Of a stretch of DNA of 64,000 nucleotides, positions 1 through 64,000 are shown in pieces; within the stretch, counting starts at the first letter, position 1; each line of letters opens with the position of its first letter. The position numbers and the translations under genes were made by a program. The stretch lies in contig NC_043010.1 of NCBI RefSeq assembly GCF_006345805.1, forward strand, positions 59,706,001 through 59,770,000, in the 5' to 3' direction. The DNA comes from Octopus sinensis. Taxonomy: Eukaryota. Under the pieces are notes generated by a model that saw nothing but the letters and a program-made list of their open reading frames with translations, made no database searches and was not told where the DNA came from.

Positions 1-814
1 ATTTTGTTGGAAATTATAATTTGTAGGAAAACTAAGATTGCTCAGAAACAATTGTTTAAATGCAATATATTCTCCAAACAATTCTGTCAGATCTTCACAA
101 ATTCTTTGTAGTTCCTTTATTCCTTTCTACTTTCTAAATTCCTCTTCCTTTTTATTATTATTCTTCTGAAACATTTTTTGTAGCAGAATGTTTACCATTA
201 TAGAGAAATGATGATGACATGTAACAGTAGAGGGAAATATCTCTGAAGAGTAATCCTGTATACTGTGGTACATATTTTATTTGTGTGTGTAGGTGTACCT
301 CTCTGTATGTCTTTGTGTAAGATTTTGTTATATTTTATTGCATTTGTATTTTTTGGTAATTTTTTTCTTGTTTTCTTCTCATAAATTATATTATACTTTC
401 TCTTCTCTTGTTCTCGTATGTGTAACTACGGCTAAACTAGTCATGTTCTAACTGATAAAACTATAAATTCCTCTGTTTAGACTGAATTAATTGTTTGCAT
501 ATTTGATCTGCTCTTATTTTCTCAAATATATTTTACATAATATTAACACATGTAAATCTCTTGTAACATTCTTCCCAATTGAGGAATTGTACATCGTTTA
601 ATCATACTGGTGGATAAATGATTTTAAATGTTTTAATTAATTTGCATAGTGAAAGTATCCAAATATGGAAGCCAGTTGAAGATGTAAATTTTCTTTGATT
701 AAATATGTTATGTTAATTAGTGGATTAAAATTAAGACAGATTCTAATTAAATGATATTTGATGTCATATCTTTTTACAAGAGCTTGCTGATATTATGACC
801 TGTTTTATCAGTGG

Positions 815-1010
815 TTGCAAGTCAGTGCAAAAATCAGCATTTAGGTTTCTTCACTTTCTAGAAATAGCAGCCGAATCTCACTCAAGTTATAGCCTACAGT
901 TTTACAAATGAAAGGAGACATTACACTGTGTGTCCAAGATATTAGTCTGAAGCAAAGGATAGGATGGTCACTGCTGGAGTGTCTTCTCTATCAAAACCAG
1001 CCTGATACTG
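815..1010. repeat. Degenerate interspersed repeat shared at equivalent positions in intron 1 of G1 and G2 (copy at about 10905..11095)
   Basis: ttcactttctagaaatagcagccgaatctcactcaag aligns by eye to ctccactttcttgaaatagcagccaaatctcactcaaa. Confidence 0.45.
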
Positions 1011-1249
1011 AACAGCAACATATTTTATCATGAGAATATTGATATACAGATTAGGGAGGATATAAAAGAATTCATATTAAAAAAAAATGTTAATTTCTAT
1101 TCCTGTTTCCATAGAACTGTCCTAAAACCTCTTCCTATGTTATTAACGTTTTCCCCCGTCTTGATGGTACATTCTATTATGATCTTATCTCTAACGTAGC
1201 TCTGATGTCTATGATTTATTAAAGCCTCTTGCTTTTTCATCAGGATGCT

Positions 1250-1560
1250 TGCTTTGCAACCATGTGGTTTTGGCTTCGATCCCACTGTGCATCATTTTGG
1301 GAAAGAGCTTCTAATATAGCCCTGGACTTGCTCTTGTGAATGAATTTGGTGGATAGAAATGTGGAAGCTTGTTGTGTGTGTGTGTGTCCCACCTCTTGAC
1401 AACCAATGATTGTTTATATCCTAATAACTTTACAGTTTGACAAAAGAGACTGATAGATTAAGTACCAAACACCAAAAAATTTATATTGGGGCCGATTTGT
1501 TTGTCTTAACCTTTCAAGGCTATACCCCAGCATGGCCGCAGTCCACTTATTGAAACACTT
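1250..1560 (+). mobile_element. SINE-like element (tRNA/CORE-type head, internal TG tract)
   Basis: B-box-like ggcttcgatcccactg, CORE-like ttgggaaagagcttct, and gatagattaagtacc segment resembling other SINE copies in the window. Confidence 0.45.
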
Positions 1561-2599
1561 CAAAACAAAGTGATAAAAATGGTCAGACATTTGTAGGTAT
1601 CATTTAATCATAACATAAAATTATAACAATAATTTCTGACTTCATCCTCTTAGATTCACCTATTTATGTCTCCCTAAGCAAGTTACTTAAGAAAAATTAT
1701 AGTTTTTTAAAAACCATAGTTATATATATATATATTGAAGCCTAGTAAAAGAAAAATATTTTCTAACGTCGCATGAATCTTATCCAAGGGAGCTAACTAT
1801 AGAAATTACAATGCACTGTTTCCTGTCAGATTTTACAGCATGGTTTTCCATGGAAACCACATTTCTTGTTATTTTGCCCTGAGCACATGAATTCTCGTAT
1901 TTTTCTCGAATCCTCTTACCTATATTCATGTCAGATTAAAAAGAAAATATGGTATGATGATTTCTTTATGCAGTTTTTGGAAAGTATTTTCAAAATAAAG
2001 TATTTTCCAAATAAGTGTAAGCAGGAATGTTGTTATATTTCGGGATAGCAATTATTTTGTTTTTGCCAAATAACCACATACACAAATGCATAAATATATA
2101 TACAGGAGACTATTAAATTATATCGAATAAAATAATGAGGAAAAAATATTTAGCAGTTTAAACAGTCTTTGAACCCTTAAGATTATTTAGTGGATATGTG
2201 TAGCAAACTTGGTGAGTTGTGACAAGATACAATTTTTCAAAGTTATGTTTGCCACCTTCAAAATATTAAGCCCTTATAAATGAATAATGAAGGAACTGAG
2301 CTTTCCTCAGTGATTATATATGAGATGAAAATTGTACTTGAATGAAGTTGTTAAATCTAGTGGCTTCATATTTCTTATCATTTACACTTCATTATACAAA
2401 GAGAGATAATATTTATTATTGAAAATTACTTCATTTTATATCTTATGGTAGGATGCAATACCTGACATGAATATGTAAATAACTGTTCAAATGAATTATT
2501 TTTGACCCACATTCTCAGTTAAATATTTATATTTATCTTTCAGATTAATAAAGTGAAACCTCAATATTTGTGGGCACTGTATTAACATCAAGACTAGAG

Positions 2600-5500
2600 A
2601 TGCAGTTGTTTCTGTGTGTTTTACTGACTTTCTTCCACTGTTCTCTAAGTGAAGATATCACATATCATGTTAAAGAAGAGAATAGTCCCTATACCTATGT
2701 AGGGGACATTGCTACTGACTTACAGAAATCAGACAGCTCCTTCTTAAAGAATAAGGATTTAATTACATTTAGTCAACTACAGCAAAAGGGAGAACAGTTG
2801 TTCAATGTGACGAGAACAGGTAAACTGTACACTGTTGAGACATTGGATGCTGAGTCTGTGTGTAGTTATGAGAAAGAATGTTTTGAAATCGTTAAAGTTG
2901 CAGTTCACAAATCCAAGACATTTATGAAGATCTTAAAGATTAAAGTCATCATAGAAGACATCAATGACCACCAACCTGAGTTTCCTAATGAAGAAATCAA
3001 ACTGATCTTTGGAGAAGGAGACAGAGATGGTATGAAGAAACCCATACCTAATGCCATTGACAAGGATATGAGTCCAGAAAACAGCTTAATTACTTATGAA
3101 TTAGATGGTGGAGATAACTATTTTTCATTAAGTGTTTCCAAAGAAGATGATGGATTATCAACATTAGAAATTATATTAGAAGAGAAATTAGATAGAGAAA
3201 AGAAGGACGATTATGATATTGAAGTCATTGCTAAAGATGGAGGAACTCCACCAAAACAATCTGTTTTAAATGTGAAAATATCTGTGGAAGATCAAAATGA
3301 TAATAAACCACAATTTTCTCAACGTATCTACAATGTTTCTATAGAACATAAACATAAAAAGACTATTCCAGTAGTCACATTATCTGCCAGTGATTTAGAC
3401 ATTGGCAGGAATGGTAAAATATCTTTCTATTTCGGTCGAAAAACAGATGCTAAAATGAAAGAATACTTCCATCTAGATGAAAATTCTGGGAAATTATTCT
3501 TAGAAAAACCTTTAAATCTGGATATAAAAGAGTCATTTAAATTGTATGTAAAAGCTAAAGATAATGGTATGCCTCCTCTCAGTTCCATAGCAACGGTTAT
3601 GGTAAATGTTATCAACCAACACAACAATCCCCCAAATATTGATGTGAACTTTATTTCTACACAGAATCACAACACAGCTACCATTCTGGAAGACATCAAA
3701 GTTGGTAGTTTCATTGCTTATGTGATGGTCACTGACAACGATGTTGGACACAATGGACAGGTGAACTGTCATATCAAAGATGACACATTCAAACTACAGT
3801 CAATGGGATCGAAGGAATATAAAATAGTTCTAAAGAAAGCAGTAGACAGAGAGACACAGGAACATTATCACTTTACTGTGTCGTGTGAAGATAAAGGATT
3901 ACCTGCTCTGAAAACTGATAAAGATCTGTCAATCCAAGTGTTGGATGTGAATGATGTAGAACCACACTTTACGAAAGACACATTCAAGTTCCTTACCTAT
4001 GAGAATGACAAAGCTAATTTCCCTATTGGCTTTATCAATGCTACAGACCCAGATATTGGTAAGGGAGGTGAATTGTCTTATTCTCTGAGAAATAAACAGC
4101 AATATCGTCTGCCATTCCAGATTATCAACTCTGGCTTTATTTCAACAAACCAGTCTTTAGACAGAGAACACAGAGATTTCTATGAGTTTGAGGTTTTTGT
4201 GAAAGACAATGGAAGCCCATCTCTGAATAACACAGTGAATGTTGAAGTGGAAGTATTGGATAGAAATGATAATGCTCCATATTTTACATTTCCTAGTGTT
4301 GACCCTTTCACTCTTAATGTCCACTATCATCCGCAAAGTAAGAACGACATCACAGTTCTGAAAGCATCTGATATAGACAGTCACATGAATGCTTTTCTCA
4401 GGTACGAAATCGTTTCAGGTAACGAGAGACAGTTATTTAAACTAGACTCGTTCACTGGTGTGTTATCTTACTCTCGCACAGTTTACCAAAACGATGCCGG
4501 ATCATATGAGCTTGAGTTTGTTGTGAAAGACAGTGGTACTCCAGTTCTGTCAGCAACAACTAGTGTGTCTTTGACACTGACTGTTAGTAACAAGACGTCA
4601 CCAATGTTCACAGCTGTGCACCTACCAAGTGATAACACAATAGATGCGACATTGTTGATTATCATTGTAGTAGCAGCTGTGATAGTATCTATAGCTATTG
4701 TGGTTTCTATAACCCTGTGTATTGTGAGATGTAACAATGTGAGAAATAGCTCATCTGAAAGAACTGCAGAAGAGAAACAGGCATACCAATGTCGCAATGA
4801 GATGAGACAGTTGATCTATCAAGGTAACAACAGTGTACCTGTGATGTCAGGTAATCGAGGAGAGATGTCAGACAGATATGGTCATTCGAGGAGCCATTAC
4901 TATCCTGAAGACTGGAAGACATCGACAATGAGCAGAACTCTTCAAAAGTCTACAAAGGTAAGCTAATGTATAATTAAGAATGATTTTACTAAATGTTTTA
5001 TGTTTGACAATTATGGTTTTGTTGACCAATTTTATGGAATATTTTAGATTGTAAGTCTTCTAAAGATAGATTATTTCTCATTCAGAAAATACAATTCCTG
5101 GTATGGTGATGAATATTTTTTACTGTATTGATTTATTTATGATTATTTCTGTCTGTAACTTGTAAAATGATAGGATCCCAGACAACTTGGGGGGAAACCC
5201 CTCAGTAAAAACTATTGAGATAATTCTCTTGAGTCTGATGGTGAAGACAGCATGCCAAACTCTGCATCTCTTTTGAAACCAACATTGCATTGGAAAAACA
5301 GTCATGCATGCACCCATGCACACACATACACACACACACATATACGCATACACAGATTCCAAGCTTACATTATCCTTCCAGAAAGAAGTCCCTGAAAGGC
5401 CATAAATATTTTCCTTAATCTCCCATATCTCATATGAATCACTTGGTTTAATCCTTAATCCTCAAACTGTAACTCTCGGGAATCTCTGACTTCACACATT

Positions 5501-8500
5501 GACTTACATTTGCTTACATTTATTTTACAGCAGAAATACAGTCAACCGATTGAGGTGACATCTTATGGAGACAACAGACCATCTTCTCACTATCCCACTG
5601 ACACACTGGCCAGTCGTAAGAGCAGTGGACAGTGCTGGAGTGAGCGGTCAAGCAGACAGTATGAAGAAATACCAGCAATGTCAGGTAAAACAATCTCATT
5701 CATTTATTTTTTTATTATTACCAGTGGTACACAATGGAGTGAACCCTAAATAAAGCACAGGATTTTGATGACATCAATTTTTTTATATATTCAATCCAGA
5801 ACGCGGCTAACATTTACATGAATTAGTAAGGATTATCACTTTAAGATGACCTTCAATGTTTGTGGACAACACACAGTTGTCCATTTGTTTTGGGCTCAGT
5901 GTTTCATCGCGTGCTCAACTACATATATTCATATTGTTATAAACTTAGCTTTATTACAATTTGTAATAAAGAACATGGAATAATTACATGATGGTCCATT
6001 TCATCAGGTGATGATGGTGGCACAACGGCAGCAGTGGTCTCCATCCAACACGACCTCATCAAGTTGAAAGATTGTAGTAAAGAATCTGATCTTACATTTC
6101 CCCCCCAGCATAAGGTCCTTCTCATTTATGCATAAACCTGCATCTTTTTGCCAGTTTCTGTATGGCCTGCAACATTCAGATTTTTTCTTCTTGATATTGA
6201 AATAAGTTGCATGTTTTTTCACATTCCAGATGTGTTTGTATAATATTGTATTCTTCTCTTCTAAATGTCTGAAGAAAGACGTATAATTGAACTTTCTGTA
6301 GACTTTGTACATGGTATTAAGACTTAGTTTGATGGAAGTGACTTTTGCTTCATATTTGCTCATTGCAACTTTTGTCTTTCTCAATGTGCAATCAATTTAG
6401 ATTAATTTGCTTGATTTTCTATGTTATGAGATTTGTTTCGTTGTGATTACAGTTCAGCATCTTGCTAGCTTTTCTGTAGTTTCCACATCTATGTATTTCT
6501 TATAGCGCATCTGTGTGTGTGTTGCTGTGGGACATCTTTCCTTTGGTGCTCTTGTGTTGTTTCCCATAGCTGGTTGTCTGGGAGTTCCTGATCTCTCTGG
6601 CAGGGACTAGCCTGTCTCATTCTTCTCACTGCTATTTCCTCAGACAGCCCCGATGGCGCTCTACACCCACACTTGTTATAAACATGCCTATTCTCTTTGG
6701 TGTTAAGCAATGCCTGCAATATTATTATATTGTATCAACCAACCAGAGATTCCTGCTGGGAAGGCAGATTCTACCTTTGCATAGTAAGAAATTTATAAGG
6801 AAATATAGACCATTGTGTGGAGAGTGCAGTGAATTTAGGTAGGTTAATTAATGAGTAAAATAAATGGGATTTTGAGAGAATTAATTATTTGTGCTGTTAA
6901 GTAGAAAAATAACTTATTTTTATTTAGGAAGTTTTATAAAATGAAGATTGTGTGATAATTAAGTAGTGGACCTTTTAATTAGGTTGTGATGTGATTTTCT
7001 CCTTTCCTGTGTCTGAAAGATGTATGATTAAAATAAACTTTAAATTTATCTTCTACTATACATATATCCGCCATTCACATTTTCACCATCTTCTCTCTCT
7101 TCTCCCTTACTCCTCACTTCCTTCAACTGGGGTAACTATGTATTTCCTTTACCTCAAGACACCTCCCTCAGTACTATACCCCACCCCTGCTGAGTGGTCT
7201 TGTCTTGGTGACCTCATCAAGTACCCAGTTCGAAAAGTACTCACTTTGCTAAGTAACCAGTACACTTTGGAAAGTGGTTGGCATTAGGAAGGGCATCAAG
7301 CTATAGAAACCAAAGCAAGTGCAGTCTTCTGACTTGCCAGCTGTTGTCAAACTGTCCAACCCATGCCAGCATGGAAAACAGATGTTGCTTAATGATGATG
7401 ATTTAAGTTTGGTTCGGTAGAGGTGACATCTGTTCTGTATGTGCTCATTTCAGCATTACAGGATTGAGGAGGCATGGATTTGTTTCTGCATTTGGATTTA
7501 GCATTGGTAATTTCGTTGGTTTACATGCTATGAGATTCTCCACATCAGAAGTAATGGTTGATAAATGTAGAGCAATTAGGACTAGATTTTAGCCATATAT
7601 TAATTATGACATTTAATAAAAAGGAGTGTGTGGACCAGATGTTGTTCAGGTATCTTTTCTTAGTAATAGATGATGAAGTTTTCAGAATATATATAAGATC
7701 TATGTTTGATTCTACTAGCTTCTAATGCATTATGAGAGACCATTTGAAGATTACTTAGTTTTTGAATGACAAATGAAACTTGAAGTAACAATATATTATA
7801 ATATATTAAACATGCAATATGTTAGTTACCTGGCTGCACCCCCCCACACACACACACGCAAAGACCTATCAATAGATGCACAAATGTACATATCATTTCA
7901 TAAGGGTCTACATAAATATGTACACACCCTGAAGACATATTTATCTACTTTGTTTATCACACACACACATTTTTAGATTATAATTTTTTGTGTTCATAAT
8001 AGATTTGCTTTGCACTTGTCTTATCTGACTGTTCCATTTTAAACCCTTAGAAGATGTTATTTGTGGATGCTCTCCTCTTTTCAGTCTATATAGCATCTAT
8101 TATTAACATCAACACTTCTCTAAGTTGAAATGGGATTATTTTGCCTGTAACGACATTTGTGCCAATCAAATTGAATTCAGTCAATTATAATTATTATAGC
8201 GATAAGTTAAAAATATACCCACAAACCCTTTTCCCCACAAGTTAAAGCATAGCTTACATTGCTGACATCTCGTCAGTTGTTCATTGTAATGCTTGAGGGT
8301 CTAATTGTGTTGTCAGATATCATTCTTTTGTGGTTGTTATTTTTATAGATCACTGACTACACATAAAATGATTGATTTCTAATGTCAGTGAGTCAATACT
8401 TATTGTCTCCATGAACTATGTAGTAAGTTTATTTGATATATATATTTGTATATGTGTGTTTCAGGAATCTATGGTGGTGCCCCACCCGATGTATCAAGCA

Positions 8501-8586
8501 CCAGTGAGAGAGACCATTACCAAGACAGATATGTGAAACCTCCAGAGAGACAGTTACCTTCAACACCAGATGTTGTTGTCAGTTAA
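2600..8586 (+). CDS. PCDH: Protocadherin G1 (6 EC + TM + cytoplasmic tail), join(2600..4957,5531..5684,8465..8586), 877 aa; exon 1 lies upstream of the window
   Basis: Signal peptide MQLFLCVLLTFFHCSLS; cadherin motifs DINDHQPEF, LDRE, DQNDNKPQF, DVNDVEPHF, DRNDNAPYF; EC1 Cys-X5-Cys (CSYEKEC); TM LLIIIVVAAVIVSIAIVVSITLCIV. Acceptor tttcag|2544, donor AAG|gtaag after 4957, acceptor cag|cag at 5531, donor G|gtaaaa after 5684, acceptor tttcag|8465. Phases 0 and 1 join in frame to ...PDVVVS*. Symbol is family-level only. Confidence 0.93.
5990..6400 (+). mobile_element. Possible highly degenerate CR1/L2-type reverse transcriptase remnant
   Basis: Fragments translate as DD...IQHDLIKLKDC and TLYMVLRLSL, weakly like LQxDLxxLxxW and LYxxLVRPxLEY; many stops. 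Confidence 0.3.
6480..6720 (-). mobile_element. RTE-clade LINE C-terminal fragment (degenerate)
   Basis: ORF 6489..6719 reads ALLN..RHVYN..LSEEIAVRRMRQASPCQRDQELPDNQLWETTQEHQRKDVP, matching the RTE C-terminal pattern ALNISWxxHxTN..I..RRLRxAGHCxRxxE..LWxPxHGxRxRGRP. Confidence 0.65.
7255..7403 (+). mobile_element. Partial non-LTR 3' end / SINE with (GAT)n tail
   Basis: gtggttggcattaggaagggcatc...tccaacccatgccagcatggaaaac...gatgatgat, same family as 38775..39033. Confidence 0.55.
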
Positions 8587-8902
8587 GTGAGACTGAGAAA
8601 GGAACACAACAGAAATAATATCTCACCTTCAACATTCACACAACATTTAAAAACAACACAAATATTTTAGTTAATTAACAATATTTCCCCACATATGACT
8701 GGGAATATTCCTATGTGTTCCACACAGTATCTTTTATGTTTGAACATCTCTAGAAATGAAGACCTACATAACAGCATTAGGCATGAATAAGCAATGTGCA
8801 GTCATATAAGACAACGTTAAGGTAAATATTGTAAGAAATTATAGATAGTTTTTTACTCTGGTGAAATGTAATTCATATTCTAAAGTTTTCATCACAATAT
8901 AC

Positions 8903-8908
8903 AATAAA
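8903..8908 (+). terminator. Candidate polyadenylation signal (AATAAA) of G1
   Basis: AATAAA about 320 nt after the stop and about 110 nt before the next cassette. AATAAA lies at a similar distance before the other cassettes: 19021, 26881, 35955, 44405, 52312. The sequence is AT-rich, so chance matches are possible. Confidence 0.4.
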
Positions 8909-9016
8909 TCTCTTAATTTCATGACCTAAAATAATTATGTTACATTTTAGAAAATATTTTATATAGTTTACGTATCATTAAATTTTCCAAATACGTTAAT
9001 AAGTATGTAATAGGAG

Positions 9017-9511
9017 ACTATTATTGTGAATATCGTATTTACATTTTAAATTACACACACATTAACAACATCAGCCATATTTTGTTAATATAACCTCTCT
9101 GTTCTAAGGATTTCTATGTCAGTCTCTCTCCACATCAGACATGTTGGTGTTATATAGACTTATCATGGCTGACTGTTAGTGGAGCTGAGAGTGTGTGTTC
9201 TCTCACTACTCTGTCTTTGTGTGTGAGAGGCAACATCTAGTCTGAGAGAGGCTGTAGTAAGCATCACCCATCCTACTCCTCCTCCTCCTCCCTTTCACAC
9301 ACACTCACACACATACATACACTAAACACCACACATCCACAAAGGAAGACTGAGAGGGCACTGCTGGTTCCCACTGACTCACCACCAACACTATTCCATC
9401 AACATGAAGCCATTGTCACACCATAGCAGCAGTGACACAGACAACCATTAACAACAGAACATTGGGACCAAGTCACAGTTTATACAACAAAGGATTTTAC
9501 ACAATGAAGGT
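9017..9511 (+). promoter_or_regulatory. Conserved promoter / 5' exon-1 cassette of G2
   Basis: ~500-bp block near-identical in six copies, ending acaATGAAG|gtaagtttgtt (strong donor); TATA-like ttatatag at about 9150; (TCC)n and (CA)n tracts; uORF1 9404..9451. TSS not determinable from sequence. Confidence 0.75.
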
Positions 9512-12263
9512 AAGTTTGTTTATTCCATATTATTTATTTAGTCATGTAAAGTAACAGTTTCCTGTACATAGGCATATTGGAACATCAGACTGGAGTAATT
9601 TAATGGTGGCCATATTTGATTTGTATTATTCCTTTTTTAATGACTTTCTTTTCTATTGTGGCTTTCAAATATTTTGTTGATAATTGTAGGGAAGCAGGAA
9701 TTGTTAAGGAATATGATTTGTAATCATTTTGATGTGATGTTTTTTTCACACATCTTTGTCGGATCTTTATGAATTCACTGCAACTTTCATTTCTTTGCTA
9801 AACCATTATATTGCAGTTGACGTGCCTCTGCCTTTCACTGGAATATTTTTCTTGTTGAATATTTACATTTATAAATGCTTTATGGAAATAATTTGATACC
9901 GTGTAAAATATAAACACATTATTGGAAATATAAATAATAGTAAAAGAAGGTTAAAATATGTATGATCCTAGGTATATATGCTATTGTGTGAGTGTACGCG
10001 TCTATATATAATCAATGTATTTGGCTGCGTTTCTATGTATGTATATGTACAATATATAATTGCTGCTTCTCCTGTTTTCCTTCATCTTTATGCTTTGTCT
10101 TTATACAAATTTTAAATACTACCTATCATGACTAGATCATTTCTGAACACTTGAATCACATTTGCTAATTAGAATTATTTTGTATATTTCAACCATTAAA
10201 ATGTAACAGTTTTATAATTTCTAGCTCAGTTTCTTCTATGGATATTTTACTTTATTTATAAAAACGATTATTTGTTGGTTAAACTGTCTTTATTGTTTCT
10301 GTGTTGTATTTCATTGCTCTTCTCAAATATATCGTTAGGTAATATTGTCTCTCATAGAGTCACGATAGGGAATTGGTATGGTCTGAAGTCTTCTGGGTTC
10401 TGAGTTCAAATCGCACAGAAACCAAATTTACTTTACATCCCTTTGGGCTTCATAAGCTACTCCTTATTTACAGGAGTTGATATCCCTTCTCTCCTTTTCT
10501 ATCTCTCCCCCCACATCTTTTTCTCACACACACAATTGAATTTTTGAAAGGGTCCAAGAAACATAAGCGTTCACACCACACCCAGTCCCCACCATTTGGT
10601 GGACACAACAAAAGACAACAACAGAATTATGTTAATGACCTTATATAAATCTCTTGTAAACCTGCCTACTGATGGATGAATTGAATATTGTTTAATTATA
10701 CAAATGGATAAATGATTTGAAATATTTTTATAGATTGATTTGGATAAAGTTGACATCCAGACATAGCAACTGGGCAAAGATTAAACTACTTTTGACTAAA
10801 TATGGGATGTTATGTTGACGAATAAGTTGATAGATATTAATTAAATGGTATTAGATGTCATGTCGTTTTGTTGAAATTGTGATTGTGACCTACATCATTA
10901 ATGGTCAGTGAGAGAACTAGTGTTGGTTTCTCCACTTTCTTGAAATAGCAGCCAAATCTCACTCAAATCACAGCCTACCATCCTAAAAAAGAAAGAAGAC
11001 ATTACATGGCAGAGTTCACGATACGTTACTTTTAAAGAAAAGTTGGGATAGCCACTTCTGGAATGTCTGCTCACTCAAAGCCAATTTGATTCTAAACAGC
11101 AACCTATTTTATCTTGATATAAGGGAATTCCAGTTGTATAAATCAAAAGATGTAGTTTCATTCTCATTTTGCGATGGATATTCTATTTTCAGTTTCCTCT
11201 TTTGTTTCTGTAGAGTTGTTGTAAAAATGTCTTCTTATAATATTTACCTTTTCCTCCTGTTCATGGTACATTATATTGGGATCGTTTCTCTAACATTGTT
11301 CTTATAGCTGTGATAACTTGAGTGTGTATTTAAAGAGGGGCATACATCTATAAATATAATTTTACCAGTGTGACATCAGAGTAATTTCTAAATAATCGAA
11401 TTATGGTTATTTTTACAACATTTACTATTTCATAAATTATTAATGAGGTTTTATTTTAATAAGAAATTATATCGTTTTCTAACAGGTCTGTTTGCTGATC
11501 TGCAAGGGAGCTAACTCATAATTACTGGTGCATTGGCTGTCTTCTATTGCAATACAATATTGATGTTTGTGATGACCAAATCCTATAGATTTATTCTGTA
11601 GAGTAGTATAGCACTAACTCGTAATGCTGTAAATGTAGAAATCCTAATACTCTACTTCACTCTCAGGTGATTAACAAAAGCTTTAAACGCTAGATTATCA
11701 TGTGTTATAATTATTAATCAAACTGTCTTGATAGTATCATGAGTTTTTGTTTATTTTTCTCTATAGAAAGTATCTATAAAGAATGAACTAATTAATCATT
11801 AAGATGAGAATATGAATAGACACCTGAAATGTTGAGTTATGAGGATTATATTATATCAGTAAAGTATCAATAAAAAGATTTGTAAGCAGTTATGAGATGT
11901 AATTCTTTGATTTTATATCTGCACTCATTAGAATATGAAGATATTTTTTGGAAGTAAAAAGAGAGGGAACTAAGTGGTATTCAGGGAAATTAAGGTTCTC
12001 AAAGAATATTTTAAAGGTGGAATCAACAAATAAAATCTAATCTCTGTCTCCTCTTCATTGCTACTTATATTTCACAATAAAAGAATCTTCTTTATTCATA
12101 GAAATGGCATCCTTTCACATTAATATAAATCTGGTTATTTAAAAGCCACTTCAAATAACATTACAACTTATTTTTTATTACTTAAAGGCTATTTATTTAT
12201 TTTCCAGATGAAAAATTTGAAATCAACATTTCCTTGGATATTGCATTAACGTCAAGACCAGAG

Positions 12264-15200
12264 ATGTTGTTGTATCTGTGCATTTTACTGACTTTCTTCC
12301 ACTGTTATCTAAGTGAAGATATCACATACCATGTTAAAGAAGAGAATATTCCTCATACCTATGTAGGGGACATTGCTACTGACTTACAGAAATCAGACAG
12401 CTCCTTCATAAAGAATAAGGATTTAATTACATTTAGTCAACTGCAACAAAAGGGAGAACAGTTGTTCAATGTGACGAGAACAGGTAAACTGTACACTGTT
12501 GAGACATTGGATGCTGAGTCTGTGTGTAGTTATGAGAAAGAATGTTTTGAAATCGTTAAAGTTGCAGTTCACAAATCCAAGACATTTATGAAGATCTTAA
12601 AGATTAAAGTCATAATAGAAGACATTAATGACCACCAACCTGAGTTTCCAAAGAAAGAAATTACTCTAAGTTTTAGGGAAGGAGACAGAGATGGTATGAA
12701 GAAACCCATACCTCATGCTATAGACAAGGATATGAGTCATGAAAACAGCTTAATTACTTATGAATTGATGAAAGATAATGGACATTTTTCATTAAGTGTT
12801 TCCAAAGAAGATGATGGATTATCAACACTAAGAATTATTTTGGAAGACAAATTAGACAGAGAAACGAAAGACAGTTACAATATTGAAGTCATTGCTAAAG
12901 ATGGAGGAACTCCACCAAAACAATCTGTTTTAAATGTTAAAATATCTGTGGAAGATGAAAATGATAATGCACCGCAATTTTCCCAACGTGTGTACAATGT
13001 TTCTATTGAACATAAACATAAAAAGAATATTCCAGTAGTCACATTATCTGCCAGTGATTTAGACATTGGCAGGAATGGTAAAATATCTTTCTATTTCAGT
13101 CAGAAAACAGATGCTAAACTGAAAGAATACTTCCATCTAGATGAAAATTCTGGAAAGCTATTCTTAGAAAAACCTTTAAATCTGGATATAAAAGAGTCAT
13201 TTAAATTGTATGTAAAAGCTAAAGATAAAGGTATGCCTCCTCTCAGTTCCATAGCAACGGTTATGGTAAATATCATCAACCAACAAAACAGTCCTCCAAA
13301 TATTGATGTGAACTTTATTTCTACACAGAATCACAACACAGCTACCATTCTGGAAGACATCAAAGTTGGTAGTTTCATTGCTTATGTGATGGTCACTGAC
13401 AACGATGTTGGACACAATGGACAGGTGAACTGTCATATCAAAGACGACACATTCAAACTACAGTCAATGGGATCAAAGGAATATAAAATAGTTCTAAAGA
13501 AAGCAGTAGACAGAGAGACACAGGAACATTATCACTTTACTGTGTCGTGTGAAGATAAAGGATTACCTGCTCTGAAAACTGATAAAGATCTGTCAATCCA
13601 AGTGCTAGATGTGAATGATGTTGAACCACACTTTACGAAAGACACATTCAAGTTCCTTACCTATGAGAATGACAAAGCTAATTTCCCTATTGGCTTTATC
13701 AATGCTACAGACCCAGATATTGGTAAGGGAGGTGAATTGTCTTATTCTCTGAGAAATAAACAGCAATATCGTCTGCCATTCCAGATTATCAACTCTGGCT
13801 TTATTTCAACAAACCAGTCTTTAGACAGAGAACACAGAGATTTCTATGAGTTTGAGGTTTTTGTGAAAGACAATGGAAGCCCATCTCTGAATAACACAGT
13901 GAATGTTGAAGTGGAAGTATTGGATAGAAATGATAATGCTCCATATTTTACATTTCCTAGTGTTGACCCTTTCACTCTTAATGTCCACTATCATCCGCAA
14001 AGTAAGAACGACATCACAGTTCTGAAAGCATCTGATATAGACAGTCACATGAATGCTTTTCTCAGGTACGAAATCGTTTCAGGTAACGAGAGACAGTTAT
14101 TTAAACTGGACTCGTTCACTGGTGTGTTATCTTACTCTCGCACAGTTTACCAAAATGATGCCGGATCATATGAGCTTGAGTTTGTTGTGAAAGACAGTGG
14201 TACTCCAGTTCTGTCAGCAACAACTAGTGTGTCTTTGACTCTGACTGTTAGTAACAAGACGTCACCAATGTTCACAACTGTGCACCTACCAAGTGATAAC
14301 ACAATAGATGCGACATTGTTGATTATCATTGTAGTAGCAGCTGTGATAGTATCTATAGCTATTGTGGTTTCTATAACCCTGTGTATTGTGAGATGTAACA
14401 ATGTGAGAAATAGCTCATCTGAAAGAACAGCAGAAGAGAAACAGGCATACCAATGTCGCAATGAGATGAGACAGTTGATCTATCAAGGTAACAACAGTGT
14501 ACCTGTGATGTCAGGTAATCGAGGAGAGATGTCAGACAGATATGGTCATTCGAGGAGTCATTACTATCCTGAAGACTGGAAGACATCAACAATGAACAGG
14601 ACACTTCAAAAGTCTACAAAGGTAAGATATATTCGTGTTTACTAAGAAATTCTCTTACTTTTCTATGTATATTTGAATAAACCTCCTTTTTCAAGAAATT
14701 TTATTCATTATGTGGAATTGTGTGAGTCATGTATATCTATTACTATATTCAACCATTGTTCAGTTGTATTTGTTAGATATCTTATTTAATGAATCCTTAC
14801 TGAAATATGTCTGGTTTTTCTAGAAAATAATCATTAGCGAAAATTTGATTATAGAAAGGAAGACAAAGCACCCTTCCAACACTTCCTCATTTCTGATCTT
14901 CACTGTTTTTCATGATAGTCAGAGTATAAACACATATATGCCATTCATTATTTCTTAGTAATGCCTAATATATCAATACTTTCATCATTGATGATAGTGT
15001 AATTATAGATATGAAGATATATTATGATGTGGTAGTAACTACCAATGTGTGATTGTTAATAGCATTCATTAAAATGAAAAGTGAAGCAGTTAATCCAAGA
15101 TGAAGCAAGGTTTCCATTTATGTAGATTGATTTGGCATTATGTGCACTGGTGATATGTATACCCAAACATAGAATGGTTAGGAATACAAGAAGTGCTCTT

Positions 15201-17800
15201 GTTGAAACAAAGAAAGGAGAACTCGTTCCCTGCAAAACAGATGCTTATTCATTTGGCTCTGTTTGAATGTCTGTTTCTCATGTATCTCATTTATGTGTCC
15301 CTTTCCACAGGAATTAATAACCATTCAATAAACAAATGCGTCCACAGTATGTGTTGTTTTGGCAGTGTAAAGATGTAAAACTTGTGAAATTATAATGGAT
15401 GCTTGAGCACATGGTTCTTCTTTCTAGTCTAAGGACTGAGAAATCTTAGCAACACATTTTAGAAGTTCAGCTGATGATAAACATATAAAATTGTCAGTAT
15501 CATCTGATCATAGATATGGAACTAAATTGTTAATATCATAAAACAAGTGTAAATTTAAGTATTACTAAATATTTCATTATCAGTCATATCTTTACATTAT
15601 ATTTTCCAGCAGAAATACAGTCAACCCATTGAGGTGACATCCTATGGAGACAACAGACCATCTTCTCACTATCCCACTGACACATTGACCAGTCGTAAGA
15701 GCAGTGGACAGTGCTGGAGTGAGCGGTCAAGTAGACAGTATGAAGAAATACCAGCAATGTCAGGTAGGATAACAATGATTTGATATTTTCTATTCAGAAA
15801 TACTCATATTCACTCAGGTAGAGGAAATATCTATCTGGCAGTAGAATAGGGAGTCTGTGTGTCTGTATGTGAAGCCTTCTTCTCTGAGGCTCAGATCAGG
15901 GAAAGATTTTCATTTGCAGATGATTCATAAGTGCCTTTGCAGTGATTTCTTCCATTTTTGTGCCAATGTTTATATCAGACAGCGAGTCAAACAAAGCTAT
16001 GTATTAGTTGCAGGTGTTGCTGTCAGAACAGAAACAGATGGAATAGATACCACTTTCCAAAATCCAACCACTCTACCACCCTGAAGTTGTACTTTACTTG
16101 TTAACTTCAGAATAATGGCAGAATCAACATTAGTGGGGTTTGGGCTCACAGTGTAGAGAGCTGAGGCAATAAACTACAAGGTATTTTATCCAGTGCCCTA
16201 ATGATTCTGCCAATTTGCATCTTCCTGTGAGTAATGGGGCTTGATACCTATTTACAGCTGACTGGATTGGATCAGAATTCTTAAGTGCAGATTTCTCTTT
16301 TAGTTACCAACATTTACAAAGGTTTTCAAACATATACTTTAAACATTTTGGCTATGTCACTGTGTTATCTATACATATTGCTTAATACAAGGGCCAGCCT
16401 TCACCTGCAAACAAGAATGGACTGGTAATATGTACTCATTACAACAACATGAAATGAAGTGTCTTGCTTAAGGACATACTGCATGGTTCAGCCTTGGGAG
16501 TGAACCCACGATATCATAATCATGACCTGATCAAATGGGCTGATACCTTCACTGTTTCACATAACCTGTTCATTAATATATGAAGTAAAACCTTATGAGA
16601 AGTGCTTAACTACGTCACCCAATTGTCCGTGCACCATTGAATGACCAGAATCATCACTATCGTGTAGTTGTCTACAATCTTAGGATCTTTTCGGTTTGAA
16701 CGGCAGTTTTTAACATAATTTCTAGTTAACTAAAAAATTTTAAACTTCATATACTGGTAGAATGTGTTTATAAAACATTTTTTTCTCTTGGCTTTATTGA
16801 GAAAATTCTATAGTTTGTAAGATATTTGTGGATTTTTTTCTTCAATTTCTGCAATTTCAACCAATCAAATATGTCCATTGAGTTAAAAAACATTCTGTGC
16901 CGTATGAATATGTCCCTTGTTTAAGAAACAGATTGGGTTTATTTACATTTGTGAAGAAAAAAAGATACCCTTCCTCCCACCCCTAACCCTAACCCTAAAA
17001 CAGATTGAAATGCAATAGATCGATACTAGGGTCATAATTATGAGTGACAATTTCATATGACACCGCTAGAAAAAACTGCCGTTCAAACCAAAAAGATCCC
17101 AATCTCATTGTAATGTAAAGTTACATGATATAGTTTTATTGTATTAGAATGAGACCTTAATCAGCTTTGACTGAGCAGGACTGTACCAAAGATAGGACAT
17201 GTGAGGATAGATATGGTTTTAGCAACAACACATTACTATTACCAATTTTACTTAAACAAAATAGGAAACTTGAGCTATATGGAAACCATAGCTGTTATTA
17301 AATAGGCTGATTTTTATTTAAGCCTTCCATTCGGATATGATTTGGGTTGGTAAAGTTTTAGGATATTGTAAAATATCAAGATACTATCTCAATGTTGTTG
17401 TTATTATTATTATTGTTATTATTATTATTATTATTATTGTTATTATTATTATTATTATCTCTGCCTTCACTAAGACAGAGTTTCAATTGTGTTTGTTTGT
17501 TTGTCCATGGGCAAGATATCTCAAGAACCACTGGATGGATTCAGATAAAGCTTTCAGAGATGTTTGGCCTTGTGTCTAGCATGAACTACATAGATTTTGG
17601 GGTCAATCTGGTACCGGACAAGGATTCTGGATTATTTTTCCTGTTTTTTTTACTTAAGTTTTGAGAGGGGTTGAGTTCATTTTTAGTATTCTCGTTTGTG
17701 AGAACAGTTGAGTTTATTTCAGTTATTCTCATTTTAAAAATCATCGATGGCTAATTGTTGAGAGGACGTTGGTGTTGCCTTTGCTGAGGTTTGCGCTCTC

Positions 17801-17849
<49 letters not shown>

Positions 17850-18084
17850 CATTATTATTATTGATTTATATTTTAGTTGTGTGAGTGTTATATATAATGT
17901 CAGCAAAATGCTTATTGTGTATGTAAATTATATAATAAGTATATTTGATATGTGTGTTTCAGGAATCTATGGTGGTGCCCCACCTGATGTATCAAGCACC
18001 AATGAGAGAGACCATTACCAAGACAGATATGTGAAACCTCCAGAGAGACAGTTACCTTCAACACCAGATGTTGTTGTCAGTTAA
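12264..18084 (+). CDS. PCDH: Protocadherin G2, join(12264..14621,15610..15763,17963..18084), 877 aa
   Basis: Same domain motifs and splice phases as G1; exon-2 acceptor ttccag|12208; 5' exon donor after 9509. Confidence 0.93.
16380..16550 (-). mobile_element. CORE-like SINE fragment
   Basis: aagtgtcttgcttaaggaca...gggagtgaacccacgat is the reverse complement of a tRNA-derived head plus CORE-like segment. Confidence 0.4.
16683..17099. mobile_element. Non-autonomous DNA transposon (MITE), probably hAT superfamily
   Basis: 29-bp TIR ggatcttttcggtttgaacggcagttttt / aaaaactgccgttcaaaccaaaaagatcc (1 mismatch); 8-bp flanks caatctta / caatctca resemble a TSD; internal (CCCTAA)3 at 16981..16998. Confidence 0.8.
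17394..17458. repeat. (TTA/TTG)n microsatellite
   Basis: Directly visible; source of the spurious poly-Leu/poly-Ile ORFs. Confidence 0.95.
17459..17800 (+). mobile_element. Helentron-associated (HINE/DINE-like) non-autonomous element between two (TTA)n tracts
   Basis: Starts ctctgcc.., contains gtttgtttgtttgtcc, ends gctgaggtttgcgctctc; same architecture as 32083..32852. Confidence 0.5.
17801..17862. repeat. (TTA)n microsatellite
   Basis: Directly visible. Confidence 0.95.
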
Positions 18085-18740
18085 GTGAGACTGAGAAAGG
18101 AACACAACAAAAATAATATCACCTTCAACATTCACACAATATTTAAAACAACAGAAATATATTAGTTAGTTAACAATATTTCTCCACGTATGACTGAAAC
18201 TTCATGTTTATTTCACACACACACACAATCCAAATAAGAAGACAAAGAAAGATTTCAGCACATCCTTAATGACCAGTTACAATTGTTTCTGTACCAATTC
18301 TATTTTTAATGCCAATTCATGCAAAGTTTCCAAAATGTAAAAAAGTTAGTTAATATTTGCACTTTTAAGCATCAGTGTAGCACTTCATCAGACGTGCATC
18401 AAATGTGCTGATGCACAATGTAAGTGTGCATCTTTAATGCAAGTCTGATGAAGTACCACTCTAGTGTTTCACCCTTCACATGGGAATTTTGCATGAATTG
18501 GCAGCAAAACGATTGTAACTGATCATTAAAGACGTGTTAAAGTCTTTCTTTGTCTTCTTATTTGTATTATGCTTTACCCTTTGCTGGACCCACACTTTGG
18601 CTTTACCAGTGTGACAACTTGGATGTCCTACTAGAAGAATTTCGATTTTACTTAAGACTACAATTCCAGAGTTTGAAAATCCTCAGGCTTGGGTTGAGTG
18701 CTGCATTGGAAACATTCCATCTTTCTACCATTCCAAGACC

Positions 18741-18817
<77 letters not shown>

Positions 18818-18828
18818 TATATATATAT
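18741..18828. repeat. (TA)n microsatellite
   Basis: Directly visible; source of the spurious YIYI ORFs. Confidence 0.95.
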
Positions 18829-19134
18829 GAATCAAACACCTTGGGAATATTTTCGCGGATGTAGAATAATTTAGTAGCACTAGAAGTGAATAATGGGTTT
18901 AAACACTGTAGTTAGGAAAAGCAGAGTTAAGGAAAGTAATCACAGATAGACATTATACCTGGAAATACAATCTACACTTAAGAATGTAAATTAAATTATC
19001 TTCTAAGTAAATAATAGATAAATAAATTATTTTGTAAATATTGATATTTTACAAAATCTATTTTCATAGTTTACATAAACTTGAATATTCCATAGATATC
19101 CTTATATGAGACTTAGTTTTGAATTAGGTCAGAC

Positions 19135-19639
19135 ACTCACAAACTATTATTGTCAATATTGTATTTACATTTTAAATTACACACACATTAACAACATCAG
19201 CCATATTTTGTTAATATAACTCTCTGTTCTAAGGATTTCTATGTCAGTCTCTCTCCACATCAGACATGTTGGTGTTATATAGACTTATCATGGCTGACTG
19301 TTAGTGGAGCTGATAGTGTGTGTTCTCTCACTACTCTGTCTTTGTGTGTGAGAGGCAACATCTAGTCTGAGAGAGGCTGTAGTAAGCATCACCCATCCTA
19401 CTCCTCCTCCTCCCTTTCACACACACTCACACACACACACACACACACTAAACACCACACATCCACAAAGGAAGACTGAGAGGGAACTGCTGGTTCCCAC
19501 TGACTCACCACCAACACTATTCCATCAACATGAAGCCATTGTCACACCATAGCAGCAGTGACACAGACAACCATTAACAACAGAACATTGGGACCAAGTC
19601 ACAGTTTATACAACAAAGGATTTTACACACAATGAAGGT
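19135..19639 (+). promoter_or_regulatory. Conserved promoter / exon-1 cassette of G3
   Basis: Copy of the cassette; uORF1 ATG at 19530; ATGAAG|gt at 19632..19639. Confidence 0.75.
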
Positions 19640-20394
19640 AAGTTTGTTATTCCATATTATTTATTCAAATTATGTGAAATAATGATTTCATTTATAACTG
19701 TATTCTGACACCAAAATGTTATATTGTAATGGTGGCCATATTAGATCTGGTTGAGGCTTCGTTTGTCTTTTGTATTTATTGATAATTAAAGAAATTGAAA
19801 GCTTGTACAGAATATAATTTGAATAATTTTCCCCAAACTGGATATTTTAAAACTTTGTTGAGAAGTCTGGATATATTTTATAGCAGTTCTTTTATTTCTG
19901 ATTTCCTTTCAAATAATTACTACCTTCCTGTTTGAATGGTGTCTGTTTAGTAATGTGTTTCAAATAAATCATTTAGTGTTTGGTCAATGAGGTTTAGTCA
20001 AGAATTTACTTAAATAATAGAGTTTAAAATAAACCTCACTTTTCAGAATATAAATGCTAGAAATAATTATGTTATCGACAAAAGTAGATATATTTTCATA
20101 TTTGTGAGTTTATTATCCTGAATGGTAACAAAAATCCTTGTCTGTTTTGATGTAAAACATAATTCACAAACACCCCCCATTTTGAATATATTATTTATTT
20201 TGTTTGTTAAAATATTTTTTTAGATGTAATATATTTTTGTTCAAGATGTATTTGGGACTAGTCATCAATATCTGATAGTTAAAATATTTCTTGTTGTAAT
20301 TTAGTTTTAGTATTGATTTATTAATTCATAATAATTCTCTAATCTTCATTGGTTCTTCTAAGCGTTTCATCATTATAATATTTCCTTTGAATGA

Positions 20395-20550
20395 AGGCTG
20401 TGAGCTGGCAGAATTGTTATTGTGTTGGACAAGATGTTAAGTGGCATTTCTTCCGACTTTACGTTCTGATTTCAAATATTGCTGGGATCAACTTTGTCTT
20501 TTATCTTTTTGCGGTTGACAAAATAAGTACAAGTTGAGTGCTGTAATTGA
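20395..20550 (+). mobile_element. tRNA-derived SINE (cephalopod-type), degenerate
   Basis: gagctggcagaattgtta...tttacgttctgatttcaaat...gttgacaaaataagtac, homologous to 39283..39470. Confidence 0.55.
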
Positions 20551-21805
20551 CCTGTAAGGAGGAGAGAAGGAAAAAAAAAATGATAAGATTTGAGTAAGTT
20601 GAAGAAGCAATGATTTACTCCTCAAGATATAAAAATAGAAGAAAGCCAAAAGCAAATGATGTTAATATAACAGTCTAGAACAAAAATTCAAAAGACTTCA
20701 GTTCTGCAGGGTCTGTTGCTGGGGCTATGGTCTGCTGTCTCTTGCTGCAGTGAAGACGACAGGCAATGGCTAGTTAAAGATTGCTGCAAAACCAGCTGGT
20801 GTCTAGTTTATCAGTGCTGGTATAATAGAGATGTGGTGTGTGGTCAATGGCTGCTGCCAAAGACAAAGAGGGGCTGAAACTGGTGTTTATATAACCATGG
20901 GGTGGCTCCACAGACTGAGATGGGGTTTTTTCCTGCATTGGGAACAAACTGTTGTAAGCACAAGATTGGGCAGTGAAAACCAATATTTAAAATGTTTGAT
21001 ATTTGGAAACAGAGTTTCAAATCAAATTGTATGTTGAGAGTTTTGTGTGTAGATTCTTTAAATTTTGTGCTCTTTTACTGGTTTAATTGTTGTTATTGTT
21101 GGGGATACTTAGCGCCTCCAGCAGTCATAAAATGAGTTTTCAGTAAACAACTTTGATTACATATAATAATAAATCTGTTTGTGTAATCCTTACAAAGTTG
21201 ATGTTACAGTGTGTGAACTTCTAAGGCCTACTACATTAGTAAAGGTCAATGGTCCCACATCTGTCAGTGTCCTTTATAGAACAATTATAATAAATCTAAC
21301 TAAAACTGTTCCTTCTCCATATACCATGGCACTGAAAAAGAAATCAGTACATATTATACATGTGAGATACTTTCTTGCTGGACTTCATAGTTGGGTGAGC
21401 ACATTATACTCAAATGTGTTTTATACATCAGTAAGTATGCTTATAAGTCAATCATTAAACTGGTAAACATAAAATAATCCAGCACGATACAAAGGAGTTA
21501 TTAAACTTCACACATAATTTATAAAATTGAATTTGTTTTTAAACTCAATTTGTTGAATGCAGTGAAAAACTAACCTCCATGCATTCCTTTGGACTTCCTA
21601 TAAAGCAGAAAGGCTTTGTATGTGTTGGAAATTAATGTTAATCTAAAAAATTGCTTGTTTCTGTATTCGATTAAAAAATATTAATGCATTCAAGTAAGAA
21701 AGAAAGTTTATTTCAAGTCATTCCTTAAAAAAACTATTTTCTATTTCAGACTGAATATTTGGAGACATCTCTCATCTGGATATTGTATTAACATCAGGAC
21801 CAGAG

Positions 21806-24800
21806 ATGTTGTTACACCTGTGTGTTTTACTGACTTTCTTCCACTGTTCCCTAAGTGAAGATATCACATATCATGTTGAAGAAGAGAATAGTCCCTATAC
21901 CTATGTAGGGGACATTGCTACTGACCTACAGAAATCAGACAGCTCCTTCTTAAAGAATAAGGATTTAATTACATTTAGTCAACTGCAACAAAAGGGAGAA
22001 CAGTTGTTCAATGTGACGAGAACAGGTAAACTGTACACTGTTGAGACATTGGATGCTGAGTCTGTGTGTAGTTATGAGAAAGAATGTTTTGAAATCGTTA
22101 AAGTTGCTGTTCACAAATCCAAGACATTTATGAAGATCTTAAAGATTAAAGTCATAATAGAAGACATCAATGACCACCAACCTGAGTTTCCTCAGAAAGA
22201 AATTGATATACATTTCCGAGATGGAGATGGTAAAGGCATGAAAAGACCCATACCTCATGCTATTGACAAAGATATGAGTAATAAAAACAACTTAATTACT
22301 TATGAATTGAAAAATAACAATCAGTATTTCTCTTTATCAGTTTCTAAACAAACAGATGAGATATCAGCATTAGAAATTATTTTAGAAGATAAATTGGACA
22401 GAGAAAAGAAGGACAGCTACAATATTGAAGTCATTGCTAAAGATGGAGGAACTCCACCAAAACAATCTGTTTTAAATGTTAAAATATCTGTAGAAGATGA
22501 AAATGACAACAGACCACAATTTTCCCAAAGCATCTACAATGTCTCCATTGAACATAAACATAAAAAGAATATTCCAGTTGTCACATTATCTGCCAGTGAT
22601 TTAGATATTGGCAGGAATGGTAAAATATCTTTCTATTTTGCCAGAAAAACTAGTGAGAAAGTGAAGAGAAACTTTAATTTAGATGAAAGGACTGGAAAAT
22701 TATATTTAGCTACATCTTCAAAGATTGATACGGATGAATCTTTTAAAATATACATTGAAGCCAGGGATGATGGCACACCTCCTCTCAGTTCCATAGCCAC
22801 TGTTATGGTAAGTGTCATCAACCAACACAACAATCCTCCAAATATTGATGTGAACTTTATTTCTACACAGAATCATAACACAGCCACCATTCTGGAAGAC
22901 ATCAAAGTTGGTAGTTTCATTGCTTATGTGATGGTCACTGACAATGATGTTGGACACAATGGAGAGGTGAACTGTCATATCAAAGATGACACATTCAAAC
23001 TACAGTCAATGGGATCGAAGGAATATAAAATAGTTCTAAAGAAAGCAGTAGACAGAGAGACACAGGAACATTATCACTTTACTGTGTCGTGTGAAGATAA
23101 AGGATTACCTGCTCTGAAAACTGATAAAGATCTGTCAATCCAAGTGTTGGATGTGAATGATGTAGAACCACACTTTACGAAAGACACATTCAAGTTCCTT
23201 ACCTATGAGAATGACAAAGCTAATTTCCCTATTGGCTTTATCAATGCTACAGACCCAGATATTGGTAAGGGAGGTGAATTGTCTTATTCTCTGAGAAATA
23301 AACAGCAATATCGTCTGCCATTCCAGATTATCAACTCTGGCTTTATTTCAACAAACCAGTCTTTAGACAGAGAACACAGAGATTTCTATGAGTTTGAGGT
23401 TTTTGTGAAAGACAATGGAAGCCCATCTCTGAATAACACAGTGAATGTTGAAGTGGAAGTATTGGATAGAAATGATAATGCTCCATATTTTACATTTCCT
23501 GGTGTTGACCCTTTCACTCTTAATGTCCACTATCATCCACAAAGTAAGAACGACATCACAGTTCTGAAAGCATCTGATATAGACAGTCACATGAATGCTT
23601 TTCTCAGGTATGAAATCGTTTCAGGTAACGAGAGACAGTTATTCAAACTGGATTCGTTCACTGGTGTGTTATCTTACTCTCGCACAGTTTACCAAAATGA
23701 TGCCGGATCATATGAGCTTGAGTTTGTTGTGAAAGACAGTGGTACTCCAGTTCTGTCAGCAACAACTAGTGTGTCTTTGACACTGAGTGTTAGTAACAAG
23801 ACGTCACCAATGTTCACAGCTGTGCACCTACCAAGTGATAACACAATAGATGCGACATTGTTGATTATCATTGTAGTAGCAGCTGTGATAGTATCTATAG
23901 CTATTGTGGTTTCTATAACGCTGTGTATTGTGAGATGTAACAATGTGAGAAATAGCTCATCTGAAAGAACAGCAGAAGAGAAACAGGCATACCAATGTCG
24001 CAATGAGATGAGACAGTTGATCTATCAAGGTAACAACAGTGTACCTGTGATGTCGGGTAATCGAGGAGAGATGTCAGACAGATATGGTCATTCGAGGAGC
24101 CATTACTATCCTGAAGACTGGAAGACATCGACAATGAACCGGACACTGCAGAAGTCTACAAAGGTAAGCTTTCCTTTAATTAACGATCTGTTAGTAAATA
24201 ATGTGTAATTATTTATGATTTAGCTCAGTGTTTTATACTTGACAATAATTTTCCTGCCCAGTTTCGTAGAATTGTTTACACTCTAAATATTCTTAAGATA
24301 TAATATGTGTTTTAGGAAATGTCATTTCTGACATGGTGAGGAATTTTAAGTTTTTACTTCCATATTTATGCCATTATTTATATATTTTTTAGGTGTTGTC
24401 TGTAAATTGTAAGATATTTTATCTGAGAAGACATTTACCAGGAAATAAGACATCTTTTTATGCATTACAGTCTGGCATTTGATATTTGTCAATAGGATTG
24501 CATCTGATTTTGTAGAAACTTCTTACTTACAATAATTCAGATATCTTCATAGGCTTTGCTTCTGGAGATTAAAGCTGCCAAATCCAACATTACTCTACAC
24601 ACCCTGACAGTCTAAACTTGCATTATCCTTTCAGAAAAAAGGCTCTTAAAAATCCTGTAGAGTCACTTATAAAACCATTGTTAACAATTGTTTGTGACTT
24701 TAGCTAACTCATATTGTACATAATTCTTGTAGGAAATGAGGAAACATAAGGAGGTAAAAAGTGATGTTTTATTGTTTTGTCAGTGGAGGAATGGCAGTAC

Positions 24801-26550
24801 TTATGCCTTTTCCCAGTGAAGGATTAACAAATCTTAAGAACAGGTTTAAAAAATTTTACTGATTAAATACACATAAAATATTGTCGGTACTATTTTATCA
24901 TAAATATAGAACAAAATAGTCAATACCACCAAGAACCAGTAAATTTTATTATTATTACATATTTTAGTGTCAATCATAAATGTTATGTTTATAGTATGTC
25001 TTGTTGCTATTGTATTTTCCAGCAGAAATACAGTCAACCCATTGAGGTGACATCTTACGGAGACAACAGACCATCCTCTAACTATCCCACTGACACATTG
25101 ACCAGTCGTAAGAGCAGTGGACAGTGCTGGAGTGAGCGGTCAAGTAGACAGTATGAAGAAATACCAGCAATGTCAGGTAGGATAACAATGATTTGAGATT
25201 TTCTATTCATAAATATTCATATTCACATGACGTAGAAGAAATATCTACCAGGGAATTATAAATTTGTGTGGCCTTATTTTCACCTGATTCATGGATGGAT
25301 TAAAACTTATTGTAACAGCTTAGTGAATATTCATCATTTATGAAACTTTACTACTATCTTATTTACTACGGTGACACTAAATATATTAGTGTTCTTTTTA
25401 TTTTCTCTCTGTGCTTATTTCTGTGTTCCTTTCTGTTGAAGAGTGTAGGCCCGAAATGTAAAAGACTTTCTCACTTCCTGAGTATTAAACTAATGCATCT
25501 CTTTGTTGTTTATACACCTGTCTTCGTCTTTTGTGTTTTTTATAAATTCCAACAAAATATTTATCTGATACCTATTTTACTGCCAGTTGAATAAAGAAAG
25601 GGTTATTCATGTTGGTTTTTACACAGTTCAGTCATAGCTTAACAAACTGACCATTCAACAACCTGTAAACAATACTGAACTAAGTCCAACAAATTTGTCT
25701 TTTTCATACAAACATTGACAAATATTTGAAAACATATTATTCAGTTTTATAAGACACAGTTTCCTATTGTCTGTTTAAACCCGGTAGAAAAAAATAGAAC
25801 TCAAAGTACAAATATATGTATGTATTTATGTATATATTATATTATATTATATTATATTTATAGTTGTCAGAAGTTGCAGAGCGGCCCAAGGGACGAGAGT
25901 TTCTTATCAGGTATCATGTTGAAAACTCCCAGCCTTTGAAACACTTTGTAACTTCTGATACTAAAAAGTAAAGAATTATCTCCATTCACTTAATACTTAT
26001 GTAATTTAATGATAACTGAATGAAATCTTAATTAGTTTTGGGTCAGTAAGTAAACATATAGCACGTGTGAGAGAGCATTTAGTCTTAATAACAACCCATT
26101 ATTGTTACCATGGTAGGAAAGTTGAACAATATGTAAACCAAAGGACTGCTCAGTATAGACTGATTTTTATTTAACCATTCCAGTCTAAGGCATTATCTTA
26201 ATATTAATCGTATGATTGGGGTTTGTAATGTTCTGTGATGTTGTAAGATACTGAGACATGATTTCAATGTGACATCTTTAATTATAATTGAATAATTATT
26301 GATGTTGTTCTTTATTTTAGTCCATTGAATGTTGTGGACAAAACATTGATTACTAACGACAGTAAAAATACCCATTGACCGTATGAACTGTGTAATGAGT
26401 TTACTTGATGTATGTATGTGTGTTTCAGGAATCTATGGTGGTGCCCCACCCGATGTATCAAGCACCAGTGAGAGAGACCATTACCAAGACAGATATGTGA
26501 AACCTCCAGAGAGACAGTTACCTTCAACACCAGATGTTGTTGTCAGTTAA
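21806..26550 (+). CDS. PCDH: Protocadherin G3, join(21806..24163,25023..25176,26429..26550), 877 aa
   Basis: Intact ORF and canonical GT-AG sites homologous to G1; exon-2 acceptor tttcag|21750; 5' exon donor after 19637. Confidence 0.93.
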
Positions 26551-26989
26551 GTGAGGTTGAGAGAGGAACACAACAGAAATAATATCACCTTCAACATTCA
26601 CACAACATTTAAAAGCAACACAAATATTTTAGTTAGATAATAATATTGCCCACATATGACTGAATATCTTCAAATATGTTTGAGAGAATATATTTTGTGT
26701 ATATCTTGGGAATATTACTCCAGATGAACTAGACACTAACAATTACAGATATCAAGAATCCATTGGTAACATTGTATAGTTAAATGAACAATCATTAAGT
26801 GAAATATTGTGCAGAAGTAGACATTATGCCTGGGGAAATTCAATTTATACTTGAAAATGTGATTTTAATTATAACAAAAAAATAAACAATGGATAAGTAA
26901 TTAATATTTCAGAGAAATATTCTGTTTAGTTGATATATCTCTTTAAATTTCCCATAGATATCCTTATATGAGACTTTGTTTTGAATTAG

Positions 26990-27491
26990 GTCAGACACCC
27001 ACAAACTATTATTGTCAATATTGTATTTACATTTTAAATTACACAAACATTAACAACATCAGCCATATTTGTTAATATAACCTCTCTGTTCTAAGGATTT
27101 CTATGTCAGTCTCTCTCCACATCAGACATGTTGGTGTTATATAGACTTATCATGGCTGACTGTTAGTGGAGCTGATAGTGTGTGTTCTCTCACTACTCTG
27201 TCTTTGTGTGTGAGAGGCAACATCAAGTCTGAGAGAGGCTGTAGTAAGCATCACCCATCCTACTCCTCCTCCTCCCTTTCACACACTCACACACACACAC
27301 TAAACACCACACATCCACAAAGGAAGACTGAGAGGGAACTGCTGGTTCCCACTGACTCACCACCAACACTATTCCATCAACATGAAGCCATTGTCACACC
27401 ATAGCAGCAGTGACACAGACAACCATTAACAACAGAACATTGGGACCAAGTCACAGTTTATACAACAAAGGATTTTACACACAATGAAGGT
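26990..27491 (+). promoter_or_regulatory. Conserved promoter / exon-1 cassette of G4
   Basis: Copy of the cassette; uORF1 ATG at 27382; ATGAAG|gt at 27484..27491. Confidence 0.75.
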
Positions 27492-28319
27492 AAGTTTGTT
27501 ATTCCATATTATTTATTCAAATTATGTGAAATAATGATTTCATTTATAACTGTATTCTGACACCAAAATGTTATATTGTAATGGTGGCCATATTAGATCT
27601 GGTTGAGGCTTCGTTTGTCTTTTGTATTTATTGATAATTAAAGAAATTGAAAGCTTGTGCAGAATATAATTTGAATAATTTACCCCAAACTGGATATTTT
27701 AAAACTTTGTTGAGAATTCTGGATATATTTTATGGCAGTTCTTTTATTTCTGATTTCCTTGCAAATAATTACTACCTTCCTGTTTGAGTGGTGTCTGTTT
27801 TGTAATGTGTTTCAAATAAATCATTTAGTCTTTGGTCAGTGAAGTTTATTCAACAATTACTTAAAGAAACTTCACATTTCAGAATATAAATGCTAGAAAT
27901 AATTATGTTATCCACAAAAATAGATACAATTTTTTAGAGGTTTCTTGTTTCATATTTATTTGTCTATAAGTGGTAGCAAAAGCAAAAGATTTTAAAATTT
28001 GCAAGAAAACTGATAACAAAATTCTTTAAAACAGAAGCACCCTGCAGTATTTGTTTGTCTTGAACTTCACAGATGCTCCCTCTTATGTACATTCTGATTT
28101 AAAACATAATTTACAAACACCATCCATCTTGAATATATTATGTCTGTTAACTAACTGGTTTCTCCCTTTAAAAGCATCTTTAAAGCCTAATATATCTGTG
28201 TTTAAGATATATTTGGGACTAGTCTGAGAGTTAAAAGCTTTCCTCTTGTGATAGATTTTAATAGCGATTAAGTAATTCACAATAATTTTGGGAATCTTTC
28301 TTGGTTATTCAGCTGCTTT

Positions 28320-28870
28320 TCAGCTGCCAGTCAACGAGGCACACAATGGCAGTCTTGTATTTAATATTGACAATGAATTGAAATGTTTTGAAGCAGACCA
28401 AGCTGAACAGTATGAGGGCACAATGTCTCATGTTGTTGCTGTTGTGGTTCTCTTTTGCACCTGACTAATTGTCAGACATAACACCAACATCATTTGCCTC
28501 GTTACAGTCATGCTGTCTAGGGATTTGAGTGCAAATTCTGATTGTAAAGGGGACACCTGCTGATAAGTTGAAAGCATGTCTGAAGGCATCCTGTGATATG
28601 AGAAGAGATAAAAGACTTCTTCTTTCTACCAACTTGGGAGTTGCACTTAATAGAGATGTCCAAGTAACCCAGTGCTCCAAGGTTTTCCTTCAACTGGGTT
28701 TCCCTGTGATGCTGTCATATTTTTGAGGCCATCATCAGGTCTCAAGGACTGTCCCTCAGGGTTGCTACACTCTAACTTACAGGTCCACATTTGTCTCATG
28801 ATCAGCTGTATATTGCATGTTGATGTGGTAGGTCAGAGACTTTTTTTTTTACCTTCAGATCACCAAACCA
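28320..28870 (+). mobile_element. Degenerate Helitron RepHel Pif1-helicase fragment in G4 intron 1 (internally deleted)
   Basis: KGTPADKLKACLKAS..STNLGVALNRD..SKVFLQLG matches Helitron helicase RGTPADELNACLKxS..NMRVxL..FSxxLLxIG; lacks about 515 bp present in the G6 copy. Confidence 0.75.
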
Positions 28871-29507
28871 TGAAACAATTAAATTTTCTCTACTCCACAG
28901 CTCATACTGAATAAGAAAAATTACTGTGAAAATTACTATTAAAATGTGTTATGTATCAATTCAAAATTAGATTAAGTAAAACATATCCTTAATAGTATTG
29001 ATCATCATCATCAGCATCAAGTAGATCTTGCTTGGATTATCGATACTTTGATTATCAATTGTCAACAGTCTCAGAAGCTTCATACCTCGTAGAAACCTGA
29101 GATAAATGCAAATACATGTCTGAAGTTGAATTTTTCTCGGGTTTCTATATGTAAAGCTTCAGTGAAAAACCTGTAATCTAAAGTTATATATTTTCTATAA
29201 TTACCATTCACTAATACAATACCAATTAATATTCAAATGACATCCATTGTATTTTTATTACCTATTATCTGTTCTATGTATTTAATAAATTATCGTAGTA
29301 AAAAAGTCATTACATTGACAATATATTCCGTTTGAATGGCATAGGCTTATTTTAGTTATGCACAGACTTAATTTGTTTAAAAGATATTTATGCATTGAAG
29401 TAAATTGAAAGAAGCCAAAATTGCTCATTTAGACAAAATGTTTTCTGTTTCAGATCGAATTTTTAAAGCTATCCTTTCTTTGGATTCTGTATTAACACCA
29501 AAACAAG

Positions 29508-32500
29508 ATGCTGCTGTTTCTGTGTGTTATACTTACTTCCTTCCATTGTTATCTAAGTGAAGATATCACATACCACGTTGAAGAAGAGAATAGCCCCTAT
29601 ACCTATATAGGGGACATTGCTACCGACTTACAGAAATCGGACAGCTCCTTCTTAAAGAATAAGGATTTAATTACATTTAGTCAACTGCAACAAAAGGGAG
29701 AACAGTTGTTCAATGTGACGAGAACAGGTAAACTGTACACTGTTGAGACATTGGATGCTGAGTCTGTGTGTAGTTATGAGAAAGAATGTTTTGAAATCGT
29801 TAAAGTTGCTGTTCACAAATCCAAGACATTTATGAAGATCTTAAAGATTAAAGTCATAATAGAAGACATCAATGACCACCAACCTGAGTTTCCTGAGAAG
29901 GACATTACACTGATCTTTGGCGAAGGAGACAGAGATGGTATGAAGAAACCCATTCCTCATGCCATTGATAAAGATATGAGCCATGAAAACAACTTAATTA
30001 CTTATGAATTAAAAAAAGATAATGGACATTTTTCTTTATCAGTTTCAAAAGAAACAGATGAGATATCAGCATTAGGAATTATTTTAGAAGAGAAATTAGA
30101 CAGAGAAAAGAAGGACAGTTACAATATTGAAGTTATTGCTAAAGATGGGGGAACTCCACCAAAACAATCTGTTTTAGATGTTAAAATATCTGTGGAAGAT
30201 GAAAATGATAATAAACCACAATTTTCCCAACGAGTCTACAATATCTCTATAGAACATAAACATAAAAAGAATATTCCAGTAGTCACATTATCTGCCAGTG
30301 ATTTAGATATTGGCAGGAATGGTAAAATATCATATTATTTTGCAAGGAAAACTACTGAGAAAGTGAAGAGACATTTTAATTTAGATGAAAATACTGGGAA
30401 ATTATATTTAGCTACATCTTCAAATATTGATATGGACGAATCTTTTAAAATATACATTGAAGCCAGAGATGGGGGCAACCCTCCTCTCAGTTCCATAGCC
30501 ACTGTTATGGTAAATGTCATCAACCAACATAATAATCCCCCAAATATTGATGTGAACTTTATTTCTACACAAAATCACAACACAGCCACCATTCTGGAAG
30601 ACATCAAAGTTGGTAGTTTCATTGCTTATGTGATGGTCACTGACAACGATGTTGGACACAATGGACAGGTGAACTGTCATATCAAAGACGACACATTCAA
30701 ACTACAGTCAATGGGATCGAAGGAATATAAAATAGTTCTAAAGAAAGCAGTAGACAGAGAGACACAGGAACATTATCACTTTACTGTGTCGTGTGAAGAT
30801 AAAGGATTACCTGCTCTGAAAACTGATAAAGATCTGTCAATCCAAGTGATGGATGTGAATGATGTAGAACCACACTTTACGAAAGACACATTCAAGTTCC
30901 TTACCTATGAGAATGACAAAGCTAATTTCCCTATTGGCTTTATCAATGCTACAGACCCAGATATTGGTAAGGGAGGTGAATTGTCTTATTCTCTGAGAAA
31001 TAAACAGCAATATCGTCTGCCATTCCAGATTATCAACTCTGGCTTTATTTCAACAAACCAGTCTTTAGACAGAGAACACAGAGATTTCTATGAGTTTGAG
31101 GTTTTTGTGAAAGACAATGGAAGCCCATCTCTGAATAACACAGTGAATGTTGAAGTGGAAGTATTGGATAGAAATGATAATGCTCCATATTTTACATTTC
31201 CTGGTGTTGACCCTTTCACTCTTAATGTCCACTATCATCCGCAAAGTAAGAATGACATCACAGTTCTGAAAGCATCTGATATAGACAGTCACATGAATGC
31301 TTTTCTCAGGTATGAAATCGTTTCAGGTAACGAGAGACAGTTATTTAAACTGGATTCGTTCACTGGTGTGTTATCTTACTCTCGCACAGTTTACCAAAAT
31401 GATGCCGGATCATATGAGCTTGAGTTTGTTGTGAAAGACAGTGGTACTCCAGTTCTGTCAGCAACAACTAGTGTGTCTTTGACACTGACTGTTAGTAACA
31501 AGACGTCACCAATGTTCACAGCTGTGCACCTACCAAGTGATAACACAATAGATGCGACATTGTTGATTATCATTGTAGTAGCAGCTGTGATAGTATCTAT
31601 AGCTATTGTGGTTTCTATAACCCTGTGTATTGTGAGATGTAACAATGTGAGAAATAGCTCATCTGAAAGAACAGCAGAAGAGAAACAGGCATACCAATGT
31701 CGCAATGAGATGAGACAGTTGATCTATCAAGGTAACAACAGTGTACCTGTGATGTCAGGTAATCGAGGAGAGATGTCAGACAGATATGGTCATTCGAGGA
31801 GCCATTACTATCCTGAAGACTGGAAGACATCGACGATGAGCAGAAGTCTTCAAAAGTCTACAAAGGTAAGCTTTACTTCAGTTTAAAATCTCTTAGTAAA
31901 TAATGTGTAATTAAGAATTATTTAGCAAAATGTTTTATTTTTGACATTACATATCACTTGTCATATTTTAAAGTATTGTTTATCTTCAGAATGTTCAAAT
32001 TATATATTATATATTGTTCAGGGAATTCAATTCCTGATATGATTTTGAATATTTATTTATTCATTTGTTAGTTTTATGTCTTTATTACCTCTGCCAAGGA
32101 AGGAGGTTATGTTTTCATTGTCGCCGGTTTGTCCGTCTGTGTGCAAAATAACTCAAAAAGTTGTGAACTGAATTTGATGAAACTTGCAGGAAAAGTAGGT
32201 AATGACGCAAGGAACAGATGATTAAATTTTGGTAGTGATCCAGGAATTTTGTGGATTCTTGAAGGATTTTTCATTTGTTATATTTACTTTACATGAAGTA
32301 TTACAATGTTACGTTCCTTGCTTATCTCCCTTGAAAACACATCGTTTCCACGTAACCTGTGGTGGGCTTGCTGTTTAGAGACAGTGTTGATGATGACGAT
32401 GGTTGAGATAAGTATGGGGGGAGGATAAAATAGTATTGGTGGTTATAATGGCGACAAGAGCAGTGTGATGCTGAGGTGATGGTGGTAATAGTGGTGTTGA

Positions 32501-35500
32501 TGATAGTGTTAGTTGTGTGATGGTGGCGGTATTGTAGTGGTTATACTGGTTGTGGTGGTGAAAGTGACTGTCAAGGTAACCGTCATGATAACATTGATGG
32601 CGATGTCTGTGGTTGAAGTGGAAGCAGTGACAATGATGCTGATGTTGATGTGAACTGCTTCAGATGATTCCTGTTTTTAAAGGGTTTTTTTTCTTAAAAT
32701 CATTTGGCTGTGTTATCTTTTTTTTTACCCCTGCCAAGGAGGTTATGTTTTTGCCGCCGTTGGTTTGAGAAATTGGGCGATTTTTCAGGATGCGTGTGTA
32801 TGGGTGGAAATGAGCTGCTTGGCAGAGGTCTGTGCTCTCCGAGTGCTTTTCTAGTTTTGATTAGTTTTCTGTTTGTCATAAAATATTTTATGGCAACTGA
32901 AAACCTGAGAAGACATTTACCAGGATAATTAGACATCTTTGTATACTTTACAGTCTGGCATTTTTAATATTTGTCAATAGGATTGCATCTGATTTTGTGG
33001 AAACTTCTAAGTTACAACAATTCAAATATCTTTGTAGGCTGTGCTTCTGGCTGCCAAATCATATATATATCAAATAGAATATGATGGAAAGTAATGAAGT
33101 TTAAGTGGTTTTTATTGTTTTGTCTGTTGTAGAATGGTAGTCCTTTGCACTTTCCCAGTGAAGAATTAACAAATCTTAATAACAGATTTCAGAAATTTAC
33201 CTAATTAAATACATATAAAATATTTAACTGATTAAGTACACATAAAATACCTGATCATAAATATAAAACAAAACTATTAATACCACCAAAAACCAGTAAA
33301 TTTTATTATTATTACATATTTTAGTGTCAATCATGAATGTTATGTTTATAGTATGTGTTGTTACTATTGTATTTTACAGCAGAAATACAGTCAACCCATT
33401 GAGGTGACATCTTATGGAGACAACAGACCATCTTCTCACTATCCCACTGATACACTGACCAGTCGTAAGAGCAGTGGACAGTGCTGGAGTGAGCGGTCAA
33501 GCAGACAGTATGAAGAAATACCAGCAATGTCAGGTAGGATAAAAATGATTTGCCATTTCCTGTACTGTAAGGATCTGTTCTTGGTCCCCTTTTTGTTGCA
33601 TAGATTTATAACATAGATGCCAACTTAAATGATACCAGAAATAAAAAGGACAGATCCTGAGCACTATAGATCTTTTCTGCAATCAGACAAGGACACAATG
33701 CAGCAATGGATTATGAACTAGCAACTCAAACTGGCTGTGGACAAGTGTCCACCTTGCATTTTGGGAGGAAAAACCCAGCATCCTTATACCCTCTCCACAA
33801 TACTAATTTGAAGAAGTCTTCTTGTGAATCTGATCTGGGCATTACTGTCAGCAGCTATTTGCACTGGACAAAACAAAATAGTCAAGGAGGCCGAGTGTTT
33901 CTTGACGTCATTCAGCAAGACCTTTTTCAGCTGCTCTCCACCTATCTATTTTAAGCTGTATATAGCTATGGTGTGGCCCCATTTGGAATTTGCATCACTA
34001 GTCTGGAACCCCTATCTTGCTCAGGACACTGACCGACTGGAAACTGTTTAGAGATGTACAACCAAGCAAATACCTTCCATCAGGCTTCTACCATACTCTG
34101 AATGCCTTGCTTTCCTGGGCATGGATACATTGAAGCTCTGACGTCTGGCAACTGACTTGGTAAACACCCACAAAATTATTAACCATAGTGCCAACCACCA
34201 CCTTGAGCACCTTTTTGAGCTCCATGTGGTTATGTCATGTCTACAAAGTCAGAAAACAGCACAGCTCCCATGACTTTTGGAAGCATTTTTTCACACTTAG
34301 AATTGCTGAAGCATGGAACAAACTACCTGCATCATATGTTAGTTGCTGAGACATTGCATCCTTTAAAACCTCCATGCTTCCTGAAATTCACCAACACTAC
34401 ACCTGATATCCCCACTCCATACGCATGCACACATGTATATCATGACTCATATGCTGTTCCCTTTCCTGACTTTTGTACATAATTCTATGTGATGTACATG
34501 TACCTTTGATGAGTTGCAGTGCACCTGAACACTATACACAATAATTTCATTATTATTATTATAAATATTCATATTCACACGAAGAAGAAATATCTACCTG
34601 GGAAATGTAAACTTGAGTAGCTTCATCTTCACCAGAATCATGGGAGGATTAGAACTTACTGTGACAACTAAGAGAATATTCATCAAATAGGCATCCATTT
34701 TAGTTCCTTACTTTATGTAGTGGCACTTAATCTCAATCTGATACCTGTTTACAGCTGATCAGATTAAGGAAGGGTTATTCATCTTGGTTATGGCTGTTCA
34801 GATTTGATTACAGATTGTTGAATGGTCAGTTTGTCGAGCTATGGCTAAACTAAGCCTACAAAATTTGTCTTTTCCTTACCAACATTAACAGCTGTTTCGA
34901 AACATATACCATTCTGTTTTATGAGACAGTTTCATATTGACTTTTTAAGCTTGGTAGAAGAAAGAGAATAAATAGAATTCAAAACATTTACTTATCAAGT
35001 GTCATACACAAAATCCTTATCTTCTGGATCACATTGAAACATCTGCTGATATAAAAAAAAAAAGAAATGTGTCTATTGACTTATAACTTATGTAATTTAA
35101 TGGTAGTTGAATGAAACCTTAATTAGTTTTGGGTCAGTAAGTAAACATATAGCACATGTGAGAGTGCATTTAGTCTTAATGACAACCCAGTATTGTTACC
35201 ATGGTAGGAAAGTTGAACAATATGTAAACCAAAGGACTGCTCAGTATAGACTGCTTTTTAGTTAACCATTCCAGTCTAAGGCATTATCTTAATAATAATC
35301 GTATGATTGGGGTTTGTAATGTTCTGTGATGTTGTAGGATACTGAGACACGATTTCAATGTGACATCTTTAATTATTGATGTTGTTCTTCATTTTAGTCC
35401 ATTGAATGTTGTGGACAAAACATTGATTACTAACGACAGTAAATACCCATTGACCATATGAACTGTGTAATGAGTTTACTTGATGTATGTGTGTGTGTTT

Positions 35501-35625
35501 CAGGAATCTATGGTGGTGCCCCACCTGATGTATCAAGCACCAGTGAGAGAGACCATTACCAAGACAGATATGTGAAACCTCCAGAGAGACAGTTACCTTC
35601 AACACCAGATGTTGTTGTCAGTTAA
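29508..35625 (+). CDS. PCDH: Protocadherin G4, join(29508..31865,33380..33533,35504..35625), 877 aa
   Basis: Intact ORF and homologous splice sites; exon-2 acceptor tttcag|29454; 5' exon donor after 27489. Confidence 0.93.
32083..32852 (+). mobile_element. Helentron-associated (HINE-like) element(s) in G4 intron 2
   Basis: Subterminal inverted repeat acctctgccaag / cttggcagaggt, gtttgtccgtctgt tract, 3' tgctctccgagtgcttttctag; a second 5' end (ctgccaaggaggttatg) at about 32730 suggests nesting; degenerate GGT/GAT tract inside. Absent from the homologous introns of G3 and G6. Confidence 0.65.
33570..34560 (+). mobile_element. 5'-truncated CR1/L2-type LINE in G4 intron 3
   Basis: HFGRKN..SDLGITVS..KLYIAMVWPHLEFASLVWNPYLAQDTDRLETV is a typical post-RT C-terminal motif (LYxxLVRPHLEYxxxVWxPY); (ATT)n tail; the flanks rejoin as the uninterrupted intron seen in G3 and G6. 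Confidence 0.8.
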
Positions 35626-36064
35626 GTGAGACTGAGAAAGGAACACAACAGAAATAATATCACCTTCAACATTCACACAACATTTAAAAACAACAGAAAT
35701 ATTTTAGTTAGATAATAATATTGCCCACATATGATTGAATATCTTCAAATATGTTTGAGAGAATATATTTTGTGTATATCTTGGGAATATTACTCCAGAT
35801 AAACAAGAAACTAACAGCTTCAGATATCAAGAATCCATTGGTAACAATTCATAGTTAAGTGAACAAACTTTAAGTGAAATATTGTGCAGAAGTAGACATT
35901 ATGCCTGGGAAATTCAATTTATACTTGAAAATGTGATTTAAATTATAACGAAAAAATAAATAAATGATAAGTAATTAATATTTCAGAGGATATATTGTAA
36001 TAAGTTGATATATCTCTTTAAATTTCCCATAGATATCCTTATATGAGACTTAGATTTGAATTAG

Positions 36065-36565
36065 GTCAGACACTCACAAACTGTTATTGTCAATATTGTA
36101 TTTACATTTTAAATTACACACACATTAACAACATCAGCCATATTTTGTTAATATAACCTCTCTGTTCTAAGGATTTCTATGTCAGTCTCTCTCCACATCA
36201 GACATGTTGGTGTTATATAGACTTATCATGGCTGACTGTTAGTGGAGCAGATAGTGTGTGTTCTCTCACTACTCTGTCTTTGTGTGTGAGAGGCAACATC
36301 TAGTCTGAGAGAGGCTGTAGTAAGCATCACCCATCCTACTCCTCCTCCTCCCTTTCACACACTCACACACACACACTAAACACCACACATCCACAAAGGA
36401 AGACTGAGAGGGAACTGCTGGTTCCCACTGACTCACCACCAACACTATTCCATCAACATGAAGCCATTGTCACACCATAGCAGCAGTGACACAGACAACC
36501 ATTAACAACAGAACATTGGGACCAAGTCACAGTTTATACAACAAAGGATTTTACACAATGAAGGT
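36065..36565 (+). promoter_or_regulatory. Conserved promoter / exon-1 cassette of G5
   Basis: Copy of the cassette; uORF1 ATG at 36458; ATGAAG|gt at 36558..36565. Confidence 0.75.
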
Positions 36566-37389
36566 AAGTTTGTTATTCCATATTATTTATTCAAATTATG
36601 TGAAATAATGATTTTATTTATAACTCTATTCTGACACCAAAATGTTATATTGTAATGGTGGCCATATTAGATCTGGTTGAGGCTTCGTTTGTCTTTTGTA
36701 TTTATTGATAATTAAAGAAAATGAAAGCTTGTACACAATATAATTTCAGTAATTTTCCCCAAACTGGATATTTTAAAACTTTGATGAGAAGTCTGGATAT
36801 ATTTTATAGCAGTTCTTTTATTTCTGATTTCCTTGCAAATAATTACTACCTTCCTATTTGAATGGTGTCTGTTTTGTAATGTGTTTCAAATAAATCATTT
36901 AGTCTTTGGTCAGTGAAGTTTATTCAACAATTACTTAAAGAAACTTCACATTTCAGAATATAAATGCTAGAAATAATTATGTTTTCCACAAAAATGGATA
37001 CATTTTTTTTAGAGGTTTCTCGTTTCATATTTGTTTGTCTGTGAGTGGTAGCAAAAGCAAAAGATTAAAAAATTTGCAAGAAAACTGATAACAAAATTCT
37101 TTAAAACAGAAGCACCCTGCAGTATTTGTTTGTCTTGAACTTCACAGATGCTCCCTCTTATGTACATTCTGATTTAAAACATAATTTACAAACACCATCC
37201 ATCTTGAATATATTATGTCTGTTAACTAACTGGTTTTCCCTTTAAAAGCATCTTTAAAGCCTAATATATCTGTGTTTAAGATATATTTGGGACTAGTCTG
37301 AGAGTTAAAAGCTTTCCTCTTGTGATAGATTTTAATAGCGATTAAGTAATTCACAATAATTTGGGAATCTTTCTTGGTTATTCAGCTGC

Positions 37390-38420
37390 TTTTCAGCTGC
37401 CAGTCAACGAGGCACACAATGGCAGTCTTGTATTTAATATTGACAATGAATTGAAATGTTTTGAAGCAGACCAAGCTGAACAGTATGAGGGCACAATGTC
37501 TCATGTTGTTGCTGTTGTGGTTCTCTTTTGCACCTGACTAATTGTCAGACATAACACCAACATCATTTGCCTCGTTACAGTCATGCTGTCTAGGGATTTG
37601 AGTGCAAATTCTGATTGTAAAGGGGACACCTGCTGATAAGTTGAAAGCATGTCTGAAGGCATCCTGTGATATGAGAAGAGTTAAAAGACTTCTTCTTTCT
37701 ACCAACGTGGGAGTTGCACTTAATAGAGATGTCCAAGTAACCCAGTGTTCCAAGGTTTTCCTTCAGCTGGGGGCAATGGTCACTTACCATTTGACACTGT
37801 AAATGGAGATGTCAAAATGCCAATAAATATTATGAAACAGTTGTGAATACATCTCGAGAGATGCTATTGAATGTCTATTCTAGATTCCCACAGAATTATA
37901 GAAACCATGACTGGCTTTCCGAACATGCCATCCTAGCTCCTAAAGTGACACTCTGCAGGATATTAATGCTATTGTCATACAGCAGGTATCTGTCAAAATC
38001 TGTTCTCACTGTAGTTGATGTTAGCATTGTTGGTAGTTATCCAACAGAATCACTCAATTCTCTTCATTCCATTGTGGTCTCTCCTTACAATCCCGAAATG
38101 AATGCAGGAATGTTGCAAGGATATGTAGATGTACTGCATCACTATTACTATACAAGAGTTGCTGACAACTCTTTTATGCTTCATGTAATGAAAGCCACCA
38201 TTATGACTGGTTTTGTCAGGGGAAGAGATGCTTTCATTCCACTCATTTCTTTCATCTGACCAGAAGTTCTTATGCAGTTTTCCAGTGACACATGTTTTTG
38301 TGGTCATCATCAAGTCTCAGGGACAGTCTTTGGGGTTTCTACAAGTCCACATTTCTTTTGTGGTCAGTTGTATATTGAATGTTGATGTGGTGGGCCAAGA
38401 AGACTTTTTTTTTCATCAGA
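37390..38420 (+). mobile_element. Degenerate Helitron Pif1-helicase fragment in G5 intron 1
   Basis: GTPADKLKACLKAS; QNYRNHDWLSEHAILAPK; YPTESLNSL; KATIMTG..FIPLI; IKSQGQSL; GQLYIEC are recognisable Helitron helicase motifs, with stops and frameshifts. Confidence 0.8.
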
Positions 38421-38774
38421 GAACCATATCATAGAACAATTGAATGTTATTTACTCCAGGTTTCATACTGAACAAAAATATTACTGTGAAACTTTGTTAT
38501 GTATCAATATGATGTGGAAGACATTTCATTAGAACTTATTCAGTAGATGTATATTTTGTAAGTGTATGTATGTGTGTAATATGGATTTTTACATTGGTTC
38601 TGTATGTATATATATCACCACCATTATAGGTGTCTACTCTTCGAACCCCCCTCCTCAATACGCTATTTCACCATGCATTACCCTCTTGATATCTTACGTT
38701 CTATTTGCCTAGAACCTGTCATCATTTCTCTGAACCACCCCTCCCCACTGGTGCTCCCCTATATTTCTGCCCCT

Positions 38775-39033
38775 CCCCCCCACATAAAAAGCACCATCCG
38801 AACGTGGCCGATGCCAGACCCCTCTGGCACCTGTGCAGGTGGCACGTAAAAAACACCCACTACACTCGCGGAGTGGTTGGCGTTAGGAAGGGCATCCAGC
38901 TGTAGAAACACTGCCAGACTAGACTGGAGCCTGGGGCAGTCCCTAGCTCCCCAGACCCCAGTCGAAACCGTCCAACCCGTGCTAGCGCGGAAAACGGACG
39001 TTAAACGATGATGATGATGATGATGATGATGAT
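38775..39033 (+). mobile_element. Non-LTR 3' end / SINE with (GAT)n tail
   Basis: ggcacgtaaaaaacacccactacactcgcggagtggttggcgttaggaagggcatccagc...ggacgttaaacgatgatgatg; further copies at about 7255, 54728 and 62219 (minus). Confidence 0.7.
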
Positions 39034-39282
39034 ATATATGTGTGTAGATTGTTTGCTCCAAGATATTATCAAATTGGCAAAAGAAATTAAAACTAATTAT
39101 AAAGTACTTTAAAAACGAAATACGTTCCAGTATTTCTTCCCCTCGAGTCTCACAGATGTCTCTTTCCCACTCTCATAATCACCATAAATGCAGGAAACTA
39201 TTAGGAGACTTAGTTGGAAACCAGTTTCCAGTGGAACCTGTTGTTCATTGAATGTTACATATAATAGAGTGAACAACTGTAG

Positions 39283-39470
39283 AAGCGAGCTGGCAGAAAC
39301 ATTAGCATGCCAAGCGAAATGCTTAGCAGTCTTTCATCTGTCTTTACGTTCTGAGTTCAAATTCCGCTGAGGTGATCTTTGCCCTCATCCTTTCGGGGTC
39401 GATAAATTAAGTACCAGCTACTTACTGGGGTCAATCAAAGATACTGGCCACCTCTCCAAAAATTTCAGGC
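39283..39470 (+). mobile_element. tRNA-derived SINE (cephalopod-type)
   Basis: gagctggcagaaacattagc head, B-box-like gagttcaaattcc, body catcctttcggggtcgataaattaagtacc; related copies at about 10370, 20395, 62500. Confidence 0.7.
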
Positions 39471-40217
39471 CTCATAATTATAGAAAAGAATAAGTGTAGA
39501 TAAATGTCTATCACATAACATTGAATCAAGTTAATTTAATATGTACAAATAATTAGATAATCATTATATAATTGATTATGTTATCATGTGGGTCATGGAG
39601 AGCAAAACATGAAATTTCTGAATTGTTATTGAAATCCGTTGTTTTTTATTCTTTCCATTATTTGTGTATATAATCAAAATGAGCATTTCACATTGAAATT
39701 AAATACAATGTTGTTGTGATAGTTATGTCACTATGACAGCTTCTAAAATATATTACATGTTAGATAAAGGGTATAATGGATAGCATCTGAATGCAATTTT
39801 TGAGTATTAGTGAGGGTAATTATATAAAATATATTACCCGGGTTAGTGGACACATAATAAATATAATGTGTGAAAGATTAAGATGATAAAATGGGTAGAA
39901 ATTAGTGAAACACAAGGGAGTTATAAATTTAAAAGAATATTTATGCAAATAGATTTCTTATTGAACTATGTGTGTTGAATAAAATGACATAAAAATCATC
40001 TCTGAGGATTTTATGGAAAGCAGGTAGTTTTATAAGCGCTAGAAAAGATTATAATTACATATGATTGCTAGTCACTTAATTTGTTTAAAAAATATTCATG
40101 CATTGAAATAAAGCGAAACTAGTCAAAATTGCTCATTGAAACAAAATATTTTCTCTTTCAGACCAAATTTTTGAAGCCATCTTTTTTCTGGAAACTGCAT
40201 TAACATCAAGACCAGAG

Positions 40218-43200
40218 ATGTTGTTACACCTGTGTGTTTTACTGACTTTATTCCACTGTTATTCAAGTGAAGATATCACATACCATGTTAAAGAAGAGAA
40301 TATTCCTCATACCTATGTAGGGGACATTGCTACTGACTTACAGAAATCAGACAGCTCCTTCCTAAAGAATAAGGATTTGATTACATTTAGTCAACTGCAA
40401 CAAAAGGGAGAACAGTTGTTCAATGTGACGAGAACAGGTAAACTGTACACTGTTGAGACATTGGATGCTGAGTCTGTGTGTAGTTATGAGAAAGAATGTT
40501 TTGAAATCGTTAAAGTTGCTGTTCACAAATCCAAGACATTTATGAAGATCTTAAAGATTAAAGTCATAATAGAAGACATCAATGACCACCAGCCTGAGTT
40601 TCCTGAGAAAGAAATCACAGTAATCTTTGGTGAAGGTGATGGTAGAGGTATGAAGAAGGCTATACCTAATGCTATAGACAAAGATATGAACCATGAAAAC
40701 AGCTTAATTACTTATGAATTAAAAAAAGATAATGGACATTTTTCATTATCAGTTTCTAAACACACCGATGAATTTTCAGCATTAGAGATTATTTTAGAAG
40801 AGAAATTAGACAGAGAAAAGAAGGACAGCTACAATATTGAGGTCATTGCTAAAGATGGGGGAACTCCACCAAAACAATCTGTTTTGAATGTTAAAATATC
40901 TGTAAAAGATGAAAATGACAACAGACCACAATTTTCTCAGAGTATCTACAATGTCTCTATTGAACATAAACATAAAAAGAATATTCCAGTAGTCACATTA
41001 TCTGCCAGTGATTTAGATATTGGCAGGAATGGTAAAATATCATATTACTTTGCCAGGAAAACTGCTGAGAAAATGAAGAGACATTTTAATTTAGATGAAA
41101 ATACTGGGAAATTATATATAGCTACAACTTCAAAAATTGATAAGGATGGATCATTTAAATTATACATTGAAGCCAGAGATGATGGCACATCTCCTCTCAG
41201 CTCCATAGCCACTGTTATGGTAAATGTCATCAATGAACACAACAATCCCCCAAATATTGATGTGAACTTTATTTCTACACAGAATCACAACACAGCTACC
41301 ATTCTGGAAGACATCAAAGTTGGTAGTTTCATTGCTTATGTGATGGTCACTGACAATGATGTTGGACACAATGGACAGGTGAACTGTCATATCAAAGACG
41401 ACACATTCAAACTACAGTCAATGGGATCGAAGGAATATAAAATAGTTCTAAAGAAAGCAGTAGACAGAGAGACACAGGAACATTATCACTTTACTGTGTC
41501 GTGTGAAGATAAAGGATTACCTGCTCTGAAAACTGATAAAGATCTGTCAATCCAAGTGTTGGATGTGAATGATGTAGAACCACACTTTACGAAAGACACA
41601 TTCAAGTTCCTTACCTATGAGAATGACAAAGCTAATTTCCCTATTGGCTTTATCAATGCTACAGACCCAGATATTGGTAAGGGAGGTGAATTGTCTTATT
41701 CTCTGAGAAATAAACAGCAATATCGTCTGCCATTCCAGATTATCAACTCTGGCTTTATTTCAACAAACCAGTCTTTAGACAGAGAACACAGAGATTTCTA
41801 TGAGTTTGAGGTTTTTGTGAAAGACAATGGAAGCCCATCTCTGAATAACACAGTGAATGTTGAAGTGGAAGTATTGGATAGAAATGATAATGCTCCATAT
41901 TTTACATTTCCTAGTGTTGACCCTTTCACTCTTAATGTCCACTATCATCCGCAAAGTAAGAACGACATCACAGTTCTGAAAGCATCTGATATAGACAGTC
42001 ACATGAATGCTTTTCTCAGGTATGAAATTGTTTCAGGTAACGAGAGACAGTTATTTAAACTGGATTCGTTCACTGGTGTGTTATCTTACTCTCGCACAGT
42101 TTACCAAAATGATGCCGGCTCATATGAGCTTGAGTTTGTTGTGAAAGACAGTGGTACTCCAGTTCTGTCAGCAACAACTAGTGTGTCTTTGACTCTGACT
42201 GTTAGTAACAAGACGTCACCAATGTTCACAGCTGTGCACCTACCAAGTGATAACACAATAGATGCGACATTGTTGATTATCATTGTAGTAGCAGCTGTGA
42301 CAGTATCTATAGCTATTGTGGTTTCTATAACCCTGTGTATTGTGAGATGTAACAATGTGAGAAATAGCTCATCTGAAAGAACAGCAGAAGAGAAACAGGC
42401 ATACCAATGTCGCAATGAGATGAGACAGTTGATCTATCAAGGTAACAACAGTGTACCTGTGATGTCAGGTAATCGAGGAGAGATGTCAGACAGATATGGT
42501 CATTCGAGGAGCCATTACTATCCTGAAGACTGGAAGACATCGACAATGAGCAGAAGTCTTCAAAAGTCCACAAAGGTAAGTTTTATTTCAATTATCAGTC
42601 TTGTAGTAAATAGCATTTAATTAAAAATGATCGAGTTTATTACATTATATCAGAATCACTGTTCCTTGATGATTGGTAGTATTTAATTTCCAAATGTATT
42701 TGATATGAAATATTCCATGTTGAAAAATTACTTTCGTGATGTATTGATGAGAAATACATTTTGCCCTGCGCATGTTACAAGTTATTTGATGTTTAATGAA
42801 TCTCTAGCAATTCTACCACAACAAGAATCAAAGATGCTTTCATACGTTGTAGGTTATGAATCTCTTTAATCACAGTCAAAAATGAGTAGACTTAGTAACG
42901 AGTTGACATAGATATTGTTGAAATTGTCTACAGTTATGTGCACTGTCTGAATGAGAATTCAAGGTATATAGCATGTGTGCATGTGTAGGTTCAAATAGGC
43001 TAATAGGAAACAATTGACAGAGAATTGGAAGTTGTGTTGATATTTTTCAATTTTCTCACTTTTTATAAAGTTAAATTAATCCTTTAATGTCTCTGTTTCA
43101 ATCCATCTCATGATAAATGTATCTGGACGTTAATAGTAGACAATTACTGTTTTTATTCTTTATCGAATATGTACACTTCTTTTAATATGGAGTGATAACT

Positions 43201-44076
43201 AATATCACTTGTGTCATCATTGAGTTTTTAGTAATTTCTCTCTTGTTTTATCTTGGAACATTGTCATATTTCAAATAAATTACCTTGTATAAGCGTGTGT
43301 TACATTTTACTAATTGAAGTGATATAATGCATAAGCTGCCCTATTTTATCAGACAGAAACTATTTTATTCAATATTAGATATAGGACTGTCAGTCATAAA
43401 TGTTATCTGTATAATATGTCTTGTTACTATTGCATTTTACAGCAGAAATACAGTCAACCGATTGAGGTGACATCTTATGGAGACAACAGACCATCTTCTC
43501 ACTATCCCACTGACACACTGACCAGTCGTAAGAGCAGTGGACAGTGCTGGAGTGAGCGGTCAAGTAGACAGTATGAAGAAATACCAGCAATGTCAGGTAA
43601 AACAATTTCATTTACCTATCTTAATTGGTATATTTGTCATTTACCCCAATGATATCTTTTGGAGTGAGCCCTAAACGAACACTATGTTAATTTTATTTAT
43701 TAGTTTAATTGTCATTTGATGTGCTGAAGTTTGTACAGATCTATTGTGTAGTGATGTATTAATTTCTTTATAATAGTTGTTTAGTAGGTTATTGCATAGA
43801 AGAGAAGAGAATATTGACCAAAGCCTGTCAGTAAATACTTATTGTCTTTGTGTACCATACGATAAGTTCAGTTGATGTATATATGTGTTTCAGGAATCTA
43901 ACTACTGGCTATATGAACTATGTAATAAGTATATTATATATGTGTGTGTTTCAGGAATCTATGGTGGTGCCCCACCCGATGTATCAAGCACCAGTGAGAT
44001 AGACCATTACCAAGACAGATATGTGAAACCTCCAGAGAGACAGTTACCTTCAACACCAGATGTTGTTGTCAGTTAA
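40218..44076 (+). CDS. PCDH: Protocadherin G5, join(40218..42575,43443..43596,43955..44076), 877 aa
   Basis: Intact ORF and homologous splice sites; exon-2 acceptor tttcag|40162; 5' exon donor after 36563; extra duplicated acceptor at 43893|43894. Confidence 0.92.
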
Positions 44077-44514
44077 GTGAGGTTGAGAGAGGAACACAAC
44101 AGAAATAATATCACCTTCAACATTCACACAACATTTAAAAGCAACACAAATATTTTAGTTAGATAATAATATTGCCCACATATGACTGAATATCTTCAAA
44201 TATGTTTGAGAGAATATATTTTGTGTATATCTTGGGAATATTACTCCAGATGAACTAGACACTAACAATTACAGATATCAAGACCATTGGTAACATTGTA
44301 TAGTTAAATGAACAATCATTAAGTGAAATATTGTGCAGAAGTAGACATTATGCCTGGGGAAATTCAATTTATACTTGAAAATGTGATTTTAATTATAACA
44401 AAAAAATAAACAAAGGATAAGTAATTAATATTTCAGAGAATATATTCTGTTTAGTTGATATATCTCTTTAAATTTCCCATAGATATCCTTATATGAGACT
44501 TTGTTTTGAATTAG

Positions 44515-45022
44515 GTCAGACACCCACAAACTATTATTGTCAATATTGTATTTACATTTTAAATTACACAAACATTAACAACATCAGCCATATTTTGTTA
44601 ATATAACCTCTCTGTTCTAAGGATTTCTATGTCAGTCTCTCTCCACATCAGACATGTTAGTGTTATATAGACTTATCATGGCTGACTGTTAGTGGAGCTG
44701 ATAGTGTGTGTTCTCTCACTACTCTGTCTTTGTGTGTGAGAGGCAACATCAAGTCTGAGAGAGGCTGTAGTAAGCATCACCCATCCTACTCCTCCTCCTC
44801 CCTTTCACACACACTCACACACACACACACTCACTAAACACCACACATCCACAAAGGAAGACTGAGAGGGAACTGCTGGTTCCCACTGACTCACCACCAA
44901 CACTATTCCATCAACATGAAGCCATTGTCACACCATAGCAGCAGTGACACAGACAACCATTAACAACAGATATTGGGACCAAGTCACAGTTTATACAACA
45001 AAGGATTTTACACAATGACGGT
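44515..45022 (+). promoter_or_regulatory. Conserved promoter / exon-1 cassette of G6
   Basis: Copy of the cassette; uORF1 ATG at 44916; ATGACG|gt at 45015..45022. Confidence 0.75.
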
Positions 45023-45854
45023 AAGTTTGTTATTCCATATTATTTATTCAAATTATGTGAAATAATGATTTTATTTATAACTGTATTCTGACACCAAAAT
45101 GTTATATTGTAATGGTGGCCATATTAGATCTGGTTGAGGCTTCGTTTGTCTTTTGTATTTATTGATAATTAAAGAAAATGAAAGCTTGTACACAATATAA
45201 TTTCAGTAATTTTCCCCAAACTGGATATTTTAAAACTTTGATGAGAAGTCTGGATATATTTTATAGCAGTTCTTTTATTTCTGATTTCCTTGCAAATAAT
45301 TACTACCTTCCTGTTTGAGTGGTGTCTGTTTTGTAATGTGTTTCAAATAAATCATTTAGTCTTTGGTCAGTGAAGTTTATTCAACAATTACTTAAAGAAA
45401 CTTCACATTTCAGAATATAAATGCTAGAAATAATTATGTTATCCACAAAAATAGATACAATTTTTTAGAGGTTTCTTGTTTCATATTTATTTGTCTATAA
45501 GTGGTAGCAAAAGCAAAAGATTTTAAAATTTGCAAGAAAACTGATAACAAAATTCTTTAAAACAGAAGCACCCTGCAGTATTTGTTTGTCTTGAACTTCA
45601 CAGATGCTCCCTCTTATGTACATTCTGATTTAAAACATAATTTACAAACACCATCCATCTTGAATATATTATGTCTGTTAACTAACTGGTTTTCCCTTTA
45701 AAAGCATCTTTAAAGCCTAATATATCTGTGTTTAAGATATATTTGGGACTAGTCTGAGAGTTAAAAGCTTTCCTCTTGTGATAGATTTTAATAGCGATTA
45801 AGTAATTCACAATAATTTTGGGAATCTTTCTTGGTTATTCAGCTGCTTTTCAGC

Positions 45855-46930
45855 TGCCAGTCAACGAGGCACACAATGGCAGTCTTCTATTTAATATTGA
45901 CAATGAATTGAAATGTTTTGAAGCAGACCAGGCTGAACAGTATGAGGGCACAATGTCTCATGTTGTTGCTGTTGTGGTTCTCTTTTGCACCTGACTAATT
46001 GTCAGACATAACACCAACATCATTTGCCTCGTTACAGTCATGCTGTCTAGTGATTTGAGTCCAATTCTGATTGTAAAGGGGACACCTGCTGATAAGTTGA
46101 AAGCATGTCTGAAGGCATCCTGTGATATGAGAAGAGATAAAAGACTTCTTCTTTCTACCAACTTGGGAGTTGCACTTAATAGAGATGTCCAAGTAACCCA
46201 GTGCTCCAAGGTTTTCCTTCAGCTGGGGGCAATGGTCACTTACCATTTGACACTGTAAATGGAGATGTCAAAATGCCAATAAATATTATGAAACAGTTGT
46301 GAATACATCTCGAGACATACTACTGAATATTTATTCTAGATTCCCACAGAATTATAGAAACCATGAGTAGCTTTCCGAACATGCCATCCTAGCTCCTAAA
46401 GTGACACTCTGCAGGATATCAATGCTATTGTCATACAGCAGGTATCTGTCAAAATCTGTTCTCACTGTAGTTGATATTAGCATTGTTGGTAGTTATCCAA
46501 CAGAATCACTCAATTCTCTTCATTCCATTGTGGTCTCTCCTTACAATCCCGAAATGAATGGAGGAGCATGCATTATGTTGTTAAGAAATTTGGATACAAT
46601 AAATTTCCATTACAGTACAAGACCCGCTGACAACTCTTTTATGCTTCATGTGATGAAAGCCACCATTATGACTGGTTTTGTCATGAGAAAAGATGGTTAC
46701 ATTCCCCTCATTGCTTTCATCTAACTAGATATGCTTATGCAGTTTCCCTGTGATGCTGTCATATTTTTGAGGCCATCATCAGGTCTCAAGGACTGTCCCC
46801 CTGGGTTACTACACTCTAACTTACAGGTCCACATTTGTCTCATGATCAGCTGTATATTGCATGTTGATGTGGTAGGTCAGAGATTTTTTTTTTTTACCTT
46901 CAGTTCACCAAACCATGAAACAATTAAATT
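45855..46930 (+). mobile_element. Degenerate Helitron Pif1-helicase fragment in G6 intron 1
   Basis: GTPADKLKACLKAS; YPTESLNSL..CIMLLRNL..KATIMTG; same intron position as the G4 and G5 copies. Confidence 0.8.
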
Positions 46931-47555
46931 CTCTCTACTCCACAGCTCATACTGAATAAGAAAAATTACTGTGAAAATTACTATTAAAATGTGTTATGTA
47001 TCAATTCAAAATTAGATTAAGTAAAACATATCCTTAATAGTATTGATCATCATCAACAGCATCAAGTAGATCTTGCTTGGATTATCGATACTTTGATTAT
47101 CAATTGTCAACAGTCTCAGAAGCTTCATACCTCGTAGAAACCTGAGATAAATGCAAATACATGTCTGAAGTTGAATTTTTCTCGGGTTTCTATGATATGT
47201 AAAGCTTCAGTGAAAAACCTGTAATCTAAAGTTATATATTTTCTATAATTACCATTCACTAATACAATACCAATTAATATTCAAATGACATCCATTGTAT
47301 TTTTATTACCTATTATCTGTTCTATGTATTTAATAAATTATCGTAGTAAAAAAACTATTACATTGACAATATATTCCGTTTGAATGGCGTAGGCTTATTT
47401 TAGTTATGCACAGACTTAATTTGTTTAAAAGATATTTATGCATTGAAGTAAATTGAAAGAAGCCAAAATTGCTCATTTAGACAAAATGTTTTCTGTTTCA
47501 GATTGAATTTTTAAAGCTATCCTTTCTTTGGATTCTGTATTAACACCAAAACAAG

Positions 47556-50500
47556 ATGCTGCTGTTTCTATGGGTTTTACTCACTTCCTTCCATTGTTCC
47601 CTAAGTGAAGATATCACATACCATGTTAAAGAAGAGAATAGTCCCTATACCTATATAGGGGACATTGCTACCGACTTACAGAAATCAGACAGCTCCTTCT
47701 TAAAGAATAAGGATTTAATTACATTTAGTCAACTGCAACAAAAGGGAGAACAGTTGTTCAATGTGACGAGAACAGGTAAACTGTACACTGTTGAGACATT
47801 GGATGCTGAGTCTGTGTGTAGTTATGAGAAAGAATGTTTTGAAATCGTTAAAGTTGCTGTTCACAAATCCAAGACATTTATGAAGATCTTAAAGATTAAA
47901 GTCATAATAGAAGACATCAATGACCACCAACCTGAGTTTCCTCAGAAAGAAATCACACTTTACTTTGGGGAAGGAGACAGAGATGGAATGAAGAAACACA
48001 TACCTAATGCTATTGACAAAGATATGAGTCCAAAAAACAGCTTAATTACTTATGAACTGAAAAAGGATAATGGACATTTTTCCTTATCAGTTTCAAAAGA
48101 AACAGATGAGATATCAGCATTAGGAATTATTTTAGAAGAGAAATTAGACAGAGAAAAGAAGGACAGTTACAATATTGAAGTCATTGCTAAAGATGGGGGA
48201 ACTCCACCAAAACAATCTGTTTTAAATGTTAAAATATCTGTGGAAGATGAAAATGATAATAAACCACAATTTTCTGAACGTATCTACAATGTCTCTATTG
48301 AACATAAGCATAAAAAGAATATTCCTGTAGTCACATTATCTGCCAGTGATTTAGATATTGGCAGGAATGGTAAAATATCATATTATTTTGCAAGGAAAAC
48401 TGCTGAGAAAATGAAGAGACATTTTAATTTAGATGAAAATACTGGAAAATTACATTTAGCTACATCTTCAAAAATTGATAAGGATGAGTCTTTTAAATTA
48501 TACATTGAAGCCAGAGATGATGGCGCATCTCCTTTGAGTTCCATAGCCACTGTTTTGGTAAATGTTATCAATGAACACAACAATCCCCCAAATATTGATG
48601 TGAACTTTATTTCTACACAGAATCACAACACAGCTACCATTCTGGAAGACATCAAAGTTGGTAGTTTCATTGCTTATGTGATGGTCACTGACAATGATGT
48701 TGGACACAATGGAGAGGTGAACTGTCATATCAAAGATGACACATTCAAACTACAGTCAATGGGATCGAAGGAATATAAAATAGTTCTAAAGAAAGCAGTA
48801 GACAGAGAGACACAGGAACATTATCACTTTACTGTGTCGTGTGAAGATAAAGGATTACCTGCTCTGAAAACTGATAAAGATCTGTCAATCCAAGTGTTGG
48901 ATGTGAATGATGTAGAACCACACTTTACGAAAGACACATTCAAGTTCCTTACCTATGAGAATGACAAAGCTAATTTCCCTATTGGCTTTATCAATGCTAC
49001 AGACCCAGATATTGGTAAGGGAGGTGAATTGTCTTATTCTCTGAGAAATAAACAGCAATATCGTCTGCCATTCCAGATTATCAACTCTGGCTTTATTTCA
49101 ACAAACCAGTCTTTAGACAGAGAACATAGAGATTTCTATGAGTTTGAGGTTTTTGTGAAAGACAATGGAAGCCCATCTCTGAATAACACAGTGAATGTTG
49201 AAGTGGAAGTATTGGATAGAAATGATAATGCTCCATATTTTACATTTCCTAGTGTTGACCCTTTCACTCTTAATGTCCACTATCATCCACAAAGTAAGAA
49301 CGACATCACAGTTCTGAAAGCATCTGATATAGACAGTCACATGAATGCTTTTCTCAGGTACGAAATCGTTTCAGGTAACGAGAGACAGTTATTTAAACTG
49401 GATTCGTTCACTGGTGTGTTATCTTACTCTCGCACAGTTTACCAAAATGATGCCGGATCATATGAGCTTGAGTTTGTTGTGAAAGACAGTGGTACTCCAG
49501 TTCTGTCAGCAACAACTAGTGTGTCTTTGACACTGAGTGTTAGTAACAAGACGTCACCAATGTTCACAGCTGTGCACCTACCAAGTGATAACACAATAGA
49601 TGCGACATTGTTGATTATCATTGTAGTAGCAGCTGTGATAGTATCTATAGCTATTGTGGTTTCTATAACCCTGTGTATTGTGAGATGTAACAATGTGAGA
49701 AATAGCTCATCTGAAAGAACAGCAGAAGAGAAACAGGCATACCAATGTCGCAATGAGATGAGACAGTTGATCTATCAAGGTAACAACAGTGTACCTGTGA
49801 TGTCAGGTAATCGAGGAGAGATGTCAGACAGATATGGTCATACGAGGAGCCATTACTATCCTGAAGACTGGAAGACATCAACAATGAGCAGAACACTTCA
49901 GAAGTCTACAAAGGTAAGCCTTACTTCAATAAACAATCTGTTAGTAAATAATCTGCAATTAACTATGATTTAGCTTCAGTGTTTTATATTTGTGTTTTAT
50001 CCAGTGTTTTATAATTGACATTACGTTTCACTTGACCAATTTTACAGTATTGTTTTGCTTCATAATGTCCAAAATATATCTTATGTATGGTTAAGAAAAT
50101 ACCATTCCTGATATGGTGTTGAATACTTATTTAATTTTTTTTACTGTGATTACTGTTGTCCATTTTTTGTTAGATATTTCATGGCAAATGAAAATCTGAG
50201 AAGACATTTTCCAGGATAATTAGACATCTTTGTATACTTTACAGTCTGTCATTTTTAATATTTGTCAATAGGATTGCATCTGATTTTGTGGAAACTACCT
50301 AGTTAGAACAATTCAAATATCTTTGTAGTCTTTACTTCTGGTGATTAAAGCTCCCAAATCTAACATTACTGTACACACACTGACAGTCTAAACTTGCATT
50401 ATCCTTTCAGGAAGGAATCAATTATAAAAGTTTTGTTAATAATTGTGACTTCAGCTAACTTGTACTGTGTATAATTCTTGTGGGAAATGAAGAAACATAA

Positions 50501-51982
50501 TGTGGGAAAAAGTGATGTCATAGTTTTGTCAGTGGAGGAATGACAGTACTCCTGTCTTCTTACCAGTGAAGGATTAACAAATTTTAGTAACAGCTTCAAG
50601 AAATTTTACTGATTAAATACATATAAAATATTGTCTTTAATATAGAACAAAATAGTCAATACCACCAAAAGCCAGTAAATTTTGTTATTATTACATATTT
50701 TAGTGTCAATCATGAATGTTATGTTTATAGTATGTCTTGTTACTATTATATTTAACAGCAGAAATACAGTCAACCCATTGAGGTGACATCTTATGGAGAC
50801 AACAGACCATCTTCTCACTATCCCACTGACACACTGACCAGTCGTAAGAGCAGTGGACAGTGCTGGAGTGAGCGGTCAAGTAGACAGTATGAAGAAATAC
50901 CAGCAATGTCAGGTAGGATAACAATGATTTGACTTTTCCTATTCATAAATATCCATATTCACATGAAGTAGAAGAAATATCTACCAGGGAATTATAAATT
51001 TGTGTGGCCTTATCTTCACCTGATTCATGGATGGATTAATACTTATTGTAACAGCTTAGTGAATATTCATCAAATATGAAACTATATTAGTGTCTTACTT
51101 TCTACAATGGCACTAAATATATTAATCTGACACCCATTTGCAGCCGATTGAATAAAGAAAGAAATATTCATGTTGTTTACTACCAAATTAAACAGACGTT
51201 TGAAAATATATTATTCTGCTTTATGAGACACTGTTTTGTATTGTCTTTTTAAACCTGGTAAAAGAAGCAAAAATAAATAGAATTCAAAACATGCATGTGT
51301 GTGTGTCTATACACACACACAGAGTAGCTCAATCACTTTCTTGCTTTACACTTATGAAGTGTCATGCTCAAAACTCTCAGCCTGTGAAACACTTTGTAGC
51401 TTCTGGGGATTAAAAATAAAGAATTATGTCTATTGACTTATTACTTATGTAATTTTATGGTAAATGAATGGAATCTTAATTAGTTTTGGGTCAGTAAGTA
51501 AACATATAGCACATGTGAGAGTGCATATGGTCTTAACAACAACCCATTATTGTTACCATGGTAGGAAAGTTGAACAATATGTAAACCAAGGGACTGCTCA
51601 GTATAGACTGATTTTTATTTAACCATTCCAGTCTAAGGCATTATCTTAATAATAATCGTATGATTGGGGTTTGTAATGTTCTGTGATGTTGTAGGATACT
51701 GAGACACGATTTCAATGTAACATCTTTAATTATTGATGTTGTTCTTCATTTTAGTCCATTGAATGTTGTGGACAAAACATTGATTACTAACGACAGTAAA
51801 TACCCATTGACCATATGAACTGTGTAATGAGTTTACTTGATGTATATGTTTGTGTTTCAGGAATCTATGGTGGTGCCCCACCTGATGTATCAGGCACCAG
51901 TGAGAGAGACCATTACCAAGACAGATATGTGAAACCTCCAGAGAGACAGTTACCTTCAACACCAGATGTTGTTGTCAGTTAA
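47556..51982 (+). CDS. PCDH: Protocadherin G6, join(47556..49913,50759..50912,51861..51982), 877 aa
   Basis: Intact ORF and homologous splice sites; exon-2 acceptor tttcag|47502; 5' exon donor after 45020. Confidence 0.93.
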
Positions 51983-52424
51983 GTGAGACTGAGAAAGGAA
52001 CACAACAGAAATAATATCACCTTCAACATTCACACAACATTTAAAAGCAACACAAATATTTTAGTTAGATAATAATATTGCCCACATATGACTGAATATC
52101 TTCAAATATGTTTGAGAGAATATATTTTGTGTATATCTTGGGAATATTACTCCAGATGAACAAGAAACTAACAGCTTCAGATATGAAGAATCCATTGGTA
52201 ACATTGTATAGTTAAGTGAACAATCATTAAGTGAAATATTGTGCAGAAGTAGACATTATGCCTGGGAAATTCAATTTATACTTGAAAATGTGATTTAAAT
52301 TATAACAAAAAAATAAACAAATGATAAGTAATTAATATTTCAGAGGATATATTGTAATAAGTTGATATATCTCTTTAAATTTCCCATAGATATCCTTATA
52401 TGAGACTTAGTTTTGAATTAGGTC

Positions 52425-52930
52425 AGACACTCACAAACTGTTATTGTCAATATTGTATTTACATTTTAAATTACACACACATTAACAACATCAGCCATAT
52501 TTTGTTAATATAACCTCTCTGTTCTAAGGATTTCTATGTCAGTCTCTCTCCACATCAGACATGTTGGTGTTATATAGACTTATCATGGCTGACTGTTAGT
52601 GGAGCTGATAGTGTGTGTTCTCTCACTACTCTGTCTTTGTGTGTGAGAGGCAACATCTAGTCTGAGAGAGGCTGTAGTAAGCATCACCCATCCTACTCCT
52701 CCTCCTCCCTTTCACACACACTCACACACACACACTCACTAAACACCACACATCCACAAAGGAAGACTGAGAGGGAACTGCTGGTTCCCACTGACTCACC
52801 ACCAACACTATTCCATCAACATGAAGCCATTGTCACACCATAGCAGCAGTGACACAGACAACCATTAACAACAGAACATTGGGACCAAGTCACAGTTTAT
52901 ACAACAAAGGATTTTACACACAATGAAGGT
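52425..52930 (+). promoter_or_regulatory. Conserved promoter / exon-1 cassette of G7
   Basis: Copy of the cassette; uORF1 ATG at 52821; ATGAAG|gt at 52923..52930. Confidence 0.75.
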
Positions 52931-54727
52931 AAGTTTGTTATTCCATATTATTTATTCAAATTATGTGAAATAATGATTTCATTTATAACTGTATTCCGAT
53001 ACCAAAATGTTATATTGTAATGGTGGCCATATTAGATCTGGTTGAGGCTTCGTTTGTCTTTTGTATTTATTGATAATTAAAGAAATTGAAAGCTTGTACA
53101 GAATATAATTTCAGTAACTTTTTCTGTACTTGATATTTTAATATTTTGGATATGTGTGTAGCAATTCCCTTATTTCTGTTTTACTTATAAAGAATTATTT
53201 TTCTGCCGAATTTTTTTTGTTTTTGTTTCAAATAAATCATTTAGTCTTTGGTCAGTGAAGTTTATTCAAGAATTACTTAAATGATAGACTTTAGAATAAA
53301 CCTCACCTTTGAGAATATAAGTGCCAGAAATAATCATGTTAACTACAGATATAGATATATTTTGCAAGATATCTTTATCTCATTTGTGTTTGAGTGTGTT
53401 TATTTTTCCCAAGTGATAACATAAGCCCTTTTTCTATTCTGGTTTAAAGCATAATTGAAAAATACCACTCATCTTGAATATATTAACTTACTGGTTTTGT
53501 TTTTAAAATATTTTTTTAGATGTAATATATTTATGTTTAAGATATATTTGGAATTAGTCATCAATATTTGATAGGTGAAATATGTCTGTTGTAATTTAAT
53601 TTTAGTATTGATTCATTAATTCATAATAATTCTATAACCTTCAATGGTTCTTATAAAATTTGGGTCCATACAATATTACCCTGGAACTGTCAGATTTTCT
53701 AACATTGCAATTATTGATAAATGAATCCCAGCCTTTCTACTTATATAACAACATACTGATGATTGTTATTTTATTGACCTGCATAAAACTCAGAACCATC
53801 TTGCTGAAGTTTCCTTCATCATGATTAAAATTAAGAATTATTCTAAGGAGAATATATTTATGATGTATGAATTAGTACATTCTAAAGAATTAATTTTAAA
53901 ATTGCAAATGTTTTTAATTTTTAAATATGTAATGTCTTATCACTTATGTCTGTGTGTTGGAAATTTGTGTCATCATTATCATTTTGTTACATGCAGAATC
54001 TGAGATGTGAATCCATTCTTGCTTTGTTATCTGTGGGAGAGAATGTTGCTTCAGTATCTTACATTTGATCTCTATCAGGAAATAAACTATAGCTGAAGTG
54101 TTGTAGAAACATCTTACTGGGTCAGTATTATACACTGATCCTCTTTTGACTCTGTCTCTTAATTAAGATTATTTTAATTGACGCGTATCTCCTGTACGAC
54201 TGTGTGTGTGCATGGTCATAAATCAATAAATACTGTGTAATTACTATTTATCATAAAATGAAGCATTAGTAAAATGTTCTGGATGATCTTTCGTCCAGTT
54301 TCACAGGTAATAATGCTGTAATGTTACAGTATTGTTATCATTAATGATAAAATATTGACAGTTAATGGTGTAGTGTTATTATTGTCCCAGATATTGAAAT
54401 ATGTGTGAAATAACTTGGCTCTGTTGAAAATTAGTTTGGTGTCTTCCTCCTGATGTCTTCGCCATGGGATGTAACCAAAATGTATTGATGTCCTCTGTCT
54501 TTCAGTAAATGTAAAAATACATAATGTTTACTACAGAGATAATCTTGCATTTCTGTTGTCAGGATCACTTATATTCATTTGAAGTTATTGGAATTTATTC
54601 AAAGACGAGTGTTATCTGTTATTTCATGCTCTCGAAATATACTTTTGCCATCATTGGTAATATCAGGAAATATGGCTTACATTAAATAATTATAATTTAA
54701 CTTCTATCAAATTTCTTGGTGCTTAGT

Positions 54728-55000
54728 GCCGCTGGACTGGCTCCTGTGCAGGTGGCACATAAAAAACACCATTTGAGTGTGGCTGTTGCCAGTACCGCTT
54801 GACTGGCCATCGTGCCGGTGGCACGTAAAAGCACACACTATACTCTCAGAGTGGTTGGCATTAGGAAGGACATCTAGTTGTAGAAGCTCTGTCAGATCAG
54901 ATTGGAGCCTGGTGCAGCCATCTGGCTCGCCAGTCCTCAGTCAACTGTTCAACCCATGCCAGCATGGAAAGCGGACATTAAACGATGATGATGATGATGA
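54728..55000 (+). mobile_element. Non-LTR 3' end / SINE with (GAT)n tail
   Basis: ggcacgtaaaagcacacactatactctcagagtggttggcattaggaagg...ggacattaaacgatgatgatg. Confidence 0.7.
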
Positions 55001-55714
55001 AAGGAAATATATTTATTATCTTCAATAAAATTAAATAAAGCAAATTTCTCATTTGCATATTTGCAATAAATACATGCTATAATTATTCTAAATTTCATTG
55101 ACGTAATCAAATTCTAATCAATCCAAAACCTATCTCTGCAAAGTTTCAATGAAAAATATATATTTGTCTGACAGTTATCATTGCCTGCCACCAATCCTTG
55201 TACGTGCTATGATCTTGCCTCTCTTATATCACCTCTCTGCATCTCTCTTTTACTCTGTCTTCCTCTTGCTCAATACAATGTAAAGCGTTACAAGAGGAAT
55301 CACCCAACTGACGACCTACGTTTATATCAGTTATTATTTTGTACAGGTATCGTCACAGTTTTTTTTATAATAAAAGGATTCTCTTTTGCTGCACCAACTT
55401 AAAAAATATATCAGAAATAGAAAATGCTTCCTTTGAGCCAATGCTTGTTGTAGGATTACTTTGGGCACTAATTCATGATCAACTCAGTTTACTGCCTATT
55501 TGTACAGTCAGTTTCTTCCGAAGGGAGAGAAAAAGGCAGAGAGAAAGAAAGAGTTAGAAAAAGAGGAGAATCCTGATCAACTAAATGATGTACGAGTGCT
55601 GCAGTGGTACATCATTTAGTTGACCAGAGCAGCATTTGAACTCAGAACACATAGAGTCAGACTGATTACTGCAAAGCACTATCCAACATGTTAGCAACGA
55701 TGCCAATTAGCTGC

Positions 55715-55716
<2 letters not shown>

Positions 55717-55750
<34 letters not shown>
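55717..55750. repeat. (CA)n microsatellite
   Basis: Directly visible. Confidence 0.95.
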
Positions 55751-55753
<3 letters not shown>

Positions 55754-56306
55754 CATGCATGCATAGGAAGTAGAGAATTATTTGAAGGCAAAACTGGCTA
55801 CCAAACATGACTGCTCTAACAACAGCACAGAGTTCAAATGTCCCTTTTGAATTTGTCTTTTTTGTGCAGGATACATGAACTTGAATAATATAATCTGTAC
55901 AAAAATTATAATGAACCTCACTAAAATCTATTTTTTTCCCATATAACACAATACAGATTACTAATTCGTTAAACTGGTAAATGTAAAAGAAACCAGCATC
56001 GTCCGAGGGAATTGCTAGTTTCTAACATTATTTACACAAATGAATTTTCTATTAGAATGAATTTGATGAAAGCAAAGACACATATACAAGATTGAACCAT
56101 TTCTTAAGCCGCCAAAAAATGGGTTCTTTGTAAGTAATGATTGGAATGATTAATCATCAGTTCATTAGTTTAAAAATATCAATGCATTTAAGCAAATGAA
56201 ATAATGTATTTAAGCTCAATAATTAAAGACAATATTAATTTCTATTTCAGACTGAATATTTGAAGCCATCTCCAACCTGGATACTGTATTAACATCAGGA
56301 CCAGAG

Positions 56307-59300
56307 ATGTTGTTACACCTGTGTGTTTTACTGACTTTCTTCCACTGTTATTTAAGTGAAGACATCACATACCATGTTAAAGAAGAGAATAATCCCTACA
56401 CCTATGTAGGGGACATTGCTGCTGACTTACAGAAATCAGACAGCTCCTTCTTAAAGAACAAGGATTCGATTACATTTAGTCAACTGCAACAAAAGGGAGA
56501 ACAGTTGTTCAATGTGACGAGAACAGGTAAACTGTACACTGTTGAGACATTGGATGCTGAGTCTGTGTGTAGTTATGAGAAAGAATGTTTTGAAATCGTT
56601 AAAGTTGCTGTTCACAAATCGAAGACATTTATGAAGATCTTAAAGATTAAAGTCATAATAGAAGACATCAATGACCACCAACCTGAGTTTCCTCAGAAAG
56701 AAATTGATATACATTTCCGAGAAGGAGATGGTAAAGGTATGAAGAAACACATACCTAATGCTATAGACAAGGATATGAGTCCAGAAAACAGCTTAATTAC
56801 TTATGAATTGAAAAAGGATAATGGACATTTTTCTTTATCAGTTGCAAAACAGACTGATGAAATATCAACATTACGAATTATTTTAGAAGAGAAATTAGAC
56901 AGAGAAAAGAAGGACAGTTACAATATTGAAGTCATTGCAAAAGATGGGGGAACTCCTCCAAAACAATCTGTTTTAAACGTTAAAATATCTGTGGAAGATG
57001 AAAATGATAATACACCAGAATTTTCCCAAAGTATCTACAATGTTTCTATTGAACATAAACATAAAAAGAATATTCCAGTCGTCACATTATCTGCCAGTGA
57101 TTTAGATATTGGCAGGAATGGTAAAATATCATATTACTTTGCCAGGAAAACTAGTGAGAAAGTGAAGAGAAACTTCAATTTAGATGAAAATACTGGAAAA
57201 TTATATTTAGCTACATCTTCAAAAATTGATAAGGACGAATCTTTTAAAATATACATCGAAGCCAGAGATGATGGCACATCTCCTCTGAGTTCCATAGCCA
57301 CTGTTTTGGTAAATGTCATCAATGAACACAACAATCCTCCAAATATTGATGTGAACTTTATTTCTACACAGAATCACAACACAGCTACCATTCTGGAAGA
57401 CATCAAAGTTGGTAGTTTCATTGCTTATGTGATGGTCACTGACAATGATGTTGGACACAATGGAGAGGTGAACTGTCATATCAAAGACGACACATTCAAA
57501 CTACAGTCAATGGGATCGAAGGAATATAAAATAGTTCTAAAGAAAGCAGTAGACAGAGAGACTCAGGAACATTATCACTTTACTGTGTCGTGTGAAGATA
57601 AAGGATTACCTGCTCTGAAAACTGATAAAGATCTGTCAATCCAAGTGTTGGATGTGAATGATGTAGAACCACACTTTACGAAAGACACATTCAAGTTCCT
57701 TACCTATGAGAATGACAAAGCTAATTTCCCTATTGGCTTTATCAATGCTACAGACCCAGATATTGGTAAGGGAGGTGAATTGTCTTATTCTCTGAGAAAT
57801 AAACAGCAATATCGTCTGCCATTCCAGATTATCAACTCTGGCTTTATTTCAACAAACCAGTCTTTAGACAGAGAACACAGAGATTTCTATGAGTTTGAGG
57901 TTTTTGTGAAAGACAATGGAAGCCCATCTCTGAATAACACAGTGAATGTTGAAGTGGAAGTATTGGATAGAAATGATAATGCTCCATATTTTACATTTCC
58001 TAGTGTTGACCCTTTCACTCTTAATGTCCACTATCATCCGCAAAGTAAGAACGACATCACAGTTCTGAAAGCATCTGATATAGACAGTCACATGAATGCT
58101 TTTCTCAGGTATGAAATCGTTTCAGGTAACGAGAGACAGTTATTTAAACTGGACTCTTTCACTGGTGTGTTATCTTACTCTCGCACAGTTTACCAAAATG
58201 ATGCCGGATCATATGAGCTTGAGTTTGTTGTGAAAGACAGTGGTACTCCAGTTCTGTCAGCAACAACTAGTGTGTCTTTGACACTGACTGTTAGTAACAA
58301 GACGTCACCAATGTTCACAGCTGTGCACCTACCAAGTGATAACACCATAGATGCGACATTGTTGATTATCATTGTAGTAGCAGCTGTGATAGTATCTATA
58401 GCTATTGTGGTTTCTATAACCCTGTGTATTGTGAGATGTAACAATGTGAGAAATAGCTCATCTGAAAGAACAGCAGAAGAGAAACAGGCATACCAATGTC
58501 GCAATGAGATGAGACAGTTGATCTATCAAGGTAACAACAGTGTACCTGTGATGTCAGGTAATCGAGGAGAGATGACAGACAGATATGGTCATTCGAGGAG
58601 CCATTACTATCCTGAAGACTGGAAGACATCGACAATGAGTCGGACACTTCAAAAGTCTACAAAGGTAAGCCTTACTTTGATTGACTATTTGTTAACAGTG
58701 AATGTTTGTTCAATAATTACATGACTTAAAAGCATTGACAATGAGCAGAAGTTTACCAAAAAGTATGAATGTATGATTTTCTTGTATTTTGTATCAGTAT
58801 TCTCATTGTTATAGAATTTATTTTTAATTACTCGGACATTTTTTATGTGTTCTTTCAGATAACCCCATTTGAGATAATTGAAACAATAAACACCATGATG
58901 ATATTTATATATTTTAAAATTTCAAATTAGTCATCACAATTGTACTTTAGATAATTATATGCAAATGTACTGTTCCTTCTTTACAAGTTTTTAATATTTT
59001 AAATTTTATCAAGTAACATAAACTTTACATAGTATTTATAACCTTTATATAGCAGTTTGTGGATTTAACCATCAGATACATGTAGTTAAAACCCAATAAC
59101 CTCGTGCTGTTTAGATAAAAACCATGTGTTCATATTTTACTGCCATAATATGATGAATGTATATTGCTTACATACACCTGATTACATGGAGAGATAAACA
59201 ATATAGATTGTGAATCATGCTTGAATATTTAAGCATTTATTATCTCATCTTCCACATATTTCTATGCAAATGAATAGACTGCAAGCATTGTAAAACATCT

Positions 59301-62300
59301 TGTGTAAAATTAATGACATGGATAACTACAGATATACTAGTAATACTACACATTCTAGCACAACTACGCATGCACTACTACACACACTAACTAGATACCT
59401 ACTCTCATAACAGCAGACATTTACTGCTTTACCATTCAACTGATTGATGGCTCTTGCAAGGTTTGTATTGTTTTAAAAAGAAAATAACACAAACTTTTAC
59501 AATTAGGCAGGTTAACAAATTATTCTGACTTGTATTTATTAGTGCTTTAGATCAACTTATCATAATGACCAATGAATATTCATATTTCTTATACCATTAA
59601 TCCAATCAAAAATATCTATTAGTCTAAATATATAAATGCCAATCCCCAATATTCTGAATGTCTGTGTTAAAATGTTTTAGTCACAGGAAGATGGGAAAGT
59701 GCCTATAACTGTTTCAGGCCATCCTAACCTGGTAAGAGTGATTGTAGTTCAATGATTGCAGGAAAAATGTAGACAGGGAGGTGGATTTCGGGAGGAGTAT
59801 GTCTGGTTGTTCAATAGATTCTAATTATGTGATGTAATTTATGGGAGCTAATGAGTTATTGATTGTCATTAGATAGTCTAACTTAACTGTGCTTTAATAA
59901 CTAACCTTAAGAGTACACATGGCACATTGTGGAAACTGCCTAATCAATACTATTCTATATTTTTGAGATAAGGAATTATGTACGGATAGGTGTCTCCACA
60001 TTTCAGCTGATGTACTCTCCAAATTTTGAACCCAACCCTTTATTTGACTAACAGGGCACTCTGTTTTCACTCCTAAGGTATTTTTTTTTGTTTTGCTGAT
60101 GTTATTTTTTCTGTTGATATTATTCCCAATACCCTGTCTGAGATTGAACTTAGAATCTGAGGGTTAGTAGCCTGCACTCTTATCCACTATGCTATATGAC
60201 TGTATGTAATTATAGAGTGAAGTTTTGGGCTTATAAACCTAATGTTTTATCTTTTCTTAATACAAAACTAGGCTAAATTATTCAATATCAGATATAGCAC
60301 TGTTAATCCTAAATGATATCTTTACAGTATGTGTTGTTACTATTGTATTTTACAGCAGAAATACAGTCAACCCATTGAGGTGACATCTTATGGAGACAAC
60401 AGACCATCCTCTAACTATCCCACTGACACATTGACCAGTCGTAAGAGTAGTGGACAGTGCTGGAGTGAGCGGTCAAGTAGACAGTATGAAGAAATACCAG
60501 CAATGTCAGGTAGGATAACTATCTTCTTCAATATTTTATAATTGATTAATTAATTATCATTGGTCATCAATTTACTTGCTTAAATTCAGAAGTATTCATT
60601 GATAGGTCATCATTCCACTCTTGGCTGTGGTCAAATAGATATCCTTATTTTGTTTGTTCCTTCTCAAGCCATGCCTGGCTCATAAGGGCCGGATTTCCCG
60701 GTTTCCTTGGCGTATAGGTTCCCCACCTGAACAGGACACTGGTCCGTTGCAGGTGAGCTGTAAGATGCAGGGGGAAAGAGTAAGAGAAAGTTGTGTCGAA
60801 AGAGTCAGCAGAAGTTCGCCATTACCTTCTGCCGGAGCCGCATGGAGCTTAGGTGTTTCGCTCATAAACACACACATTGCCTGGTCCGAGATTCAAACCT
60901 GCGATTCCTCGACCGCGAGTCTGCTGCTCTAACCACTAGGCCATGTGCTTCCACTATCTATATTTGAGGTAGGATAAATTCTTGTTGCCTTTCATATACA
61001 TACAATTACTTGAGTTCAAAGTTGCTTACGGACTAAACACCAAGCATTCATTTATCATACATTTCTTTATAGAAACTTGGAAACAGCTTGCTTATGCAAA
61101 TGCAGTCAGTCAAAGACTCCATGTACTGGATGCCAGAAGGTTTTAGGGGTCATCAGAAGAGAGTGTGAACTGTTTTGATGCCTTCCACTTGACAGCTTTA
61201 CAGTGCACTGCCTCTTCTGCCTCCAGCTTTCCTGTTGTGAGGCTTCACCTCCTGGTTTGACTGACTTGTATTCAACCTTGGGTCCATTTCAGGGTCATCA
61301 CTTCTCCAGCCAAGCTTCATCATTCCTTCAGCTATACTCAATCTCTGGCTCTCTCTCCACTAGATCTCTTTCAAAATGACATTTGCTTGCATAGTTTTGA
61401 CACCAATTGATAGCATCCACTGTCTCAGTTTGGTTCCAATAAAACTTCTACATCCAACTTCTATAAAGAGGTCTTATTACTCTCCAACCAACAGCAATAC
61501 AGTCTTCGTGCAGCATCTCATGTCACCCATCTTTCCTAACCTGAGTTGCATCTGCATTGTTTTCATGTGGAACAGTCAATTCAACAAGATGTATTATTTT
61601 GTTTCCTCACCTTGTATTGTCAATCTGGCTCCTTCTTTGTTGGTATTGGAAAGAGGCATTCACACCCTACAAGACCTACAATTAAATGGATGGCTTGAGC
61701 AAGGCTTAATTAATTGTCTTTAGTCACGTCAGAATTCCGTAATGTTGACACATGAATTTTTTATCAGTTTGGTCAGCTTGCTATTAACTCAGTCAGTTCT
61801 GCTATTGTTTGTGACATAGTAGAGTTTATTGACCCTTCATCAGCTTAGTATCCCTCTATTAATTCAGTTAGGTGTAACAACAGTGGTAAACCAGTAGAGT
61901 CTGTTGATAGATGACCAATTAGATCTTCCACCTAGTAACTCAACTGTGATACTGTTTGGGATAAGCCAGTAAAGCCTTCGGATCTTTCAGCAGCTAAGTC
62001 ATCTGGTTATTCACCCAGTCAGCTGTAACACTGTGACAGAATTCAACAATGGTACCCCAGTAATCACTGATATCTTTCCATCTGCTAAGACAGCCCCTGG
62101 ACAGCTCAGCTAGCAGTGTATATTATTAGTTAGATTTATGAATTACAAACTACTGAGGTAAATATTATTAACACTATCCACTTCTCTTGTACCGTAAGTG
62201 AAAATTATCCTTATTATTAATCATCATCATCATTTAGCATCCGTTTTCCATGCTAGCATGGGTTGGACGGTTCAACTGGGGTCTGTGAAGCCAGAAGGCT

Positions 62301-63724
62301 ACATCAGGCCCAGTCTGATCTGGCAGTGTTTCTACGGCCGGATGCCCTTCCTAACGCCAACCACTCCGCGAGTGTATGTATTAATATTGTTAGAATTATC
62401 ATTCCATGATTTTTTATTGTCATTTTGTGCTATCATTGCATAATTGAACACAGCATCATGTGTTTTGACTACATGCAATGTTTTACAAGTTGTATAATTA
62501 GGTGGTGAATTGGCAGAGCCATTACAGTGTCAAACCAAATGGTTTGTGGTATCAGTTGACTCTCTGCCCTCTGATGTCAAAGCCTGCCAAGGTCACCTTT
62601 GTTTTCCATCCTTTTAAGGTTATTAAAAAGTACTGATTCAAGGCAATGGGTTGGCCGAACTGTAAGAATGTTGGACCATAAGTCCTCTGCTATTTGTTCT
62701 GGCTCTTTGCTTTCTGAGTTCAGTTTGTGCTATAGTCTGCTTGGGTGATAGACGTAACCCCCTCACCCTATTTAGCTCTACCACTTGGCATCTTAGGTGC
62801 CTTTAGCAAAGCCTACTTTGTTGCAAGCATTTAGGTCAGGAGCCAGCTGTGAGACTATCTTCCTCCCTCCCTCCCAGCAATAGCAGAGGCCCACTAACAT
62901 GTCATCTCGACACTGCCTTTCCTCCTAACTATAATATTAAAAAAGAAAAAGACAATATAAGTCCAAGCATGTGCAGTGTTTGGTAGTGCTGTTGTCTGTA
63001 TGTTTGTGCTTGTCTAATTACTAAGATATTGATTATGAATTTGTCCACAACTTTTTAACCCTTTCCAAACTACCTGTTATTATGGGGATTGTTTCTGTTT
63101 TCAATCTCCACATTCTGATTATCTGTATTTCCAAATCTTTATGTTTATATAGTGAACACATTTCTTTTAAATATACACATCACTGTCTGTTTTAATATCT
63201 CCACTAATCTTGTACTGAAATATTTATGTCAACATGTCTAACTGAAATTGAAAGTATATTCTTGAAACTATCAAATTATATGAAGCAGTATAATATAAAA
63301 GGAATTTTAGAAGTTTTTTAATAAACTTAGCCTTCAAGCACAGTTATACATTCATCTAATTTGATCAGCTTGTGAACCAGAGAAGTCACTAAATGAACTG
63401 TATTTTATTTAACAATTCCAATCTAATTAAGATATCATCTCAATTATTTTAATTATTATTGTTGTTTTAATTTTATATTTTAGTTTAACTAACTGACTAT
63501 AATCTTATTCACTGAATGTTGTGGGCAAAAGATTGATTTCCAATTAATAAACTTTCTTTATGTAGAATATCTAAGTTTATTTGATGTATATATGTATTTC
63601 AGGAATCTATGGTGGTGCCCCACCCGATGTATCAAGCACCAGTGAGAGAGACCATTACCAAGACAGATATGTGAAACCTCCAGAGAGACAGTTACCTTCA
63701 ACACCAGATGTTGTTGTCAGTTAA
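56307..63724 (+). CDS. PCDH: Protocadherin G7, join(56307..58664,60356..60509,63603..63724), 877 aa
   Basis: Intact ORF and homologous splice sites; exon-2 acceptor tttcag|56251; 5' exon donor after 52928. Confidence 0.93.
60656..60954 (-). mobile_element. tRNA-derived SINE, well preserved
   Basis: Reverse strand begins gtggaagcacatggcctagtggttagagc (A box) ... ggtttgaatct (B box), followed by a GC-richer body. Confidence 0.8.
61150..61680 (-). mobile_element. Fragment of an RLE-type (HERO/NeSL-like) non-LTR retrotransposon
   Basis: Minus strand reads LVELTVPHENNADATQVRKDG*HEMLHEDCIAVGWRV / IEVGCRSF, matching the restriction-like endonuclease motif ELTVPxExN..A..RK..Y..L..GW..EVGCRGF; contains a stop and a frameshift. 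Confidence 0.65.
62219..62375 (-). mobile_element. 3' end of the (GAT)n-tail retroelement family, reverse orientation
   Basis: catcatcat..ccgttttccatgctagcatgggttggacgg...gatgcccttcctaacgccaaccactccgcgagtg is the reverse complement of the 38775..39033 family. Confidence 0.7.
62500..62720 (+). mobile_element. Degenerate SINE fragments
   Basis: ggtggtgaattggcagagcc...ttccatccttttaaggttattaaaaagtac and ttggccgaactgtaagaatgttgg...ctgagttcag resemble the 39283 family. Confidence 0.4.
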
Positions 63725-64000
63725 GTGAGACTGAGAAAGGAACACAACAGAAATAATATCACCTTTAACATTCACACAACATTTAAAAATAACAGAAATA
63801 TATTAGTTACATAATAATATTATCTGCATATAATTGGATATATTCTTGTGTGTGTGTATATATATATATGGGATATTTCCTTAGAAGACTAATTTAGCAG
63901 CTTTGGATATGAACAATTTCAATCAAATTCTAACACTTTAATTGCATAGGCAAAAGAAATATTTTAAGAATTTAAAAATAAAAACTCAGACGAGGAAAAT

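Follow-up and report, generated by a model that had tools for sequence, protein, structure and literature searches.

A conserved upstream ATG and a probable ordinary upstream open reading frame in the split leaders of tandem octopus protocadherin genes

We analysed a 64,000-nt stretch of the Octopus sinensis genome (assembly GCF_006345805.1, NC_043010.1, positions 59,706,001–59,770,000 of the forward strand; hereafter the window) that contains seven tandem protocadherin genes (G1–G7). For these seven genes, an upstream open reading frame (uORF) that starts at an upstream ATG (uATG) within the final six bases of a non-coding exon 1 and continues across intron 1 into the leader of the large coding exon would be the natural reading. 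On balance, judged from sequence comparison, the feature looks like an ordinary uORF with a conserved uATG, and probably not like a conserved regulatory peptide. A preliminary description of this DNA had proposed a conserved translational-control uORF; its account holds for the uORF anatomy and for the conservation of the uATG (33 of 37 copies) and fails for the 15-codon length, the frame and the peptide, which differ in 24 of 38 genes.

The genes were identified as protocadherins by an N-terminal Cadherin_2 domain (Pfam PF08266) followed by five PF00028 stretches, and the large coding exon of G6 matches O. sinensis XP_036365177.1 at 100% identity. The coding exons lie as follows:

47556..49913, + strand: large coding exon of G6, 786 codons, with signal peptide, cadherin repeats and membrane span
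2600, 12264, 21806, 29508, 40218 and 56307, + strand: start positions of the large coding exons of the other six genes
50756..51979, + strand: two small 3′ coding exons of G6 (50756–50914 and 51851–51979)

Every one of the seven genes has two small 3′ coding exons of its own downstream, and the vertebrate-type layout, in which variable exons are spliced to shared constant exons, was not found among them. The 5′ leader is split in two, comprising the non-coding exon 1 and the first 41–60 nt of the large coding exon (exon 2). The RefSeq model of G5 (XP_036365289.1) uses the same exon-2 acceptor as the uORF and enters it from an exon within intron 1; the intron-1 ORF that RefSeq takes as the G5 N terminus gave no Pfam match.

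Exon 1 of G1 falls outside the window, and the other six copies, each with its conserved upstream block, are located as follows:

8980..9509, + strand: conserved block and non-coding exon 1 of G2, ending in ATGAAG (9504–9509), then gtaagt
19108..19637, + strand: conserved block and exon 1 of G3, uATG 19632–19634, ATGAAG 19632–19637
26960..27489, + strand: conserved block and exon 1 of G4, uATG 27484–27486, ATGAAG 27484–27489
36034..36563, + strand: conserved block and exon 1 of G5, uATG 36558–36560, ATGAAG 36558–36563
44491..45020, + strand: conserved block and exon 1 of G6, ending in ATGACG (45015–45020)
52399..52928, + strand: conserved block and exon 1 of G7, uATG 52923–52925, ATGAAG 52923–52928

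The donor positions had been placed correctly: exon 1 ends in ATGAAG followed by gtaagt in five window genes and in ATGACG in G6. No further exon 1 end of either form followed by gtaagt was present on either strand of the window beyond these six. The approximately 530–560 nt that end at the donor are 95–100% identical among the six copies, and no copy compared has lost the gtaagt donor or the tttcag acceptor. Across 37 exon 1 copies from four species and two families, the uATG was kept in 33 (Octopus 26 of 27, Argonauta 7 of 10) and lost in four. Its context is good, with A at position −3; the codon that follows it is variable (AAG, ACG, AGG, AAT or AAC), as are the bases that precede it.

Because exon 1 is so conserved overall (approximately 99% among Octopus copies), the ATG may have been carried along as a passenger. 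Exon 1 and approximately 530 nt upstream would then owe their conservation to a role in the DNA, as promoter or regulatory element, or to a splicing signal, and the ATG would be absent from most mature mRNA or irrelevant to translation. Consistent with such a role, the whole block, 95–100% identical among paralogs, is recognisable in Argonauta, contains a conserved palindrome and is far more conserved than the non-homogenised parts of the coding sequence; four copies do without the ATG, and the frame downstream of it is free to vary. However, 33 of 37 copies share the triplet unchanged amid variable neighbouring bases on either side, the donor that immediately follows it is retained throughout, gene models start at the ATG when the frame allows, and 5′ leaders are generally depleted of ATGs. 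We regard the passenger account as a serious one that is nonetheless unlikely.

Two other candidates for exon 1 were rejected. A structured RNA element was discarded on the basis of an Rfam search of the whole window, which returned no match, and of an exon 1 fold with z = 0.02. A longer ORF that would traverse exon 1 and continue into the ATG was discarded, since the copies differ in CA-dinucleotide length immediately before the ATG, which puts them in different frames. Exon 1 of G3 also contains a second ATGAAG ORF at 19530–19577, and the palindrome conserved in the block reads GGGAACTGCTGGTTCCC at 19482–19498 of this copy.

The exon-2 leaders of the seven genes, with the gap between the TAA and the main ATG, are the following:

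2544..2599, + strand: G1 leader, 56 nt, INKVKPQYLWALY, TAA at 2583–2585, 14-nt gap
12208..12263, + strand: G2 leader, 56 nt, MKNLKSTFPWILH, TAA, 14-nt gap
21750..21805, + strand: G3 leader, 56 nt, TEYLETSLIWILY, TAA, 14-nt gap
29454..29507, + strand: G4 leader, 54 nt, IEFLKLSFLWILY, TAA, 12-nt gap
40162..40217, + strand: G5 leader, 56 nt, TKFLKPSFFWKLH, TAA, 14-nt gap
47502..47555, + strand: G6 leader, 54 nt, IEFLKLSFLWILY, TAA, 12-nt gap
56251..56306, + strand: G7 leader, 56 nt, TEYLKPSPTWILY, TAA, 14-nt gap

All strings and coordinates of the preliminary description proved correct here: the seven 42-nt segments read exactly as it had them, and each lies directly 3′ of a pyrimidine-rich CAG acceptor. 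Given the predicted splice from exon 1 to this proximal acceptor, all seven genes show generic uORF anatomy, the frame running for 13 codons after the acceptor to a TAA that precedes the main ATG by 12 or 14 nt. The 14-nt gap of five genes and the 12-nt gap of G4 and G6 differ by a 2-nt indel located after the TAA. Also as reported, W10 and L12 are invariant across the seven copies, and each of them has at least one alternative frame interrupted by a stop. Over its last 16–17 codons, the main ORF's own frame is open as well in all seven. The W, the L and the TAA of the uORF fall in a 29-nt block, TGGATACTGTATTAACATCAAGACCAGAG, that abuts the main ATG.

This constancy had been claimed for all protocadherin paralogs and does not extend that far. 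Our survey of 38 genes of the subfamily from O. sinensis, O. vulgaris, O. bimaculoides and Argonauta hians found 13 codons in only 14 genes; 12 codons were found in 2 and 1–11 codons in 16, in-frame fusion to the main ORF in 6 and overlap with the main ATG in 2. Altogether 24 of 38 relatives differ, through premature stops, deletions, in-frame fusions or overlaps, and leader length ranges from 41 to 60 nt. Elsewhere in this cluster, on the same O. sinensis chromosome, 13 codons and a stop occur in only 2 of 10 further genes, one of which has F in place of W. One Argonauta gene has the same layout as the window genes (13 codons, TAA and a 14-nt gap). The O. vulgaris ortholog of G7 is identical over the 42 nt, and that of G5, the sole informative one, carries three changes, all of them non-synonymous.

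The main inference of the preliminary description was that the 15-codon length, the frame or the peptide itself is selected for translational control, for example through a C-terminal W-I-L-Y arrest motif that would stall ribosomes at the TAA. In its favour, the seven window copies are open and stop in the same place, 13 codons recur in seven further genes including the Argonauta gene, and the C-terminal end and the stop codon are the best-conserved part. The absence of a stop from all seven copies has P = 0.038 by column shuffle and P = 0.03 by neutral simulation on a tree, so that their openness is only marginally unusual; these values and the layout of the Argonauta gene leave room for some selection on where the uORF ends. 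Against the inference stand the 24 of 38 genes that differ in length, fuse or overlap, including 8 of the 10 other genes of the O. sinensis cluster, and the occurrence in relatives of F, S or C at the W position. Variable sites among the seven copies are distributed 11/7/10 over codon positions 1/2/3, with no third-position excess, and pN/pS is 0.52 in the uORF frame versus 0.56 in the +1 frame, a weak test on 39 nt only. The 39-nt leader segment evolves in the window at about the neutral rate, its mean pairwise p being 0.35 versus 0.15–0.31 at third positions of the non-homogenised part of the coding exon. Neither a frame-specific signature of purifying selection in the 13 codons nor conservation of amino-acid sequence and length across paralogs and orthologs was found. 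Comparison of length and frame across the subfamily, of the kind that the preliminary description had put forward as a check, went against it in 24 of 38 genes.

The conservation of the C-terminal end has a different aspect when truncated copies are considered. In one lineage ("V*") the uORF is cut to three codons (MKV-stop), and the 29-nt block downstream is equally conserved though untranslated, with 28–31 consensus matches over 39 positions versus 24–33 in intact copies. The W-I-L-Y-TAA region is thus conserved as nucleotides, even where it would no longer be translated. Conserved-peptide uORFs and arrest peptides are exemplified by the MAGDIS uORF of AdoMetDC and by uORF2 of cytomegalovirus gp48. 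The octopus uORF resembles these in being short, in having its C-terminal residues and stop most conserved and in stopping close to the main ATG, but it differs in lacking amino-acid-level constraint, in having its length and frame broken in most relatives and in the persistence of the block without translation. Selection on the 15-codon uORF or its peptide therefore appears improbable to us.

A second proposal made the leader a splice switch, with the AG before the main ATG as an alternative 3′ splice site and TTAAC as its branch point; use of that site would join the MK of exon 1 in frame to the signal peptide and so toggle between repressed and productive mRNA. An AG does precede the ATG in all seven window genes, and 56-nt leaders share a conserved TATTAAC (TACTAAC in two Argonauta genes) that agrees with the branch-point consensus. 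However, across the survey AG is present in only 19 of 38 genes, the others having GAA, GGA, AAA, ACA, GTT, GTG or ACC; because a purine at −3 is found in 38 of 38, the AG is best read as start-codon context. One Argonauta gene with TATTAAC has CACC before its ATG, and leaders with deletions lack the motif altogether. The site reads GAG, which is the least favourable kind of acceptor, in 5 of the 7 window genes, and only 4 of 10 positions upstream of it are pyrimidines versus 8–10 of 10 at the proximal acceptor. The putative branch point is separated from the proposed AG by CAG and AAG sites, and no other acceptor inside the leader would put the uATG in frame. Such a switch therefore finds no support in the leaders, and we give it hardly any credence.

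The predicted splicing of exon 1 to the proximal acceptor has counterparts in gene annotation. Annotated models in two species (P0171 and P0172) join exon 1 to the acceptor named in the preliminary description, and where the frame is open the annotated coding sequences use the exon-1 ATG together with this junction. P0171 (MK followed by INNVNL..., gene call start L006:40747) and P0172 (MR followed by MNKLC..., gene call start L001:2423) both begin their coding sequence at that ATG, and a model of a further paralog, P0012, also uses the exon-1/exon-2 junction. On these paralog models and on splice-site conservation we base the inference that mature transcripts of the seven window genes carry exon 1 and use the uATG; lowered translation would follow from such use. 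A search for transcript contigs of the subfamily gave ten clusters without Logan members, and a search with the N-terminal 180 amino acids gave from Logan only a 54%-identical fragment. Contig L002, a transcript of a distant relative, has a 182-nt leader without ATG and is uninformative for the window genes. In the literature searched we found no account of the 5′ exon or the leader, and no report of a uORF, for cephalopod or clustered protocadherins.

If the feature is an ordinary uORF, the exon-1 ATG would open a frame whose continuation is whatever the exon-2 leader happens to encode. The window leaders would have kept the ancestral 54/56-nt form and would therefore run for 13 codons to the TAA inside the 29-nt block. 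The effect would probably be independent of the peptide: translation initiated at the favourably situated uATG would terminate 12–14 nt short of the main ATG, a distance too small for ribosomes to re-initiate efficiently, and the main ORF would be reached mainly by leaky scanning, lowering its output. Decay of the mRNA triggered by the early stop may contribute. Dampened translation of the main ORF is the effect expected of ordinary, peptide-independent animal uORFs, with which the octopus feature shares a uATG in good context, a short frame and a sequence and length that drift while the start codon persists. It differs from them in that the uATG lies in the last two codons of a separate exon 1, so that the uORF spans an intron, in that exon 1 is near-identical across a whole tandem family, and in that the outcome of one uATG varies by paralog between a uORF, an overlapping ORF and an N-terminal extension. 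The six in-frame fusions would yield proteins with a 17–18-residue N-terminal extension; since four exon 1 copies lack the ATG and six genes carry this extension, repression cannot be essential.

A more far-reaching idea, which we consider quite doubtful, is that the fast-evolving exon-2 leader acts as a per-gene translational setting beneath a near-identical promoter and exon 1 and one fixed uATG. Strong repression would come from a 15-codon uORF that terminates 12–14 nt ahead of the start, re-initiation would be possible after MKV-stop with its 36–50-nt gap, and in-frame fusion would abolish repression and extend the signal peptide; isoform dosage would thereby be diversified after transcription, and the window subclade would have been selected for the "strong" setting. 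If the uATG is used, as the ordinary uORF reading supposes, a large family of octopus neural recognition genes would carry a built-in brake on translation whose strength differs between paralogs, adding a post-transcriptional layer to the expression of protocadherin diversity.

More striking than the uORF are the extreme conservation of exon 1 and its upstream block and the mosaic homogenisation of the coding exon, which resembles that of vertebrate clustered protocadherins despite independent expansion. In the vertebrate clusters (alpha, beta and gamma), parts of the coding exons are homogenised and the EC2–EC3 region is diverse; the octopus coding exon is likewise partly homogenised with a diverse EC2–EC3 region, and in both groups large ectodomain exons stand in tandem, each with its own conserved upstream element. 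Unlike their vertebrate counterparts, the octopus genes have two 3′ exons each in place of shared constant exons, and their conserved element lies 2–3.6 kb upstream and includes a spliced non-coding exon.

An ORF scan of the window revealed seven large ORFs of ~800 codons each on the + strand, encoding a Cadherin_2 domain and five cadherin repeats; the sixth (G6) matches XP_036365177.1 of Octopus sinensis, 'protocadherin beta-15-like', with 100% identity across 786 residues. Placing 877-residue proteins onto the window gave the gene layout, in which each of the seven tandem genes (G1-G7) has a large exon of 786 codons followed by two private small coding exons of ~53 and ~43 codons. Whereas vertebrate protocadherin clusters have a shared constant region, no shared constant exons were found in this seven-gene layout, and the small 3′ exons of different genes are 90-98% identical to one another at the protein level.

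5528-5686 and 8455-8583: small 3′ coding exon pair of the first gene; equivalent pairs lie 3′ of each large exon

Upstream of the large exon, the motif ATGNNG|gtaagt occurs in six copies, all on the + strand, at the exon-1 donors (five ATGAAG, one ATGACG), and each of the seven exon-2 segments directly follows a pyrimidine-rich CAG with 8-10 pyrimidines in the ten upstream positions. This acceptor forms a sharp alignment boundary: the intron upstream is poorly alignable with many gaps, and the sole gap downstream in the window alignment is 2 nt long and lies after the TAA. Rechecking the preliminary description on the window sequence confirmed all its strings and coordinates, including 13 sense codons followed by TAA in 7/7 genes; the TAA precedes the main ATG by 14 nt, or by 12 nt in G4 and G6.

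The broader claim, that this length and frame are kept in all protocadherin paralogs, failed in the comparison across relatives that had been proposed in advance. We located the acceptor and continued the phase 0 reading from the exon-1 ATG (uATG) in 38 genes, drawing on further loci of the same O. sinensis chromosome (L003, L006, L010), O. vulgaris (L001, L009), O. bimaculoides (L004) and Argonauta hians, from another family of Octopoda (L005, L007, L011).

Outcome of the frame continued from the exon-1 ATG (genes of 38)
13 codons and stop: 14/38
12 codons: 2/38
11 codons: 1/38
9 codons: 1/38
8 codons: 4/38
7 codons: 1/38
5 codons: 1/38
3 codons: 2/38
1 codon (MKV-stop): 4/38
In-frame fusion with the main ORF: 6/38
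Out-of-frame run beyond the main ATG: 2/38

Only 14 of the 38 genes keep 13 codons (seven in the window, two elsewhere in O. sinensis, three in O. vulgaris, one each in O. bimaculoides and Argonauta), and among the ten other genes of the same O. sinensis cluster only two do so. The tryptophan described as invariant is so in the seven window copies; one of the two other O. sinensis 13-codon genes has F. Leader length, from acceptor to main ATG, ranges from 41 to 60 nt over the 38 genes, 56 nt being commonest. The O. vulgaris orthologs of G5 and G7 retain 13 codons, in a species pair too close to be informative: the 42 nt of G7 are identical, and G5 shows three changes, all non-synonymous. In-frame fusions appear in annotated proteins, P0171 (O. 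sinensis) beginning MK|INNVNLPNSWTSRPEM... and P0172 (O. vulgaris) MR|MNKLCSPYPWILSRTEM..., with gene calls that start exactly at the exon-1 ATG; the support for the putative exon-1-to-acceptor junction consists of annotated models of this type.

Alignment of all 54/56-nt leaders revealed a 29-nt stretch abutting the main ATG, TGGATACTGTATTAACATCAAGACCAGAG, with 80-99% conservation per position; the codons for W, I, L and Y fall within it, as does the TAA, and leader positions 16-27 are free to vary. In the MKV-stop lineage, where the uORF was shortened before the O. vulgaris/O. bimaculoides split, the now untranslated remainder matches the consensus at 28-31/39 positions, compared with 24-33/39 in intact-uORF copies. 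Because the block is equally kept where untranslated, conservation next to the start codon acts at the nucleotide level and does not depend on uORF translation.

Within the window, all seven copies were stop-free in 3.8% of column shuffles of the alignment and in 3% of neutral simulations, in which the consensus was evolved down a tree made from the observed distances, so that openness in 7/7 nominally exceeds chance in both tests. One Argonauta gene repeats the arrangement of 13 codons, TAA and a 14-nt gap, and this, together with the nominal P of 0.03, speaks for a uORF conserved in length or peptide, as first proposed, a reading that we consider improbable. Neither codon-position counts (11/7/10 variable sites at positions 1/2/3) nor pN/pS (0.52 in the uORF frame, 0.56 in +1 and 0.95 in +2, a weak test on 39 nt only) gave a peptide-level signal in the seven copies, and the main-ORF frame is likewise open over the last 16-17 leader codons in 7/7. 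The 39-nt uORF part has a mean pairwise difference of 0.35, compared with 0.15-0.31 at third positions of nt 361-1080 of the large exon, so that the leader evolves at a roughly neutral rate.

The exon carrying the uATG behaves differently. The six window copies share 95-100% identity over the ~530-560 nt up to the donor. Compared with the copies of O. vulgaris and O. bimaculoides, identity is 82-89% for the whole block and 94-99% for its last 200 nt, and in Argonauta the block is recognisable at 70-82%. The ~530-nt block is probably promoter plus first exon. Homogenisation extends from it into the first 450-1200 nt of intron 1, and the remainder of the intron is unalignable between most paralogs.

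19108-19637 and five equivalents: conserved block, with a (CA)n run and the perfect palindrome GGGAACTGCTGGTTCCC at 19482-19498
19530-19577: second ATGAAG ORF, 15 codons, MKPLSHHSSSDTDNH, then TAA

The uATG, with A at -3, is kept in 33/37 exon-1 copies, whereas the next codon and the bases before it vary; it is lost in one O. vulgaris copy (ATA) and three of Argonauta (one TTG, two with a diverged exon end). In the main rival explanation, the element is conserved for its part in transcription or splicing and carries the ATG along as a passenger; we consider this unlikely, though less so than conservation of length or peptide. Exon-1 RNA showed no unusual folding (z = 0.02), and Rfam had no match anywhere in the window. 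The second ATGAAG lies 107 nt 5′ of the donor at the same position in all six copies, and its ATG is conserved in 26/28 aligned copies, Argonauta included; its ORF would belong to exon 1 only if transcription starts far enough upstream.

Most likely, then, the conserved uATG at the end of the shared first exon opens a peptide-independent uORF. By the principles of scanning and re-initiation, a uORF ending so near the main ATG is expected to be repressive. The uORF of the window genes, stopping 12-14 nt before it, would thus repress translation, and the main ORF would be reached by leaky scanning. With its early stop followed by two further introns, the mRNA could also become a target of nonsense-mediated decay. 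The feature is a further example of an ordinary uORF, unusual in spanning an intron and in having a uATG exon nearly unchanged across the whole tandem family; because that exon is shared, the outcome of the same uATG differs between paralogs, being a uORF in some and an overlap or an N-terminal extension in others. We found no earlier description of this intron-spanning uORF in the literature searched.

A switch to a 3′ splice site at the AG before the main ATG, also put forward in the preliminary description, is unsupported. That AG is present in only 19/38 genes, whereas a purine occupies -3 in 38/38, which argues for start-codon context and not a splice site. The proposed distal site is GAG in 5/7 window genes, has pyrimidines at only 4/10 upstream positions and is separated from the putative branch point by further AGs; in the Argonauta gene that keeps TATTAAC, CACC precedes the ATG.

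The coding exons differ among paralogs by a mean of 0.055, against which the strong divergence of the leader at first seemed odd. The large exon, however, is a mosaic, nearly identical among all seven at nt 1081-2280 (third-position p 0-0.07) and divergent at nt 361-1080 (about EC2-EC3); the paralogs are older than the homogenised coding parts suggest. The pattern looks like gene conversion from which the specificity region is exempt, as has also been described in the clustered protocadherins of vertebrates.

21806-24163 and six equivalent exons: mosaic large exon
37861-38208 (G5) and 46317-46673 (G6 copy): ORF in intron 1

In the RefSeq model XP_036365289.1 (P0002, 1012 aa), the intron-1 ORF of G5 serves as an N-terminal coding exon joined in the main frame to the normal G5 acceptor. 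This ORF has no Pfam match, and its G6 copy has a stop; it probably derives from a repeat, and its use as coding sequence is probably an artefact of annotation, owed to the open main frame. Public O. sinensis and O. vulgaris annotation (L001, L003, L006, L010) also fuses neighbouring genes (P0130, 4439 aa; P0144, 3535 aa; P0146, 2561 aa, 'dachsous-like'; P0171, 1786 aa), and the gene range of P0012 is 24 kb; gene models in these clusters are unreliable because exons are near-identical. In several paralogs the exon-2 leader holds an additional main-frame ATG (L003:10037, L004:10031, L010:2964, L007:2208, L007:10007), from which short N-terminal extensions are annotated (MFLDTVLTSRLKM..., MSTILTSGPEM..., MEM...), so that the signal-peptide N-terminus varies across the family.

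Follow-up and report, generated by a model that had tools for sequence, protein, structure and literature searches.

In the alpha and gamma subclusters of fugu Pcdh2, amino acids 1-331 are about 80% identical and amino acids 332-777 are 99.3% identical (Yu 2007 PMC1852091; also Noonan 2004). The teleost protocadherin (Pcdh) clusters of fugu and zebrafish consist of large exons arranged in tandem on the same strand, with divergent EC1-3, a 3' part that is >99% identical including synonymous sites, and a discrete EC4/EC5 boundary. Homogenisation of these clusters is lineage-specific, orthology is retained in EC1-3, and the converted part is higher in GC3. All of these features have their counterpart at the octopus locus described here.

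Mammalian alpha, beta and gamma Pcdhs bind as an antiparallel EC1-4 trans dimer (Nicoludis 2016 PMC5001838; Rubinstein 2015; Goodman 2016), and the delta-2 protocadherins (Pcdh10, 17, 18, 19), which have six ECs, also form antiparallel EC1-4 trans dimers (Harrison 2020 PMC7082078). In this antiparallel EC1-4 binding of vertebrate Pcdhs, EC1/EC4 provide affinity and EC2/EC3 specificity, an arrangement inferred to be ancestral (PMC5001838). In theory, selection that maintains differences between duplicates undergoing conversion should leave a peak of divergence within them (PMC3924837). In the human red/green opsins, conversion keeps divergence low except in an island around functionally different sites (Teshima and Innan 2008; PMC3924837), and a similar island is seen in the octopus genes.

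Protocadherin genes in the window

The window analysed is a 64,000-nucleotide stretch of Octopus sinensis DNA, in which a survey of open reading frames revealed seven complete protocadherin genes (G1-G7), all on the + strand and with three exons each. They are neighbours and form a segment of a large tandem protocadherin array on chromosome CM016872.1, where the adjacent loci are also located. The large exon of each gene runs from Met to Lys over 786 codons, ends in AAG|GTAAG (7/7) and codes for a signal peptide, six cadherin repeats (EC1-EC6; Pfam and PDB matches), TM and a juxtamembrane region. These exons were mapped to 2600..4957 (G1), 12264..14621 (G2), 21806..24163 (G3), 29508..31865 (G4), 40218..42575 (G5), 47556..49913 (G6) and 56307..58664 (G7). 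An earlier note on this DNA had given all of them exactly 2358 coding nt between 2600 and 58664, and both the length and the coordinates proved exact. Aligned without gaps, the large exons show pairwise identities of 92-96%. Their top relatives among solved structures are delta-2 and clustered Pcdh EC1-4/EC1-6, led by the delta-2 structures 6vg1 (E = 7.5e-89), 6vg4, 6vfr and 6vfu.

Two small cytoplasmic exons (B and C) are private to each gene, and constant exons are not common to G1-G7. Exon B of G1 (154 nt, 5531..5684) has the acceptor ...TTTTACAG| and the donor G|GTAAAA, and its counterparts in G2 to G7 lie at 15610..15763, 25023..25176, 33380..33533, 43443..43596, 50759..50912 and 60356..60509. 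The coding part of exon C is located at 8465..8586 in G1, where the encoded …GIYGGAPPDV…VVVS precedes a TAA stop, and at 17963..18084, 26429..26550, 35504..35625, 43955..44076, 51861..51982 and 63603..63724 in G2 to G7, again all on the + strand. The G6 protein (877 aa including exons B and C) is identical to O. sinensis XP_036365177.1 (= P0001), and the large exon of G7 equals P0121. For G5, the RefSeq model P0003 carries a false N-terminal extension, and several gene models of the family are fused or frameshifted. O. sinensis and O. vulgaris have different copy numbers of these genes. Within the window, the 5' flanks and 5' coding ends display a two-gene periodicity (G3, G5, G7 versus G4, G6), and some intergenic stretches (26382-28698 versus 43912-46227) are 95-98% identical.

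Distribution of variation along the genes

Variation among the seven large exons is concentrated in EC2+EC3 (aa 130-345), where 79 columns vary without indels and dS is 0.45. The share of variable nucleotides is 32.4% in this region and 3.4-3.6% in either conserved block (chi2 = 360, p = 2e-80), and with third positions only the counts are 109/216 versus 42/515 (p = 3e-35). The variable block occupies 2987..3634 in G1 (exon nt 388-1032, or 2987-3631, by boundary mapping) and 12651..13298, 22193..22840, 29895..30542, 40605..41252, 47943..48590 and 56694..57341 in G2 to G7, all on the + strand. Its edges are sharp: the start lies one residue past ...PEFP, the linker between EC1 and EC2, and the end is at ...NNPP|NIDV. 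Both edges coincide, give or take one or two residues, with inter-domain linkers. The same two boundaries were seen in Octopus sinensis, O. vulgaris and Argonauta.

The block is flanked by a homogenised EC1 core (+ strand, 2765..2986 in G1, aa 56-129; offset +165..+386 in every gene of the alignment), with dS 0.059-0.06 and dN 0 among the seven genes, and by a homogenised EC4-EC6/TM/juxtamembrane block (+ strand, 3635..4957 in G1, aa 346-786; offset +1035..+2357 in every gene), with dS 0.047 and a final ~35 nt that are somewhat variable again. From GDIA to DINDHQPEFP (aa 35-129), 3 columns vary, the number that the earlier note had estimated. It had also allowed each gene at most three substitutions from EC4 onward; 10 columns vary in aa 346-786 and the per-gene differences from the consensus are 0, 2, 4, 3, 2, 3 and 2, so that the limit applies to six genes (0-3) and is exceeded by one with 4. 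This block contains 45 variable sites that are copy-specific and partition consistently. The signal peptide and first part of EC1 (aa 1-55), absent from the earlier note, are likewise variable (dS 0.33).

Introns and flanks have a mean identity of 44-64% with many gaps and are mostly unalignable. The 3' part of the large exon and exons B and C are 97-99% identical, yet alignment fails over most of introns 1 and 2. A few gene pairs have long similar non-coding stretches in common. That homogeneity should be confined to exons, some only 154 nt long, amid unalignable introns is awkward for ordinary DNA-level tracts. The earlier description of near-identical synonymous sites in the conserved domains (dS 0.059 and 0.047 versus 0.45 in EC2-3), of dozens of differing EC2-EC3 residues without indels and of far more diverged introns was thus accurate.

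Evidence for gene conversion

Within a genus, dS from EC4 to the end of the block (EC4-end) is 0.02-0.05, versus 0.21 between Octopus and Argonauta; paralog dS in EC2-3 is 0.46-0.89, nearing the between-genus value of 1.04. The nearest neighbour belongs to the other genus for 14/55 proteins with EC1-3 and for 0/54 with EC4-end; grouping by EC4-end is strictly by genus, and EC1-3 displays orthology across the genera. The orthologous pairs Os P0024/Ah P0031 and Os P0030/Ah P0027 have an EC1-3 dS of 0.77-0.85, and yet their nearest EC4-end relatives are conspecific paralogs outside the orthologous pair (dS 0.047-0.059), a closeness that persists even with EC1-3 dS >1.25. Argonauta-specific substitutions and two indels in the EC4-end block were found in 24/24 Argonauta paralogs examined and in no Octopus paralog. 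GC3, compared by the same test as applied to fugu protocadherins, is 0.25 in EC2-3 versus 0.36-0.38 in the homogenised blocks of all three species (~12 points). Regression of EC4-end dS on EC2-3 dS gave a slope of 0.033 versus ~0.26 expected without conversion.

Because of the cross-genus test and the GC3 excess, the near-identity is attributed to conversion, which is strongly supported, and not to protein-level constraint alone. This upholds the conversion proposed in the earlier note, and the non-uniform dS along the exon (0.45 versus 0.047-0.059) favours conversion as well. The comparisons show the array evolving in concert, with repeated, GC-biased and exon-limited conversion holding the EC4-to-juxtamembrane region near-identical within a genus. 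In the G1-G7 subgroup, they show conversion covering also the EC1 core and, more weakly, exons B and C. EC2+EC3 is shown to escape homogenisation, with sequence types that are old and partly trans-genus and with mosaic shuffling between paralogs; in EC2-3, 41% of informative site pairs failed the four-gamete test and a PHI-like test gave p = 0.001.

Between genera, the synonymous rate of the homogenised block is lower by a factor of 3-4 than the rates of orthologous EC1-3 and non-coding DNA, and the block's dN/dS is 0.09. The block is shown to be also under unusually strong constraint, and its low dS is, by the same comparison, due in part to the slower synonymous rate and not to conversion. 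With this 3-4 times slower rate, conversion explains only a ~3-fold reduction within G1-G7 alone.

Purifying selection of extreme strength at protein and synonymous sites, such as RNA editing structures or splicing signals might impose, would account for this slow synonymous evolution and low dN/dS without any conversion, and cephalopod protocadherins have been reported as enriched in RNA editing. It is nevertheless very improbable, and the comparison within and between genera contradicts it: it cannot explain why paralogs predating the genus split differ less inside a genus (dS 0.02-0.06) than across the two genera (0.21), nor why identical lineage-specific substitutions and indels occur in every Argonauta paralog. 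Moreover, the GC3 excess matches biased conversion, and local RNA folding detected no extra structure in the homogenised block. Spread of the 3' block through chimeric genes that arose from unequal crossing-over or a recent segmental duplication, and not by non-reciprocal conversion, fits the two-gene periodicity, the similar intergenic regions and the copy-number difference between the two Octopus species. We regard it as improbable, as such exchange would homogenise the introns and spacers downstream of the breakpoint along with the exons, whereas the observed introns can hardly be aligned, and a divergent island between the EC1 core and EC4-end needs patchy tracts. Hardly any credence is given to an assembly or polishing artefact at a repetitive locus, although in the O. 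bimaculoides assembly N gaps coincide exactly with the homogenised part of the three copies in L001 and the fused or frameshifted gene models could be read in the same way. The same block structure is present without gaps in three independent assemblies, GCA_006345805.1 (O. sinensis), GCA_951406725.2 (O. vulgaris) and GCA_054771915.1 (Argonauta hians), and consensus polishing would neither leave copy-specific sites in consistent partitions nor yield an abrupt change to 32% variable sites within one exon.

Selection on EC2-EC3

In EC2-3, omega is 0.16-0.23 (about 0.17; highest pair <=0.34). A site class with omega>1 was sought there, and M2a added nothing over M1a (LRT 0, p = 1), in a test whose power suffers from recombination and from saturation, the tree length being ~6.5-7 substitutions per codon. 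Site classes comprised ~72% of sites under purifying selection (omega ~0.1) and ~28% effectively neutral sites (omega = 1). These values do not support, in the omega>1 sense, the diversifying selection suggested earlier. Rather than recurrent positive selection, the EC2-3 data fit the preservation of old differences, whether by selection or by a divergence barrier. Positions homologous to co-evolving EC2:EC3 contacts of vertebrate clustered Pcdhs, used as an interface proxy, were not enriched in variable residues (10/26 versus 69/190 other EC2-3 positions, p = 0.50), and the private EC2:EC3 key of the earlier note therefore gains no support.

We consider it probable that the locus is a concerted array with a selectively retained EC2-EC3 island, in which EC2-EC3 most likely sets specificity. 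Conversion of EC2-EC3 would be selected against, each paralog's recognition surface being worth keeping, and after divergence mismatch may additionally block it. Judging from the homologous delta-2 and clustered protocadherins, EC2-EC3 is the most likely determinant of homophilic specificity; common affinity, cis-assembly and signalling would then come from the invariant parts (EC1 core, EC4, EC5-6, TM and tail). The homogenised block would serve as a 'constant region' kept by conversion in place of splicing. The putative neuronal barcode with a 'shared clamp, private key' stands as an analogy. A purely mechanical divergence barrier could leave diverged EC2-3 unconverted without any selection.

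It is also conceivable, if rather unlikely, that conversion is real and the EC2-EC3 island neutral, having drifted below the identity threshold that conversion requires or being rarely reached by tracts. It would now diverge at relaxed sites, with neither selection for diversity nor a recognition code involved. The low omega, the neutral site fraction, the missing omega>1 class and the interface-proxy result all agree with this, and conserved linker motifs (DxNDxxPxF) could act as mechanical tract end points. However, strong constraint applies to most EC2-3 sites (~72%), and EC2/EC3 types persist across genera; each variant is therefore taken to be functional and conserved. A 650-bp island between blocks homogenised since before the genus split would need an initial escape, which theory credits to selection, and the boundaries recur in all three lineages.

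Comparison with described systems

The octopus pattern of a divergent EC2-EC3 island in a concerted array closely matches the regional conversion of fugu and zebrafish, and is convergent on an already known pattern. The resemblance to vertebrate clustered Pcdhs claimed in the earlier note thus stands, as fugu variable exons are likewise 5'-variable and 3'-homogenised with an EC4/EC5 boundary. Unlike the teleost expansion, that of the octopus occurred independently in a mollusc. Each octopus unit forms a complete gene, cytoplasmic exons included, whereas teleosts splice a variable exon to constant exons.

With mammalian clustered Pcdhs, the octopus proteins share the six-EC architecture, EC1-4 sequence homology (E = 6e-76 to gamma-A9) and a diversity focused in EC2-EC3 with EC1 core and EC4 invariant. 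They differ in that the octopus genes are not orthologous and lack constant exons (PMC9068888), and in that EC2-3 carries neither an omega>1 signal nor variable-residue enrichment at homologous contacts. The delta-2 genes, despite the structural similarity, are single-copy and dispersed, have long conserved cytoplasmic domains and show no tandem array or concerted evolution. In contrast to the opsin case, the octopus island comprises EC2 and EC3 in full (650 bp) and involves dozens of paralogs, and the functional difference is a putative one. Two further features set the octopus apart from teleosts: the subgroup has a second homogenised block (EC1 core), leaving exactly EC2+EC3 variable, and its small downstream exons are kept alike whereas the introns are not.

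Seven complete protocadherin genes without shared constant exons

An ORF scan of the window revealed seven ORFs of ~800 codons, all on the + strand and spaced 7.3-10.7 kb apart. In each, the large coding exon spans exactly 2358 nt from Met to Lys and ends at the consensus donor AAG/GTAAG; the large exons extend from 2600 (start of the first) to 58664 (end of the last), matching the coordinates of the earlier note. A 154-nt cytoplasmic exon (exon B) with a polypyrimidine/AG acceptor and a GT donor is located ~0.6-1.7 kb 3' of each large exon, and a terminal coding exon (exon C, ...GIYGGAPPDV...VVVS-stop) follows another 0.4-3.1 kb 3' of exon B. Since every unit has all three exons, the window contains seven complete three-exon genes (G1-G7) of 877 codons each. 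The O. sinensis protein XP_036365177.1 (P0001, 877 aa) is identical to G6 and uses G6's own exons, P0121 is identical to G7, and P0003 is identical to G5 except for a spurious N-terminal extension. Nearby family members were placed on CM016872.1 at 59.5-59.8 Mb.

The Pfam search identified an N-terminal Cadherin_2 domain (PF08266) at aa 20-100 followed by five PF00028 stretches, the domain order that defines protocadherins, and alignment placed DxNDxxPxF-type linkers at aa 119-128, 230-239, 338-347, 448-457, and 553-562. The 2358-nt exon runs from Met to past the hydrophobic stretch ATLLIIIVVAAVIVSIAIVVSITLCIV, so that the ectodomain and a single transmembrane (TM) segment are encoded in one exon, as in protocadherins. 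Cadherin_C gave no match in the Pfam search, and the classical catenin-binding tail is absent. The nearest solved structures were delta-2 and clustered protocadherin ectodomains (6vg1, E = 7.5e-89; gamma-A9, 5.7e-76; Pcdh18/Pcdh19, ~1e-59). Shared downstream constant exons are not present, as exon B, exon C, their splice sites, and the stop codon are separate for each gene; cephalopod protocadherins have also been described in the literature as lacking shared constant exons (PMC9068888).

Variation is concentrated in EC2 and EC3

The seven large exons form an ungapped alignment with 92-96% identity, in which variable sites are clustered far beyond chance (p = 2e-80 for all sites, 3e-35 for third positions). 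The signal peptide and start of EC1 (aa 1-55) have 15 variable columns and a dS of 0.33. The EC1 core (aa 56-129) has no amino-acid changes and a dS of 0.059. The following block (aa 130-345) has 79 variable columns with a dS of 0.45 and a dN of 0.106, and the remainder, covering EC4-EC6, TM, and the juxtamembrane region (aa 346-786, hereafter EC4-end), has 10 variable columns and a dS of 0.047. The gap-free alignment and the concentration of differences in EC2-EC3 proposed in the earlier note were thus borne out. Its limit of three substitutions per gene in aa 346-786 held for six genes and was exceeded by one with four changes; its other counts were right.

Dense variable sites begin at nt 387/388, one residue past the EC1/EC2 linker (...PEFP), and end at nt 1032 (codon 344/345), immediately before NIDV at the EC3/EC4 linker. 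Given these abrupt edges at both linkers, the variable block corresponds to EC2+EC3. Introns and 5' flanks are gap-rich with a mean identity of 44-64%, and exons B and C are 97.5% and 98.8% identical, respectively. A small variable patch at aa 775-782 (STM[SN]R[TS]LQK; exon nt 2325-2346, 4924-4945 in G1), directly before the donor, is an exception at the extreme 3' end of the otherwise homogenised block.

Concerted evolution of the EC4-end block

The octopod protocadherin EC4-end block undergoes concerted evolution, and the strong case for this rests on the wider family. The earlier note had named uniform dS along the exon as evidence against conversion; dS was clearly non-uniform (0.047-0.059 versus 0.45). 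Low dS among paralogs can also be explained by synonymous constraint, and a comparison across lineages was therefore made. It included loci from O. vulgaris (L002), Argonauta hians (L003, L006, and L008), and O. bimaculoides (L001, usable for EC1-3 only because of N gaps), and additional O. sinensis loci (L005 and L007). The L002 genes are paralogs, not orthologues, of G1-G7, with a minimum EC2-3 dS to the window genes of 0.29.

Within lineages, the EC4-end dS was 0.047 (O. sinensis), 0.042 (O. vulgaris), and 0.022 (Argonauta), and it reached 0.21 between Octopus and Argonauta. The EC2-3 dS inside lineages was 0.46, 0.64, and 0.89, near the between-genus value of 1.04. Family paralogs with EC1-3 just 50-60% identical to G1-G7 carry the same EC4-end block. 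Clear cross-genus orthologues among them are O. sinensis P0024 and A. hians P0031 (EC1-3 dS 0.77), O. sinensis P0030 and A. hians P0027 (0.85), and O. vulgaris P0139 and A. hians P0035. In such orthologue-bearing paralogs, the EC4-end dS was 0.22 to the orthologue and only 0.047-0.059 to unrelated paralogs of the same species. In this block, 24/24 Argonauta paralogs examined carry a common set of substitutions and two indels (2 aa inserted, 1 aa deleted) that occur in no Octopus paralog. By EC1-3, 14 of 55 proteins had their nearest neighbour in the other genus; by EC4-end, 0 of 54 did. It is this grouping of EC4-end by genus, despite EC1-3 orthology, that indicates concerted evolution.

GC3 was higher in the homogenised blocks than in EC2-3 (0.365-0.380 vs 0.247 in O. 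sinensis, 0.363 vs 0.236 in O. vulgaris, and 0.336 vs 0.246 in A. hians). This excess is the signature of GC-biased conversion, as applied to fugu protocadherins. Within Octopus, EC4-end dS was weakly correlated with EC2-3 dS (Mantel r = 0.39, p = 0.045), with a slope of 0.033 compared to ~0.26 expected without conversion. The ancestral history of EC4-end is not wholly erased by conversion.

Conversion templated by cDNA was considered as the main route, as the homogeneity is exon-only and 3'-anchored. It was rejected in this role because the introns are all kept, the large exon varies in its last ~35 nt, and homogenisation is weaker in exon B (dS 0.12) than in EC4-end. Two O. sinensis copies at ~59.53 Mb (L005:22050-24401 and L005:28894-31247) are ~72% identical to P0024 over aa 3-541 and 99-100% over aa 534-787. 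This split identity indicates that the homogenised block occurs in nested 3'-anchored sizes, spanning EC5/6-TM in some members and EC4-TM in others. The two HSPs of these copies are in different frames, so the copies may be frameshifted. O. vulgaris P0028 (789 aa) is family-like in EC1-EC5 and different in EC6, TM, and tail; it may be a chimeric gene or mark where a conversion tract ends on its 3' side.

A slow synonymous rate in the homogenised block

Between genera, dS was 0.21-0.22 for EC4-end and 0.25 for exon B, 3-4 times below that of orthologous EC1-3. Non-coding DNA that is still alignable between the genera is 59-65% identical, a divergence well above that of the EC4-end block. Because concerted evolution leaves between-lineage divergence unreduced, the block must also have a slower synonymous rate. 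Conversion consequently explains only a ~3-fold reduction in dS within G1-G7 alone (0.14 expected, 0.044 observed). RNA editing has been reported as enriched in cephalopod protocadherins. Local RNA structure was rejected as the cause of the synonymous constraint: local folding within 150-nt windows gave no excess of structure in the block over dinucleotide shuffles.

EC2-EC3 is a mosaic

EC2-3 is a mosaic and not a set of cleanly diverged lineages. Different site partitions apply along the gene: G3, G5, and G7 versus the others at the 5' end and aa 130-143; G1 and G2 versus G3-G7 at aa 178-186 and 267-332; and both G5-G7 versus G1-G4 and G6-G7 versus G1-G5 at aa 325-340. The four-gamete test was failed by 41% of informative site pairs in EC2-3, and the incompatibility was spatially clustered (p = 0.001). 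The EC2-start type TEEVNIQFSE.DGKG was also found in O. vulgaris and O. bimaculoides, with a close variant (TKQVNLQFSE.DG.G) in Argonauta. Judging by this recurrence across species, old EC2 and EC3 types persist and are recombined.

In mammals, Wu reportedly found positive diversifying selection at EC2-EC3 sites in 2005. For the octopus genes, the Nei-Gojobori omega of EC2-3 was 0.23 among G1-G7. Site models were fitted separately to EC2 and EC3 from 18 sequences of four species, using a self-written GY94 implementation with an NJ tree per domain and M0 branch lengths. The M0 omega was 0.165 and 0.176, and M1a assigned an omega of ~0.1 to 72-73% of sites and omega = 1 to 27-28%. No class with omega > 1 was detected in either domain (M2a vs M1a, LRT 0, p = 1), with power limited by saturation and recombination, and recurrent positive selection is therefore not supported. 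The diversifying selection on EC2-EC3 suggested previously thus finds no support within this limited power, as omega was at most 0.34 in all pairs and M2a adds nothing. The data do fit preservation of differences under conversion pressure, for which an island of divergence between converted flanks is the expected signature (PMC3924837).

Relation to recognition function

In vertebrate clustered protocadherins, EC1/EC4 contacts provide non-selective affinity and EC2/EC3 contacts specificity, and clustered and delta protocadherins are inferred to have inherited the antiparallel EC1-4 dimer from a common ancestor. By homology, the idea of a "shared clamp, private key" put forward in the earlier note would be plausible for the octopus genes. 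The evolutionary-coupling table of Nicoludis 2016 (PMC5001838), in human gamma-B3 numbering, was used as an interface proxy. Proxy positions homologous to coupled EC2:EC3 sites of clustered protocadherins were variable in 10 of 26 cases, compared to 69 of 190 elsewhere (p = 0.50). All 12 proxy EC1/EC4 positions were invariant, but the same holds for those blocks as a whole. In O. vulgaris, ~19-21 PCDHs per cell have been reported from single-cell data, some members being cell-type-specific; the near-identical 3' parts make paralog assignment doubtful in this subfamily. The case for the octopus array is solid as molecular evolution and unproven as a neuronal barcode.

Comparison with regional conversion in fish

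The closest known case is the regional gene conversion of the fugu and zebrafish protocadherin clusters. In fugu, identity is ~80% over aa 1-331 and 99.3% over aa 332-777, with the boundary at EC4/EC5, and the homogenisation is lineage-specific with raised GC3 (PMC1852091). The octopod genes share with this teleost type a large exon whose 3' part is near-identical at synonymous sites with a sharp boundary, a converted region that clusters by lineage next to an unconverted one in which orthology is retained, and raised GC3 in the converted region. Unlike the fish clusters, the octopus array is of independent origin, its units are whole genes that have no constant exons in common, its homogeneity is confined to exons, and a second homogenised block (EC1 core) isolates exactly EC2+EC3. 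Its large exons are in tandem and in the same orientation as in the vertebrate clustered Pcdh locus, but they are not spliced to common constant exons. A domain-resolved description of conversion was not found in the searched cephalopod literature, which treats gene conversion in general terms only. The octopus array is therefore classed as a new, convergent instance of the regional Pcdh conversion already known in fish.

We tentatively propose, while regarding it as rather doubtful, that octopods built a protocadherin "variable/constant" architecture by conversion and not by splicing. Accordingly worded, EC4-EC6, TM, and tail would be kept uniform over dozens of whole genes in nested 3'-anchored blocks. 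EC2/EC3 types older than the Octopus-Argonauta split might be kept and reshuffled into new recognition combinations, and the 3-4 fold synonymous slow-down would indicate an added RNA-level or conversion-linked constraint.

Domain-restricted concerted evolution of Pcdh arrays would have evolved independently in vertebrates and in cephalopods, and with one polarity: diverse N-terminal recognition domains and uniform membrane-proximal domains. Such convergence would add weight to the idea that cell-surface recognition is generally solved by diversity of EC2-EC3 on a shared scaffold. Since G1-G7 differ almost solely in EC2-EC3, nature already provides them as domain swaps that suit aggregation assays. 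Trees built from whole cephalopod PCDH genes are misleading, and EC1-3 is the part to use, as in the fish work. RNA-seq reads that are short or 3'-biased and lie in the homogenised block or in exons B/C are unassignable to a single paralog, so that counting PCDHs per cell in this subfamily requires long reads or probes specific to EC2-3. Octopod PCDH loci are collapsed or fused in assemblies and gene models.

Flanks, spacers, and gene models

The 100-nt 5' flanks of G1-G7 (2500-2599, 12164-12263, 21706-21805, 29408-29507, 40118-40217, 47456-47555, and 56207-56306) are diverged and of two types. One is common to G4 and G6 (...CACCAAAACAAG ATG) and the other to G3, G5, and G7 (...CATCAGGACCAGAG ATG), with G1, G2, and G5 similar. 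These flanks and the 5' coding ends (nt 1-165) show a two-gene periodicity, which suggests that the genes were duplicated in units of two. Stretches of 2.3-2.8 kb are 95-98% identical between 26382-28698 and 43912-46227 and between 25900-28698 and 34988-37771. In the gene pairs concerned they cover the 3' UTR and the spacer beyond it, other pairs being just 40-60% identical there, and they point to recent segmental duplication or to long conversion tracts beyond the coding exons.

Paralogous + strand ORFs of 107-138 aa in the spacers upstream of G5 (37843-38259) and G6 (46401-46724) are probably a repeat or transposon remnant; the first is wrongly fused to the protocadherin in the RefSeq G5 model P0003 (1012 aa). 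A short interspersed repeat with 80-86% identity occurs in three spacers (38781-39023, 54756-55000, and inverted at 62220-62376). Trinucleotide microsatellites in G2 intron 2 (17392-17664 and 17791-18084) appear as ORFs of poly-Leu and poly-Ile; the one at 17791-18084 continues into G2 exon C.

In O. bimaculoides, L001 (CM046614.1:2486270-2518485) has N gaps (4931 N in total) in place of EC4-EC6 in three copies, and the 1102-aa "protocadherin-11 Y-linked" P0005 consists of two truncated copies fused together. The O. sinensis RefSeq proteins P0130 (4439 aa), P0141 (3535 aa), P0143 (1786 aa), and P0148 ("dachsous-like", 2561 aa), which cluster with the window genes at ≥90% identity, look like read-through products that join several tandem copies. 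Disrupted members, being pseudogenes or assembly errors, were observed at L006:3517-4205 (A. hians P0031; ~675-nt insertion within the EC2 coding sequence, modelled as an intron), L002:12749-15099 (O. vulgaris copy 2; frameshift near the EC3/EC4 junction), and L007:3001-5463 (O. sinensis P0030; stop or frame break in EC4).

Follow-up and report, generated by a model that had tools for sequence, protein, structure and literature searches.

The window analysed here, 64 kb of Octopus sinensis DNA, contains seven complete protocadherin genes (G1-G7), arranged in tandem on the + strand with a spacing of 7-11 kb. The large coding exons are 2,359 nt each and align without gaps (zero indels). Each encodes a signal peptide, EC1-EC6, TM and the proximal cytoplasmic part, that is, the whole ectodomain plus TM, and all seven end in the splice donor AAG|GTAAG. 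Inspection of every G1-G7 translation located a hydrophobic stretch, LLIIIVVAAVIVSIAIVVSITLCIV, and after it a basic/polar tail. A Pfam search with G3 returned PF08266 (Cadherin_2, E=1.1e-11) and PF00028 (Cadherin, E=5.8e-69, 5 stretches), and the nearest solved structures are delta-type or clustered protocadherin ectodomains (6vg1, E=4.9e-90; 5szn, 5dzv and 6e6b, E~1e-73). The best matches of the window genes are O. sinensis protocadherins (P0001 for G6, P0002 for G5, P0121 for G7). The window is a portion of the O. sinensis protocadherin array. A tblastn search with the C-terminus of P0001 located a separate exon 2 and exon 3 in every unit, in slightly different copies, and no shared constant exon set. 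A conserved acceptor precedes every ATG, implying an upstream non-coding exon. The features are as follows.

2540..2546, + strand: conserved 3' splice acceptor TTTCAG of G1, about 55 nt 5' of the ATG; present before 7/7 coding exons in a 220-nt upstream alignment
2600..4958, + strand: G1 large coding exon, an ORF from the ATG to the splice donor; EC2-EC3 variable island 2960-3679
12264..14622, + strand: G2 large coding exon; EC2-EC3 island 12624-13343
21806..24164, + strand: G3 large coding exon; EC2-EC3 island 22166-22885, 'DIHFR' patch 22204-22219
29508..31866, + strand: G4 large coding exon; EC2-EC3 island 29868-30587
40218..42576, + strand: G5 large coding exon; EC2-EC3 island 40578-41297
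47556..49914, + strand: G6 large coding exon; EC2-EC3 island 47916-48635; translation an exact match to residues 1-786 of XP_036365177
56307..58665, + strand: G7 large coding exon; EC2-EC3 island 56667-57386, 'DIHFR' patch (nt 399-414) 56705-56720
5531..5686 (G1), 15610-15765, 25023-25178, 33380-33535, 43443-43598, 50759-50914 and 60356-60511, + strand: exon 2, one per gene (tblastn, C-terminus of P0001)
8455..8583 (G1, 5' edge approximate), 17953-18081, 26419-26547, 35494-35622, ~43945-44073, 51851-51979 and 63593-63721, + strand: last coding exon (tblastn)

Variation among the seven exons is unevenly distributed. It is centred on EC2-EC3, with 216 of the 300 variable nucleotide sites of the exon alignment lying in nt 361-1080. 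Mean dS is 0.45 in EC2-EC3, 0.11 in EC1 and 0.047 from EC4 to the cytoplasmic part, while pS ranges from 0.15 to 0.68 in EC2-EC3 versus 0.008-0.065 in the C-terminal blocks. Paralogues diverge by ~12% in EC2-EC3 and are ~99% identical in EC4-cytoplasm. GC3 is 0.365-0.407 in the homogenised parts versus 0.247 in EC2-3, and GC-biased conversion is one of the possible causes. The ratio pN/pS is below 1 in every block, with a maximum of 0.49.

Comparison with Argonauta separates the two parts further. EC4-cytoplasm protein identity is at least 0.953 within Octopus and at most 0.948 between Octopus and Argonauta, ranges that do not overlap; in EC2-3, the best Argonauta match is closer to each Octopus gene than are 7-31 of 31 other Octopus genes. 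The homogenised part groups by lineage and the variable part by gene type. Several EC2-EC3 types have remained intact since the Octopus-Argonauta split. Variant residues also recur across the genera at identical hypervariable positions, so some of the sharing may be convergent or ancestral.

The sequence-only reading described EC2-EC3 variation as a patchwork of short segments and listed nine shared motifs (window positions 2986-57330, starting at aa 130 in G1 and ending at aa 341 in G7). All nine pairings were recovered exactly in the named paralogue sets, within aa 130-341 of the aligned coding exon. Its further claim that the pairings are incompatible with a single tree holds for the sites, which cannot fit one tree, and fails for two of the nine pairings, which show no conflict: 'SKEDDGLSTL' (G1+G2) tracks the main G1/G2 clade, and LIFGEGDRDGMKKPIP (G1+G4) is the consensus (ancestral) state, with zero residues exclusive to G1+G4. 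Several others hang on one or two exclusive residues, such as H148 (G6+G7) or T188/R190 (G2+G7). Codons 190, 238 and 283 are multiply hit and are the source of part of the incompatibility, indicating that recurrent mutation contributes to it, and conflicting patterns are interleaved 1 bp apart at nt 847/848. Five variants occur at aa 134-138 among the seven genes.

Formal testing, suggested with the sequence-only reading, demonstrated incompatibility over all informative sites (PHI and NSS, p<0.0005 both for the seven genes and for G3-G7 alone). Ten 2|3 splits of G3-G7 are possible, of which nine have at least five supporting sites each, and sites supporting the same split cluster along the sequence (p=0.002). 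The fraction of incompatible EC2-EC3 site pairs rises from 0.17 at <=15 bp to 0.44-0.49 beyond 120 bp, and Rm is 33 as observed versus 48 with site order permuted. Two triplet mosaics pass Bonferroni correction: G6 is G4-like in EC2 and then G5-like in EC3 (p=1.5e-4), and G3 resembles G7 apart from a G6-like middle (p=1.4e-4). Identical tracts between paralogues measure 13-93 bp, six pairs reaching p<=0.002 in a GENECONV-like test. The 93-bp run of G4 (nt 532-624, 30039-30131) is identical to G6 (p=0.0008, same test). G3 and G5 have a tract in common at nt 612-707 (22417-22512 in G3) that includes three purely synonymous sites (nt 687-705), and the nt 973-1018 patch of G5 is common to G6 and G7. 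G2 is of the G1/G2 type, yet carries a 'KDNGH' block of the G4-G7 type at nt ~500-530. At nt 848 and at nt 2335-2340, G7 is again G3-like.

A recombination signal at synonymous sites, whose absence would count against the sequence-only reading, was found at short range. Synonymous sites show far greater compatibility with close nonsynonymous sites in the seven genes (p=0.0002 at <=15 bp, 0.0005 at <=30 bp) and in G3-G7 alone (p=0.017 and 0.006, respectively). Synonymous sites are likewise more compatible with one another at <=30 bp in the window (p=0.0036) and with O. vulgaris added (p=0.0002, 13 sequences); the same comparison was not significant in the O. vulgaris genes alone (p=0.09-0.27). 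The purely synonymous signal is confined to distances of <=60 bp, and purely synonymous sites gave none in a 100-bp PHI window (p=0.13; G3-G7, p=0.70). The synonymous-site signal indicates that the shared patches are not amino-acid-level convergence.

The corresponding O. vulgaris array is syntenic with the window through the flanks, and supplied positional orthologues, among them V3 for G3, V5 for G4 and V7 for G7; the species split ~2.5 My ago. Gene models are fused or exon-skipping in both species. Non-coding divergence between O. sinensis and O. vulgaris is 0.022, yet G7/V7 dS in EC2-3 is 0.25. In the 'DIHFR' patch (nt 399-414), G3, V3 and G7 are the same and V7 differs from G7 at 10 of 16 nt, with synonymous sites 399 and 411 among them; the surroundings are 8 kb of collinear orthologous sequence with ~2% divergence. 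At least one patch, the listed G3+G7 motif, has moved after the species split. This could be a gain in G7 or an overwrite in V7. Across EC2-3, both states of an orthologue difference are present in other paralogues for 75/116 differences (65%), against 26% under simulated point mutation; outside EC2-3 the figures are 57/94 and 4%. None of 2000 simulations (0/2000) reached the observed values. G4 and V5 are nearly unchanged in EC2-3 (1.3% difference, 98.8% identity), with all mosaic features of G4 kept; exchange between paralogues is sporadic.

Unequal exchange, also proposed from the sequence alone, is seen at the scale of the whole repeat unit. The 5' flanks of G4 and G6 are 98% identical, the 3' flanks of G3 and G5 98.4%, and identity after the last coding exon is 97-98% among G3, G4 and G5. 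Relationships among units change with the unit segment compared. O. vulgaris has an additional gene, V4, and a hybrid gene, V6, which is G5-like in its 5' part and G6-like in its 3' flank; V1 matches G1 only in its 3' part.

The misfit to one tree, the synonymous signal and the orthologue case together make short-tract interlocus gene conversion plus unit-scale unequal crossing-over well supported. Non-reciprocal transfer between paralogues is the best explanation for the short-tract exchange that the sequence-only reading put forward. We assign a probability of about 0.8 to the whole account, with long-tract conversion outside EC2-EC3, short patches inside, and crossing-over between units. 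Germline exchange would take two routes: unequal crossing-over, reshuffling whole units with their flanks, and interlocus gene conversion inside the coding exon. Conversion tracts would be long and frequent in EC1 and from EC4 to the cytoplasmic part, leading to concerted evolution of those parts, which would then resemble a 'constant region' kept by recombination rather than splicing. In EC2-EC3, only short patches of ~16 to ~100 bp would pass, either because mismatches abort or patch-repair the heteroduplex or because selection removes tracts that overwrite specificity patches. With each patch transferred independently, adjoining patches would be common to different paralogue pairs, and exchange of very short patches only would leave a different patchwork of shared motifs in each gene. 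We infer both that the mechanism is gene conversion with short or patchy tracts and that selection plays a part. By homology, EC2-EC3 probably hold the specificity-determining contacts; vertebrate structures (PMC5001838) suggest that EC1-EC4 form a homophilic antiparallel trans dimer in which EC2/EC3 confer specificity.

The patchwork might in addition be an adaptive combinatorial generator, the strong form of the sequence-only reading, in which short-tract exchange is selectively favoured since new combinations drawn from a limited set of motifs give new homophilic specificities. This would be a layer atop the account above, not a replacement for it, and we consider it possible but doubtful. 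The positions variable in G1-G7 are those hypervariable among Argonauta paralogues (rho=0.52, p=1e-17), and the EC2/EC3 loops that give specificity in vertebrates, with EC1/EC4 lending non-selective affinity (PMC5001838), match the variable and homogenised parts here. New combinations have arisen within ~2.5 My, and one EC2 N-terminal patch type is joined to at least three EC3 types across the family. However, pN/pS argues against such a generator, many EC2-EC3 types are long stable, the G4/V5 pair has hardly changed, and patch variants are not few, as the five at aa 134-138 illustrate. Moreover, changes at a homophilic antiparallel EC2:EC3 contact must be self-complementary, and a lone transferred patch may therefore as easily break binding as make a new specificity. 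The more economical reading is that conversion homogenises, selection resists it at the specificity patches, and the patchwork is leakage.

Descent along one tree with recurrent or convergent substitution, the motifs being ancestral or parallel at a few hypervariable codons and no DNA being transferred, is unlikely. It accommodates the multiply-hit codons, the interleaved conflict at nt 847/848, the consensus state of the G1+G4 motif and the identical residues recurring in Argonauta. It does not accommodate synonymous sites that co-segregate with adjacent motif variants in a manner decaying with distance, the clustered runs of same-split sites (including the three synonymous G3+G5 sites), the match of the G7 patch to G3 across its 10 differences, or the excess, 2.5-fold to 15-fold, of orthologue differences that match paralogues.

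It is very improbable that chimeric consensus or short-read polishing across tandem paralogues created the micro-exchanges. The O. sinensis assembly is built from PacBio and Hi-C data and that of O. vulgaris from noisy ONT R9.4.1 long reads polished with 10x Illumina; polishing can swap paralogue variants, chiefly in the near-identical EC4-cytoplasm part, and V2 carries a 1-nt frameshift. The irregular gene models also fit an artefact. Nevertheless, six of the nine motifs recur in the positional orthologues V7, V5, V2 and V3, in an independent assembly of another species, reads map uniquely in EC2-3 because it is the most divergent part, and the G4 mosaic is found whole in V5.

Unequal crossing-over alone, forming single-junction hybrid genes by unit duplication or deletion without gene conversion, would explain the differing relationships of unit segments, V4, V6 and the 3'-limited likeness of V1 to G1. 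We give it very little weight, as patches of 16-100 bp are flanked on both sides by sequence of other affinity, and the G7 patch lies within collinear orthologous sequence. Rearrangement of EC2-EC3 segments in neurons, whether somatic or programmed, was raised as a possibility with the sequence-only reading; nothing in the data points to it. It is extremely improbable, since the mosaics occur in reference assemblies of germline origin and are for the most part conserved between species.

In general terms, the octopus array can be likened to the mosaic diversification that interlocus gene conversion brings about in tandem families of receptor or antigen genes, such as MHC class I/II and KIR. 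There, short non-reciprocal tracts shift pre-existing motifs between paralogues. The recognition domains come to hold patchwork alleles with trans-specific sharing of motifs, and the remainder of the gene stays conserved. Unlike MHC/KIR, octopus recognition is presumed to be homophilic self-recognition, so a patch would have to stay self-complementary; balancing or positive selection is not indicated, given pN/pS below 1, and the array is not known to have dedicated donor pseudogenes.

Described cephalopod expansions (Albertin et al. 2015 and 2022, PMC9068888; Styfhals et al. 2019, PMC6339937; Jiang et al. 2022, PMC9795677) share the gene family and chromosome-scale tandem arrays, as far as the searched text of these papers goes. 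That text covers conversion only in general terms and does not describe the pattern by domain (homogenised EC1 and EC4-cytoplasm, spared EC2-3), trans-specific EC2-3 types or mosaicism within EC2-3. In the searched text of Jiang et al. 2022 (PMC9795677), a 'recent 8-14 Ma burst' is dated by whole-gene distances, with conversion unmentioned.

We conclude that the octopus array represents a cephalopod version of the regional gene conversion described for vertebrate protocadherin clusters (Noonan et al. 2004, Genome Res 14:354; fugu, Yu et al. 2007, PMC1852091; Xenopus, Etlioglu et al. 2016, PMC4978886). The octopus expansion is evolutionarily independent (convergent). Both have EC4-6 and cytoplasmic parts near identical at synonymous sites, the highest dS in EC2-EC3 and a lineage-specific homogenised block, and the vertebrate papers also use GC3 as a marker of converted regions. 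Each octopus unit is a complete gene carrying its own 3' exons, whereas vertebrate clusters splice variable exons to shared constant exons, and in the octopus EC1 is homogenised as well. The vertebrate papers report that EC2-3 escape conversion ('does not undergo gene conversion', 'appear not to be subject of gene conversion'); in the octopus, by contrast, short-tract exchange is detectable inside EC2-3, with one event later than the 2.5-My split.

Seven open reading frames (G1-G7), each of ~800 aa, lie in the window, all on the + strand and spaced 7.3-10.7 kb apart. Each encodes a signal peptide, then a protocadherin-type EC1 (Pfam Cadherin_2), five more cadherin repeats and a hydrophobic transmembrane segment; the closest solved structures are delta-type and clustered protocadherin ectodomains. 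The coding exon of each closes with the canonical splice donor AAG/GTAAG directly after "...QKSTK", and the distance from the common ATG to this donor is exactly 2,359 nt in 7/7 exons, allowing a gap-free alignment along which nt and aa positions are numbered here. By protein search, 786-aa parts of G6, G5 and G7 are identical to XP_036365177, XP_036365289 and XP_029645053, respectively. The ~90 C-terminal residues of these proteins derive from two small exons, one set of which lies behind every large exon. G1-G7 are therefore complete tandem genes, and a vertebrate-style arrangement of variable exons feeding shared constant exons was rejected because every unit has private 3' exons. We conclude that Octopus protocadherin diversity at this locus comes from whole-gene duplication, not from splicing onto constant exons. 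A conserved splice acceptor upstream of every ATG means that each gene must also have an upstream non-coding exon.

Features of the protocadherin array (positions in the window)
2600, 12264, 21806, 29508, 40218, 47556 and 56307, + strand: ATGs of the G1-G7 coding exons
2540-2546, with equivalents ~55 nt upstream of the other six ATGs: conserved splice acceptor, polypyrimidine tract plus CAG (TTTCTnTTTCAG), before 7/7 large exons
5531-5686 and 8455-8583 in the first unit, with equivalents behind each gene: two small 3' coding exons, copied per unit
38781-39023, 54752-55000 and 62220-62376 (the last on the - strand): dispersed repeat in intergenic or intron DNA

The dispersed repeat (~160-250 bp, copies 79-86% identical, one inverted) occurs in several units and is probably a transposable-element fragment. 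Public gene models in the array are unreliable. One retrieved O. vulgaris model (P0137, at 10001-63207 of the O. vulgaris locus L002) covers 53 kb and leaves out five coding exons that are not annotated, and O. sinensis models P0130, P0135, P0146 and P0148 are fusions of two to five adjacent genes (1,786-4,439 aa).

Divergence among G1-G7 is concentrated in EC2-EC3 (nt 361-1080, aa 121-360). Mean pairwise dS is 0.45 there but falls to 0.11 in EC1 and to 0.047 over the exon from EC4 onward, with block-wise pS ranging from 0.008 to 0.68; of 300 variable nucleotide positions, 216 fall in EC2-EC3 and 38 in the signal-peptide region. At ~12% nucleotide difference, EC2-EC3 exceeds some of the surrounding non-coding DNA in divergence. 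G4 and G6 have 5' flanks with 98% identity across ~800 bp (28698-29507 and 46742-47555), and 2.1 kb from the last exon onward is 97-98% identical in G3, G4 and G5 (26419-28520, 35494-37595 and 43945-46046), yet EC2-EC3 of gene pairs with near-identical flanks still differ by 8-12%. The remaining flanks and most of intron 1 have diverged among units, so that mosaicism in the array extends to entire units. When the 10-kb units were aligned in full with MAFFT, all non-coding DNA seemed unalignable and only the exons conserved; this was an alignment artefact, as pairwise BLAST finds some flanks 91-98% identical. GC3 is 0.25 in EC2-EC3 versus 0.37-0.41 where the exon is homogenised, a difference that GC-biased gene conversion would produce.

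The same partition extends across genera. More than 20 Argonauta hians paralogues (among the retrieved proteins P0007-P0035) share an Argonauta-specific EC4-to-cytoplasm sequence, including an indel, while their EC1-EC3 identity falls to ~60%; the Octopus paralogues all carry the Octopus version. EC4-to-cytoplasm identities within Octopus are all at least 0.953, versus at most 0.948 for all between-genus comparisons. For every Octopus gene there is an Argonauta gene whose EC2-EC3 is nearer than that of 7-31 of the 31 other Octopus genes; G1 and G2, for example, match Argonauta hians P0018. On these comparisons the pattern is textbook concerted evolution, and the constant region that it maintains reaches far more genes than the seven of the window.

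The sequence-only reading had listed nine short EC2-EC3 motifs, shared by differing sets of paralogues, and had taken them as germline short-tract shuffling of a limited set of motifs that no single tree could accommodate. All nine occur exactly at the positions and in the gene sets named. Two of them do not conflict with a tree: the G1+G2 pairing reflects the dominant G1/G2 clade, and the G1+G4 motif LIFGEGDRDGMKKPIP is the consensus state. Several further pairings hang on one or two exclusive residues. What conflict remains is genuine and not random. Incompatible informative site pairs amount to 44%, and the PHI check proposed with that reading, together with NSS, gave p<0.0005 both for G1-G7 and for G3-G7 alone. 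Of the ten 2|3 splits that G3-G7 allow, nine have 5-18 supporting sites each, whereas one tree can hold only two such splits. Sites supporting the same split adjoin one another more often than expected in G3-G7 (16 versus 7.4, p=0.002), and a GENECONV-type test found identical tracts of 13-93 bp, with p<=0.002 for six pairs. Two mosaics within G3-G7 pass Bonferroni correction in a 3SEQ-type test: G6, whose EC2 is G4-like and EC3 G5-like (p=1.5e-4), and G3, G7-like at both ends and G6-like in the middle (p=1.4e-4). Over 700 nt of a sliding map, the nearest paralogue of G7 alternates between G3, G6, G4/G6, G5 and G5/G6. The Hudson-Kaplan Rm of 33 is given only relative to its permuted value (48, site order shuffled), because the infinite-sites assumption breaks down at a dS of 0.45. 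Variants per patch are not few even in seven genes, which counts against a "limited set".

A recombination signal at synonymous sites, on which the sequence-only reading had staked its claim, is absent from PHI with a 100-bp window at sites in codons with an invariant amino acid (p=0.13; G3-G7, p=0.70) but significant at shorter scales; the tracts are shorter than that window. Synonymous and nonsynonymous sites at most 15 bp apart have an incompatibility score of 0.23 versus 0.43 (p=0.0002), and they remain more compatible at up to 30 bp (p=0.0005), weakening by 60-100 bp (p=0.02-0.03). For G3-G7 alone, the corresponding values are p=0.017 (<=15 bp) and p=0.006 (<=30 bp). Synonymous-synonymous pairs within 30 bp are incompatible in 25% of cases versus 43.5% overall (p=0.0036; p=0.0002 with the O. 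vulgaris genes included). Among all pairs of sites from different codons, the incompatible fraction grows with distance: 0.17 at <=15 bp, then 0.29, 0.32 and 0.35, and finally 0.44-0.49 at >120 bp. Synonymous sites also lie inside the shared tracts themselves: three shared sites in the G3+G5 tract at nt 612-707 are purely synonymous (687, 702 and 705), the G3/G5/G7 block at nt 423-429 takes in site 423, and the G5/G6/G7 patch takes in site 1017. Convergent selection on residues, without DNA exchange, could be proposed for the shared patches, but it predicts neither a synonymous signal that decays with distance nor synonymous sites within the tracts.

A 73-kb locus retrieved from O. vulgaris contains the array of that species, which has seven coding exons (V1-V7). 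Positional orthologues were set by flanking non-coding DNA: V2 with G2, V3 with G3, V5 with G4 (12.8 kb, 97.0%) and V7 with G7 (8 kb and 3.9 kb). Non-coding divergence between the two species is 0.022 (8,555 aligned sites), and their split is thought to date to ~2.5 Mya (PMC10700109). Between G7 and V7, dS is 0.25 in EC2-EC3, 0.10 in the signal peptide and EC1, and 0.041 from EC4 onward. The share of EC2-EC3 nucleotides that differ within an orthologue pair is 1.3% (G4/V5), 3.7% (G3/V3), 5.0% (G2/V2) and 6.1% (G7/V7). The densest G7/V7 cluster, 10 differences in 16 nt, lies at nt 399-414. There G7 agrees exactly with G3 ("DIHFR"), at the synonymous sites 399 and 411 too, and V7 reads "TLQFE"; V3 ("DIHFG") matches the G3/G7-exclusive sites at nt 400 and 411 and differs at nt 405 and 412. 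A patch found in G3 and G7 and matched at the exclusive sites by V3, but not by V7, indicates that the G3+G7 pairing was made, or in V7 lost, after the split by a transfer of ~16-30 bp. G7 also shares G3/V3 states absent from V7 at two other places.

Places where G7 has the G3/V3 state, unlike V7 (positions in the window)
56705-56720: nt 399-414
57154: nt 848 (S283, in the second G3+G7 motif)
58641-58646: nt 2335-2340

A single long heteroduplex repaired in patches could account for all three places, as could three separate events. The motif ARKTSEKVKRNF is present in V3 and absent from V7. Six of the nine motifs were found again in a positional orthologue and are therefore older. Across the four orthologue pairs, differences for which both states are known in other paralogues number 75/116 in EC2-EC3 and 57/94 in the rest of the exon. 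Simulated point mutation, keeping counts per codon position and transition bias, yields 26% and 4%, respectively, and reached the observed counts in 0/2,000 simulations; most post-split change in the exon is thus the re-use of paralogue variants.

Whole units differ as well. V4 is an additional gene in the O. vulgaris array. The hybrid V6 joins a G5-like exon and 5' flank to the 3' flank of G6. V1 and G1 have a common 3' flank (97.4%), their EC2-EC3 are of different ancient types (81% identity), and the 5' flank of G1 is missing upstream of V1. These differences are the mark of unequal crossing-over. Separately, in V2 (L002 ~19621-21980) one inserted nucleotide following nt 181 of the coding exon shifts the frame, which makes V2 an O. 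vulgaris pseudogene unless the insertion is an ONT homopolymer error.

The mosaics might also be artefacts of assembly, the O. vulgaris assembly being of noisy long reads polished with short reads and that of O. sinensis of PacBio reads. Polishing could partly inflate the paralogue-matching excess in the near-identical EC4-cytoplasm part, but most mosaic features reappear in positional orthologues in an independent assembly, which argues against an artefact for EC2-EC3. With a synonymous signal at short range, a post-split patch and hybrid units, short-tract conversion together with unequal exchange is well supported.

The observed regional dS contrast, lineage-specific homogenisation, distance-dependent incompatibility (synonymous sites included) and post-speciation transfer can be joined in what is the most likely model. 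Paralogues would pair ectopically in the germline; crossovers would add, delete and hybridise units, and non-crossover repair would copy sequence from one coding exon to another. In EC1 and EC4-cytoplasm, where copies are ~99% identical, long tracts would keep these parts uniform. In EC2-EC3, where copies are 10-20% diverged and, judging by homology, differ in function, fixation would be limited to short patches, and successive independent patches would change the sharing partner along the gene. The molecular route may be a short or patch-repaired heteroduplex, and purifying or diversity-preserving selection presumably acts against tracts that erase specificity patches. Support for the part of selection comes from pS, which is highest (0.59-0.68) in precisely those patches where amino acids vary most (aa 130-143 and 276-291) and 0.15-0.24 in the conserved EC2/EC3 core. 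This is the pattern to expect if homogenisation is resisted only at sites in tight linkage with selected differences. Positions variable in G1-G7 are the hypervariable ones among Argonauta paralogues (rho=0.52, p=1e-17). In vertebrate protocadherins, specificity resides in EC2/EC3 loops and non-selective affinity comes from EC1/EC4 (PMC5001838).

A broader, adaptive reading is less settled than the conversion mechanism, and we consider it rather unlikely as a whole. It holds that octopods arrived convergently, and with no alternative splicing, at the "variable plus constant" logic of vertebrates: concerted evolution would make EC1 and EC4-to-cytoplasm de facto constant across dozens of complete genes, and micro-conversion would re-assort ancient cross-genus EC2-EC3 variants into a germline combinatorial library from which new self-recognition specificities could be selected within a few My or less. 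Against it, block-wise pN/pS gave no sign of positive selection (<=0.5 in every block), several EC2-EC3 types are stable between genera, EC2-EC3 of G4/V5 is nearly unchanged (1.3%), and homophilic EC2:EC3 contact would require self-complementary changes. The short-tract conversion itself indicates that EC2-EC3 is not merely barred from conversion; exchange at tens of base pairs occurs within it and offers a concrete route to new isoform combinations. Natural chimeras for binding studies are also available from O. sinensis and O. vulgaris, since most of the difference between G7 and V7 lies at aa 134-138 and at a few positions elsewhere.

In the searchable cephalopod papers, gene conversion is mentioned only in passing, and we found no domain-resolved pattern or exchange within EC2-EC3 described. 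One such paper dates a "recent burst" of duplication by whole-gene distances, with conversion not considered. Concerted evolution from EC4 to the cytoplasm would bias this distance-based dating of the octopus protocadherin burst; because it confounds whole-gene distances and trees, such datings and orthology calls need redoing on EC2-EC3 and flanks.

Vertebrate clustered protocadherins are a well-documented case of regional gene conversion, in which the C-terminal ectodomains are homogenised and EC2-EC3 escape (Noonan et al., 2004, as quoted in PMC4978886 and PMC1852091). The cephalopod arrays expanded independently of the vertebrate clusters, and the locus described here is without shared constant exons, the defining vertebrate feature, but in its sequence evolution it is like the vertebrate cluster. 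Cephalopod arrays attain the vertebrate domain-level arrangement by another route: the parts for affinity and signalling stay constant, and the domains presumed to give specificity remain diverse.
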